Source: Stegostoma tigrinum
Lineage: Eukaryota
Assembly (NCBI RefSeq): GCF_030684315.1
Contig: NC_081396.1
Span: 5,828,001 to 5,892,000 of the forward strand
Direction: 5' to 3'
DNA: 64,000 nucleotides
In this document: positions 1-64,000 of the stretch, in pieces
Layout of the letters: each line of letters begins with the position of its first letter
Numbering within the stretch: position 1 is the stretch's first letter
Position numbers and translations under genes: made by a program
The notes under the pieces: model-generated
Told to the model about the DNA's origin: nothing
The model's database searches: none
The model's input: the letters and a program-made list of their open reading frames with translations, nothing else

Positions 1-590
1 CTGTCTCAGGCTTGCTGCAGTGTTCCAACGAAGCTCAATGTATGCTGGAAGAACAACACCTCATTTTCTGCTTGGGGACAATGCAGCCCCCTGGACTCAA
101 TATTGAGTTCAATAATTTTAGGGCCTGAACTGTCCCATGTCATAGCCCACCACCCCACAGACAAGGCCTTGTTATCAATAGTCTGCCAATATACACTGCC
201 TATTGTTGGCTACTAAAAGTCTCCATTAACAACTGTTCACCCTTCTAGACAGATGATTATCTACTCCTTTTTCTGTCCACTGCTCTTGTTTTCTTTTCTG
301 ATGAAGGGTCTAGGCCCGAAACGTCAGGTTTTTTGCTCTTTAGATGCTGTGCTCATCCAGCCCCAAAATTTGTTTTTTCTGTTCTTCTCTTTCTTTGGGT
401 TCTATCCCCAGCTACTGTTTACTCCTTACTCCTTCCCCCACTATCTTCTGCATATAAACCAATATTTTCCTAGTTAGCATCAGTTCTAACTAACGGTCAA
501 CAGACCCAAAATGTTAACTCTAGTTTCTCTTCACAGATGCTGCCTGACCCCACTCAACTTTTCCAGCAACTTCTGTTTTTGTGTCAACAA
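1..590 (+). mobile_element. Decayed 3' end of a Penelope-like element (family B terminus) with a short nested family A piece
   Basis: gaagaacaacacctcattttctgcttggggaca...ctcaatattgagttc resembles the EQxLIFRLGTLQPxGxNxxF ORF end seen at 3.4 kb. Terminus acagatgctgcc...ttccagcaacttctgttttt at ~530-580. Boundaries approximate. Confidence 0.65.
298..327 (+). ncRNA. Minimal type I hammerhead ribozyme motif (family A)
   Basis: CTGATGA-a-GGG-tctagg-CCC-GAAA-CGTC-ag: catalytic core boxes, short stem II, palindromic ACGT at stem III. Confidence 0.7.
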
Positions 591-759
591 CGTCAGAGTC
601 TGAACACCAAAGGTCGATTCTAATGCTGTTGATATTGTGAGATTCCATCCTCTCGTGTTTTTTTACACAGCCCACACCCAGTCCTTCGATGACATCAGTT
701 GCTTTAACACAGTCAGCCATTCTCAACTACACCCAGGCTCTTTATCACATTAGTCAATA

Positions 760-1510
760 AATAGAACAAAGAAAATTACAGCACAAGAACAGGGCCTTCA
801 GCCCTCCAAGCCTGTGCCAATCCATATCCTCTTTCTAAACATGTTGCCTATTTTCCAAGGATTTGTATCCCTCTGTTTTGTTCCCTGCCTCTTTGTGTAT
901 CCGTCTAAATATATCTTAAATGACACTATGATGCCTGCCTCTACCACCTCCGCTGGGAACATGTTCCAGGCACCCACCACCCTCCACATAAAGAACTTTC
1001 CACGCATATCTCCCTTCAACTTCTCCCCTCTCACCTCTGAATTGTGACCCCTATTAATTGAGTCCCCCACTCTGGGAAATGAATTCTTGCTATCCACCCT
1101 GCCTGTACATCTCACGATTTTGTAGACCTCAATCAGGTCCCCCCTCAACCTCCGTCTTTCTAATGTAAATAACCCTAATCTACTCAATCTCTCTTCATAG
1201 CTAGTGCCCTCCAAACCAGGCAACATCCCGGTGAACCTCCTCTGCACCGTCTCTGAAGCATCCACATCCTTTTGGAAATGTGGTGACCAGAACTGTATGC
1301 AGTGTTCAAAATATGGTCGAACCAAAGTCTATACAACTGTAACATGACCTGCTAAATCTTGTACTCAACATCCCCGCTGATGAATGAAAGCATGCCATAT
1401 ATCTTCTTGGCCACTCTATCGACCTGCGTTGCCACCTTCAGGGTACAACGGGCCTGAACACCCAGATCTCTCTGTGCATCAATTTTCCCCAGGACTTTTC
1501 CATTTACCGT
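760..1510 (-). mobile_element. CR1-clade (HER1-like) LINE 3' fragment
   Basis: ORF 798-1325: VRPYFEHCIQFWSPH..VQRRFTGMLPGL..YEERL..LFTLERRRLRGDLIEVYKI, the typical CR1 ORF2 C-terminus. Confidence 0.9.
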
Positions 1511-2049
1511 ATACCGTGACGTGGAGCAGGAAAATCACAGCAGGTCAGAAAGCATCCTAGGAGCAGGAAAGTCAATGTTTCGGGCCTAAACCCTTCGCTT
1601 GGCCCAACACGTCTGCACCAACCAAGTTCCCCAAACTAAACTTGTCCCATTTTCGTGAGTTTGGTCCAAATCTCTCTAAACCCTTCCGATCCAAATGTCT
1701 TTTAGATGTTATAATTGCACCTGCCTCCCCCACTTACTCTGCTCTCTCAGATTCTCCAGCATCTGCAGTTCCCCCTATCTCCACCACTTTCTCCGGCAGC
1801 TCCTTCCGTGTACCCTCTGAGTGAAAACGTTACCCTCAGGTGCCTTTAAAATATCCCCCCCCCCTCACCTTCAACCTCTGCCCTCTAGGTTTGGACTCCC
1901 CTGCCCTGGGGCAAGGACCTTGTCTGTGCCCCTCGCGCTGGGTTTCAGTTTTTGTTTGGCATGTTGCATGCTTTCCACAGCAATTAGAATTGAAGGGCCG
2001 ACTGTTTCAGGTTGATTCCCCCCATGGGAAGAACGCAGAGCCCCTTCAC

Positions 2050-2460
2050 TGCCTGCAAGGGGGAATGATGCCCATTTGCACCCGAGGAGAGCAGTGCGCA
2101 GGCGCCGTGCGGGTGTGGGGCGGGGGGGGCGAACGGAGCGTGCGCAGGATGAGGACCCGCGATGGCGAACGGTTCCTGCTCGGCTCCAAAAATCGGTGAG
2201 ACGGAGGCAGCAAGGGGCGGAGCGGGGCTGGGGAAGTCTGCGAAAGTAACATCGAGCGAAGAGTACACTCAGGGCAGAACTGACCGGGTCCCTCCTCTTG
2301 TCCGGGGTTGGTGCCTGAACTCCCGTCTTTCGGCTCACTTCACGGCCGCCATCTTGTTGGGTGTGAGATGGTGCGCGTGCGCGTCGCCATCTTTATTGGG
2401 GAACAAAGGTTGGGTGGGCGTTCGGCCGCCATCTTTGTAGGGGGCGACAGCAACGAGGGG
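2050..2460. promoter_or_regulatory. CpG-rich putative promoter with three YY1 motifs and NRF1-like sites
   Basis: CGCCATCTT at ~2347-2355, ~2385-2393 and ~2427-2435. TGCGCAGGCGC at 2095-2105 and GTGCGCGTGCGC at 2371-2382. High CpG density against a CpG-poor background. Confidence 0.7.
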
Positions 2461-2550
2461 CTGAAGTGGAATTCACTCAGATTGGCAAGATAATAAAATG
2501 TGAGGCTGGATGAACACAGCAGGACAAGCAGCATCTCAGGAGCACAAAAG

Positions 2551-2580
2551 CTGACGTTTCGGGCCTAGACCCTTCATCAG
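2551..2580 (-). ncRNA. Minimal hammerhead ribozyme motif (family A)
   Basis: Reverse complement of CTGATGAAGGGTCTAGGCCCGAAACGTCAG. Confidence 0.7.
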
Positions 2581-2850
2581 AGAGGGGGATGGGGGGAGGG
2601 AACTGGAATAAATAGGGAGAGAGGGGGAGGCAGACCGAAGATGGAGAGAAAAGAAGATAGATGGAGAGGAGAGTATAGGTGTGGAGGTAGGGAGGGGATA
2701 GGTCAGTCCAGGGAAGATGGACAGGTCAAGGAGGTGGGTAACTTCTGGAGATGAAGAGGTCGAGGGAGGGTAGGAGGCCTGGGGGTGGTGTCCAGGAGGA
2801 GGACTTGTGTTGGAAGCGGGTGAAGGGGCCAGTGGAAGGAGGGTTAGGTT

Positions 2851-3633
2851 CCCCTCACACCCCGCCCCCGCCACAACCGCCCTAAGAGGATCCCACTCGT
2901 TCTCACACACCACCCTACCAACCTCCAGATACAACGCATCATCCTCCGACATTTCCGCCATTTACAATCCGACCCCACCACCCAAGACATTTTTCCATCC
3001 CCTCCCCTGTCAGCTTTCCGGAGAGACCACTCTCTCCGTGACTCCCTTGTTCGCTCCACACTGCCCTCCAACCCCACCACACCCGGCACCTTCCCCTGCA
3101 ACCGCAGGAAATGCTACACTTGCCCCCACACCACCTCCCTCACCCCCATCCCAGGCCCCAAGATGACTTTCCATATTAAGCAGAGGTTCACCTGCACATC
3201 TGCCAATGTGGTATACTGCATCCATTGTACCCGTTGCAGCTTCCTCTACATTGGGGAAACCAAGCGGAGGCTTGGAGACCGCTTTGCAGAACACCTCCGC
3301 TCAGTTCGCAACAAACAACTGCACCTCCCAGTCGCAAACCATTTCCACTCCCCCTCCCATTCTCTAGATGACATGTCCATCATGGGCCTCCTGCAGTACC
3401 ACAATGATGCCACCCGAAGGTTGCAGGAACAGCAACTCATATTCCGCCTGGGAACGCTGCAGCCTAGTGGTATCAATGTGGACTTCACCAGTTTCAAAAT
3501 CTCCCCTTCCCCTACTGCATCCCTAAACCAGCCTAGTTCGTCCCCTCCCCCCACTGCACCACACAACCAGCCCAGCTCTTCCCCCCCACCCACTGCATCC
3601 CAAAACCAGTCCAACCTTTCTCTGCCTCCCTAA
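2851..3633 (+). pseudogene. Penelope-like ORF C-terminus: Cys-rich linker plus GIY-YIG endonuclease (5'-truncated, RT missing)
   Basis: Frame reads ..RIPLVLTHHP..AFRRDHSLRDSLVRS..CNRRKCYTC.. and continues into ORF 3163-3633 NVVYCIHC..LYIGETKRRLGDRFAEH..VANHF..EQQLIFRLGTLQPSGIN. Confidence 0.85.
3511..3612 (+). repeat. ~39-bp tandem repeat (NQPSSSPPPTASQ-like) at the PLE ORF end
   Basis: aaccagcccagctc(g/t)tcccctccccccactgcatcccaa units. About three more copies at ~4555-4660 in the second PLE. Confidence 0.75.
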
Positions 3634-3857
3634 CCGGTTCTTCCTCTCACCCATCCCTTCCTCCCACACCAAGCCGCACCCCCAGCTACCTACTAACCTC
3701 ATCCCACCTCCTTGACCTGTCCGTCTTCCCTGGACTGACCTATCCCCTCCCTACCTCCCCACCTATACTCTCTCCACCTATCTTCTTTACTCTCCATCTT
3801 CGGTCCGCCTCCCCCTCTCTCCCTATTTATTCCGGCTCCCTCTCCCCATCCCCCTCT

Positions 3858-3887
3858 CTGATGAAGGGTCTAGGCCCGAAACGTCAG
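3858..3887 (+). ncRNA. Minimal hammerhead ribozyme motif (family A)
   Basis: CTGATGAAGGGTCTAGGCCCGAAACGTCAG. Confidence 0.72.
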
Positions 3888-4135
3888 CTTTTGTGCTCCT
3901 GAGATGCTGCTTGGCCTGCTGTGTTCATCCAGCCTCTCATTTTATTATCAAGGAGGTGGGATGAGGTTAGTAGGTAGCATCCCACCTCCTTGACCTGTCC
4001 GTCTTCCCTGGACTGACCTATCCCCTCCCTACCTCCCCACCTATACTCTCTCCACCTATCTTCTTTACTCTCCATCTTCGGTCCGCCTACCCCTCTCTCC
4101 CTATTTATTCCAGTTCCCTCTCCCCATCCCCCTCT

Positions 4136-4165
4136 CTGATGAAGGGTCTAGGCCCGAAACGTCAG
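4136..4165 (+). ncRNA. Minimal hammerhead ribozyme motif (family A), tandem partner of 3858
   Basis: Identical 30-mer 278 nt downstream of the 3858 copy. Confidence 0.72.
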
Positions 4166-4345
4166 CTTTTGTGTTCCTGAGATGCTGCTTGGCCTGCTGT
4201 GTTCATCCAGCCTCACATTTTATTATCTTGGAATTCTCCAGCATCTGCAGTTCCCATTATCTCTTCACTCAGATTGGCAACTGCATCGAAAGTGGAAGCA
4301 GGAGCCTGTCCGGCCATTCAGCCTGATCATCCAACACAACATCCT

Positions 4346-5035
4346 TTGCAGAACACCTCCGCTCGGTTCGCAACAAACTACTGCACCTCCCAGTCGCGAA
4401 CCATTTCCACTCCCCCTCCCATTCTTTAGATGACATGTCCATCATGGGCCTCCTGCAGTGCCACAATGATGCCACCCGAAGGTTGCAGGAACAGCTTGGG
4501 AACCCTGCAGCCCAATGGTATCAATGTGGACTTCACAAGCTTTAAAATCTCCCCTTCCCCCACCGCATCCCAAAACCAGCCCAGTTCGTCCCCTCCCCCC
4601 ACTGCATCCCAAAACCAGCCCAGCTCGTCCCCTCCCCCCACTGCATCCCAAAACCAGGCCAGCCTGTCTCTGCCTCCCTAACCTGTTCTGCCTCTCACAC
4701 ATCCCTTCCTCCCACCTCAAGCCACACCTCCATTTCCTACCTACCACCTCATCCCGCCTCCTTGACCTGTCCATCTTCCGGACTGACCTATCCCCTCCCT
4801 ACCTCCTCACCTATACTCTCCTCTCCACCTATCTTCTTTTCTCTCCATCTTTGGTCCGCCTCCCCCTCTCTCCCTATTTATTCCAGAACCCTCTCCCCAT
4901 CCCCCTTTTCTGATGAATGGTCTAGGCCCGAAAGGTCAGCTTTTGTGCTCCTGAGATGCTGCTTGGCCTGCTGTGTTCATCCAGCTCCACACTTTGTTAT
5001 CTTGGATTCTCCAGCATCTGCAGTTCCCATTATCA
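4346..5035 (+). mobile_element. Second 5'-truncated Penelope-like copy, inserted in a CR1 3' end
   Basis: TSD CCAACACA(A/G)CATCCT at 4331-4345 and 5036-5050. Frameshifted end of the GIY-YIG ORF and a variant hammerhead at 4910-4939. Confidence 0.85.
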
Positions 5036-5050
5036 CCAACACAGCATCCT

Positions 5051-6720
5051 GTCCCTCTGCTTCCCACCCACTTCCCGCTTTGATCCCAGTAGCCTGAAGG
5101 ACTATATCTAATTCATTTTTGAAATCATTCAATGTTTTGGTCCCTGCCACTTTCTGTGAGCGATAGTGAAACAGGCTCACCCACTCTCTGGCTGAAGAAA
5201 TCTCTCCTCACCTCAGTCCTACCCCATGTCATTGAGATCGTGATCCCTGGCCCTGACTAGTCCTCTGGAACAGAGATAATGGGAACTGCAGTCCTGTCAG
5301 AATTTTACAGGTTGTCATGAGTTGCCCCCTCATTCTTCTAAGCTCCAGTGAATTTGCTCCTGACTGAACCAGTCTCCCTTCACGTGTCAGTCCTGTCTTC
5401 CAGTGAATCTGATAAAAGCCTGGTAGACCCTTGTTGCACACTGTCCACTGTCAAAGAGCACAGAAATAAACCCTCAGTCCAATCAGTCCATGCTGACCAT
5501 GATCCCAAACTAAGCTAGTGTCACCTGCCTGTGCTTGGCCCATACCCCTCCAAACATTTCTTATTCATGTAGTTACCTAAATGCCCTTTAAATGTTGTAA
5601 CTTTACCCACATCCACCACTTCCTCTGGAATTTCATTCCACACACGAGCAATTCCCACATGTAAAAAACTAGCCTCTTGTGTCTTTTCTAAATCTTTCTC
5701 CTTTCACCTTAAAAATATGCCCCTAGCCTTGAAATCTTGAAGACACATGCAATTCACCTGATCTACTCTCAAGACATCATTTCTCAGTGAAGGAGACTGA
5801 AACTGCACACAATACTCTAAATGTGGTCTCACAAGGCCCTGTAACAATTGCAGCAAGACACCCCTGCACATGTACTCGAATCCTCTCACTTTGAAGGCCA
5901 ATAACCTATCTGGTTTCTTCACCCACATGCATACTTTCAGTGACAGGTGTACAGGGACACCCAGGTCTTATTGTACCACCCCCTTTCCCAGTCTATCACC
6001 ATTCAGCTAATCTCTTTTCCTGTTTTTGCTGCCAAAAACCCTCATATTTAACCTCATTATGCTTCATCTGCCATGCATTTACCCACTCAGTCAGCCAGTT
6101 CAAATCATACAAAAGCATCTCAACATCCTCCTCAAAGTTCACCTTCCCACCCAGCTTGGTGTCATCTGCAAGTCAGGAGATATACTCACAGTTTTGTCAT
6201 CTTAATTATTATATATGTGTTGTGATTAGCTGTGATCCAAGTACTGATATCTGTAGTATTCCAGCAGTCCCTGGCTACTGTTCAGAAAATGAGCTGTTTA
6301 TTCCTACTGTTTGTTTTGAGTCTGCCAACTAGTTTTCTGTCCATATTAGCACACGCCCCCTTGTCCCATGTGCTATAATTTTACGTGTTAATATTTTACA
6401 TGAGACTTTATTCTGAAAGTCCAAGTAAACCACATCTACTGGCTCCCCTTTATCAACAACTAGTTACATAATCAAAACATTCCAGTAGATTTGTCGACTG
6501 TCCTTTCATAAATCCATACTGTCTCTGTCCAATCCTGCTATTGTTTTCCTAATGTCCAGCTATTAAATCTTTTATAATGGACTTCAGCATTTTCACCACT
6601 AGCGGTGTCAGACTGATTGTAACTCCCGGTTTTCTCTCTACCCCATCTTTTAAATCGTAGGATTAGGTTAACTACCCTTCAATGGATAGGACCTGTTCCA
6701 GAATGCATACAATCTAGAAA
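5051..6720 (-). mobile_element. Several decayed CR1-clade LINE fragments
   Basis: ORF 5704-5928 LVRPHLEYCVQF.., ORF 5229-5441 SLELRRMRGQL..CKIL. RT-region remnants to ~6.7 kb. Confidence 0.75.
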
Positions 6721-6830
6721 GTTGACTGTCGATGCATCTACCATTTCTAGGGCCAGTTTCTTATCGCGTGATGACCCTTTACCTGACCCTCAAGCTGAGC
6801 TACCTCTTGAAGTGAGGGATTATACATGCT

Positions 6831-7120
6831 CTACAGTGCAGAAACAGGTCATTCAGCCCATCAGGTCCACACCAACCCCCCCAAAGAGCATCCCACCCAG
6901 GCACAACTCCCTACCCTATCCCTGTAACCCTGCATTTTCATATCCACCTAATCTGCACATGGTTGTGGGAGAAACTGGAGCACCCAGAGGAAACTCACAC
7001 AGTCACAGGGGAAGAAGTTGCAAACTCCACACAGACAGTCGCCCAAGGGTGAAATTGAAACCAGGGTCCCTAATACTGTGAGGCTAATTGCAGTGATAAC
7101 CACGAGCCACTGTGCTGCCC
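6831..7120 (-). mobile_element. HE1-like tRNA-derived V-SINE
   Basis: Reverse of gcacagtggctc..ctgtgtggagtttgca..tcctctgggtgctccagtttc. Confidence 0.75.
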
Positions 7121-7260
7121 ATAAACTGACATTCCCTACCAGTGAAGGGAACTTGGATTGTGGTGGTATTAGAGCCGAATTGTTACCACTAGATCACCAT
7201 GGATATATGCAAAGCTATGGCCTGAATGGGAGAAGAGAAAGAGAAGGGAGCAGGAGAGAT

Positions 7261-7530
7261 AGCTCCATGGTTAGCACTGCTGACTCACAGCGCCAGGTTC
7301 AATCCCACCCTCGGGCAACTGTCTTTGTGGAGTTTGCACATTTTCTCCATGTCTGCGTGAGTTTTGTCTGGGTGCTCCGGTTTCCTCCCACAGTCCAAAG
7401 ATGTGCAGGCTGGGTGCAATAGCCGTGGTAAATGTTGGGTTACAGGGTCAAGGTGTTGGGGGTTGGTCCTGGGTGGGATGCTGTTCAGAGAGTTGTGTGG
7501 ACTCAAGGGCCAAACTGCAGGGATTCTAAG
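7261..7530 (+). mobile_element. HE1-like V-SINE
   Basis: ggttagcactgct..ggttcaatccc (B box)..gtggagtttgcacatt..gggtgctccggtttcctcccacagtccaaagatgtgcagg. Confidence 0.8.
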
Positions 7531-7535
7531 CCTAC

Positions 7536-7670
7536 ACCAGAGATATAGGAACTGCTGATGCTGGAGAATCTGAGATAACAGGGTGTAGAGCTGGATGAAC
7601 ACGGCAGGCCAAGCTGCATCAGAGCAGCAGGAAAGCTGATGTTTCGGGTTGGACCCTTCCTTCTCTGATC
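7536..7670 (-). mobile_element. Penelope-like terminus fragment
   Basis: Reverse of the family A terminus (gctggatgaacac..gcaggccaagc..gtttcggg). Confidence 0.7.
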
Positions 7671-7759
7671 AACATCCGTGAACCTGTTAGGTCTGTTATG
7701 ACAATCGGGTAGCCTTCATGTTCCCTTTCTGCTGACACCCAACACCAGTGATGACCAGA

Positions 7760-7996
7760 GATAGTAAGAACTGCAGATGCTGGGGAATCTGAGATAAACA
7801 AGGTGTGGAGCTGGATGAACACAGCAGTCCAGGCAGCATCAGAGGAGCAGGAAGGCTAGACCCTTCGGGCCTAGACCCTTCTTCAGAAACTTTTTATGAA
7901 CATTTCTGAAGAAGGTTCTAGGCCTGAAACATCGGCCTTCCTGTTCCTCTGATGCTGCTTGGCCTGCTGTGTTCATCCAGCTCTACACCTTGTTCT
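7760..7996. mobile_element. Palindromic Penelope-derived insertion
   Basis: Inverted termini around degenerate hammerheads (7864-7886 minus, 7906-7935 plus). TSD ACCAGTGATGA(C/T)CAGA at 7744-7759 and 7997-8012. Confidence 0.8.
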
Positions 7997-8181
7997 ACCA
8001 GTGATGATCAGATTCATTCAGCTCAATTGGTGGGCTCGCTATCACTCCCTTTCTTTTCATTCTCTCCCCCTGTTTTGATGAACCTTACAGGTGATTAGAA
8101 AAGGAGGACTTCAGGGCAGGAAACTCAAAACTAAACTTCACGGATGGCTCGCCCAAAGTTGTCCGAAGTGGAATACTGAGC

Positions 8182-9300
8182 ATGGAAGGAGAGAGATCTG
8201 CGTGCAGCATGGAGAAATCACACGCGTGTTCCAGGTGCGGGCAAGGCTTCGCACAGCCTGACCTGTCCCAACACAAATGCGGTCGTGCCGGGGAGAAGCC
8301 GTGGAAGTGCGGGTGCTGCGGCAAGGCCTTCCGTTACCCGTGCTACCTGGAATCCCACCAGCGCAGCCACACAGGGGAGAGGCAGTTCGCCTGCCCCGAG
8401 TGCGGGAAGCAATTTGCTCAGTCATCCAGCCTGCAGAAGCACCAACGGGTCCACACTGGGGAGAGGCGGTTCCGCTGCTCGGCGTGCGGGAAGGGGTTCG
8501 CAGAATCGTCCCACTTGCTGAGGCACCGGAGGGTTCACACCGGGGAGAGGCCGTTCGCCTGCGCTGAGTGCGGCAAGGGCTTCACCGAGCTGTCGAGCCT
8601 GCAGAGGCACCGGAGAGCCCACAGCGGGGAGAGGCCGTTCGCCTGCGCCGAGTGCGGCAAGCGCTTCACCGATTCATCCATGCTGCTGACGCACCGGAGG
8701 GTCCACACCGACGAGAGGCCTTTCGGGTGCCCAGACTGCGGCAAGCGCTGCAAGAGCCCCCGGGACCTGACGTCCCACCGGCGGGTCCACACCGACGAGC
8801 GGCCGTTCCGCTGCTCCCGCTGCGGGGCCAGCTTCAAGACGCCATCGGCCCTCACGAAGCACCGGCGGGTCCACACTGGGGAGAGGCCGTTCGCATGCCC
8901 CCGCTGTGGGGCGAGCTTCAAGCAGTCCTCTCAGCTCGCCGTCCACCAGCGGGTCCACACCGGGGAGAGGCCATTCGCCTGCTCCGAGTGCGGGAAGGCC
9001 TTCGCTCAGTCGTCCCACCTGCAGATACACGAGCGGGTTCACTCCGAGGAGAGACCCTTCCGGTGCCCGGACTGCGGGAAGACCTTCAAAAGCTCCGGAG
9101 AACTGATGCTTCACCAGCGCGTTCACACCGACGAGAGGCCCTACCGATGCTCCCACTGCGGCACCGGGTTCCGGAGATCGTCCGACCTGGCAGAACACCG
9201 GCGTGTTCACACTGGGGAGAGGCCGTTCACCTGCTCCGAGTGCGGGAAGGGATTCACTCAGTCGTCCACTCTGCTGAGGCACCAGCGCGTTCACAAATAA
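8182..9300 (+). CDS. C2H2 zinc-finger protein, 12 intact fingers plus 1 degenerate, no effector domain
   Basis: 372-aa ORF with CxxC-x12-HxxxH repeats and TGERPF linkers. Polypyrimidine tract and CAG acceptor end at 8090. In-frame TGA at 8092 implies the ATG lies in this exon. Confidence 0.9.
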
Positions 9301-9309
9301 TTCCAGGAA

Positions 9310-9990
9310 CTAAGGAGGCACCTAGGAGCAGGAGGAGGCATTCAGCCCGTCTGAGCCTGCTTCACGATTCAAGAAGATGGTGGCTGCTCTGGTTATGACC
9401 TCCATTGCACTTTCCTCTCTACCCCTTGATTCCCTTGACTGCTAACAATATGTGGAATGTGACCTTGAATAAATTCAACACCCAGTTGACTCTTTGACAG
9501 AAAGAAAGTCCTCATCTCTGTCCTAGAACCAGATGTCTTTTTCTTAAATTCTTAGACTGGTTTCTCCGACACCTCTGCTGTCTCGGAGGAAGCATCCTTT
9601 CATTCCTACCCTGTTAGGACCCTCAGGATCTCAATGTTTCAATGAATCCCCTTTCATCCTTCCAAACTCAAATGGGTAAAGATGTGCGCTGTTTTGCTCT
9701 TCATAAGTTAAACCCTGCATCCCAGGAATGAGTCGAGTGATCCTTCTCTGAGCTGCTTTCTTGAAATGAGGGGATCAAAACTGCACTGCACTCAAGATGC
9801 GGTGTCACATATGCTCCATGCAAATGCAGCAAAAAGTCCCTGCCTTTATTTTGCATTCCCTGTGCAATCAATGAGAACAATTTATTTGCCTCCCATTAGC
9901 TGCAGACAAACTTTATATGATTCTTGTATTTGGATTTGCTTTTCAACTTCGCCCAATTGTCATTTATGCGGAAAAAAATGTTGCATTCTT
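9310..9990 (-). mobile_element. Decayed CR1 3' fragment directly after the ZNF stop
   Basis: taggagcaggaggaggcattcagcccg..ccccttgattccc matches the reverse CR1 3' tails seen elsewhere in the window. Confidence 0.55.
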
Positions 9991-10762
9991 TCCACGCACT
10001 GAGCCCGGTCTTCGATGGAAGGGTCAATCTTATCATCCTTGTTTGGGACACTCAGTTCCTTCTATACCTCGATGTTCTTCCCGCCAAATTGGACAACATT
10101 TTCCGAAGTTATATCCCACTGCCGACTTGTTTCACCGACCTAGACCTCTTGGCAGTCTCTGCTGTCTTTTCTTGTCAACTTGCATTCCCACCTATCTTGG
10201 TGTCATCAGCAATTTTTTGTTTTCGAGTTAGGTTTATTATCACGTGCTGTCAAGTACAGGGATACAGGAGTAAAGCAAAAAGTGTACGATGTTGCCTTTC
10301 CCGGCACCATCTTTAGGTACAAATGTACCTCGGTACAAAATCTTAGCTACAAAGCAGAAAAAATAAAGTAAGAGAGTTAAGAGTTCAGCATTACATCCCT
10401 TCTTTAGCCATGGGCCTGCGGATGCTTCACGCTGGCCTTTCCCCATGAGGGCTCGGTCTCCTCAATGTTTGTATATCAATGCGCAACACCAGAGTCACAC
10501 TTGAATTCCCCCACTGCCTTGCCACTGAAAGCTCCAGACCTCAACAATGCCACAGTTCCCAATTTGGCTACAAAACATTTGGTCCATATATCCAAATCAT
10601 TGAAATAAATTACGCAGAGTTGAAGGCCCACTGCTGAACCCAATGACAATCCACTAGTTGATAGCTTTTCAACCCAAAAAAAATCCGTTTACTTTTACTT
10701 TCTTGTTCAAGTCCAATCCTTTATCCCTGTGAATATGTTTCCCTCTTGTACTCAATGGAATC

Positions 10763-11070
10763 CTTACAGTGAGAAGGCTGGCCATTCAGCCCATTGAATC
10801 TGCACCACACATCCAAAGAGGAAGACCCACGCCATCCCTATAACCATGTAGTTCCCATGGCTAACCCCCCTAGCCTGAATATTCCTGGACACTATTGGCA
10901 ATTTAGCATGGTCACCCCACCCTAACCTACACATCTTTGGACTATGGGCGGAGACCGGAGCACCTGCAGGAAACCCATGCAGACATGGGGGGAAAATGTG
11001 GAAACTCCACACAGACACTCACCCAAGGATGGAATCGAACCCGTGTCCCCAACACTATAAGGCACTGCAT
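10763..11070 (-). mobile_element. HE1-like V-SINE
   Basis: Reverse V-domain (ggagcacctgcaggaaacccatgcagac..aaactccacacagac) and B box gaatcgaaccc. Confidence 0.75.
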
Positions 11071-11079
11071 GCCACTCCC

Positions 11080-13170
11080 AAAGCATCTCAAAGATCTGCA
11101 AAGGAGAATGATAGCAGGAATGAGGGATTTTAGATACAGGGCAAGATTAGGGAAACTGGACTAACTCTGCTTGGAGCAAAGAAGATTAAAAGGTGACTTT
11201 ATTGATGTGTTTGCAGTTTCGACAGGGTAAAGAAAGATTTTCTACCAGTTGGTATGTTATCCCTGCGATTGGCAGCAAGAGAGCTAAGAGTGAGATGAGG
11301 AGAAACCTCCTTCCTGAGAAAGTTGTTAGGATCTGAAATGGGCTGTGGAGCGTGATGGAGGCTGTTTCCACTGGAGGATATATAGTCACACAGGATGGAA
11401 ACAGACCCTTTGGTCCAACCAGTCCATGCTGAACATAATCCCACACAAAACTTGTCCCAACTGCTTGCTGCTGGCCCATATCCCTCCAAACCTTACCCAT
11501 TCACATACTTATCCAAAGGTCTTTTAAATGTTGTAATTGTTCCCACATCCACCACTTCCTCAGGAAGACCACTCTACACTCGAACCATCCTCTGTGTAAA
11601 ACATTTGCCTCCCATGTCTTTTTTAAACCACTCTCCTCCACCCTTATAAATGTGCCACCTCATCTTGAAATCCCCCATCCTAAGGACAAGACAACTACCA
11701 TTAACTCTGCCTATACCTCTCATTATTTTATGAACTTCAATACGGTTACCTCCTAGGCTCCAGTGAAAAACGTCCCAGCCTATCCAACCTTATTTGAAAG
11801 TGACGAATTTAGAAGGCTATGGAATAATAATCTTTGATGTGGCACCTTAAAATGCCTTCTCGAAATCCAAGTACACCAGAATACACTTTATCTACCTTGC
11901 TCATTACTTGCCAAAAAATTCTAATGAATGAGTTAAACGTGGCTTTCCTTCCTTCCTTAAAATCATGTCAATGCTGCCTGATCACACAATGACTTTCCAA
12001 GTATCCTGCTGTAGCCTCCTGAATGGTGAATTTTGCAATTTCCTGATAAGAGTTTTGGGCTAACTGGAAGATAGTTTCCTCTGTTCTGTCTGCCTCCTAA
12101 ATTAATGGTGTCATACCAGATATTCTCCAATCCACTGGGACCTTTCCGGAATATAAGAAATTTTGGAAAATTCTCACCAATGTCTCTTGTATCTCTGCTG
12201 TCACCTTTTTCAAGACCATAGGATACAGGCAGTTTGATCCAGGGGGTGGTGCATTTGTCTTCATTGTTCAGAACATTGAGTGTACAAGTTGGGATGCAAT
12301 GTTGTGGCTTTACAGGCCACTTTTGGAATACTGCATTCAGTTCTGGCCTCCCTGCTTTAGGAAAGATGTTGTTAAACTTGAAACAGTTCAAAAAATATTT
12401 AGAAGGATGTTGCCAGGGTTGGAGGGTTTGCGTTACGGGGAGAAACTGATAGCTTAGATTCCCTACAGTGTGGAGACAGGCCCTTCAGCCCAACAAGTCC
12501 ACACTGCCCCTTGATATATCCCACCCAGACCCATCCCCCTATAACCCACGCACCCCTGAACACTATGGGCAATTTTTAGCATAGCCAATCCACCTAGCCT
12601 GCACACCTTTGGACTGCGGGAGGAAACTGGAGCACCCGGAGGAAACCCACACAGACACAGGGAGAATGTGCAAACTCCGCACAGACAGTCGCCCAAGGCT
12701 GGAATCGAACCCAGGTCCCTGGTGCTGTGAGGCTGCAGTGCTAACCACTGAGCCACCCTGCTGCCCCAAATAGGCTGGGCCATTTTCCCTGGAGTGTTGG
12801 AGGCTGAGGAGTGACCTTGCAGAGGTTTATAAAATCGTGAGGGACATGGATGGGTTGAACAGCCAAGGTCTTTTTTCCTAAGGTAGGTGTGTCCAAAACT
12901 AGGAGCATATTTTTAAGGTGAGAGGGGAAAGATTTAAAAGGAACCTCAGTGGCAACTTTTTCACACAGAAGGTGTTGTTTGTAGGGAATGGACGGCCAGA
13001 GGAAGTGGTGGAGGTGGGTACCGTTACAACATTTAAAAGGCATCTGGATGGGTGCACAAAGAGGAAAGGTTTAGAGGGATATGGGCCAAATGGGACTGTA
13101 CTAATTTAGGATATCTGGATGGCAAGGATGAGTTAGGCTGAAGGATCTGTTTCCAAGCAATGCATGGTTC
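11080..13170. mobile_element. Mosaic of CR1 fragments on both strands (+ 11080-11370, - 11385-12220, + 12240-13170)
   Basis: CR1 3' motifs such as aggccacttttggaatactgc, gctgaggagtgaccttgcagaggtttataaaatc and gagggatatgggccaaatg. The last fragment is split by the SINE at 12459. Confidence 0.7.
12459..12768 (-). mobile_element. HE1-like V-SINE, near full length, nested in CR1
   Basis: Reverse of gggcagcagggtggctcagtggttagc..gggttcgattccagcc..V-domain..tccacactgtagggaatcta. Confidence 0.9.
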
Positions 13171-13409
13171 TTAGACTTTGAATTGAATATTTTTCCCAGT
13201 GCCTTTCCCCGATGATCATTTCTAAGTCTTCTACTGTGAAGACTGACACAAAATATCTGTACAACACCTCTGCTATTTCCTCATTTTCAATTATCAAATT
13301 TCTCTGTAGCAGGCCAACATGAGTTTTAGCTAATGTAAAAGTGGCTTTATTTTATTTCCTGTATCATTCATTGAGAACTGAAATAGCAACCAAAATGTTT
13401 TAAAACCAA

Positions 13410-13940
13410 TTTTTTTTTATATTCATTCACATGATGAGGGTGTCACAGAGCTTGGCCAGCATTTATTGTCCATCTCTAATTGCCAGAGGACAGCACATCC
13501 TGATTGGATGGGAGCAGGCCATTCAGCCCATCGACGTCACACCAACCCTCCAAAGAGCATCCCACCCAGATCCACTCCATACCCAGCCTGCACAACTCTG
13601 GACACCTTAGTATGACCAATCCACCCTAACCTGCATATTTTTGGACAGTGGGAGGAAACCCACGCAGACATGGTGAGAACGTGCAAACTCCACACAGTCA
13701 GTCACCTGAGGCTAGAATCAAACCTGGTTCCCCGGAGCTATGAGGCAGCAGAGCTGATCAGTGAGCCACTATGCTGCCCTGTGACAGTTTAGAGTCAACC
13801 AAATCGTGGTGGATCGGGCCAGACTAGGTAAGGATGGCAGTTTCCTTCTCTGAAGGACATGAATGAAGACTTTTATTTTCTAACAATCAACAATGGATTC
13901 ATGGTCATCATTAGACTCCTAATTCCAGACTTTTATTTTG
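13410..13940 (-). mobile_element. SacSINE/Deu-SINE-like tRNA SINE interrupted by an HE1-like SINE (~13510-13780)
   Basis: Tail ccagcatttattgtccatctctaattgcc resumes at agagtcaacc..ggtaaggatggcagtttcctt after the HE1 copy. Confidence 0.65.
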
Positions 13941-14089
13941 GAACAAATTAAAAAACAAATTACTGAAACTCGTTTCCATGACCAGCAGTCACAACACATC
14001 ACCTTCCCTGCCATCTTCATTGGTCTTAATTAATGATTTTATTCATTAAATTTTACTTACTATCTGTAGTTTTGCATCTACTTAAAGTC

Positions 14090-15220
14090 AGAGAATCAAA
14101 GAGCATGGAAACAGACCCTTCGGTCCAAACTCATATGGCCAGATATCCAAAATAAATCTGTTCCCATTTGCCAGCAATTGGCACATATCCCTCTAAACTC
14201 TTTCTATTCATGTACCTGTCCAGAAGCCTTTTAAGTGTTGTAATTGTACCAACTACCTCTGGCAGTTCATTCCGTACACGCACCACCTTCTGCATGAAAA
14301 GCTTTGCCCCTTATGTCTCTTTTAAACCTTTCTCACCTTAAATCCATATCCCCTAGTTTTGGATGCCCCTACTTTCGGAAAAAAATACCTTGGCTATTCA
14401 CCCTATCCATGTATCCCGTGATTTTATAATCTTCTAGAAGGTCATCCCTCAACTTCCTGTGCTCCAGGCAAAAAAGTCCCAGTCTATTACTATCTCCAGT
14501 TTAATTATATCCTTCCCATAACAGGGCAACCACAATTGCACACAGTGCTTCAGAAAAAGCCTCATCAACATCCTGTACAATCTAAATATGATGCCCCAAC
14601 TCCTTTTTTCAATGATAGCAAGCATGCTAAACACCTTCTGAATCACCCTGTCTGCCTGTGACGCAAATTTCAAAGAATTATGTACCTGAACCCCTGGGTC
14701 TCTATTCTATAGTGCCCTACCATTAATTGCATCAGTCCTCTCCAATACCTCGCATTTATAGAATCCCTACAGTGTGGAAACAGGTTCCTTCGGCCCAACG
14801 AATCCACACCGAACCACAGAGCATCCCATGCAGACTCATCCCCCTATGACTCACCTAATCGCGGGCAATTTAGCATGGCCAATTTACTTCACCTGCACAT
14901 GTTTGGACTGTGAGAGGAAACTGGAGCACCCAGAGGAAACCCACGCAGACACGGGGAGAATGTGCAAACTCCACAGACAGTGCCCAAGGCTGGAATCAAA
15001 CCCGGGTCCCTGGTGCTGTGAGGCAGCAGTGCTAACCACTGAGCCACTCTGCCGCCCACCAGCAAATTAAACTCCATCTGCCATTCCTCATTGCATTGAC
15101 CCAATCGATAAAGATCTCTTTGTAATCTTAGAAAACCTTCTTCACTGTCCACCTTATCACCAATTTTGGTGTCATCCGCTAACTTACTGATGATGCCTTC
15201 TATATTCTCATTTAAATTGC
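14090..15220 (-). mobile_element. CR1 fragment interrupted by an HE1-like SINE (~14760-15060)
   Basis: ORF 14449-14673 LYRMLMRLFLKHCVQLWLP, ORF 14889-15152 RLQRDL..WQMEFN fused to SINE sequence. Confidence 0.8.
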
Positions 15221-15460
15221 ATGGTCATGAGCTTCAAGTTCCTAGGTGTAAATATCACTAACAATCTGTCTTGGTCCACAATGTGTTTGAGCAATGTTTA
15301 TAGATGCATCATAGAAACCATCCTGTCCAGATGGATCATAGATTTACATGGTAACTCTTCTGCTCAAGACCACAAGAAATTACAGAGGGTTATTCACTCA
15401 ACACAGTCCATCACACAAACCAGCCTTCCATCCATTTATTCTGTCAATACTCTCTTCATC
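15221..15460 (+). mobile_element. Rex1/Babar-clade LINE ORF fragment
   Basis: SFKFLGVNITNNLSWS..YRCIIETIL..GNSSAQDHKKLQRVI..AQ-like..LPSI motif. Confidence 0.7.
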
Positions 15461-15639
15461 CTCAGGATCATTCCTGTGAAACTCCTCTGGACTTCCTCCA
15501 AGATTGATCCTGAGAATGAAGGGCTCTCAGTCTGTACTCGGTGCAGTTAGAAGGATGAAAGTGGAATCTCAATGAAATTTGCAGAAAACTGATAAGTACA
15601 GAATATTGTGAGCAGTTTTGGACTCTGTATTTCTCAATA

Positions 15640-16230
15640 TTCCTCATGTGGTCTGACCAGAGCCTTAGACAGCCTCAACAGTAAAACTCTGCTCTTGTAT
15701 GCTCGCCCAATTTCATTTGCCTTCCAAACTGTCAACTGAACCTGCATCTTAACCTGAAGAGAATCCAGAACTAGGTCTCCCAAGTCTCTTTGTTCTCAGA
15801 TTTCTGAAGCCTTTCCCCAGTTAGAAAATAGTCTACGCCTCTGTTCTTCCTACCAAAGTGCATAACATCGCACTTACCAAAATTGTATTCCATCTGCCAC
15901 TTCTTTGTCAACTCTCTTAGCCTGTCTACGTCCTTCTTCAACCTCCTCACTTCTTCAACACGACCTGTCCCTCAAATTATATTTGCGTCATTTCCAAACT
16001 TAACAACAATTCCCCCAGTTCCTTTGTCCAAATCATTCATGTATAACGTGAATAGTCTGTGGTCCCAACCCTGACTCCTGTGGAACCCCACTCGTCACCT
16101 GCTGCCATACTAATAAAGACCCCTTTATCCCTGCTGTCTGCCTTCTGCCAGTCAGCCAATCCTTTATCCATGCCATTACCTTGCTCCTAACACCACGGAC
16201 TCTTACTTACCAGCCTCCCACGCAGCATCT
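15640..16230 (-). mobile_element. CR1 RT-region fragment
   Basis: Reverse-strand remnants such as cagatggaatacaattttggtaagtgcgatgttatgcactttgg (WQMEYNxxKCxVMHFG). Confidence 0.65.
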
Positions 16231-16312
16231 TGTTAAAAGTTTTGCAGATTTAGGAACACTGGAGGAGTGAAGAGGAATGGTGCTGAGATGGAGCTGGCAG
16301 TTGTCAGTGAAC

Positions 16313-16650
16313 ATAGAATCCCCACAGTGTGGAAGCAGGCCATTTAACCCAACAAGTCCACGCCGATCCTCCGAAGAGCATCCCATGCAGATCCACCACC
16401 CCCAACTTATCCCTGCATTTCCCATGGCTAACCCAGCTAGCCTGCACATCCTGTGGGCAATGTAGCATGGCCAGACCACCCCTAGCCTGCACATGTCTGG
16501 ACTGTGGGGGGAAAACCAGAGCACCTGGGGGAAAGCCATGCTGACACAAGGAGAATGTGCAAACTCCACACAGATGCCCGATGGTGGAAGTGAACCCAAG
16601 TCCCTGGGGCAGTGAGGTAGCGGTAGTAACCACTCAGCCACCACGCCACA
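16313..16650 (-). mobile_element. HE1-like V-SINE
   Basis: Reverse tail atagaatccccacagtgtggaa and V-domain. Confidence 0.75.
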
Positions 16651-17186
16651 GAGGGAAGATATTGGGTGGGATGTTAGAGCTGGAGCAATTTATTGAGGGG
16701 TGTCAGTGCAGGAGGTAGTGACAGAAGTCAGGAGAAGTGTTGGAGCTGGAGGAGATTATTAAGATAGTGTGCTGTGTTGGGGGCTGGAAGAGGTTGCAGA
16801 GCTAGGGAGGAATGTAGCTGCTGCAGGTGGTAACTGAGATAGCAAAGGGCAGTGACTAATGATAATCTTCAGCTCCCTCACTGAGCAGCTTTTCTCAGCC
16901 ATTGGTGATCACAAGTATGTGGACTATAATGACAGATGTTTACTGGGTATTACCAAGGGATTGCACAAAGAATCCTGACAGTCTCTTCACTGCCCATTAC
17001 CCTATCTACGTCTGGAACTCCTTTATGAATTCTGAAGTATCAACATATTCTGAACTCAGAAAAGCGAGGGATTTTGTAACTCCCTGTTTGATCATGGTGG
17101 CCCCTTGAACTGGATACATCAAAGGGTGACCTCAGAGAGAAAGTGTGACCGTCACAGTGCGAGATCAGACATCACAATAGGTTTGA

Positions 17187-17498
17187 GGGTGGCACGGTGG
17201 CTCAGTGGTTAGCAGTGCAGCCTCACAGCGCCAGGGACCCGGGTTCGATTCCAGCCTCGGGTAACAGTGCGGAGTTTGCACATTCTCCCCATGTCTGCGT
17301 GGGTTTCCTCCGGGTCCTCCAGTTTCCTCCCACAGCCCAAAGATGTGCAGGCTACGTGGATCGGCCACAGGACACTGCCCGCAGTGTTCAGGGGTGTGAA
17401 GGTTGTAGGGGGATGGGATGCTCCAAAGGTCGGTGTGGACTTGTTGGGCCAAAGGGCCTGTTTCCACACTGTAGGGAATCTAATCTAATCTAATCTAA
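17187..17498 (+). mobile_element. Full-length HE1-like V-SINE with (TCTAA)n tail
   Basis: A box tggctcagtgg, B box ggttcgattcc, V-domain, CR1-like 3' end and aatctaatctaatctaatctaa tail. Confidence 0.92.
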
Positions 17499-17949
17499 AC
17501 TGGTTTTATCTGAGGGATGGGGCTGCACAAGTAAACACAGGGAAGGGAAGGTCACTGCACTGACCATGCCTCTGGCTGATCTGTCTAGGAGTGAATGTGA
17601 TCAAAGAGAAGATCGAAACAGCTTCACTTTACAAAGGTAACACCATGCTATGAAAGAACTTCAGGGAAGTGATCAGAAGAAAATGGTGAGGTTTGAAAGG
17701 TTAGCCTAAAATTCTTCCTCGTGCACAGGCTGGTGGTTTGGGATGGAGGGGGTCAGAAATGGAGAATTGGTGCTCCAGAGATTTATTCTCAGGAAGTTGA
17801 GAAATTATGTAAACTGGAAAAATAGCCAGAATTATTTCTTAATGTGGATCAGAAATTTCAATCCCAAATGTCATTCTCCTCCTCTCACCTGGCCAATACC
17901 TACATTGGTGAAGGATGATGCAGGGATCAGGAACGATGTAATTGCTGTC

Positions 17950-18545
17950 AGAGTCTACAATGATAGGGAGGGCTGTATATGCTGGAGGATGAAGCAGAGA
18001 TGGGGAGAGTTGCAGGGATTGGAAATACCAAAGTTAGGGAGAGTTGCAAGGATTGGAGGAGTTGACAAAGATAGGGAGGGGTGTAGGCACTGGAGTAAGA
18101 TCCACAGATATGGAGAGGTGCAAGGGAGGGAAGAAGTTGCAGAGGTACAGGGGGCTGGAGGAAGTCACAGAGACAGGAGGGCTGTAGGGGCTGCAGGAGT
18201 TTACAAAGATAGATAGGGAGGTTTGTAGGTTCCACAGTTAGGTATGGATAAACTTTTGGAGGAGCTTACAGAGATAGGGACTGTAGGGACAGGAGGAGGC
18301 TACAGAGTTAGGGAGGGCTGTACAGGCTGGGGGTGTGACAGAGGTAGGGAGAGATGTAGGTGTAGGGGATGGAAGGCGTTACAGAGACACAAAGTAATGG
18401 AGATGGTTTCACATATTGGGAGGAATGTAGCTGCTGGAGGATGACAGACAGGAGGGATGTGGAGACTGAAACAGATTACAGGGACAGTCAGGGATGCAGG
18501 AGCTGGAGGAGACGACAGAGATAGAGTGTAGGGGCTGGAGGTGTT
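17950..18545. repeat. Degenerate purine-rich ~35-bp minisatellite (gggctggaggaggttacagagatagggaggggtgta-like)
   Basis: Recurring ggctggagg..acagagataggg units. Similar decayed array at ~16660-16850. Confidence 0.65.
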
Positions 18546-19789
18546 TCCAGAGATAATGTGAAAACCAACACACTGCTTCTGGTTGATGCCAACCAGTGAG
18601 TGTATAGATGAGAAATAAGACGGGCCAAGGATAGCTCTTTGGATGGACACCAATTACAAGGTCTTTGCAGACACTGTGGAATCAACGTTTTTTTTTATTA
18701 TGAGGGTTTGAGGGACCATATCAGAAGAGTGAATTGTTAACTCTCACAGAAGAAAAACTCGAGAAAGCTGTGGGATCAGGACTCAGACAAGGAGGAACAG
18801 GCAGTTTGACCCAATGAGCTAGTGGAAGGAGGGGAGCAGCAGAGACGGCTAATCAGTTTGTCTCAACCTTACTCGGGACAATGCTCCTCGAGACACAGAG
18901 ATGTACAGCATGGAAACAGACCCCTTAATACAACTCGCCTGTGCCAACCAGATATCCTAAATTAACCGAATCCCATTTGCCAACATTTGGCACATTTCCC
19001 TCTAAGCCCCTTCCTATTCATGTATCCATCCACATGCCTTTCAAATGTACTGGCCTCCACCACTTCTCCTGGCACCTCATTCCACGCACACACTATCTTA
19101 TTTGCTCTTCGGATCCTTTCAAATCCATCCCCTGTCACATTAAACCTATGCGCCCTCGTTTTGGACTCCCCTCCCATGGGGAAAAGAGCTCCTCACACTT
19201 GTTGTTGGAGGAGAGAGAGAGATAGCTTTCAAAAGGGGCTCACTTGTATTAGAGACGTTAGGAAGACTCAACATGCTGGGTTTAAAGCAAAGCTAATTCA
19301 CACGATTTTTATTCTGAATGTTCACACATGTTCTGGAATTTACTAGCATCAGTCAAAAGACCCAGTGAAACATGGATGTGTCCAGCACGTGATTAACAGC
19401 AAATCCAACTTCTGCAGTTGCGAATGAACTCGCTGGTCTCTCACAAGGTGGTGTGTCAGTTCCCGGGAACTTACAAAAGACTTCCTGCAATCTGTGCACT
19501 TACAGGGTTTCCGTTCAATGAGCAAATCTTCCCTCACTCAGAGCAAGTGAGCAGCCTCTCCGCAGTGTGAGCTCACTGATATTTATAGTGAGGGTAGATG
19601 ATGGCTGAGCCCAGCCCTGTGGAGAGAGCACCTGGATGGTCTCTCCGCAGTGCGAACACATCAAACAGAAATCATAAATCACAGATTTCTACCGCACTCT
19701 CCTAATATTGGGTTGCAAAAATTCTCTCCCTAATGTGAACTCACTGGTGTGTCTCTAGGACAGGTCACTGAGTGAGTTCCTTCCCAAAC

Positions 19790-20746
19790 TCAGAACAACT
19801 TGTCCGCAGAATGAATATGCTGGTGCTTGGTGAGTTGAGACTGTTGCCTGAACTCAGTTCCACAGATGGAGCACCCGAACGGTCTCCCATCCGTGTGGAC
19901 ACGTTGATGGGACATCACCTCCGTGGGGCTTTTGAAGGGCTTGCCGCAGACCAGGCATTTGAACGGCCTGTCCTCCCTATGAACTCGCTGGTGGTTTAGC
20001 AGGGTAGATAAGCGAGTGAATGTGTTCCCACACTCCGCGCAGGAGAAGGGCCTCTCCCCGGTGTGAATTCGCTGGTGCTCAGTGAGGGCCGATGACCACT
20101 TGAACCCAGTGCCGCAGTGAGAGCACCGGAACGGCCTTTCTTCGGTGTGAACACGCTGGTGGAGTATCAGCTCCCCAGAACTTTTGAAGCCCTTCCGACA
20201 GTCCGGGCATTTGAATGGTCTCTCTTCAGAGTGAACCCGTTGATGGGACATCAGATCCCTGGAACTCTTAAAACACTTCCTGCAGTCTGGGCATTTGAAA
20301 GGCCTCTCTTCAGTGTGAACACGTTGATGGGACATGAGATTTCCAGAGCTTTTGTAGCTCTTTCCGCAATCCAGGCAGTTGAAAGGTCTGTCCTCGGTGT
20401 GAACTCGCTGGTGGCGTGTCAGTTCCCCGGAACTTTTAAAAGACTTCCTGCAGGCCGTGCACTTAAAGGGTTTCCAGTCAGTGTGAACACGCTGATGAGA
20501 TGTCAGACTGCCGGAGCTTTTGAAGCACTTCCCACAGTCTGCGCATTTAAAAGGCCTCTCCTCGGTGTGAATGAGACAGTGCCTTAACAGACTGGACGAC
20601 TGAGTGAACCCCTTCCCGCACTCAGTGCAGGTGAACAGTCTCTCCCCCGTGTGACTCCGTCGGTGAGTTTCCAGCTCGGTCAAGTTAAAAGGAATCCTGC
20701 CCCACAGTCCATGCATTTCCAGGGTTTCACTCCAGGGCGACCGCAT
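19790..20746 (-). CDS. C2H2 zinc-finger protein, 10 intact fingers; first finger frameshifted (gene or young pseudogene)
   Basis: 318-aa ORF. The family-type ATG at 20844 ([20 protein letters not shown]) hits a stop after a +2 frameshift near 20680-20690. Acceptor at ~20909. Confidence 0.65.
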
Positions 20747-21283
20747 GTGTGGTCCTTGAGGTCAGATTCTTGGCAGAAGTCTTGCCCACTCACAGGGATT
20801 GTGCAGGCTTCCGCCCCAGTGTGAGTGATGCTTACTCCTTCCATGTTCAGAATCCGATCACCTCTTCAGGTTGTTAGTTGAGAGTTGGCCAACTCCATCT
20901 GCGATAACCTTGTGAAATTGATTTGAAACAAAAGTAAAGGAATTAAAAACCCGTAAACAAAAGTAGGTTTAATAACCAGGGGGTGTGGAATCAGGGAAAA
21001 GTGACAATGAAAACTGCTGTATATTGTGATTGAAAGCCCAAGCAAGCAGACTCTCGGCCACCGGGGAAGGGCTCAGAGCCTAGTCCCTGTCAGCCCGCCC
21101 TCAACATGATCCACAAAACTGGCATATACTCAGGGCCTGTTTTTGGGAACAGCCTTGGTGCAATAAGTGCCTCCATTCCACACTCTCTCCACCCCCCATC
21201 CTCTTTCCATCGCTTCCTTTCTCATTCACATCCTTCCTCCCTTCTACGCCTCTCCCTCTCTCCCTCCTCTCTCAGTCACTCAC

Positions 21284-21390
21284 TCAGTTCCCGAAGCGGC
21301 TCCGGTTCTGATCGATGCGGAACTGCGCATGCTCCAAGGGGAGCCCGAAGCGCGGCTCCTGCGCACTCGGCTCCTCTCCAGTCTCCTGCA
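21284..21390 (-). promoter_or_regulatory. Putative promoter/first exon of the 19.8-20.8 kb ZNF
   Basis: CpG patch with NRF1-like TGCGCATGC. Minus-strand donor GTGAGT at 21283-21278. Confidence 0.5.
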
Positions 21391-21414
21391 AATGCCTGGG
21401 GTAGCAGAGTGAGC

Positions 21415-21503
21415 AACAAAAAGCAGGAATTGCTGCAGATGCAGCGCCAAGTCTGTGAGAGAAGACAGGGGCAACTTTTCAGGTCCACTGACCCTTGTTC
21501 ACA
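21415..21503 (-). mobile_element. Decayed Penelope-like terminus (family B)
   Basis: aacaaaaagcaggaattgctg..tctgtgagaga..ttcaggtccactgacccttgttca resembles the 41516 and 52120 copies. Confidence 0.55.
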
Positions 21504-21559
21504 AAAGTAAAATCAATATCCCAAAGGCCAGCACAGGTGAATGAGTAGAATTGATAGCA

Positions 21560-22350
21560 GTGATTTTTACATACATGGCAAGATTAGTGAAACAGGAATT
21601 GGAGCAGAGATTAAAAGGTGACCCTATTGATGTGTTCAGAATTTTGACAGGGTAAAGAAGGATATTCTGTTCCTATAATTTCTATATTCTGTTTATAAAA
21701 TCACTGGGGATATAGATAAGGTCAATGGCAAGTGTCTTTTTCATAAATTGGGGGAATCTTACGACTAGGCAGCATATTTTTAAAGTTAGAGGAGAAAGAT
21801 TGTAAAAAGACATGGGGGCAGATTTTTTTTATGCAAAGAGTAATTTGTGTATAGAATAAGCTTCCAGCAGAAGTAGTGGATGTGGGTATATAACATTTAA
21901 AAGATATTTGGATATGTACGTGAATAGAAAAGGTTTGGAGGGATATGGGTCAAGTTCATGGAGGTGGGATTAATTTAGTTTGAGATTATGGTCAGCACGG
22001 ACTGGTTGCACTGAAGGGTCTGCTTCTGTGCTGTACGATTCTACAGGTCAGGATGTCAGTCCCTGGGAGTCACAATTTCCCTATTGTCAGCAAGGGACCT
22101 AAGAGGGAGATGAGGAGAAACCTCTTTTCTCAGAAAGTTGTTAGGATTTGGGATGCACTGCCTGGGAGAGTGGTGGAGGCAGATTCCACAGGAGGTTTTA
22201 AAAGAGAGCTGGATATACATTTGAAAGGGACAAATTTAGAGGGCTTCAGCAACAGGGTTGGGGAGTGGGAATAGCTGGGCAGCTCTTTAAGGAGCTGGTG
22301 CACATTCAATGGGCTGAATGCCTCCTTCTGTCCCATAGAATTTCTCTGAT
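21560..22350 (+). mobile_element. CR1 3' fragments
   Basis: ORF 22053-22274 MRRNLFSQKVVRIWDALP..FKRELD. 3' tail motifs present. Confidence 0.7.
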
Positions 22351-22364
22351 TCTCATTTTCCATG

Positions 22365-22765
22365 TGGGGACCCATCAGAACTCAATATAGAGTTCAATAA
22401 TTTTAAATCGGGAATGCATTTTCCATGCCCTTTCCCCATACCTTAGGCCCTGTCATGACATGAATTGCTTTCAGCTCAGTCAACCCATTTTTACTTTCTT
22501 ACGGTTACCCTGTGATCTGCTTTTCTGTCTCCTCAGCAAGCTATTATCTATTCCATTGACTCCCTAACTGTCAATCTCCCTCTCTCTCTCTCCCTCCCTC
22601 CCCCTCCCACTATTCCCCCTCCCGATCTCCAGCATATATCCCTCCATTTCCTAGCTACTATCAGATATGAAGAAGGGCCATCGGAATCAAAACATTACAT
22701 CTGCTTATCTCTACAGATACTGTTAGGCCTAATGAGTCTCTCCAGCAATTCCTGTGTCTGAGGAC
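22365..22765 (+). mobile_element. Old Penelope-like 3' end (family B)
   Basis: ctcaatatagagttcaataatttt as at 97-120. Decayed core atgaagaagggcc and terminus acagatactg..ctccagcaattcctg. Confidence 0.5.
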
Positions 22766-23104
22766 ATTCACATCCACAGGGAATGCTGGGTAATAGTAGC
22801 ACCACTGGAGTCAAATAGAGTCACAGAGCACTGCACCAAAAAGGCCATTCAGCCCATCGAGTCAAAAACCAACACCTAATTATTCAGCCCATTCTTCCAG
22901 CACTTGACCCATGTCCTGTTTGGCTTAGAAGTGCTTCTAAGTATCTTTTAAATGTGAAGAGGGCTCCTGCCTCTCCCACTCTTTCAGATTCCTACCATAG
23001 TCTGAGCAAAAAGCAATACCCTCACACCCTCCTCAAAACATCCTGCCCCCTTGTTGAAATGTTGAATGGAAAATAATATCATTATCTAATTGAAATAAAT
23101 GAGC

Positions 23105-23550
23105 AGGGTGACATGTCGGCTCAGTGGTTAGTAATGCTGCCTCATAGTGCCAGGAATGGGTGTTTAATTCCACCCTCTGGTAACTGTGTGGAATTTGCAT
23201 ATTCTCCTCGTGTCCATGTGCGTTTCTTCAGGATGCTCTGGTATCCTCCCACAGTCAAAGATATGCAGGCTAGGTGGATTAAACATAGGAAATGCAGCAT
23301 TACAGGGTTACAGTGTGTCTGGGTGGGATGCTGAAGTTTCTTTCCCTAAAGGATATTCGTAAACCAGATGGGTTTTTTCAACAATCTACAATGATTTTCT
23401 GGCCATCATTAGACTCTTAATTCCCAATTTTTATTGAATTCAAATTCCCTCATCTGCTGTGAGCAGGATTTGAACCCAGGTCCTCAGAACATTAGCTGGG
23501 GTTTCTGGATTAACAGTCTAGTGAAAGTACGACTAGGCCATAGTCTCCCC
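23105..23550. mobile_element. HE1-like SINE (+, 23105-23330) abutting a SacSINE-like SINE (-, 23335-23550)
   Basis: V-domain on the plus strand. Reverse ggcctagt..ctgttaatccaga..gggttcaaatcc on the minus strand. Confidence 0.65.
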
Positions 23551-23827
23551 AATCAGCCGATTTAATGTAACTTGGGAAAACGTGAAGTTGTTCATTTTGG
23601 CAAGCAGAAACGATAAATCAGCATTTAATTAAACAGAGAACAATGGTGGAAGACGAAAGTGCAGAGGGATTTACGCATTCTAACAAGAGTCACAATAAGT
23701 TAGTGTGTGGGTACAACACGCAATCAAGAAGGTTACTGGGATGCTATCTTTTGTTATAAGAGAAATTGAATGCAAAAGTAAGAATTTTATGCTTCACTAA
23801 TGGCACCAAAGCTCATCCACTCTGCCT

Positions 23828-24002
23828 AAGATAACAAAGTGTGAAGCAGGATGAACACAGCAGACCAAGCAGCATCTCAGGAGCACAAAAGCACCCGAAA
23901 CATCAGCTTTTGTGCTCCCGAGATGCTGCTTGGCCTGCTGTATTCATCCAGCTTCACGCTTTGTTATCTTGGATTCTCCAGCATCTGCAGTTCCCATTAT
24001 CT
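23828..24002. mobile_element. Palindromic Penelope-derived insertion
   Basis: Perfect TSD CTCATCCACTCTGCCT at 23812-23827 and 24003-24018. Inverted arms ~65 bp. Confidence 0.85.
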
Positions 24003-25607
24003 CTCATCCACTCTGCCTGTTCTTTTTCTTTGCTTCTCCCTCTTTACCACCCTTCTCTCAGCTTTGAACACCCGTCCCTGGCCTTTGACCCTCAACTCCA
24101 AAACAGGGCTGGCGGCCCAAAGTGGGGGCAGTGGCCCGATGCAGAGCCCCCTGCCCTGGTCTGCTCTAGAGAGCCTTTGATGACAGACTGTGATGTCTGT
24201 CTTTAACTTCTTGTTTTTCTGACCATTGGTTGTACTGCGTATAGCTGTAATGATTTATCTATTCTGTAACTGAGGGTTGCACCTAGGTCCCCTACTTAAG
24301 ATGGCGCTGTGATGATGACATTGTCACATAGTAAACTAATCTGGTAACTGAAAAAGCTGTACCAAGGTAACTTTGTACTTAAAATGGTGCTGTAAGCAGT
24401 GACTTATCAACTTTTCACTGTCCTCATTTGAGTACATGTGGCAATAAAGCTCATTCAATTCAAGAAAGACATTGTATCTGAAAGAGATGAATGGAAAAGA
24501 TTTCCTGGTTGGGTCCTTCTTTTCTCAATCGTGCTCAACACCAGCAAAGTGAACTGACCAGTACACAAGCAGATATCCAAAGTTCACCGAAATTTATAAA
24601 GGGTTGAACCAGACCTTTCGACCTTCATTCTAACATTGACACTTTGGACCAATGTGTTAGCCTTTGCCTTTAGTTCCATGACATGGTTGTTATTTAATCT
24701 CTCTCACCCTCCAAACCTGATCAGTGCCCCCTTTATCCAACAGCATATTCCTACCGATCTCATGCAAAAGCCCCCTGTTTCTCTGATGCTTTGACGTGTC
24801 TGCTGTAGGTTGTCTGAGTTACAAAGTACATAGGAGCACTGCTGCCCAGTAAACCGTGACCTTAGTCTCAGATTTGAGATCCTGGTCTTTAAATGCCCTT
24901 TTCCTCAATTGGATGGTCACAGTCTGGACTTGATGACAAATTTCCGTCATCTGTACATTGCTTTTGTTGAGAGGCGGCTCCCTAGGTATGAAAAATGGTC
25001 CACATGTTCCAGGATACTGCTGTTAATTGGTTGAGGAGGAGGGGTTCTGCTGTGTGAATTGGCTGGGTAAAGACTTTAAAACTTAATTCTATTTTCTTTT
25101 TGCATGATAGATGAAAGGCCTATTGTCTCTTGTGCTTCAGGAAGAACAATCAACAAATTGACCTGGGGCTCAGTTCTTCAGTGAGAAAACACACAAGCTG
25201 CGTCCGAACACCGAAGCTCCAGTCTACACCTACAAGGTTATATTCATCAAGTTACTCTCATGCAATACAAAAACATTCAAGATCCTTTGCAGGAGTCCCA
25301 GAAGGGCTTATTGAGGATGCTACACCAAGGTTCCATGCCTGCCCTCTCAGGCCACGTAAAAGATCTGCCTGTGATTTTGAAGGACAGCAGGAAAGCTCTC
25401 CCCAGTGGACAATATTTCACCTTCAACAAAACCTCACAAGAAACAGATCAGCACTGGTCATTATCACATTGCTGACTGTGGAGGCTCACGCCCACAGAAG
25501 ACATCCTGAAACTTGGAAATTAAATGCAAATACTGTTGTGTCCCAGACCAGTCACTGTGGTCAGCAGTGGGAGCATCAACAGTACTGCAGTGTCAAGATG
25601 AACGGGG

Positions 25608-26483
25608 TCAGTCCTGAATCTGACGAACAGCGGCGATAACTGCGGAGTCAGAGCACTGCAGCGATGTGTGAACTCTTCCACATACGGAGCAGGTGAATGA
25701 CCACTTCCCTGTGTGCACCCGCTGGTGCCTCAGTAGCATCGATGACTCGGCGAATCCCTTTTCACACAGCGAGCAGATGAAGGGCTTCTCCCCAGCGTGG
25801 GCTCGCTGGTGCCTCAGCAGACTGGAAGCCTGAGTGAATCGCTTCTCGCAAATGGGGCATTTGAAAGGCCTCTCACCCGTGTGAGCTCGCTGATGCCTCA
25901 GCAGGTGGGAGATCTGTGTGAATCGCTCCCCGCACTCAGAGCAGGTGAACGGCCTCTCCCCAGTGTGGACCCGCTGGTGTTTCAGCAGATCAGAGGACTG
26001 AGTGAAGCCCTTGCCACACTCGGAGCAGGTGTACGGCCTCTCCCCGGTGTGGATGCGCTGGTGCTGCAGCAGGTGGGAGATCCGAATGAACCCATTCCCG
26101 CACACGGAGCAGGTGAATGGCCTGCGCCCGCTGTGAACCTGCTGGTGGGTCAGCAGGTTGCAAGATCGGGTGAAGCCCTTCCCACAGGCAGGGCAGGTGA
26201 ATGGCCTCTCCCCAGTGTGACTGCGGCGGTGGGCTTCCAGCTCGGAGGGGTAACTGAACCCTTTCCCACAGTCCCAGCATTTGCATGGCCTCGCCCTAGT
26301 TCGGTTACACTTGTGTCTCCCCAGATCACACGACCGGCTGAATCCTCGGCCACACCCGGAACACGTGAATGGTTTTTCTGTGCTGGGGATACTACGTTTC
26401 CCTTCCACGTCACCAATGATGATCAGGTCCTGCTGAATCGGGTGACTCTCGGATTGATGTGATGTCAGGTCCGTGTTTCCCAT
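25608..26483 (-). CDS. C2H2 zinc-finger protein, 7 intact fingers plus 2 partial
   Basis: 291-aa ORF with TGERPF linkers. Acceptor ttattcccag, exon starting at 26498. Confidence 0.85.
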   Translation of the reverse strand: MGNTDLTSHQSESHPIQQDLIIIGDVEGKRSIPSTEKPFTCSGCGRGFSRSCDLGRHKCNRTRARPCKCWDCGKGFSYPSELEAHRRSHTGERPFTCPACGKGFTRSCNLLTHQQVHSGRRPFTCSVCGNGFIRISHLLQHQRIHTGERPYTCSECGKGFTQSSDLLKHQRVHTGERPFTCSECGERFTQISHLLRHQRAHTGERPFKCPICEKRFTQASSLLRHQRAHAGEKPFICSLCEKGFAESSMLLRHQRVHTGKWSFTCSVCGRVHTSLQCSDSAVIAAVRQIQD

Positions 26484-26709
26484 CTGCGAATCCTCTCCCT
26501 GGGAATAAAAACAGGTTCATCTCAATCATTCATGTAATAAAACTGCAGGAGGAATTCAGAACAGAATTTCTGCCTCTACATTCTAATGGTTACTCTAGAA
26601 CCTGCTCACTCTGGTGAAATCAGTCTCTCTTGTGATTTCTCTGTCCTTTTAAATGATAACAGCAGACGGAAACAGTGTTCCTTCAAATATACAGGTTCTG
26701 CACAGAGGG

Positions 26710-27235
26710 ATGTACAGCATGGAAACAGACCCTTCAATCCAACTTGTCCATGCCAACCAGATATTCTGAATTAATCTTGTCCCATTTGCCAGCATTTAGC
26801 CTATGTCTCTCTAAACCGTTCCCATTCATGTCCCCATCTAGCTGCCTTTTTAAATGTTGTAATTGTACCAGCCTCCACCACTTCCTCTGGCAGCTAATTC
26901 CATGCACGCATCATGGTCTGCATGGAAAAGTTGCTCCTTAAGTCCCTTTTAAATCTTTCCACTCTCACATTAAACATATGTTCTCTAGTTTCAGACTCCC
27001 CCACCCCAGGGAAAAAGACCTTGGCCAATCACCCTATCCACACCCTTCATGATTTTATAAACCTCTATAAGGTCACTCCTCAGCCTCCAATGCTCCAGGC
27101 GCAAAAAGCCCCAGCCTACTCAGCCTCTCCCTACAGCTCAAACACTCCAAACCCGGCAACACCCTTGTAAATCTTTTCTGAACCCATTCAAGTTTCAGAA
27201 CATTCTTTCAGACAGCAGGGGGACCAGAACTGAGC
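26710..27235 (-). mobile_element. CR1 3' fragment
   Basis: Reverse of aggctgaggagtgaccttatagaggtttataaaatcatg and the CR1 tail. Confidence 0.8.
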
Positions 27236-27441
27236 AATCCATCATGATCTGTCAATAACCTCATCCCAGACTTGGCCTGCAGCTCGCAACGGTAGCTGTG
27301 CTCAAGTGTTGCTGAGCGAACGGCATGGAATCTGCCAGGAAAGGCAGTGAGTGACAGGCTGGATTACTGACCGGAAGTGAATTTCCCAAACTGTGGGGCA
27401 GCAGGGAGCGGTGAATCTAACCAAGGCCAACATCGGTAATG

Positions 27442-27618
27442 AAAACTGAAAGAACTGTGAATGCTGTAATTCGAAACAAAAACAGAAACTGCCTGAAAAG
27501 CACAGCAGGTCTGGCAGCATCTGTGGAGAGAAATCAGAGTTAACATTTCAGGTCTGAATAGAGGAATGGTCACTCAACCCGAAATGCTAACTCTGATTTC
27601 GCTCCACAGATGCTGCCT
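27442..27618. mobile_element. Palindromic Penelope-derived insertion (family B)
   Basis: ggcagcatctgtggag..cagagtta is inverted against taactctg..ctccacagatgctgcc. TSD AACATC(G/C)GTAATG at 27429-27441 and 27619-27631. Confidence 0.75.
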
Positions 27619-27754
27619 AACATCCGTAATGTTTGACTTTTTAATTTATTTCTTCATAATCTACTTTCATACCAAGAAGAAACTGTAATACTGAAATTTT
27701 TTCAACTTATTTATTTTTCTATTTCTGCACCAAAGATTTTGCACCCATACCTTT

Positions 27755-28095
27755 GGGGCAGCAAGGTGGTTCAGTGGTTAGCACTGCTGCCTCACTGTGC
27801 CAGGGACCCGGGTTCAATTCCAACCTCAGGCAACCGTCTGTGTGGAGTTTACACATTCTCCCGTGGCTACATGGGTTTCCTCTGGGTGTTCTGGTTTTTT
27901 TCTCACAGTCCAAAAATGTGCAGGGTAGGTCGATTGGCTATGCTAAATTGCCCATAGTGCCAGGGATGTTTAGCTTAGGTGGTTTAGACATCAGAAATGC
28001 AGGGGTAGGGCAATGGGTCTGGGCAGGATGCTCCTCAAAGGGGTGGTGTGGACTTGTTGGGCTGAATGGTCTGTTTCCACACTAGAGGGATTCTA
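27755..28095 (+). mobile_element. HE1-like V-SINE
   Basis: A and B boxes, V-domain, tail tttccacactagagggattcta. Confidence 0.85.
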
Positions 28096-28286
28096 CCTAA
28101 GATGGCGCTGGGAATGGTGACATTGTACACTTTTCACTGTATTCTTGTACCCCATACTTGTGTACATGTGACAATAAACCTAAACCAAATCTTTAACAAC
28201 CTCTTGACTTCTGGCCTTCTATCCCCTTTACCTCCCAAGTCTAGGTCTCCTGAACATCTCAGCCTTGGCTAATTTAAAGATCTCAG

Positions 28287-28924
28287 TGTTATGGACCAGA
28301 TTAAACCCCCTAAAAACATTTTAAAAAGGTAACCTGGACCCTAATTTTTTTTACTTTAAAAGTAAACGTGAAGTAGCATTCCAGGTGCAATTTGACTGGT
28401 TAAAGTAGTCGACGTTAAGCAAAACGCAATTCATTTAAATATAGTCATTAAAATGCAAACAAAAGAAAGAAGAACATAGAATAACCTAACTCTATTAGAA
28501 ACCTTAACAGAATAGTAGATACAGTAACTATTACTAATTAACTGTTCCAATATAGTAACAGTCCCTAAGCACACTCCTTGGCAAAAAAGAAACTTCAGAC
28601 ACAGATTCTCACATGCAGTTCTCCAACACAGAAGGGAAAAAACATCACAAGAAAATTCAGAGAGAGTAGTAGCCAGGAGACATATACTGAAGCATCCAAC
28701 TCTGCCAAGAGCCCAACAACTTCTGATCCTACTGAGGAACCAAAACCTGGAAATCCCGATCTGAGAGAGCTGGCCACACCTACTCAGCCTGTTAAACAAA
28801 AACTCAAGGCCTCCCAACCTGTTTACTCAAGTGGTTTTGGTAAACTGCTCGGCGCCTCTTCCTCACAACCTCTTTCAAAAATAACCAGGACAAAATAACC
28901 TCTTAAAGCCACAGCATCATCACA
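28287..28924. mobile_element. Solo LTR (638 bp)
   Basis: Begins TGTTATG and ends CATCACA (imperfect inverted termini, TG..CA). Flanked by 5-bp TSD CTCAG at 28282-28286 and 28925-28929. Confidence 0.7.
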
Positions 28925-31529
28925 CTCAGCCATGTGCCCTTGTGTGCTTTCTCAAAGTAAATTTGCAATTTTTCGAAAAAATTTGTGCGTCTTCCCAACA
29001 CTACTGGCACCGCTTTATTATTTATGACTCTAGACAAATGGAAACCTGTTACTGGTTGCAATGACAATTCCTGAAGTCAGAAAGCCTCCCTGGAGCCAAT
29101 CAGTTTTAGTCCATTCTAATAACTATCGATAGATTGTTGTATCTAAACAAGGTGTCCTGGAACAGGGGGTACTCTGACCATAACTTGACTTTTTTCTTAA
29201 AGCCCCTCATTGTATCTTCTTGAGGTGAACTGGTAGTGTCCCTACCCTTGGACTGGGAGGCCTGGGTTCAAGTCCCACCTGCTCCAAAGGCATGTAATAA
29301 TATCGCTGAAATATTTAATCAGAAAAATACATTACTGTTTTTTGAAGACACATTCAATTGTAAGTTGTTCACACAGTAAACTGCCAGACCAGCCAGTTAA
29401 TCACTGAACAGAAGTATACACTGGTGAGGTAAATTCTAACATGAGTTTGTACTCAAGAGGAAAGATTGGATCTACATTCTCTAGAGTATCGAGGAATGAG
29501 AGGTGATCATTTTGAAGCTTACAAAATCTTTAAAGTGCTCAATGAGGTAGGTACAGGGTATTTCCCTTAGCTAGCAAGTCTGGAACTAGGGGACACAGTT
29601 TCAGAATAAGGCAGGGGTGCCAAGCAAATCATTTAGGACTGAGATGAAGAGAACTTCTTCACCCAGAGGCTGGTGAATATTTGGTCTTCTCTACCCAACA
29701 ACAGATTAATCAATTTCTAGACATTAAAGATCAAGCGATGGGGGACAGTGCAGGAAAATGGCATCAAGATAAAACAGCCATCATGGTCTTGTTGAATGGA
29801 TATGCAAATTTGAGAGATCAAATGTGCTATTCCTGCTTCTACTTCTTAGGTTCTGTGCACAGGTAAGTAACAAAGGTATCGCTGTGGCTCGAGATGGTGG
29901 CATACTGGTAGAGGTAGTGCAGTAGTAATCCAACAGTCCAGGCTAATGCTTTAGGGACACAGTTTGAATCTTAGCAGAGCAGCACGTGGACTTTAAATTC
30001 AGTTTATAAGTCTGCAGTCCATCTGGGTTCACTAAGGCCCTTGAGGGAAGGAACCTGGCCTCCTTAACCAAACCTGGCTGATATAGGACTCTACCTTTTC
30101 AAACAAAAGGCGTAAACAGAAGAAAACCAAGACCTCCCGAATCTGCCTCCAACAGATATTCTCAGGACAGCACCAGGTGATACAGAGAAAAGTCCACTCT
30201 ACTCTTTCAAATGGGAAAATAAAGCTTCCTAGACTTAATTAAAAGGAAAATTAAGACCCTATTACACTGGAGAGAAACAAAAATAAGTAAATTAACAAAC
30301 AAAAAATGGCTGTCTCTTTCATTTTTCCCTACCACCTCTTTTGGGCAGGAACCAGAGGGAGCCAAAATAAAAATAAACTCCAGCAAAACCAATGGAAAGA
30401 AACAAACAAATAAAATAAATAAATAAATCCTTTCTGCTCTGTCCCCACCAAATGCTCCCAGGACAGGGACAACAATAGTTTAAAATCCAGAGGGAAATTC
30501 CCCTGTTCATTTCAACTAAAAATAAGATTCCCATCACACTGATCCCCATCTAGGACAGGGGTAGTGCAAGGCTAAAACAGAAGTACCTTAGCTCTTCCAA
30601 AGAGTGCAAAATCAGAACAAAGTAAAAATAAACCACCCCTCTTCTTAGGGAACCAAACTGAAAATGAATGTAGACTTATCCTGCAGAGACAATTAACCAA
30701 ATCAGAATATCATTATCCAGGCTGATAATGCACTTCAGTGCCCTCGGCTCCCAGTGGTCTCGAAAGGCCTCAACCACGCCAGTGGCCTCTGCGTGCTCGC
30801 TCTCCAGGGACAGCCAAGCATGGACGCAACCAGCAGCCAGGTCTGGGAGCGAAGACGCGTAGACATGTCCGCCCTTCCCGCTCTGGTTACCAGTAGATGA
30901 GCAGTGTAGGACATGTGATTCTCGACCCACAGTAATGCGGTTGCCTCTTAACTGCCCTCTGAAATGGCCCAGCAAGTCAAACATTGCCCGTGACACCACA
31001 CTCCACAATTTAAAAAATGCAATTGTCAACAATTATTCAGCGCTTCAAAATTGGAGATGTTAATGAATGGGGCCTTTCAGACAATGGACTGCAGAGCTGG
31101 TGACAGAGATCAATTCAGGATTGAAGTCAACGTTCACAATTTTGTTGCAAATTCTGACAAGAGTTCCTGAACTACGGTGTCTGATCACAGACAAGAGCTG
31201 CAAAAGCGACACTGCAGCTCCGGGATCACAATCTTTTCACAGGATGTGGGTATCCCCACTGAAGAGACTTGTCAGCCATTTCGGAAATCAGGTTATAAGT
31301 CAACCACATCACTGATGGTCCAGAGTCACATATATCAGAGAATGAGAATTGCAGATTTGCTTCCCTAAAGGCATTAGCGAATCAGGTGGATTTCTACAAC
31401 AGTTTGTTGAAGTTTCGTTGCTAAGATTAGTCTTCAATTCCAGATGTTATTTCAATTAATTGAAGTTGAGCTAGTGACCCCAGAGTTTAGCCTGGTCTGT
31501 GAATTTCTAGTCCATCTGATATTACCGTG

Positions 31530-31840
31530 GGGGAGGTGATGGCCTAGTGGCTCCATCACTGGACTGTTAATCCAGAGACCCAGATAACATTCTGGGAATC
31601 CAGGTTCGAATGCCACCACAGCAGATGATGGAACTTGAATTCAATAAATATCTAGAATTGAGAATCTAATGAAGACCATGAATCCGTATCAGGAAAACCC
31701 ATCTGCTTCACTAAACTGCCATCCTTACCTGATCTGGCCTGCATGTGACTTCAGAACCACAGAAATATGGTTGACTCTTAACTGCCCTTTGGGCAATAAA
31801 TGCTGCCTCACCAGCAATTGCCTCATCCCTGAATGAATAA
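31530..31840 (+). mobile_element. SacSINE/Deu-SINE-like tRNA-derived SINE
   Basis: A box tggcctagtgg, B box ggttcgaatgcc, core ctgccatccttacc..tgtgact, tail gggcaataaatgctg..tgaatgaataa. Confidence 0.75.
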
Positions 31841-31879
31841 GAAAGATGCCCTCTGTGCATATTAAACACCAGGCCAGTT

Positions 31880-32150
31880 ACAGGAATTATTAACATTCAG
31901 GCAGGAATGAGGAATTGCCAGAATGAACATGGATTACTCATGTATCTGAGTTAACTGCGACAAGAACAATGAAATCAAACCACTGACATTGCATGATGCT
32001 ACTGACTTCACATTGCATTAAATGCATTACTGAAGCCTTCCCCACAAACACAGGAGTTAAACAGCCAGTCCCCAGTGGATTCACTGCTGTAAAATGAGGC
32101 TCCTAAGGGCTTGGCCTCAGTCCTGCAGCGAGAGCACCTGAAGCACCTTA
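31880..32150 (-). pseudogene. Heavily decayed ZNF finger and 3' trailer remnant
   Basis: gaagccttccccaca..ccccagtggattcactg..gagagcacctga resembles the decayed fingers at 19550-19640. Confidence 0.35.
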
Positions 32151-33914
32151 TCTCAACGTAAACATGCTAATAGTCCTGTATACAATACAATTCAATACAG
32201 CACAGGAACAGACCCTTCAGCCCATCAAGCCTACGCCAATTCCTAGTCCTTATTTAGACCCGCGACTTATGGCCCATGCACGGTTTCTGTCTCTCTATTA
32301 GCCTCCCATTCATATGTCTATCAAAATGCGCCTTAATCCTTGCTAACATGCCTGTTTCTACCACCTCCATTGGCAGTGCATCCCAAGCACCACCACCCAC
32401 ATTTTCCCTGCACTTCTCCCCTAAAATTTCCCCCTCTCACCTTAACCTGCACCCTCTTGTAGTTGACCTTTCCACCCTGGGAAAAAGCCGGTAGCTATCC
32501 ACCTTATTCATGCCTCTCTTAATCTTGTTGACCTCTACCAGGTTGCCTCTATTTTCTTGGTGATATGTTCTGGTTGTATCCACCAGAGCCATCTGTGATG
32601 CCATGGGTAGATATATCACTACCAATTCTTCTTGGAATTGGCCTAAGTTTCTGATACAGCTGGTAAAGAATGCCCACACAAAGTCTTCAGCAGGAGACAG
32701 ACTCGGTCTGAATGAGGAGAGTTTGTTTATTACATAGTACTTAATGGCTAGTTACAATAGTGGAGATACATGACAGTCCTTTATGAGGCTTTGGGATATA
32801 TGCAAAAGTGAGTACACATTACTGCTATTTTAAGGATCTGCTTAAAACAATTAACAAGCCAAACAATGTAATAACTCACTATCTAGCTCCTCCTGGGAAG
32901 AGCTGGTGGGTGGAACTTATTAAATGCTGTCAGTTAACACTTTCTGGCTCTGATTGTTGATACAACATCTCCCCAAAAATTATTTTCTGGGGTATTACAC
33001 TATTTTTAAAACTGTTACAAGTAAGTAAAATCGGCTTATCACTGCCCATACACCGTCCCAACCCCCACTTTCTAACTGGTCAATGACTTGGGCGAGTTGC
33101 CCATTTAAAGATAGGGATGAGGAGGAACTTTGTTTTCTCAATCAGAGGGTAGTGAATCTGTGGCATTCTTTACTGCAGAGGGCAATAGAGGCTAGGTCAT
33201 TAAGGATGAGGTATTTTTAATCAGTGAGGGAATCAAGGGTTATGGGTCAACGGCAGGAAAGTGGGAGTTAAGGATCATCAGATCAGCCACGATCTCATCA
33301 AATGGTGAAGCTGTCACATTAGGCTGAAAGGCCTACTTCCGTTCCTACATTTTACAGTGTTATAGTCACTGCTTATCGACCAAACATTCAGGTAGAGGTA
33401 CACTGGGACTTTGACGTTCTCTGGCATCGATGCTGCTGTTGAATATTTGTCACTGTCGGAGGATCTGTAGTCTCCCCAATTTATAACAGAAACGAGAGTT
33501 GTTTCTGAAAAATGTGATCTTTTTACTGTTATAACAAGATATACTTGCATGTGATTCTTCCATTCTTTTGGATGACAACAGTCATTTTATCGGGTTTGAT
33601 CATTTCACTTTGAACAGCTGGATTGACTATATCGAGGCCACCATAAGCTCCTGGTCCTTATGGTGTCAAGTACGTCTGATGAACAGATTCTGAAGATGTG
33701 TGCGCAGTTGGAAGAAAACTGAAACATTCCACAAACCTATGAAATCTCTTGTTTCTGCTGAACTCTCAGTCATAAAGGAGTGATGGACACCAACGAGGTT
33801 AATACACAGCAGTGCATATTTCCTCTTCATTTCAGCGGACATTCTTCTGAAACCTATGAAGTCTTCCTTTTGTTGAGTAAAGTCACGCTGATCATTGTTT
33901 TTTGGCTTCTTTTT

Positions 33915-34275
33915 TAAAATTCAGTCATGCAAATTAAATAATCGCATCACTGGCTGGGCGAGCATTTATTGACCATCCCTAACTGCCCAGAGAGTACTCA
34001 AGAGTCAACCACATTGCTGTCGGTCTGGAATCACATGTAGACAAAATTAGGTAAGGATGGCAGTTTCCTTCCCTAAAAGACAGACCAAACCCGGATGCGT
34101 TTTTCAGACAATTGGCAATGAAGTCATTGTCATCATTAGATTCCTAACTCCAGATATTTATTAAATTCAAATTCTACCATCCGCCATGCTAGGATTCAAA
34201 CCTGAGCACCAAAAGACCATCCGGGTCTCTGGATTAACAGTCCAGTCACAATACTACTCGACCGTCGCCTCCCTT
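33915..34275 (-). mobile_element. SacSINE/Deu-SINE-like SINE
   Basis: Reverse copy of the 31530 family. Confidence 0.75.
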
Positions 34276-34559
34276 AAGCTGATTAAGCTTCTCTAACATA
34301 TTGACGAATATTAAGAGTGAAGCAGGCATTTTTGCTCAGAAGTTAGAAGGTTTGGTTTCTGATCATGCACATTTCTTCTACATAGCATTCATCCCTGTAT
34401 TTTAAGACTACGCTCAGTATTCCTTCAGCTTAAAGTGGTATGCTATAGGGTTGTCAGATGGTTGTAATTTCATTCTTTTTAATCATGTTTACATTTCAAA
34501 TGGAACAGTAATACTTGCCATCCCCCACCACATCAAGTTTGAAATTGTGGAAACAGAGA

Positions 34560-36440
34560 GGATAGAAGCAGGAGTAGGCCTGCAACACATCAAGCCTGCT
34601 AAGCCATTCATTATGATCACTGCTGATCATTGAATTCTATAACTCAATCTCACCATCACTCGTATCCTTTGTTCCCTTTAGCCACAAGAGCTAGATCTAC
34701 CTCCTTCTTGAAAGCACAACATTTTGACTTCAACCAATTTCCATGATAGTGAATTCCACTGGCTCACCACTCTCTGGGTGAAGAAATGTCTCCTCAAAGA
34801 GTCATTAGAGTCAAACAGACCTTTCGGTCCAACTTGTCCATGCTGACCAGATATCCTAAACTGATCTAGTCTCACTTGCCAGTATTTTGCCTATTTGTCT
34901 CTAATCCCTTCCTATTTATCCTTACTCCCTAAACTATGACTCCCAGTTCTGGATACCCCCAGCATCAGGAACATTTTTCCTGCATCTATCCTGTTTGGCC
35001 CAATTACAATTTTATGGGTTGCTACGAGATCTCCCCCATCATTCTTTTAAACTTCACTGAATACAATCCTAATTGACTCAATCTCTCCTCATAAGTCTGT
35101 CCTGCCATCACAGGAATCAATTTCGCTGTACTTCTTCTGTAGCAAAAACATCCTTCCTCAAATAAGGAAACCAAAAGCTACACACAAAATTCTAGGTGTG
35201 GCTTCATCAATGACCTATATAACTGCAGAACTCCTTTAACGTGTATTTGAATCCTCTTGCCATGAAGGTCAACATACAGACTGCCTTCTTTACTGCCTGC
35301 TGTATCCGTGACCCCAGGTTCAATTCCAGCCTCGGGTAACTGTCTATGCGGAGTTTGCACATTCTCCCCGTGTCTGCATGGGTTTCCTTCGGGTGCTCCG
35401 GTTTCCTCCCACAGTCCAAAGATGATGTGCAGGCTAGGTGAATCAGCCATGCTAAATTGCCCGTAGTGGTCAGGGGCATGTGGGTTATAGGGGGACGGGG
35501 TGGGTTATATCCGGGTGGGATGCTCCAAGGGGCGGTGTGGACTTGTTGGGCCAAAGGGCCTGTTTCCACACTGTAGGGAATCTAATCTAATCTTACCTTT
35601 AACGAGTGGTGCACCAGGACACCAGGGTCTTGTTGAAAATTCCCCTCTCAATTCACAGCCATTCATGTAATAATCTACCTTCCTATTTTTTGCCACCAAA
35701 GTGGATAACCTTGCATTTATAGACATAATACTGTATTTGCTCACAATCACAAGCAACATCTCTGCTCGCTGCTCATCCTTCCACCCATTAATTTGACATC
35801 TGCAAATTTTGAGATATTACATTTTATCTAAATCACAAACATATATTGTGAATAACCAAGGTCCTTGGACTGATCCCCTGCAGTACCTCACTGCCTGCCA
35901 CTCAGAAAAGGGCTCATTTATTCCAACTCTTCATTTCCTGTCTGCTACGAACTGGTGCAATCTCAATACACTATTCCCCCATCCCAATGCACTTTAATTT
36001 TACATATTATTCTCTATTGTGGAACTTTGTTGAATGCCTTCTGAAAGTCCAAATAAACGATGCCCGCTTATTCCCCCAATCAGCTCTACAAATTACATCC
36101 TCGAAGAATTCCAGTAGGTTTGTCGAGCACGATTTCCCTTTTGTAAATCCATCCTGACTGTTCAATTCTGCCACTGTTTTCTAAATGCTCTGCTGTAAAA
36201 TCCTTGATAATGGAGTTTAGCATCTTCCCCACTACCAATGTCAGACTCACTAGTCTTTAATTCCCTGTTTTCTCTCTACCTCTCTTTTTAAATAGTGGAG
36301 TTATATTAGCTACTCTCAAATCTGAATGAAGAATTATAAAGTCTAAAGAGTCTTGGAAGATGACCACCAATGCATCCACTGTATTTCATGCCATTTTTCT
36401 TCAGTACGCTGGGATGACAATTATCAGACCGTGGGGATTG
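34560..36440 (-). mobile_element. CR1 fragment(s) interrupted by a plus-strand HE1-like SINE (~35307-35592, TCTAA tail)
   Basis: ORF 35178-35450 VLQLYRSLMKPHLEFCV. RT remnant tttggactttcagaaggcattcaacaaagttcc (LDFQKAFNKVP) on the minus strand near 36020-36055. Confidence 0.8.
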
Positions 36441-36499
36441 GATGGCCTGTATGATCTCTGTCATATCTGGTGCAATTGAGTCACCCCCAGGAAAGGTTC

Positions 36500-37500
36500 A
36501 GTTGTCTCTTCCAAAGATAGCATCTCATCAACATATATACTCCAGTGATGGGCACTCCTGATCATCTGTCTTTTTTTTAAACCACCCCCACACGGTCTTG
36601 CAGTAAGATGTTATGCACTTGTTCGTTACTAGAACTGTGGTTGAAAGATAGTATTTGACTGTTGTACATGCTTTGGGAAACACCATTCTCATACAAAAAT
36701 TGCACTGGTGCGACAAAGCTGAACATTACTTCAGTTTACACAGTTTAATTAATTCATATCTGGAACAATGAGTTTGAGCATTAAAGGGCTTGAAGATATT
36801 TGAGCTGGTCTGTGTGATGGTTTTGGTATTTTTGCACCTTAGAAAGTTAACCAAGTCTGACAAACCTCTTGAACAGGGTTGGCTTTCTGTTCTCTTGTGC
36901 TGTTTGCTTATTCCGCCAATATCTGGACAGCCCTTTCGAATGTGAGATCTATTGACTGTAATATCTAAGAAAGAAACTGATAAGAAATTCCGAAGACAAT
37001 TCTGTTTCAAATTTGTTCTCACTGCATTTTTCCATAATCTCAAAATTCTTACAACCTATAAGGATGATTAATAAAGTTGTCAACAGATGGTTCTAGAAGC
37101 TAACTTCTTCTATCATATATTGCTATTATGCATTTGGTGCTTTGTCAAATGCTCTGACAATGTTATCAAAACTACCTGTCACTTCTTTTGAATTCTGTTG
37201 TTTTAAGATATGATCTGCTACTAGATTCGCCAAGTTAAGAAACGTGTTCGCTTGTTCTTCTCTGGGCTTCTTCTGCAATCTAGAACCAATTCTGTACCAA
37301 ATAAATTGTCTCTTCCACATAATCCAGTTTAATTATGTGTCTATGGTATTTGTGATTTTAAATCTGCTTGGAACTGTGAGATCTTTCTCAACTGTCCTCA
37401 TATTTAACTGCTGTGACTCCTCGGACTTCAATAATTTACTTGAAGGCAGTTGTGGGATTTTGTTTCAGTTTGTGGATGCAGTTGGCTTAGCTGTCCAGGG
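36500..37500 (-). mobile_element. Possible very old RTE-clade LINE RT fossil
   Basis: Faint motifs PREEQA..ADHI..RAFDK and IRKGC..KNTK resemble RTE REEQAGFR..DQI..KAFD and GVRQGC..KTK, in the expected order. Confidence 0.3.
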
Positions 37501-37536
37501 TTGAGATAACTGAGCCTCTCATGTTAGTTCAGCATC

Positions 37537-38637
37537 TTAGGTACTAATTTCCTTGTACAACAGATGGGGCTGCAGTTCCTCGGAGCTTTGAACGCAGTTC
37601 CCGCTGTCTGGGCTCTTCGTAGGCCTCTCGATGGCGTGAATTTGCCGGTGTCTCAATAGGTGGGATGAAGTAGTGAATCCCTTCCCACACTGGGAACAGC
37701 TGAAAGGTCGCTCCCCCGTGTGAACCCGCTGGTGTCTCAGTAGGTGCGATGAAGTCGTGAAGCCCTTCCCACACTGGGAGCAGGTGAATGGCCTCTCTCC
37801 GGTATGAACCCGCCGGTGTCTCAGTAAGTGGAATGAGCTGGTGAATCCCTTCCCACATTCCGTGCAGGTGAACGGTCTCTCCCCAGTGTGAATTCGCTGG
37901 TGCCTCAGCAGAGTGGAAGACTGGGTGAATCCTTTACCGCACTCGGAGCAGGTGAACGGCCTCTCCCCGGTGTGAACCTGCTGGTGCCTAAGCAAATGGC
38001 ATGAATCGATGAATCCCTTCCCGCACTCTGAGCAGGTGAACGGCCTCTCACCGGTGTGGATGCGCTGGTGCACGACAAGACTGTCAGAGTGCCGGAACCG
38101 CTTCCCGCAGTCGGCGCAGCTGAACGGCTTCTCCTCAGTGTGAATCCGCTGGTGGATCAGCAGGCTGGATGGGAACCTGAAGCTCATCTCGCAGGAGACA
38201 CAGCTGAAGGGCTTCTCCTCAGTGTGAACCCGTTGGTGCGTTAACAGGTTGGATGAATAAATGAAGCCTTTCCCACACACGGAGCAGATGAAGGGCCTCT
38301 CCCCTGTGTGAGCACGCTGGTGTAATTCTAGGTTGGATGACTGAGTGAATCCTTTCCCACACACAGAGCAGGTGAAGGGTCTCTCTCCGGTGTGAGTGCG
38401 TCGATGAATTTCCAGCTTGGACGGGCATGGGAATGTCTTCTCGCAGTCCCCACATTTCCATGGTTTCTCCATGGTAAGGATATCTTTACTTGTTTCAAGT
38501 TGTCGAAGCCTCGTCCACAGACAGGACGCAAGTGCGCTTCCCCCGCTGTGAACAGTGTGAATTATATTCGGGCTGTGTAACTGGTTAAGTCTCTTTCCAC
38601 AGTCAGTGCACTGAAACACGATCACTTTGCTGTGCAT
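37537..38637 (-). CDS. C2H2 zinc-finger protein, 10 intact fingers
   Basis: ORF 37537-38691. First ATG at 38637; alternative family-type start MEKPWKC at 38472. Acceptor atttacag, exon starting at 38812. Confidence 0.88.
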
Positions 38638-39109
38638 GTGTCTCGGTGCTTTTCCAGTAACACTGACGTTTCCTACAGACAGAACAGACAAACATTTTTT
38701 CCTCCATATTCAAAGGCTGGTGATATTCCATGCTAATGATTTGAATCACTGTCAAATCTTAACATGATGTTTACTTTAAGTTACCCTTCTGCAATCCTCC
38801 CCTTGTAATTTCCTGTAAATAGAGACTGTAACTGTAGGGGAGAAATTCAGAACAGACAATTCCAGTCTCTAAGGAACATTCTTTTCTCTCCTGCTCCCCA
38901 AATCTGTAATTCCCTGTCCCAAACACTCTCCTCTTCTCCAGGCTGAAATCCAAATACAGTGCACCGTCTCTTTCTTCAGTCCCAGTTTTGCTCCTTTCTC
39001 TGCTGGGTTCACTTCACCCACCACATCAATGTCAATGAGTCAATCATTTTCTCTCCTGGTCATGGAAGCCTGGAGCCTTTTTGTTGGGTCATTGCAGTGC
39101 TTCACATAC

Positions 39110-40200
39110 AGTGGGCAACAAGGAAGGTAAATGGAATTTTGGCATCTATTGCTAAACAGTGGAGTATAAAAGTAGGGAAGTGTTGTTGCAACTGTACAAG
39201 ACATTAGTGAGACAGCACCTGGAGTATCGCATACAATGTTAGTCCCTTAACTTGAGGAGGGATGTAGCTGTATTTGAGGAAGTTCACTATGATTCCAAAC
39301 ACAGGGGGTTTGTCTTCTGAAGTCAGATTAAGCAGTTTAGGCCAATACTCTCAGGAGTTTAGAAGAATGAGGGGAGACCTAACTGAAGCACATACGATGC
39401 TAAAGGAGATTGCAAAGTGAATGTGGCGTGGATGTTTCATCATGTGGGGGCAATTCAGAGTGAGACATTGCAGATTTAGAGAAAGGGTTTTCAGACTTAA
39501 AATACAGCCAGTCAGCACAGAAACAGACCCTTCAGTCCAATGAGTCCATGACAACCATGTTCCCAAACTAAACTAGTCCCACCTGCCTGCATCCCTCCAA
39601 ATATTTCTTATTCATGTTCTTATCCAAATGTATTTCCAACACTGTAATTGTACCCGCATCCACCAATTCCACACATGAACCAATTTCAATGTAAAAATGT
39701 TATCCCTCATTCCTTTGTAAATCCCTTTCCTCTCACCTTAAAAATATCTCCCCAGTCTTGAAATCCCCCACCCTAGGGAACAGACACCTGCCATTTGCCC
39801 TATCTATCCTCATGATATTACACCTCTGCAAGGTCACCCCTCATCTCCCTACATTCCAGTGAACGAAGTTCCAGCCTATCCAGCCTCTCATTATAACTCA
39901 AACCTTCCATTCCCACCAATATCCTAGAAAATCTTTTCTGAACACTCTCCAGCTTAATAATATCCTTCCCATAACAGGGTGACAAGAACTGGACACAGTA
40001 CTCCAGAAGAGGCCTCACTAACATCCAGTACAACCTCAACATGATGGTCTAACTTCTGTCCTCAAAAGAGTGAGCACCGAAGGCAAGCATGCTGAACATC
40101 TTCTTAACCACTTTCTCTACATGGGAGGCAAACTTCAAAGAATTAAGTACCTGAATCACTAAGCACTACCTGAAGACCTACCATTATTTGTTTGTTTTGC
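39110..40200. mobile_element. CR1 fragments (+ 39110-39500, - 39510-40200)
   Basis: ORF 39818-40042 LVRPLLEYCVQFLSP..MRGDLAEV. Confidence 0.75.
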
Positions 40201-40261
40201 TGAATGGGTGGTGAATCTGCGGAATTCATTCCTGCAGGATGCCAGGACATTGAGTAAATTC

Positions 40262-40597
40262 CAGGCACAGTAGCTCAGTGGTTAGCACCACTGCCTCACA
40301 GCAACAGGGACCCGGGTGCGATTACAAACCCGGGCAACCGTCTCTGTGGAGTTTGCACAATCTCCCCATATCTGCGTGGGTTGCCTCCGAGTGCTCCAGT
40401 TCCCTCCCACAGCCCAAAGTTATGCAGGTTAAAGTAAACTGGCCATGCTAAACAGCCCCATAGCGTCCAGGGATAGACAGACTAGGTGGATTAGCCACAG
40501 GAAATGCAACATTACAGGGATCGGGGTGGGATGCTGTTGGGAGGGTCAGGGTGGACTCAAGGGCCAAACAGCCTGCTTCTGCACTGTAAGGATTCTA
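40262..40597 (+). mobile_element. HE1-like V-SINE
   Basis: ggcacagtagctcagtggttagc..V-domain..cactgtaaggattcta. Confidence 0.8.
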
Positions 40598-40759
40598 CGA
40601 GGTGGAGGATAGATTTTTCCATCAGCAACGGGTTGAATTGTTTGTGGAGAGCGGGCAGGAAAGCGGAGGTTAAGGCTGAGATGAGTTGAGCCATGATACT
40701 ATTGAATGATGGAGCAGGCTCAAGGGGCTGAATGATCTTCTCTTGTTCTTTACGTCATC

Positions 40760-41200
40760 CCTAGACTGTGGCGCATGCGCAGTAATCCCCACTCGCTTCC
40801 CCCTCCAACCCGCCGCCGCGCGCTGGAACAAGATGGCGACGGTAACCCCCGGGACGGGGTTTCACAAAAAATCTTCGGAGAGATAAAAGCGAGAACCGCG
40901 GATTTGATATTCGGCATTTGAAACCTGCACCGGGTATTAACGGACCCTCCCCGCTGCGGTCCGGCCCGTTATTCGGCGCCGCTCTGCCGCCGCCGCCGCC
41001 ACTCACCAGCCGCAGAGACACAAACAAACGACTCGCCATCGCCATTACCCGACCTGCGCATGCCCGACACACACCCCGGATACTGCGCGTGCGCACAGTT
41101 CCGCGCGGAGGGCATAAAGGCCTTTCCTTGCCGTGATGCATGCTGGGTTAAAGGACCGCCATTTCACATTCCCGGACCACGTTCTACTGTTTCGTTCGTC
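40760..41200. promoter_or_regulatory. CpG island promoter/first exon, probably of the 37.5-38.6 kb ZNF
   Basis: GCGCATGCGC (NRF1) at ~40771, AAGATGGCG (YY1) at ~40830, further TGCGCATG and TGCGCGTGCGCA sites. Minus-strand donor CTG|GTGAGT at 41007/41006. Confidence 0.72.
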
Positions 41201-41515
41201 TCTCTCTCCCCCTTTCTCTCTGTGGTGAAAACAAAGGGAAAGGCGGCTTCATGTCCGGAGTCTAACTTCCGCATTAGGTGTCTGGGAAGCTTTTCCTTCT
41301 TTTGTGGGGATAGTAAAAGATTAAACGAGGCGTTTAAAACCCCCAGCACAGCCTTCGGACAAAATGGGAGGCTGCAGCCTGCAGATTTTGTACGTTGAAT
41401 GTATATGTAATCAGTATCGCACACAATATCAGACACTTTACCTCGATGTATTTTAGGCATGTTCTAGTGCTTTAGGCACACAAAGCTATAAGCTTGAAGG
41501 ACAAGTTTAAAACGT

Positions 41516-41768
41516 GGTACCAAAACTGAAATTGCTAGAGAAACTCAGCGGGTCTGACAGCATCTGTGGAGAGAAAACGGTGTTAACATTTCTGGTCCAG
41601 TGATCCTTCTTCAGAACTGGTGAGTTAGGCAGCTCCGTATTAAAATATATAAACTCAGAACTTCACCTGAAACATTAACTCTAACTTATCGTTACAAATA
41701 CAGCAGAGTTTCTCCAGTAATGTCTGTTTTTATTTCATATCTCCAGCATTCACAGTTCGTTTTTTTTA
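41516..41768. mobile_element. Palindromic Penelope-derived insertion (family B) with a degenerate minus-strand hammerhead (~41582-41618)
   Basis: TSD AAGTTTAAAACGT at 41503-41515 and 41769-41781. Minus strand reads agtt-CTGAAGA-..-GAAA-TGTT-aac. Confidence 0.75.
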
Positions 41769-42186
41769 AAGTTTAAAACGTTGTTTGGACGTATTACTCT
41801 ACATTTGTAAAATAAACTGGTAAATCATTGGTTTAGCTGCAGTTAGAATATTGCTCCAGGTTTATGCTATCTTACACCAGGAAGGAAGTCAAAGTAAACG
41901 GGATGGTGAAGGAATGACTCACTGAGAAGCTCAAGAAGTTCCAGCACAAAGGAAATTATTCAGTTCATTGTGCCTTTGCCTGGTCTCATCTCTCAAAATA
42001 ACTGCACATAAATGCATAAATTTAGTGACTAAGGTTAGAAATTACAAGCATAAATAGCCTCTTGAGAATATGGCTATCTGCAGCAACAGCAAAATGCTTA
42101 ATGTGAAGACAGGATAATAAATATTCTCAGATACAACATGTTCAGAAAACAAAGGAGATGGATGGCAGTGCTGATTATAGCAGATG

Positions 42187-42314
42187 CTCTGATGAAGGGT
42201 CCAGGCCCGAAACGTCAGCTTTTGTTCTCCTGAGATGCTGCTTGGCCTGCTGTGTTCATCCAGCTCCACGCTTTGTTATCTTGGATTCTCCAGCATCTGC
42301 AGTTCCCATTATCA
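42187..42314 (+). mobile_element. 128-bp Penelope terminus-only insertion containing an intact hammerhead motif (42189-42218)
   Basis: TSD CTGATTA(T/C)AGCAGATG at 42171-42186 and 42315-42330. Motif CTGATGAAGGGTCCAGGCCCGAAACGTCAG. Confidence 0.85.
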
Positions 42315-42384
42315 CTGATTACAGCAGATGTTGTCTTGTCTTGTAAAGAGAATTTTATTGAAGGTGCAAGGACAGAATTGGTTT

Positions 42385-42960
42385 AGAACATACAGAACAT
42401 TGGACAGTACAGCACAGGAATGGTCCTTTGGCCTACAATGTTGTGCCAAACATGACACCAGATTAAACTAATCCCTTCTACCTGCCTTTGGTCCATATCC
42501 CTCCATTCCTTGCATATCCATGTGCTTATCTAAAAGTCCCTTAAATGCCCCTATCGTATCTGCCTTCAACACTCGTCCTGGCAGTGCATTTTCAGCCTCC
42601 TACCATTCTCTGTGTAAAAAAAAAACTTGTCCCTCACATCTCCTTTGAACTTTGCCCATCTCACCTTAAATGCATGCCCCATAATATTAGCTATTTCCAC
42701 TCTGGCAAAAAGGCTCTGACTATCAACCCTGTCTATGTATCTCAGAATTTTATAGGCACTTGTCAAGTCTCCCCTCAGCCTCCGTTGCTCCAGAAAAAAA
42801 AGTTTTTCTAGGCTCTCTTTATAGCTCGTACCTTCTAATTCAGACAGCATCCTGGTAAACCTCTTCTGCACCCGCTCCAAAGCCTCCACATCTTTTCTGT
42901 AATGTTGGTGACCAGAATTGAATGCATTCTGCAAGTGTGGCCGAACCAAAGTTCAAGCTC
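42385..42960 (-). mobile_element. CR1 3' fragment
   Basis: ORF 42566-42949 RKDVEALERVQKRFTRML..LEQRRLRGDL. Confidence 0.88.
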
Positions 42961-43069
42961 AGAATTAAGAAAATTCTGTTAAAAAGCAATGGATAGTTTA
43001 CAATGATTAGAGAGAAAGAGATATAGTGGAGCAAATCAGCAGGAAGGTCACAGTAAGTGTATGAACTAG

Positions 43070-44460
43070 AGGATGGTGATATTCTGTTGCCAACCTACCA
43101 TTTCTGTAAGATGAGGTACTTGCAGTACTTTTGTTGACATGTGAAGAGCCCTATCTGTAAGAGGCAGGTTCTGCCACACGTGAAATGAATTCCAGGTGTC
43201 AATGTACGTTGTTGTTGTTTTCAGTGTTGCTGCCTGTTCACTGTAGCTACTGACCGCCATGGAGACACTCCACAGGTGATGTCAAGTTGCTATCTTCCTC
43301 TGTTGTGAGTCAGTGTTTCCCACGTGTGAAAGTCAATATTTTGGACTTCCACGTCAGGCTTGCAAGCATGCTTACGGCAGGCTTTTAAGACATCCTGCTG
43401 ATCCTCCGGCATCCCACAAGGAAAATCCTCAGAACGTGACCATGTTCCATCCTGCAAACAGGCTCAATGCTTGAGCGAGAGCAGTCGCCATTGCCTGATG
43501 AGGATCCACAATTGGAGAGTCAGCCTGACATGGTCGCAGCTTTCTCTGCATTTCAATGGTATCAGAGATGAAAGATGTGACACCCTGCCCCACAGCCGAG
43601 CTTCCTGATGTTTACAGCAAAGAAAACCATGTTACAGACACAGGGAAAACAATCCATGAGTCTTTGGAACAGGAGGGGTCATTAAGATGGAGGAAATGGC
43701 CTAGTGGTATTATCGCTGGACTGTTAATCCAGACACCCAGACAACAATCTGGGGGACCCAAGTTCAAAATTCCACCACTGCAGATGGTGGAATTCGATTT
43801 CAATAAAATATCTGGAATTAAGAATCTAATGACCACGAATCCATTACAGGTTGTCAGAAAATTGCACAAGGTTCACTAATGTCCTTTCGAGAAGGAAACT
43901 GTCATCCTTACCTGGTCTGGCCTACCATGTGGCTCCAGACCCACAGCAATACCAATGCAGTTGATTCTGAACTGCCCCCAGGCAATTTAGGATGGGCCGT
44001 AAATGCTGCCTAGCCAGCGATGCCTTCATCGCATTCATGAATCAAGGATTAAAATCCTGCCCTGTTCGCTCAAAGATGAGTGGTCTGAAATTCAGTTACA
44101 TCAAAACCCACAACAAAAACAATGACCCTTTGCAAACATCCGTCTCGAATAGAAGGAGGTGATGAAGTTGTAGCAGTGGCTGGGAGTTTCGATGCATGTG
44201 CAGTTTGGCTGGAACGAATGACCTCAGCGACTGCTAACCTTTGTCAATACCAGCGTCGATTGATGAAGGTTTTATTGATGTGCCTGTAAAATATTTTGCT
44301 GTTCTGTTTCTTGTTCCTCAATAATATAACTTCATAATGGAGACACTACCGTGACAGAATGTGCAAGAACTGTCAGGAAGGGTTCATCAACTAATTGGAG
44401 TTGTTTGTTGATGGTACCTTTCAGACACTGAGTTGTAGACTTTACACCAAAGGTCAATGT
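43070..44460 (-). mobile_element. Old RTE-clade LINE 3' region interrupted by a SacSINE-like SINE (+, ~43690-44045)
   Basis: Minus strand reads ..KHACKPDVEVQNIDFHTWETLTHNR.. and ..CGRTCLLQIGLF.., resembling the RTE C-terminus (KDxCKxD..ID..WExLA.DR; CGRxCxSRIGL). Right boundary uncertain. Confidence 0.55.
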
Positions 44461-44714
44461 TAGATTGAAGTAAAAGTTCGAAAATTTATTGAGTTCTGGT
44501 TGAGATCTCTTGAATTAAAGGGAAGGATTGAATATGGCACTTTTCAAAGAGAAAAAGGAGGGAAACTGCAACCTTGAAAATCAGTGATATGTCCAGAAAA
44601 TTAAATTCCAACCTGTTAGAGGGTTGTTAACTTCAGAAGAAACAACCTAATATTGTCAGACTCCCAATCCTGGATGTGATTAACTGTATTAGTAACAGCA
44701 GAACACATCTCCTG

Positions 44715-45821
44715 CAGTCATTTATGAGCTTGCTTATGCGCCAGTAGGTTGAAGGGCCTGGTGAATCCTTTCCCACACGCACAGCAGGTGAATGGTCTCT
44801 CTCTGGTGTGAACTCGCTTGGTGAACAAGGAGAGTGGATGAACATCTGAAACTCTTATCACAGTAAGTGCAGCTGGAAGGCTTCTCCTTAGTGTGAATTA
44901 GTTGGTATGACTTGAGAGCGGATGAAAGTGTGAATCTCGTTCCACACACGGAGCAGGCAAATGGTTTCTCCCGTGTGTGAATTCACCGGTGAACCATAAG
45001 ATCGTGCAACTTTGTGATGGTCTTCCCACATATAGGACAGGTCAGCAGCCCCTCCCCAGTGTTCGCTGAGGCCGTGCAAATGCTTGAACCTCCGTCCGCA
45101 GTGAGTGCAGCTGAATGGCTTCTCCTCGGAGTGGATCCGCTGGTGAGTCACCAGATTGGATGACTTTGTGAATCCCTTCCCACACATGGAGCAGGTGACA
45201 GGCCTCTCCCCAGTGTGAACCCGCCAGTGTTGATTCAGGTCGGACAAAGACCTGATCGTCTTTCCACAGTGAGTGCAGCTGAACGGCCTCTCCTCGCTGT
45301 GTATTCACTGGTGTAACATGATGGAGGATGTCTGAGTACATCCTTTCCTGCACACATAACAGGTGCATGGCTTCTCCCTGGTGTGTCTTTGTTGATGGAT
45401 TCCCAACTGAGATGTGTGATTAAATCCTTTCCCACAAATCAAACGTTTCCATGGTTTCTCCATGGTGTGGGTGTCCTTGTGGTTCTCAGGGGTTGGACCT
45501 CATCCATACACAAAACACACTGATAACATCCCACCCCGTACCGTGAATGTTTTGATGTTTCCCAGTTTGTGGAACTGGTTGCAGCTCTCTCCACTGTAGG
45601 TTCACCAGAACAATCTGACTTGGGTGCACACATCCGTCATTACTTTTCCAGTCTTGCTGAATATTCAATACCTTGTTTCAGAGACAGAACAGAGAAACAG
45701 TTCACTTTCCACAGTCAGAAGCTGATGATATACAGGTTCTGATGAACTGAGTGATTCTGTTAGATCCTGATGCGATGTTTGGTTTGAGTCTCCCATCTGA
45801 AAATCCTTCGCTTCTAAACAC
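44715..45821 (-). pseudogene. C2H2 zinc-finger pseudogene
   Basis: Finger fragments spread over several frames ([20 protein letters not shown]; [12 protein letters not shown]) with frameshifts and stops. Family leader exon starts at 45821. Confidence 0.85.
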
Positions 45822-46795
45822 CTGCAAAAGGACAAAAGTCATTGCAGTCAATACAGGATTGAAATTCAGGCCATTCCAGTTTCTACAGGACATTTCTTTC
45901 CTTCCTCCTATCGTTTCCCCCAAAATCTGTAAATCCCTGTCCCGCACAACACACGGTCCCTTCACCCTGGTCCAAAATCCAAACACACCTCTCCACTTCT
46001 TTCCTCCACTTTCAGTCCCGAGTATGCTCAGAGCACAGCCGGTCGTCAACAGACCAGTGTACATGTGCAATACCATCCTGTCTTTGCAGGTGTAAGCATG
46101 GACCGTATACAATGTCAGCTATCCCCTCCACAGTCATTTGTCTGTCACCTCTACAGCCAGCAAGGATGGAACCAGTAACTGGCCCAGGACAGGTTTTGCA
46201 ACACCTTGAGGAGCCTCGGACACTGATTCAGGATCGTTAGCTGTCTGGTGCAAAGCTGGGGATTTCTCCCTTCCTTCCCTCCCTCCCTCCCTCTGTTCTG
46301 TACTCGGTTGTCCAGTGGGAATGGGGTTGAGTGACCAGGTGGATCTAAGAGACAACATAAACTCTGAGAAAATGAGAGGGGAAAGAGGAAAGAAACTAGA
46401 GAAACATGCACATTTCAAGGCCTGGACAAATAGGAAGTTTAAAGGAGATTTGGCCCAGTGGGTTTGGGAAAGGGAGGGAGGCAGAACAGACAGCTGATTG
46501 GTTGCCTGAATCATGAGGGATAAAGAAGCCTGTACGACCCTCCTTCGTGAGCACACATTGGAAGCCAGGAGGAGGCGACATGAAAGAAAGAGGCACAACT
46601 TCGAAACAAGTTAACTCATGATAAAGAAATTAAAGGCTTGACATGCATCTCTTTAAAATGTTTGAAATTATTTATTTTGACTTTTATCCAGAATATTACT
46701 AAACTCCAGTTCAGTTTTTGGAATTAACATCAGCAGAAACAAACCACGGTGATAATGTTTCCAGTCCTGGATGTGATTAATCCGATCACAGTGGT

Positions 46796-47497
46796 TTACT
46801 TGTGAACCCGCTGGTGTCTCAGCAGGGTGGATGAGTGAGCGAACCCCTTCTTACACACGGAGCAGGTGAATGGCCTCTCCCCGGTGTGAACTCGCTGGTG
46901 TTCCAGCTGGTTGGATAAGGTAGTGAACCCCTTCCCACACACCGAGCAGGTGAACGGCCTCTCCCCGGTGTGGATGCGCTGGTGGGTCAGCAGGTTCGCC
47001 AGCTGGGTGAATCCTTTCCCACAGTCAGGGCAGGTGAAGGGCTTCTCCCCGGTATGAACCCGCTGGTGGACAGTGAGGTCAGATAACTGCTTGAACCCGG
47101 TCCCGCAGTCGGAGCATCGGAACGGCCTCTCATCGGTGTGGATGCGCTCATGTCGCATCAGCTCCCCGGCACTTTTGAAGCACTTGGCACAGTCCGGGCA
47201 TTTAAAAGGCCTCTCGTCAGAGTGAACCCGCTGGTGCGCCAACAGGTTGCACGACAGGGTGAATCCCTTCCCGCACTCAGAGCAGGTGAATGGTTTCTCC
47301 CCGGTGTGACTGCGCCGATGAGATTCCAGCTCAACTGGATAATTGAATCCTTTCCCGCAGTCCCCACATTTCCACGGTTTCTCACCGGTGTGGCAGAGCT
47401 TGTGTCGCGATAGGGCAGATGATCGGCCGAAGTCTCGCCCGCACACAGAGCAGGTGAACAGTTTCTCCCCGCTGTGAACAGTGCTTTCCCCTTCCAT
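46796..47497 (-). CDS. C2H2 zinc-finger protein, 8 fingers
   Basis: ORF from ATG 47497 (MEGESTVH..) to ..[12 protein letters not shown]. Acceptor tttcgcag, exon starting at 47605, with an in-frame upstream TAA. Confidence 0.9.
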
Positions 47498-48009
47498 GCT
47501 CAAGATCCAACGTTGTTCAATTTACGAAAAGTTGGCGGCTAAGTCAGGCACAAATGTGATGTATGGTTCAGGTCTCCCAGCTGCAAATCCTCTCCTTCTA
47601 ACACCCTGCGAAATTGAGTTAAAACAGAAAGAAAGGAAGCAGAAAGAGCCCATGAAAAAACACAAAGACAGGCTGTGAAGTTGAGCTAAACGAATCTGGT
47701 CATCTGTGGGAATGACATGAGGATAAAGCAGCCATGGGAAGATGCTGAACTACTATAAAAACTCAACTAATGGTCATCAGGGATGCGAACTTGTCACCCA
47801 GTCTGGAATTATGCCAGATTCTGGTTTCGCTGGGAGGGCAGACAGAAGGTGGAAGCATCAGAGGGTGCTTAACAAAACAGGATTTTACACATCCACACCT
47901 CAAACCATTACTAGCAGAATCTCCCAAACCCTCAAACTCCACCAACAAGAAGAATCAGGGCAGCAGGCGTACGTGAGCATCATCACCTCTGAAGATTCAC
48001 TTGGCTCGT

Positions 48010-49720
48010 TCCTGAGATGAAAGGGTTGACTTATCCAGAGCGACTGAACAATTTAGGCCCTGAGTTTAGAAGAATGATGGAGAACGTATCGAAACCTACA
48101 AAAGTCTGAGGATGATTGTGAGGGTAGATGAGCAGAGGATGCTGGAAATTTGAGAAGCCTGGGAACTATAGGCCTGTGAGCATGACATTGATGTTGGGTG
48201 TGTTGTTGGTGATTCAGAAAGATAGGATTTACATGCATTGGGAGAGGCAAGGAATGATTAGGAACAGTCAGCATGGTCTTGTGTGAAGGAAATCGTAACT
48301 CACAAATCCAATTGAGTTTTTTAAGAAAGTAACCAAAAACATTGATGAGGGCAGAATGGTAGACATTGTTTGTATGGACTTTAATAAAGCCTTTGACAAG
48401 GTTCTGCATAGTAGACAAACTAGTAAGGTTAGATCGCATGGAATTGCCAATTGGGTACAAAATTGGCTTGACAGGAAGGAGACCGCGGGTGGCGGTGCAC
48501 GCATTTTTTTCCAGACTAGAGGCCTGTGACCAGTGATATTCCACATGGATTGGTACTGTGTCCACTTTTGTTTGTCATTTATATAAATAATTTGGATGAG
48601 AATATCGAAGGCGTAGTTAGAGAGTTTGCAGATGCTGCCCAAAATTGGTAGTAAACTGGGCAGTGAAGATGGTGATCTAACATTACAAAGTGATATTGAT
48701 CAATTGCGTCAATGGGCTGAGGAGTGGCAGACAGAGTTTAATTTGGATGAATGCCAGGTATTGCATTTTAGTAAATCAAACAAGGGCAGAGCTTAACCAA
48801 TTAATGGTAGGGCCCTGGGTAGTGTTGTAGAACAGACAGACCAAGGGGCTCAGGTATATAATTCTTCGAAATTTGCGCCACAGATAGACAGGGTAGCTAA
48901 GAAAGCATTTAGCATCTTGCCTCAATTGTTCAGACATTGACTCTCCGAGTTGGAATGTCATGTTTAGGTTGTACAGGACATAGGTGAGGGCTCTTCTGGA
49001 GTAAGATGTACAGTTCTGGTTGCCCTGGTATGGGAAGGATATCATTAAGCTGGAGAGTGTTCAGCAAAGATTTACATGGATATTGTCGGGAATGGTGATT
49101 GAGGGGTGACCTTAGAGAGGTTTACGAAATAATGACAGGCACATATAAGGTAAATAGCAAGGGTCTTTTTCCCTAGAGTGAAGGAGTTGAAAACTAGGGA
49201 ACATTTTTTTTAATGAAAGGAGCAAGTTTTAAAATGGACATTTATACACAGCGTGGTTCACGTGTGGAATGAACTGCCAGTCAAAGTGATGGATGCAGGT
49301 ACAATGTTTAAAAGACATTTGGACAAGTACATGAATGGGAAAGGTTTAGAGGGATATGGGCCAAATGCAGGCAAGTGGGGGAGAGATAATGGGAACTGCA
49401 GATGCTGGAGAATCCAAGATAACGACATGTGGAGCTGGATGAACACAGCAGGCCAAGCAGCATCTCAGGAGCACAAAAGCTGACGTTTCGGGCCTAGACC
49501 CTTCATCAGAGAGGGGGTCTCTGATGAAGGGTCTAGGCCCGAAATGTCAGCTTTTGTGCTCCTGAGATGCTGCTTGGCCTGCTGTGTTCATCCAGCCCCA
49601 CACCTTTTTATCTTCTATTATGCTGGCAAGTGGGACTAGCTTAGTTTGGGAACATGGTCAACATGGGCTAGTTGGACCAAACAGTCCAGTTCTATGCTGT
49701 ATAACAATATGAGTGAAACT
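48010..49720 (+). mobile_element. CR1 LINE RT-to-3' fragment
   Basis: tatggactttaataaagcctttgacaaggtt (MDFNKAFDKV), agtttgcagatg (FAD), CR1 3' tail. Split by the palindrome at 49380. Confidence 0.85.
49380..49619. mobile_element. Palindromic Penelope-derived insertion with two back-to-back hammerhead motifs (49480-49509 minus; 49521-49550 plus)
   Basis: TSD ATGC(A/T)GGCAAGTGGG at 49365-49379 and 49620-49634. About 100-bp near-perfect inverted arms around a short gagggggt spacer. Confidence 0.88.
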
Positions 49721-50169
49721 AGCAGATATTGTTACAGACTACGGAGCCCTCATTTAATAGTGAATGCAGGAAATTTCTTCTCCCAGACGGAGAATGTCTA
49801 GAATTCTCCATCCAAAGAATGGTGGAGGCTGGTTAGTTGACTTCAAAGAAGAGGGAGATAGGTCTTTGACATATCGGGAAGCTTTGGGCTCTGAGGAGCT
49901 GATACAAAAGAGAAGTTGAGCCCTGGGGCAAATCAACCCTGATCTGGTCAAATCGTGGTGCAGGTTTTGGGAGCTGAATGGCCCATTCCTGCTCCTATTC
50001 TTGCTTCCCTACAAACACACACAACGCTCTGGCCTGTCTGACACCCAGCACCAAAGAAGCAGAAATGTCTTCTACTTAAATAGAGAGGACCAAAGATATT
50101 GTCTTCAGGCCCTGCTACAAACTCTGTTCTTTTTCTTCAGACTGGTAAAGACAGGTCACAATCCACAAG

Positions 50170-50995
50170 TACCATATTTCGCCTCCAGCTGACTTCTGAC
50201 CTCAGAACAATATCTGTTCTGAGCTCAACGCCTGCTGAAACCCTCATCCCATTCTTTGTCACCTTGAAATTTGGCTGTTCTGTGTAGCCTCCCATATTCA
50301 AACCACTGCCCCGCCCCCTCGTAAATCTGAGATCACCGACAATTCGACAGTCTGTCCTTCCTCTCACAATGTCTTATTCAGCCATTGCTCCTGTGATCAT
50401 TTCCCTGAACATCTTCCATTTCCAAATTATAGAATCATTGAATCCCTAGTGTTGAAGCAGGCCATTTGGCCTATACATTCCACACCATCCCATTCTATCT
50501 CCATAACTCTGAAATTCTCATGGCTAATCTATCCAGCCTGCACATCCCTGGACACTTTCTGGCATTTTAGCAATGCCTTTTCAACTAACCTGCACATCTT
50601 TGGACTGTCGGAGGAAACCAAAGCACCTGGAGGAAACCCACGGAGACGCTGGGAGACATGCAAACTCCACCCAGTCACCCGAAGATGAAATCGAACCCAG
50701 GTCACTGGCGCTGGGAGGCAACAGTGATAATCAGAGAGCCACCGGGCACCCACTTTGTTTTGAACTTTCTCTTTGACCATGCCCTTCCCTATCACCACAA
50801 TCACTTCTGATCCCACAAGCCTTCAAGGTCTTTGTGCTCCTTTAATTCTGCCCTCTTGAGCATCCCTGTTTTGCCATGGGAAACAATAAGCTCTGAAATT
50901 CCCTCGCAAAACCTCTCCAACTCCACAGTTCACTTTTCTCCTTTGAGACACTCCTTCAACCGACCTCTTTGACAAGCTTTTGATCACCCGGCCTG
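50170..50995 (+). mobile_element. Old L2-clade LINE 3' remnant interrupted by an HE1-like SINE (-, ~50430-50750)
   Basis: gctgaaaccctcatcc..tttgtcacc (AETLI..FVT), ctctgaaattccctc..aaacctctcc, and tail cctctttgacaagctttt. Confidence 0.55.
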
Positions 50996-51529
50996 ATGTC
51001 AAATGTTCACGGAATCACAAAATCCTTCCAGCACAGGAGGAGGAAATTCAAGACCACATGTCTGAATCAGCCATCTGGTCAGCATCTCCCTTACTGTCTT
51101 TGTCCTACTTTCTCCACATAACACTACACATTCTTACTCTTCGAAGAACCATTCATTTCTCTGTTGAATGCCTCAGTTGTACCAGGCCCCACCATACACT
51201 CAGTCAATGTTTTTCAGCCTGTAACCATTTGCTGTATGAAAAGGTTTCGTCTCATATTGCTTCTTTTGCCCAATTTTTCTCTGTCTTCAATGATCCTCAA
51301 TTATCCTCTGTCCCAAATAATCTCTGTCCTCTTATTCTTGATGCGCTCACAAGCAGGAACAGATTCTCTGTCCAGGCGCCTCACGATTGTGAACAGTTCA
51401 ATCACATCTCCTCTCAGCCTACACTTCCCCTTGACAAACAGTATGATCTTCTCCAATTGATCTTCATAACCGAAGATCCCCATCTCTGGAACCATTCACA
51501 TTAACCTTGTCAGCACTTTCACAAAGGCC

Positions 51530-53500
51530 ATAGAGTCACACAGCACAGAACCAGACCCCTTGGTCCAACTTGTCTTTACGGACCAAGTTTCCCAAACTAA
51601 ATTAGTCCCACTTGCCTGCATTTGGCCCATATCGATCCACATCCTTCCTATTCACTTACCTGTCCAAATGTCTTTAAAAGATTGAAACTAGACCCATATC
51701 CACCACTTCCTCGGGATGTTCATTCAACTCACAAACCACTGTGTTAAAGTAATTGCCCCTTACGTCTTTAAATTTTTCTCCTCTTACTTTAGAAATATGC
51801 CCCTGAGTCTTGAAATCTCCCACCCTAGTGAAAACACATTTGCCAAATCACCTTATTTACACTCCTCATGATTTTATAAACCTCCATATGGTCAGCTCTC
51901 AACCTCTACATTCCAGTGAAGTAAAGGCCCAGACTATCCAGCCTCTCCTTATAACTCAAACCGTCCATTCCCAGCAACATCCTGGTAAATCTTCTCTGAA
52001 TCCTCTCCAGTTTAATAATATCTTTCGTATAACAGGGAGACCAGAACAGGACACAGTGCGCCAGAAGGGGCCTCACTGACATCCTGTACAACCTCAACAT
52101 ATTGTCGCAACTCTTAAACTCAAAACAAAAACAGAAGTTGCTGGAAAAGCTCAGCAGGTCTGGCAGCATCTAAGAAGAAAAAAAAAATCAGATTTAACGT
52201 TTCGGGTCGGGTTCCTCAGAACACTCAAAAGTCTGAGCAATGAAGACAAGCGTGCTAAATGCATGTTTTTCCTACCAAAATGAAGTACATCACATTTCTC
52301 TGCAATGAACATCATCTGCTATAAACCACTCACTCCGGCCCCTTGTCTACAACTTTTGGAAGCTCAATACTATCATCCTGACAATATATGATGCATCTAA
52401 GGTTTTGAGCAAAGAACAAAAAAATACAGCATGGGAACAGGCCTTTCAGCCCTCCGAGCCTGCACCACCACATTTTGCCCTTCCAAACTAAAACTGTCTT
52501 CACTTACAAAATCTGTATCCTTCTATTCCTTTCCTTTTCATGTGTTTGTCCAGGTACTTAGTGAATGCTGCTATTGTGTCTGCTGCCACCATCTCCTCTG
52601 GCAACACATTCCAGGCACTCATTTACCCTTTGTATAAAAAACATGCCTCACACATGTCTTTTATGCTTCCCCGCTCACCCCTTGAACCTGTGTCCCCTAG
52701 TAACTGGCCACTCCACCCTGTGGAAAAAAACCTCATACTTTCCACTCTACTGGTGTCATTCACAATCTTTTAAACTTCCATCAGGTCACACCCTTCAAAA
52801 TTCTGCGTTCCAGTGAAAACAAAAGCCAGTTTGGCCAACTTCTTTTCATAGCTAAATTCCCTCATACCAGGCAACATCCTAGTAAACCTTAGTGACCCTC
52901 TCCAAAGCATCCACATCCTTCTGGTAGCGTGGTGACCACAACTTTATGCAATATTCCAAGTGTGGCCTAACTAAAGTTCTGTAAAGCTGCAGCATAATTT
53001 GTCAATGCTGATACTCAATGCCCCTTCCAAGGAAGGTAAGCATGCCATAGGCATTTTTTACTACCTTATCTACCCACATTACCATCTTCAATGAACTGTG
53101 GACATCCACACCCAGATCCCTGTGCATATCAATACTCTTATGAGTTCTGCCATTCATTCTATAGTTTCCACCTGTGCTTGACATTCCAAAATGCATCACC
53201 TCACATTTGTCCCGATTAAACTCCATCTGCCATCTTTCCTCCCATTCCTCCAACTGATCTGTATCCTCTGACTAGCCTCATCACTATCCGCAAGTCCACC
53301 AATCTTTGTATCATCCCCATACTTACTAATTAGACCAGCTATGTTTTCCTCCAAATCATTTATAGAGATCACGAACAGCAGAGGTCCCAGCACTGATCCA
53401 TGCAGAACATGCTAGTCACAACCCTCCATTCTGAAAAGCATCCTTACCCCCAGTCTCCTATGACTAAGCCAGTTCTGGATCCATCTTGCCAGCTCACACT
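51530..53500 (-). mobile_element. Tandem CR1 fragments with a nested family B Penelope terminus (~52120-52222)
   Basis: ORF 53196-53393 LGPLLFVISINDL..SKYGDDTKIGG and ORF 53002-53253 WQMEFNRDKCEVMHFG. Nested minus-strand ttCTGAGGA..cccGAAACGTTaa. Confidence 0.85.
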
Positions 53501-54129
53501 GATTTGTTTTGTCTACAAGCTTTGAAATTGTGTCCTCCAACACCTCAGTCTTAGCAATTAACGTATCAGTAAATAAAAGGGTCTAGCAGTAGCCGCTGGG
53601 TACCTCCAATATAAATCTTCCTCCAGCCTAAAAGGGCGTCCATTATATTTAGACCTACTTGATAACACTACAGTTTTTGTGTCCTGTCACTCAGGCAATT
53701 GAGAATCCAAGTTGTTCCAAACCCTTTAAGTCCACGAGCTGTATATTTTCTCACAACTCCATTGTGCGACACTGTATGAATATCCTATTGGAAATCCACC
53801 CACACTATATCAATAGAATTCAGTGCTCTCTGGTAGCTTTTCAAAACCTCCAATAAATTATGACTCACACTTTCCCTTTAAGATGGCTTTCTGCAATCCA
53901 TCGGTTTTATACTTATTTATATTAATTTAGCCCTGAATTTGTGTTTCTAAAAGTTTTCCCTTGGCTGAAGCTAAACTGAAAACAAAAGTTAAGCTGTATT
54001 GCTCTTCGAAGTTTTTTCTGAACAAGGTTGTAGCAAATGCCATTCTCTAGTCCTCTGGTACTACCTCAGTGTCTACAGAAGACTGAAAAATAGTGGTCAG
54101 TGTGTCTACAATTTCAACTCTTACTTTTA

Positions 54130-54405
54130 ATTTTTAAAAACTCATTTACAGGATGAAGGTATCACTGGCCAGACCAAAATTCATTGCCCAAAGGCCAGTT
54201 AAGAGTAAATCACATTGCTGTGGGTCTGGAGTCACATGTAGGTAAGGATGACAGTTCCCTTCCCTCAAGGACATTAGTGAACCAGACGGATATTTATTGA
54301 ATTTCAAATTCTACCATCTGCAGGATTCCAACCCAGATCCCCAGAACAGTACCTGGGTTTCTGGATTAACGGTCCAGCGAAAATACCAACAGGCCATTAC
54401 CTCCC
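54130..54405 (-). mobile_element. SacSINE/Deu-SINE-like SINE
   Basis: Reverse copy of the 31530 family. Confidence 0.75.
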
Positions 54406-54529
54406 CTTTCAAACTCTTGCACCTCAGTGTCCGATACACTGCCACTATAATTTTCCTCGTAAAGTTATTGATTGCAACACGCCTTGTCCCACATTTCACA
54501 TTACAAAAAGAGGCCAACACACGATCCGT

Positions 54530-54960
54530 GAGGAATTTACCCACCATCCCTCGCGGCGCTGAAGGTCCCCCATCCAGGGAACGGGGAGCGGTGCGCAGGC
54601 GCGGAAAGGTTTCAGGGTCTGGGGCATGCGTATTGATGATGATAACAATGGGGGCAGAGACTCTTTCTTTTCCGCGTCGGGAGGGTAGTCAGGGTGCCGG
54701 ACCGACGAGGGACAGCGGGAGCCGGGGTGGAGGGAGTGGACCGCGAAGCTTTATAAACACTTATTAAACACTTCAAACCTCGGTTAACAACCTGCAGGTC
54801 CCATTTTTGCGACACTGCGGTCTGACGCCAGGACTAAGTTTTGGCGAGCCGCCGCCATCTTGGTTCGCGGGGAGCAACCCGCATGCGTTACGAGTCTGGT
54901 GACGTAAATGAACATGGGCGGGACAAGAGGTTGTTTGCAGCAGGGTCCTAGTGCCCCGGC
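54530..54960. promoter_or_regulatory. CpG island putative promoter, possibly of the 46.8-47.5 kb ZNF
   Basis: GTGCGCAGGCGC (NRF1-like) at ~54591, GCCGCCATCTT (YY1) at ~54851, CGCATGCG, TGACGTAA (CRE-like) at ~54900, GGGCGGG. Confidence 0.68.
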
Positions 54961-54990
54961 AATTTTACGACCTGGGTGAGAAGTCATGAA

Positions 54991-55199
54991 ATAAGAGATA
55001 ACAAGGTGTGAAGCTGGATGAATACAGCAGGCCAAGCAGCATCTTAGGAGCAGAAAAGCTGACGTTCCGGGCCTGAGGGTCTAGGCCCGAAACGTCAGCT
55101 TTCCTGCTCCTAAGATGCTGCTTGGCCTGCTGTGTTCATTGAGCTCCACACCTTGTTATCTCGGATTCTCCAGCATCTGCAGTTCCCAGTATCTCCGAA
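54991..55199. mobile_element. Palindromic Penelope-derived insertion
   Basis: Inverted arms meet at gggcctgagggtctaggcccgaaacgtcag (CTGATGA box lost). Likely TSD AAGTC(A/T)TGAA at 54981-54990 and 55200-55209. Confidence 0.8.
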
Positions 55200-55463
55200 A
55201 AGTCTTGAAGCAGTTTCTTCCTCTTTTGTATAACAACACTACATTTCTTTTACTGTAAGATTTGTACCTAGGAACTTGTATCTATAATTGCACCATTATA
55301 AAAACATTTTGTTGTAACTACAATACTGGAGTACAAGTGACAATATAGGGCATTCTATTTTGTTCTGTTCCACCCATAATGTGGGGGTGCTGGTGGTGGA
55401 CTGGGATGGGCAAGGTTTGAAATCACAGGACACCAGATTATAGTCCAACAGTTTTGTTTGAAA

Positions 55464-55500
55464 ACACAAGCTTTCGGAGCCTCAGTCCTACTTCAGGTGT
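55464..55500 (-). ncRNA. Hammerhead-like motif, family C (one core substitution), in a distinct repeat fragment
   Basis: Minus strand reads acac-CTGAAGTA-GGA-ctgaggc-TCC-GAAA-GCTT-gtgt: stem I acac/gtgt, stem II GGA/TCC, palindromic AGCT. Confidence 0.55.
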
Positions 55501-56691
55501 GAGAGAGAGATGCAGTATCAGACACAGAATTTATCAGCAAAAGATCAAAGTTCACACCATTGATGAGAATCTACTAAACAAACCTAACATGCTGTTTAAT
55601 CTTTATTCAGTTAGAAGGTTTTAATTGATTAATACATTAAATCCCCAAATTTACTCATCTCATCTCTGAGACACCTGGTGGACCATAACGTATAGCATCA
55701 TACCACACAGAAAGAGATCTTTCAGTCCAACTTGTCGATGCCAAGTTTCCCAAACTAAACTACTCCCATTTGTCTGTATTTGGCCCATATCCTCTAAACT
55801 TTTCCTATTCATGTACCTTCCAAAAGTCTTTTAATTCACTTAATGTAGTAATCACCAGGTAGCAATCAAGAATGCTTCTTACGAATGTTCATCTGGACAA
55901 CCTGTATGCCCTGGATAAACTGCAGTGTTTCCTTTATCTGTTTAGTTCAGAGTTTGAAAATTTAAATTTTAGAATTAAAATCCGGAATTGCTCAACTTGC
56001 CACTGGCAGGGAGTCACATTGATTAAAAGGAAGCTCAAAAATAGCACTGAAATCATAAGGTATTCCATAGTCAGGACTGTATCACTAAATCGTGCCAGTA
56101 ATTTAACTTACAGGTGTAACTGCATCCTGGCTGCTAACACATAGGTAAATCACTGACTTGGCCAAGCAGCAAGGGATGTGGAAGCTTTTGTGCTCCTGAG
56201 ATGCTGCTTGGCCTGCTGTGTTCATCCAGCCACACATTTTATTATCCAGGGATGTGGGGTCTATTGGCCAATTAAAACTCTGAATTGCAAAACCCACACA
56301 CCAGGCTCACTGCAAGCACAGCAGCTAGGTGTCAATGACATTAGCATAATGTAAAAGGAAACAGTTATCCTGGACAGGCATACCCCCAATGATTTATCCA
56401 CCAAACAAAGGAGGGTCCAGACAGAAAGGCACCGGGTCCTGCTACATAAAAAAGCGAACAGTAGCAAGCCATTCAAATAACTGACATTGTTTCAAACTGA
56501 TTGGTCAGAACTACACAAAGTTCCAGAAAACCATCTCAAAAGGTATAAGAATGGGATTCACCTGCACACTGTTCTCTTGGAATCTCTTGCATTATCTGGG
56601 GCCTTCTGAGGAGGCCAGTGTGGCAAGGAGCATACATCAACTGACCATCTAGAGAGGAAGAAAGTAGCCTTGCCGACCCAGAGACAGTGCC

Positions 56692-56718
56692 AGAGAGAGA
56701 GAGAGAGAGAGAGAGAGC
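56692..56718. repeat. (GA)n microsatellite
   Basis: Run of agagag repeats. Confidence 0.85.
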
Positions 56719-57199
56719 AACGGGGCAAATCTACCAGCGACTCAGGAAGTACTGTAAACTCAAGGGACGAAATAGGATTAGAGATAGCATTGTTTGGTAT
56801 TAATGGTGATTGCAACTTTGCTCCTAGTAAAGTTGAGAGTGTTTTGCTTCGATACCAGCTTATGTGCAGAGTAATTTGACCACTTCAGTGCTGTGGGACA
56901 CTTGGGCAAATTCATTCATAACATTTTAGTCGGAGTTCTTTACCTTGTTTGAAGGAGAGTTGAGACAACACAAGTTTTAACATGAGATCCCACGAGGGCT
57001 AGCAGTGAGTGTTGGATTCTGAAGCAAATGTCACTGTTAATTCCGTCCAGGACTGGATATGTGGGTTAACCCTGAGGAGGATGTCAAGCCAATTTTTTTT
57101 CCATGGTTCAGAATCCCTAGACTTAGAACAGACGTTTGCATTACAGCTGTATTTAGAGCCAGGAAGAATAACAGTGAAAGCTGGAAATGTGTAGTCAAA

Positions 57200-59480
57200 T
57201 TTCAGTCTTACATATGCACAAGGACTCTGCCACCTGCCCACCCCCTCCCCCCCACCCACCCTTCCACAGCCCATTGAGAGAAGAAATTCCTCCTCAAATT
57301 GGGTCTTCAACTGGTGGCTTTTTAACCTGAAACTATGTCTTTTGGTCCTAGACTTCCCCATGGGGGGAAAAAGTCCTCTCTGCATTTACCCCATCAAGCC
57401 CATTAAGAATCCCATACATTTCAATGAGATCACCTCTCATTCTTCTAAACTCCAGTGAGTAGACTCCCAACCTATAAAATCATGAGGGACATGAATAAAA
57501 TAGACAGCCAACAGCTTTTTCCCAGTATAAAAGAGTCTAAAATGAGGGGGCAGAGGTTTAAGGTGAGAGAGGAGAGGTACAAAAGGGTCCACAGTGGCAA
57601 TATCTTTCACACAGCGGATGATGAGTGTCTGGAATGGACTGCCAGAGGTAGCACTGGAAGCAAGTACAAATTTGTAATTTCAGGAACATTTAGACAGGTG
57701 CATGGATGGGATAGGTATGGCAGGATATGGGCCAAATGCAGGCAAATGAGACTAGATTAATTGTGAAAGCCGGGCAGCGTGCGTAAATTGGGCCAGACGG
57801 CCTGTTTACATAGTGTAAACCTCTGTTACTCTCTGACTCTATCCAGCCTTTGCTCAAAAGACAATCCCTCCATACCATGGATCATCCGAGTGAACCTTCT
57901 CTGAACTTTCTCCAATGAAATGATACCTTCCCTTAAAATAAGGTTATCAAAACTATTCCCAGTATGCCAGATGTGGCCTCACCAGCACTTTGCACAGTTG
58001 TAGCAAGACTTCCCTACTCTTTCATACCAACCCCCTTGAAATAAGGGCCACTAATCTGCTGCCATTGTGCGCTAGCTTTCTGCATTTCATGCATAAGTAG
58101 CCCCAAGTCCCTTGGTGTTGCAGCTTTTCTCCATTTAAATAAAACGCTATAAGATTGTGGCCAATCTAATTATTCCACATACTCAGCCCACCCGCTAACC
58201 CTCAGCTCCTTTGCATGCCAATAATCTAGCTACCTCTGCCTTTAAAAATATTTGATGCCTTTGTATCCACTGCCTTTTGAATAAGAGTTTTCCAAAAGTC
58301 CATGAGCCTCTTGTGTGAGAGAAAAAACAAATTCTCCTCACCTCTCTTTTCAATGGAGAGGCCTGCATTTTTAATCCTAAATCTAAAATCTCCCAAGAAA
58401 GGAAATATGCTTCACAAATGCACCCTGTGAGGACTCTCCATCGAGTCTTTTCTTAGTCTTCTAAACTTGAGCAGACAAATGCCGAACCTGTTAATCTTTC
58501 TTCACAAATCAGAGAGACATATAGCACAGAAACAGATTAGTCTAACTCGTCCACACCGACCATAATCGCCAACTAAACCAGTCCCACCTGCCTGCACTTG
58601 GCCCATATCTCTCCAAACATTTCTAAAAGACCCCGCAAGTCTTTTTATAAATCTTTCTCCACTCACCTTAAAGATATGTCCCCTAGCCTTGAAACGCCTA
58701 TCCCATGGAAAAGACACCCACCATTCACCCTATTTGTATCCCTCATGACCCAACGCTGCGTTGGGTCACCTCTAAACCCCACACACTCCAGTGGAAAAAA
58801 CTCACAGCCTATCCAGCCTCTCCTTACAACTCAAACCCTCCATTCCTGGCAACATCCAGGTAAATCTCCTCTGAACCCTCTCCAATTTAATGATATCCTT
58901 CCTATTACAGGGCGATCAGAATGGACACAGTGCTCCAGAAGAGGCCTCACCAACGTCCGGTACAACTTCAACATAAATCCCAACTCCTATACTCAAAGGT
59001 CTGAACAATGAAGGTAAGTGTGCTAAACACCTTCTTAAACTCCCTGTCTACATGTGACGCAAACTTCAAAGAATTGTGCACCTGTACCCCTAGGTCCCTC
59101 TGTTCTACAACACTACCCAAGGCCCTACCATTAATTGTATTTGTCCTGCCTTTGTTTGTTTTACCAAAATGCAATACCTCACATTTACCCAAATTAAACT
59201 TCATTTGCCACTCCTCGGTCCATTGATCCAATCGGTTAAGATCTCTTTGCAGTCTTAGCAACCTCTTTTACTGTCCACTGTACCTTCGATCTTGGTGTCA
59301 TCCGCAAACTTACCAAACATGCTTTCTATATTCTCACCTAAATCGTTTAAATAAATGACAGACAAATGTGAGCCCAGCACCAAACGCTTTGGAACACTGG
59401 TGGTCACCAGACTCCAGTTGAAAAACAACGCTGAACCACCACCTTCGGATGCCTGCCATTAAGCCAATTTTGTATCCGAT
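57200..59480. mobile_element. Cluster of CR1 fragments, mostly minus strand (plus-strand insert ~57470-57840)
   Basis: ORF 58968-59261 LQRDLNRLDQWTEEWQMKFNLGKCEVLHFG..QRDLGVQVH. ORF 57455-57760 YKIMRDMNKIDSQQLFP. Confidence 0.8.
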
Positions 59481-59489
59481 TGGCAAGGT

Positions 59490-59722
59490 GTGGGAGCAGA
59501 TCATTCAGCCCCTCAACCCACTGAACAGCATGGCACCCCGACCCACGCTTTCCCCGTAAACCCTGTGTTTCCAGTGGCCAATCCACCTAACCTGGACATC
59601 TTTGGACTGTGGGAGGAAAGCAGAGCACACCCACGCAGACACGGACAGTCAACCCGGTGGAATCAAACCTGGTTCCCTGGCACTGTGAGGCAGAGTGCCA
59701 ACCACTGAGCCGCCGTGCCGCC
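59490..59722 (-). mobile_element. HE1-like V-SINE (internally deleted)
   Basis: Reverse ggcggcacggcggctcagtggttggcac..ggtttgattcc. Confidence 0.7.
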
Positions 59723-59949
59723 CCTGCCAGGGACCATTGAACTGCCTTTCCAGTCACGGTAGGTCAAAGGAGCAGACACAGTGCCGCCAGTGGGCGGGGC
59801 TCGATCTGTCCCTTTTGGGAGCCCTGCCCACTGGGAGGCAAGGGGCGGGGCAGCTCCCAGAGCGGCCTCTCGCTCCGGCCAGAGCCGGTCGCCCTGGAAA
59901 CCTCGCAGCGGCTTTGGGTTGGGGAGGGTGGGAAGGCAGTTTGTTGGGT

Positions 59950-60220
59950 GGCATTTCTGTGACTGCTGCTTTTGCTTTTCAAGATGGAAGTGATCAGGGG
60001 TTTTGGAAGGTGCTGTCTGAGGATCTTTGCTGAATTTCTGCAGTGCATCCTGTAGATAGTACACACTGCCGCGACCGAGCATTCGGGGGTGGGTGCTTGT
60101 GAACGTGGTGTCAATCAAGTGGGGGCTACTTTGCCCTGGAATGCGTCAAGCTTCCTGACTGCACTTGGGGCTGCACCCATGCAAGACACGTGGGAAGTAT
60201 TCCCTCACGCCCCTCTTGCG
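59950..60220 (-). mobile_element. LINE ORF2 C-terminal fragment (L2/CR1 group)
   Basis: ORF 59764-60114 VAAVCTIYRMHCRNSAKILRQHLPKP. Confidence 0.5.
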
Positions 60221-60654
60221 CTTGCTGTCAGAGGTGAGGATGACGCAGATAGGGAGGCGTAGAGCCCTTCAAAAGAAAATAAGCCGTTACAAACATTTAA
60301 AAGACACCTCCACATGGTTTAAAACAAGGCTGGTTTATTTGAGATTTAGTCGAGAATACTAGCCCCTAACGTTAAGCTGTCATCAGCAGAAACAGACTAC
60401 AAGATGACAAACAGGACTAAACCGTGATGTTATTTCAAAAGCAGCAGAATCCTGTTCTACTGGTTTATTCATGAGTGTCTCAAGCAGTTTGGACAAATGG
60501 GTAACTTCCTCCCCACATACTGACCAGTCTCTCCCCCGTGTGAATTCGCTAATTTACAGCGACTTCAGCCGACTGCCTGAAATCCGTCTGGTGTTAAAAA
60601 GACTCGAAGCAATGTTGCTTTGTGGCATTTTCTGCACCGGGACGCTGAAAAGTT

Positions 60655-61194
60655 TTATTTGTTCGTGTGGGTCCGCTGGTGTTTTTGCAGGTTGACCGAC
60701 CGAGTGAATGCCTTCCCGCACTCGGAGCAGGAGTACGGCCTCTCCCCGGTGTGAGCTCGCCGGTGGTTCTTCAGGTTGGATGAGCAAGTGAACGCCTTGC
60801 CACAGTCAGAGCAGGTGAACGGCCTCTCCCCTGTGTGAACCCGCCGGTGTTCCTGCAGGTTGTACGACCGAGTGAACCGCTTCCCGCAGTCGGAACAGGT
60901 GAACGGCCTCTCCCCTGTGTGAAGCCGCTGGTGGATCACCAGGGTGGATGACCCAGCGAAAGCCTTCCCGCACGTCGAGCAGGAGAACGGCTTCTCCCCG
61001 GTGTGGCAGCGCCGGTGAGCTTCCAGGTCCGACGGGTAACCGAACGCTTTCCCGCAGTCATCGCACTTCCACGGCTTCCCCTGTGTGTGACTGTGCTCAT
61101 GTTTCCACAGTCCAGACCATCGGCTGTAGGCCTGCCCGCATACAGAGCACAGGTACCGTTTCTCCTCACTGTGAACAGCGCTGTTCAATGCCAT
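60655..61194 (-). CDS. C2H2 zinc-finger protein, 6 fingers
   Basis: 179-aa ORF with TGEKP/TGERP linkers. Acceptor tttcacag, exon starting at 61286. Decayed fingers follow the stop. Confidence 0.87.
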
Positions 61195-61740
61195 GTTTGA
61201 ATCTGATCATGTCCAGGAGCCGAGAAACCGGGTGACTCGGTCAGATCCTGATGTTGACGTTTGAGTTTCCTGACTCTACTAATACTCTGTGAAACTGATT
61301 TAAAAACAGAAAAATAAAAAGGCAGGGAGGTGAGAGAGAAGCCACATAAACAGAGGTTCTGTCTGAAATGGAGCTGAATGGATCTGGCCATTTTGGAGCA
61401 GCACAGGGAAACAGTAAAAGAAAGAGAGAGGGGGACCAGCAGAGCATGTGTACATGAACATCACCACAGAGCTCCCCTCTGAGTTGCACAGTGCCCTGAT
61501 CTTTCTGCCAGTTGGTCCTCAACAAACACAAACATCTTCTGGTTAAATAGTGGAAAAACTGACGCCATTGTCTCGCTTCCAATGCACATTTTTAACAAGT
61601 CAATTCCCATCGCTGGCCTCGGTGATCTCCACTGACCCTGCTCGAGCAACTGTCTAAGAACTCCATGCTGTTCTTCAGCACACGTACACCTCTGCCCCTC
61701 TCCCCAAGCACTGAGAGATGTTCAAAATCCAAAACAAAAG

Positions 61741-61880
61741 CAGTTCTGAGGAAGGGTCACTCATTCCGAAATGTTACTCTGATTTCTCTCCGCAGATGCT
61801 GCCAGACCTGTTGAGATTATCCAGCAACTTCTGTTTTTGTTTCTGATTTACAGCATCTGCAGTTCTCTTGGCTTTCATTT
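61741..61880 (+). mobile_element. Penelope-like terminus (family B) with a degenerate hammerhead
   Basis: agtt-CTGAGGA-agggtcactcattcc-GAAA-TGTT-act..cagatgctgccagacctg..cagcatctgcagttctc. Confidence 0.7.
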
Positions 61881-62244
61881 AGTACGAGATTCAAAAGGCC
61901 CCATCCTCCACTTGAACAGAAAGCCCCCCGAACACAGAGCCCCAGTATAGTAGCAGGCACTCCGTCTACACACACCAAAGCCTCTCAGGCTGGTCAGATT
62001 TCCCAAACCCACAAGCCCAGGTTTGCTGGACCCTCATACTCAAATACCTGATGTGCATGGGGCCCGAGCTCTGCACTCTCCGGATCGCGACAACAGCAGG
62101 TAGAGACCGATAGGGAGGAGGATTAGCCAAAGGAAACTGAATGGTCACTTGAGCAAAATTTTAAAAACCGGATTGCTCGACACAGAGCCAGCACAGACTT
62201 GCTGAGCTGAAGGACCTCTCTCTGTGTGGCTCTGACCATGCGAC

Positions 62245-63150
62245 CATAAAAAACAGGAACAATGAATACACTTGCTCAAGCCTGCTCTGCCAGTCAATAG
62301 GATCAGAGCTGATCTGAAAATCCTCACCTCCACCTTCCTGCATTTTCTCCACAATCCTTGACTCTGACTGATCAAGAGTATATCTCAGCCTCAAATATAT
62401 GCAAGGATTCTGCTCCCATAGCTCTCTGCAGCCACAAGTTACAAAGACAGGCAACCCTCAGAACACATTCCTCATCTTCATCTGAAACTGACACCCCTTT
62501 ATTCTGAGAGTAGGCTGTTTTGTCCTGGATTCTCTCATGAGGGAAACATCCTCTCAGCATTTATCCTGCCAAGCCCCTTAAGAATCCTAAATGTTTCAGT
62601 GAGATCACCTCTCATTCGTCTAAACTCCAGTGAGTAGGGTCCACACCTGTTTAGCCTTTGCTCATAAGACAACACCCTCCCTACCAGGGATCATAGTTGT
62701 GACCTTCTTTGAAATGCTTCCAATAAAATGATATCTTTCCTTAAATTTGGGAACTAAAACTGCCCGCAGAGACGATCTCATCAGCACCTTGTCCAGTTGT
62801 AGTAAGACTTCCCAACTGTTACACATCAACCCCCCACCCCTGAAATATGGGCCAACATTCCATTAGCCTTTAATATTACCTACTCCAACAGTATGCTAGT
62901 TTTCTGCATTTTATGTTACAGCTTTCAGCAGTTTTTTCTCCATTTACATAACATTCTATTCTCCCTTTCAAAATGAACAACTTCACATTTTCACATATTG
63001 CACTCCATTTGCCAACTTATTGCCCATTTCATTAACCAAGTAACATCTCTCGGTAGACTGTATTTCTCTCTCTCTCTCTCTCAAACTGCCTTGCCTCCTA
63101 ATTCTGCTGTCTGCAAATCTGGTTACAGTACATTTGATTCCTTCCTCCAA
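62245..63150 (-). mobile_element. CR1 fragment
   Basis: Reverse ctactcactggagtttagacgaatgagaggtgatctc (YSLEFRRMRGDL). Confidence 0.7.
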
Positions 63151-63632
63151 CTATATAATACATTATGCCCACCCATTATTTCACAACTGTGAATCTATTC
63201 GCTTTCTATGACTATATTACTCGTTGTTTGTACCTCTCCATGTAGCTTAACCCTTGGAGCACAGATATCATTTGGGTAAGCCTGTGCTATATTCTTTCTA
63301 AGCTCCTCACCCAGGTGCGGTCCCAGACTGAAACACTTCTTAGCTATGGTCTACTCAAGGTACACAGACCCAGCAGCTTCCAATCTGGAATGATATCCAG
63401 AATTGTCGGATTTGATTCTGCTTCCACGCTGCCGTTTCTTAGAAGGGTCTCTTTTATCCTGGTCCATTATTTGATTAATGTCTCTCAACTTTTAATCATT
63501 GTTCACCTAACTGAGTCATATCATGTTCTGTGTGCTTCACTGTTTTAATCTGTCGATTTTCGAGGCCACTAAATCTCAGTCTTTGACTTTGCTGATATCC
63601 CTTCACTGAGATCCAAACACCTTCCAGGTTTG

Positions 63633-63737
63633 AGAGAGATAATGGGAACTGCAGATGCTGGAGAATTCCATCAGAGATAATGGGAACTGCAGAGATGCTG
63701 CTTGGCCTGCTGTGTTCATCCAGCCTCACATTTTATT
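63633..63737. mobile_element. Short rearranged Penelope-terminus insertion
   Basis: Perfect TSD ACCTTCCAGGTTTG at 63619-63632 and 63738-63751. Duplicated tail gagataatgggaactgcaga plus an inverted arm. Confidence 0.8.
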
Positions 63738-64000
63738 ACCTTCCAGGTTTGTTTTTGTTTTCAGCTGCTGTAATTATTTTAAAAATAGCTATCAACTGCC
63801 CGGATTTCTTTGTCTTGCCATTTTATTTCTTCAAACTGTGTCCAATCTCTTACATTTTCTCACTCTGCTGTTATAAGCCCCAGTCCTCCTTTTAATACAC
63901 CTAAGATTAACCCCTGTGTAGCATTCTGTATTATTGTGCTGTTTGAAAAGTTCAATATTAATCCGAGTGTTTGTTACTAACCTGTAATAGCTGAATTGGG

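Follow-up and report, generated by a model that had tools for sequence, protein, structure and literature searches.

Minimal hammerhead motifs in Penelope-like elements of a cartilaginous fish and a possible genomic record of their cleavage

The minimal hammerheads of Penelope-like retroelements (PLEs) have been described with a dimer model and with low activity in vitro, and the published structures already include an extra base between A9 and G10.1 and a palindromic 15.2-16.2 pair (PMC4209133). In the Poseidon element PAc of Anolis carolinensis, the RT starts at two internal positions and both strands are extended, while ribozyme cleavage is assisted by protein, uncut RNA is the main substrate and the ribozyme is dispensable for insertion in vitro; no RNA-seq reads were seen to end at the cut (Frangieh et al. 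2024, PMC11167929). For EN+ PLEs, Arkhipova et al. (2013, PMC3846280) interpret junction palindromes as products of self-priming on an antisense template. With roughly 10^5 young copies of one family, junction statistics can address whether PLE minimal hammerheads cut in vivo. Literature searches returned no paper on PLE hammerheads of cartilaginous fishes, the one chondrichthyan of a retrozyme preprint excepted, and none on junctions located at the cut in genomic copies; either may be in print. The motifs studied lie in a 64-kb stretch of genomic DNA (the window). The preferred reading, with a probability of about 0.8, is that they represent minimal type I hammerheads carried in the pseudo-LTRs (pLTRs) of three PLE families, mostly as dead stubs, and that family A likely cuts a small share of its RNA in vivo, a protein-assisted dimer being the probable active form.

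Motifs of the window and their architecture

All 13 motifs of the preliminary description were found in the window (Table 1); its minus-strand numbers are left ends, so that the C3 positions differ. The listed family A copies were recovered, together with stubs missing from that list (1536-1596, 7538-7981, 23828-24007, 54996-55198, 56183-56246 and 63635-63742). Six family A copies are intact, and five are exact, from three insertions, against 2.2 expected; the copies are not independent, since 2580-, 3858+ and 4136+ belong to one insertion and 49509-/49521+ to another. Family B had been called partly decayed throughout and is indeed damaged in 4/4 window copies (5/5 when the family C copy is included). 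A relaxed minimal-hammerhead descriptor matched the window 8 times, whereas 30 windows simulated under a Markov-1 model averaged 0.07 matches, and the exact family A 30-mer occurs 90,316 times in the 3.2-Gb genome against 0 for a reversed-pattern control, which makes chance motifs a negligible explanation. In its favour, an Rfam scan of the window returned no hammerhead up to E 10, only chance miRNA-like matches on inverted stubs; the motifs have neither loop 3 nor long stems.

Table 1. Hammerhead motifs and related features of the window, with the position of C3 where a core is present
Position	Strand	C3	Feature	Basis or remark
3..128	+		Decayed C-terminal end of PLE GIY-YIG ORF (family B element)	tblastn with family A ORF: 46.6% identity, E 1.5e-9
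298..325	+	298+	Family A hammerhead, minimal, intact; short stub (297-349) inside family B pLTR	sequence, descriptor
486..515	+	486+	Family B hammerhead, core dead (G5, G8, G12 changed), at end of B pLTR	
2472..2488	+		17-bp target-site duplication, left copy	right copy 4264-4280
2553..2580	-	2580-	Family A hammerhead, intact, in inverted pLTR (2486-2738) with short-tail end (+67)	
2854..3633	+		5'-truncated PLE ORF: RT thumb end, CX4CxxC linker, GIY-YIG endonuclease	
3858..3885	+	3858+	Family A hammerhead, intact, pLTR 3' of ORF	predicted cut after 3885
4136..4163	+	4136+	Family A hammerhead, intact, partial tandem pLTR (3978-4264) with long-tail end (+100)	
4910..4937	+	4910+	Damaged family A hammerhead with changes at G10.1 and C15.2	lies in an older insertion of its own (4344-5034)
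7538-7659, 7756-7887, 7905-7981	-, -, +		Older family A-like stubs, decayed cores	
23828..24007			Head-to-head stub without whole core; arm starts +1 / -11, arm ends +66 / +103	16-bp duplication
41585..41614	-	41614-	Family B hammerhead with damage to stem II and C15.2 but intact boxes	
42189..42216	+	42189+	Intact family A hammerhead with a variant loop	stub 42187-42319 begins at ribozyme 5' edge
49382..49614		49509-, 49521+	Head-to-head insertion; arms end +100 / +66; core 49482-49509- intact, core 49521-49548+ with C15.2>U	10-bp duplication
52196..52219	-	52219-	Family B hammerhead, deletion within stem II	
54996..55198			Family A stub of head-to-head form with truncation of both cores; arm ends +65 / +102	
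55468..55496	-	55496-	Family C hammerhead, A9>U against family majority	
56183..56246	+		64-nt family A insertion; first base = first after predicted cut, end = short tail	10-bp duplication on both flanks (56172-56181, 56248-56257)
61746..61775	+	61746+	Family B hammerhead with intact boxes but damage in stems I and II	

The majority sequences of families A, B and C carry both conserved boxes, CUGANGA and GAAA, and have UH at the cut; the extra base was confirmed between A9 and G10.1, together with a G10.1-C11.1 pair. The loopless palindromic stem III was also borne out, being ACGT in A, B and a further family, D, and AGCT in C. Stem II pairs as proposed but is longer, with GGGU/GCCC around a CUAG loop in A and GGGUC/GACCC in B. 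Stem I measures 2, 4, 5 and 3 bp in A, B, C and D, that of A thus having only two pairs, and stem II 4-5, 5, 3-5 and 6 bp. The idea that every stem changes across all families applies to C, whereas A and B share their first stem II pairs and the ACGT stem III; the proposed covariation is seen as stem changes on both sides between families A-D, although these amount to only 3-4 independent lineages. The box CTGAAGTA given for family C turned out to be the A9>U mutation of the window copy, the majority of 39 C copies reading CTGAAGA followed by A. The window motifs are minimal type I hammerheads of a class published in PLE pLTRs.

As regards folding, the family A monomer is predicted to form an inactive hairpin (-11.4 kcal/mol) in which the cut site is base-paired to the core, and hammerhead-shaped dimers, at the level of secondary structure, score only -5.5 for A against -17.3 for B and -20.9 for C. 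On these predictions family A alone looks weak as a ribozyme, given its short stem I and the competing hairpin.

Host elements and their genomic copies

The link with Penelope-like elements was confirmed for family A, whose ORF lies directly upstream of 3858, whose full-length units are bounded by the motif and in which the motif follows the ORF at 30/30 loci. For families B and C, a same-strand GIY-YIG ORF ends upstream at 4/30 loci each, and the link is supported by these ORF ends; in the window, the GIY-YIG remnant at 3-128 precedes the B copy at 486. Families B and C mark older PLE families, while the family A host is a young element of the Neptune/Nematis type (RT, Zn linker, GIY-YIG; about 1,080 aa), a type recognised here by a CX2-5CxxC linker between RT and EN, which family A has (CNRRKCYTC at 912-920). 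Its single ORF, with RT and C-terminal GIY-YIG, gave RVT_1 and GIY-YIG Pfam matches, both under the curated cut-offs, and shows DKG, YIDD and CX4CxxC motifs; its Atlas neighbours at 0.98 carry RVT_1, GIY-YIG and HTH_animal, and a PDB sequence search with it gave no match. The ribozyme precedes the first ATG by 138 nt and recurs after the ORF end. Family A also shows the tandem or inverted pLTRs, the one-sided tail of 30-40 bp and the target-site duplication of EN+ PLEs, and the insertion at 2486-4264 carries three family A cores, the 17-bp duplication and an ORF which is 97.7% identical to a full-length copy.

The short copies could instead form a separate non-autonomous retrozyme or SINE family spreading through circular RNA. 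Many stubs of 95-135 nt do begin at the ribozyme 5' edge, and tandem retrozymes derived from PLE pLTRs have been reported in one chondrichthyan (bioRxiv 2026.07.22.740005). Nevertheless, this is an improbable origin, as the stubs match the autonomous pLTR at 92-98% identity and share its two tail ends, their starts are scattered, and they occur as inverted pairs rather than tandem arrays; the window holds no retrozyme-type array, only the partial tandem 3858/4136 attached to the ORF.

Placement in a ZNF cluster, mentioned at first, proved incidental, with 8 descriptor matches against 4.7 per 64 kb (p 0.10); the random genome sample comprised 136 stretches of 10 kb (1.36 Mb) at round positions on large contigs. 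A host-selected function in regulating ZNF genes, for instance by cutting pre-mRNA at the tandem pair 3858/4136, can draw on the spacing of this intact pair, whose members share a strand at a distance of 278 nt and might therefore pair in cis; the pair is also next to a CpG island (2001-2500) and itself lies upstream of a ZNF exon at 8095. It is nonetheless very improbable: the density is near the genome background, copies lie on both strands with target-site duplications, and decay of the core positions is no slower than that of the tail, with G12 going through CpG loss. Core and ACGT are kept in 74/116 copies, and no selection on the ribozyme core was seen in the genomic copies, the core rates being inflated by copies truncated there. 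Single genomic copies thus decay without visible selection, and a role for ZNF genes is unlikely.

Insertion ends and the cut-site footprint

Family A insertions have two 3' end points, +64 and +101: the end lies at +55..76 in 51 of 98 young copies and at +90..112 in another 41. Inverted pairs combine one short and one long tail in 13/16 cases, with neither short-short nor long-long pairs (p 1e-4 on the 13 classifiable pairs). At the other end, the rate of 5' junctions per base is 5.0% at -28..-36 and 0.07% upstream, and family B shows a similar pile-up, with about 30 of 70-75 copies at -1..-8 from C3. Two other causes of the 5'-edge pile-up were discarded: a subfamily artefact, as 18 of the 31 upstream flanks are inverted arms and the others are unrelated, and, for family A, a splice acceptor, as there is no AG at that place. 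For a cap-derived G at the 5'-edge junctions the counts were 13/29 versus 6/34 (p 0.03), a larger set giving 17/45 (p 0.10).

Genome-wide, 2,713 junctions fall at the predicted cut, versus 473 at +2 and 411 at -3. Perfect head-to-head joints centred on AGCT, the first four bases past the cut, number 682, while the remaining palindromic 4-mers from -40 to +60 (five in all) gave 36 (ACGT), 69 (GGCC), 52 (CTAG) and 21 (downstream GGCC), or 41-140 after CpG correction. Starts exactly at the cut make up about 2% of family A copies, the insertion at 56183 with its own duplication being the example in the window; in the 1.36-Mb sample plus the window, only 3/86 young copies start there. Among 30 inspected cut-site junctions, 24 were inverted joints, and no excess of cut-site starts against host DNA was seen in such sets ('unique' junctions, 5/30 at the cut versus 10/30 at +2); of those 5, as called by script, 4 are other element pieces and 1 is genomic flank. 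None of 70-75 family B copies starts at the cut. The AGCT-joint excess and the cut-site starts are likely a fossil of family A cleavage in vivo, and the junction counts suggest that this RNA was sometimes cut.

The process might run as follows. The element RT would start internally on the RNA, using one of the two end points for each strand of the target break, and then copy toward the RNA 5' end. Most templates would be uncut, so that most copies would span the cut site, and many would stop at the ribozyme 5' edge, the likely transcript start. On a template cut after GUC, the two cDNAs would each terminate in self-complementary AGCT and could anneal into a perfect head-to-head joint. Stem III between two ribozymes would be formed by two copies of the ACGU (or AGCU) palindrome.

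A possible, although clearly less probable, alternative keeps the same PLE origin with a family A which never cuts, the AGCT joints arising from RT fall-off past a U run, or pausing at the base of a CUGAUG/CGUCAG hairpin, after which the ends would anneal at whichever palindrome is nearest. Four U just past AGC could indeed act as a fall-off point without any cut, the 3' arm of the stable inactive hairpin ends at +1, and stem I has only two pairs; furthermore, the excess sits mainly in inverted joints, and 83/98 young copies extend upstream of the cut, meaning that their template was uncut or re-ligated. Against this, junctions at +2, the expected structural stop, are 5.7-fold rarer than at the cut, non-palindromic joints also start at the cut (12/30 loci), and the core is kept in four families with differing stems. 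The balance is tilted, somewhat beyond even odds, towards occasional cleavage, the genome keeping a fossil record of a Penelope minimal hammerhead cutting in vivo, with mirror joints made by two RTs running off the same cut end and annealing. Part of this reading, held with the same modest preference, is that the cut-site and 5'-edge junctions mark the two ends of the RNA and would account for the inverted pLTR and its one-sided tail.

Comparison with known systems

The motifs agree with the published PLE minimal hammerheads, as these are described, in type I topology, CUGANGA/GAAA boxes, one base between 9 and 10.1, the G10.1-C11.1 pair, loopless palindromic stem III, location in pLTRs, several families per genome and mostly single truncated copies. 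The hosts named for those are fishes, coelacanth, Xenopus and reptiles, with no cartilaginous fish among them. The number of motifs differs too: coelacanth and Xenopus have about 4,000 and 9,000, while identical copies alone number about 90,000 here. The 2-bp stem I of family A resembles a reported D. virilis variant. The non-LTR retrozymes (bioRxiv 2026.07.22.740005) share the type I hammerhead, the origin from PLE pLTRs and an occurrence in one chondrichthyan, but are described as tandem arrays of non-coding units, while the window copies are pLTRs and stubs of coding elements.

Closer in mechanism, PAc as reported and family A have in common two RT starts bounding the tail, extension of both strands, a pLTR hammerhead and a mainly uncut template. 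Family A differs in its CX4CxxC linker and in its first ATG, which lies past the cut by the distance given above and in PAc inside the ribozyme; its insertions have one short and one long tail each, with genomic joints piled at the cut, whereas for PAc no reads were seen to end there. Finally, the accounts of Neptune/Nematis EN+ PLEs (Craig et al. 2021, bioRxiv 2021.04.23.441226; Arkhipova et al. 2013) match family A in the C-terminal GIY-YIG, the Zn-finger-like linker, DKG, partial tandems, an inverted 5'-truncated copy, a 30-40 bp tail at one end, target-site duplications and palindromes at the inverted junction. Since in family A the joint palindromes lie at the ribozyme cut, run-off from sense RNA is favoured over self-priming on an antisense template.

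Hammerhead families and their parent elements

All 13 hammerhead motifs listed in the preliminary description were found in the window sequence, where a relaxed descriptor (CUGANGA, an optional base, stem II of at least 3 bp, GAAA, a paired NN and UH) gave 8 matches vs 0.07 in simulated windows (n=30); an Rfam search of the window gave no match to a hammerhead at E values of 10 or below. The proposed link to Penelope-like elements (PLEs) was borne out, since an ORF with RVT_1 and GIY-YIG matches precedes the family A motif. In fact, the ORF fragment just before the intact copy at 3858 gave a weak GIY-YIG match and at least 150 genome matches at 97–98% identity, several in open frames of more than 1,000 aa. 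The motif lay downstream of the ORF in 30/30 loci, and, across the six genomic regions examined, successive motifs bounded units of 3.6–4.0 kb wherever two shared a strand. The full-length ORF matched RVT_1 and GIY-YIG with scores below the curated cut-offs, had Atlas neighbours, at 0.98, in which both domains occur, and carried DKG, YIDD and CX4CxxC motifs, a linker of the last kind marking Neptune/Nematis elements in Craig et al. (bioRxiv 2021.04.23.441226). For families B and C, a same-strand GIY-YIG ORF ended upstream in 4/30 loci each, and such an ORF end occupies the first 128 bases of the window, ahead of the family B copy at 486.

Majority sequences were built from 141 A, 33 B, 39 C and 15 D copies, with standard hammerhead numbering and core-base roles. 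The covariation proposed between families held in that the boxes are kept and stems I and II pair with changes on both sides, the evidence amounting to just four lineages because A and B do not differ in the first pairs of stem II. The stem III change narrowed to AGCT in C alone, with ACGT in A, B and D, while the pairing needed amending, stem II being longer than written and family A stem I just 2 bp. The family C box was misjudged, the window copy carrying A9>U against the majority; the decay ascribed to family B was seen in the core or stems of all four window copies. Within family A, decay falls mostly at CpG, G12 included; the core and ACGT are retained in 74/116 copies, and the core is preserved no better than the tail. 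In folding, family A formed an inactive hairpin (-11.4 kcal/mol), and its hammerhead-shaped dimer was weak, at -5.5 vs -17.3 for B and -20.9 for C. The predicted family A energies fit the low or protein-dependent activity of PLE hammerheads reported in PMC4209133 and PMC11167929.

A fourth family, D, was observed outside the window (sampled loci L135, - strand near 7790; L116:6614; others) at about 0.9 copies per 64 kb. Its extra base is U, not A, its 6-bp stem II shows T-A/C-G/T-G variation between subfamilies, and its copies seldom begin at the ribozyme 5' edge. Downstream of the cut, A and B have in common a conserved block (AGATGCTG...CCTGCTG...CCAGC...CAGCATC) which may be a protein-binding or RT-start element; the tails of C and D differ from it.

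Abundance and genomic setting

The exact family A 30-mer occurs 90,316 times in the genome (reversed control 0), and a family B motif 927 times at ≤1 mismatch. In the genome sample (136 stretches of 10 kb, 1.36 Mb), the descriptor gave 4.7 matches and the exact 30-mer 2.2 per 64 kb, so that the window counts of 8 (p 0.10) and 5 (p 0.07), the latter stemming from three insertions, are not significantly raised, and the zinc-finger (ZNF) cluster, presented earlier as the setting, is incidental.

Features of the window
Feature	Position	Remarks
Family A stub	56183-56246	First base is the first after GUC; own 10-bp duplication
C2H2 zinc-finger arrays, single-exon-like	8095-9300, 19790-20761, 25608-26516, 37537-38709, 44888-45419, 46796-47521, 60655-61206	
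CpG island	2001-2500	GC 0.61, CpG ratio 0.88
Young PLE insertion	2486-4264	Carries two intact ribozymes on one strand, spaced by 278 nt
Dense decayed LINE 3' ends and tRNA-type SINE-like repeats	798-1328, 42566-42952, many other places	
Block common to A and B, family A copy	3886-3950	Equivalents in B

The CpG island, with the young insertion at its edge, is likely a ZNF promoter and holds three GCCATCTT motifs, which we take to be YY1-type. The zinc-finger array at 44.7-45.4 kb is frameshifted. The decayed LINE ends are presumably CR1-like; two frames checked among the LINE/SINE regions had no Pfam match.

Junctions at the predicted cut

The window motifs are PLE minimal hammerheads, real, rightly read and of a known kind; what is new is statistical evidence for family A cutting in vivo. 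Junctions at the cut, defined by two non-matching bases before it, numbered 2,713 genome-wide (about 2% of the copies, estimated at 143,000) vs 473 at +2 and 411 at -3. Inverted joints made up 24 of the 30 inspected, and about half of all were perfect palindromes on AGCT, the first four bases after the cut, a control for microhomology being therefore required. Patterns of 26 nt were used to count joints at every one of the five palindromic 4-mers lying between -40 and +60, giving 682 for AGCT at the cut and 36, 69, 52 and 21 for ACGT, GGCC, CTAG and a downstream GGCC, respectively. With ACGT, GGCC and CTAG corrected for CpG decay to 41, 140 and 106, AGCT exceeded the controls 5- to 32-fold. 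These statistics suggest, with a probability of roughly 0.55, that the family A ribozyme sometimes cut in vivo. Counting against this, host DNA adjoined only 1/30 inspected junctions, 3/86 young copies in the random sample started at the cut, and none among 70–75 family B copies began there; moreover, RT stopped by the U run or hairpin base beside the cut could give such junctions without cleavage. Direct joints at L254, L255 and L252, where sequence resuming precisely at the cut follows the ORF start or the short tail, may reflect template jumps or junctions of circular RNA.

Of the young copies (at least 92% identity; 100 in sample and window, 98 away from edges), 83/98 reach upstream of the cut, and most templates were therefore uncut or re-ligated. 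Family A 5' junctions cluster at -28 to -36, the ribozyme 5' edge, where 29/64 copies reaching it stop, vs 3/35 in the next 129 bases; those of family B cluster likewise. From these positions, we infer that the family A transcript would start at this edge.

Comparison with known elements

Most family C copies (L068-L096) have a branch-point-like heptamer, CACTAAC, 2 nt upstream of the core. The family B core is preceded, at 2 nt, by a pyrimidine tract and CAG, resembling D. virilis Penelope, in which the intron ends at helix I. The 3' ends of the 98 young copies lay, counted from the cut, at about +64 in 51 and about +101 in 41; in 13 of 16 head-to-head pairs a short end was paired with a long one, no pair had two of a kind and 3 were unclassified; this pairing is the known one-sided tail. 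In the anole element, according to PMC11167929, RT starts at two internal sites and both strands are extended, a scheme that the family A end pattern matches.
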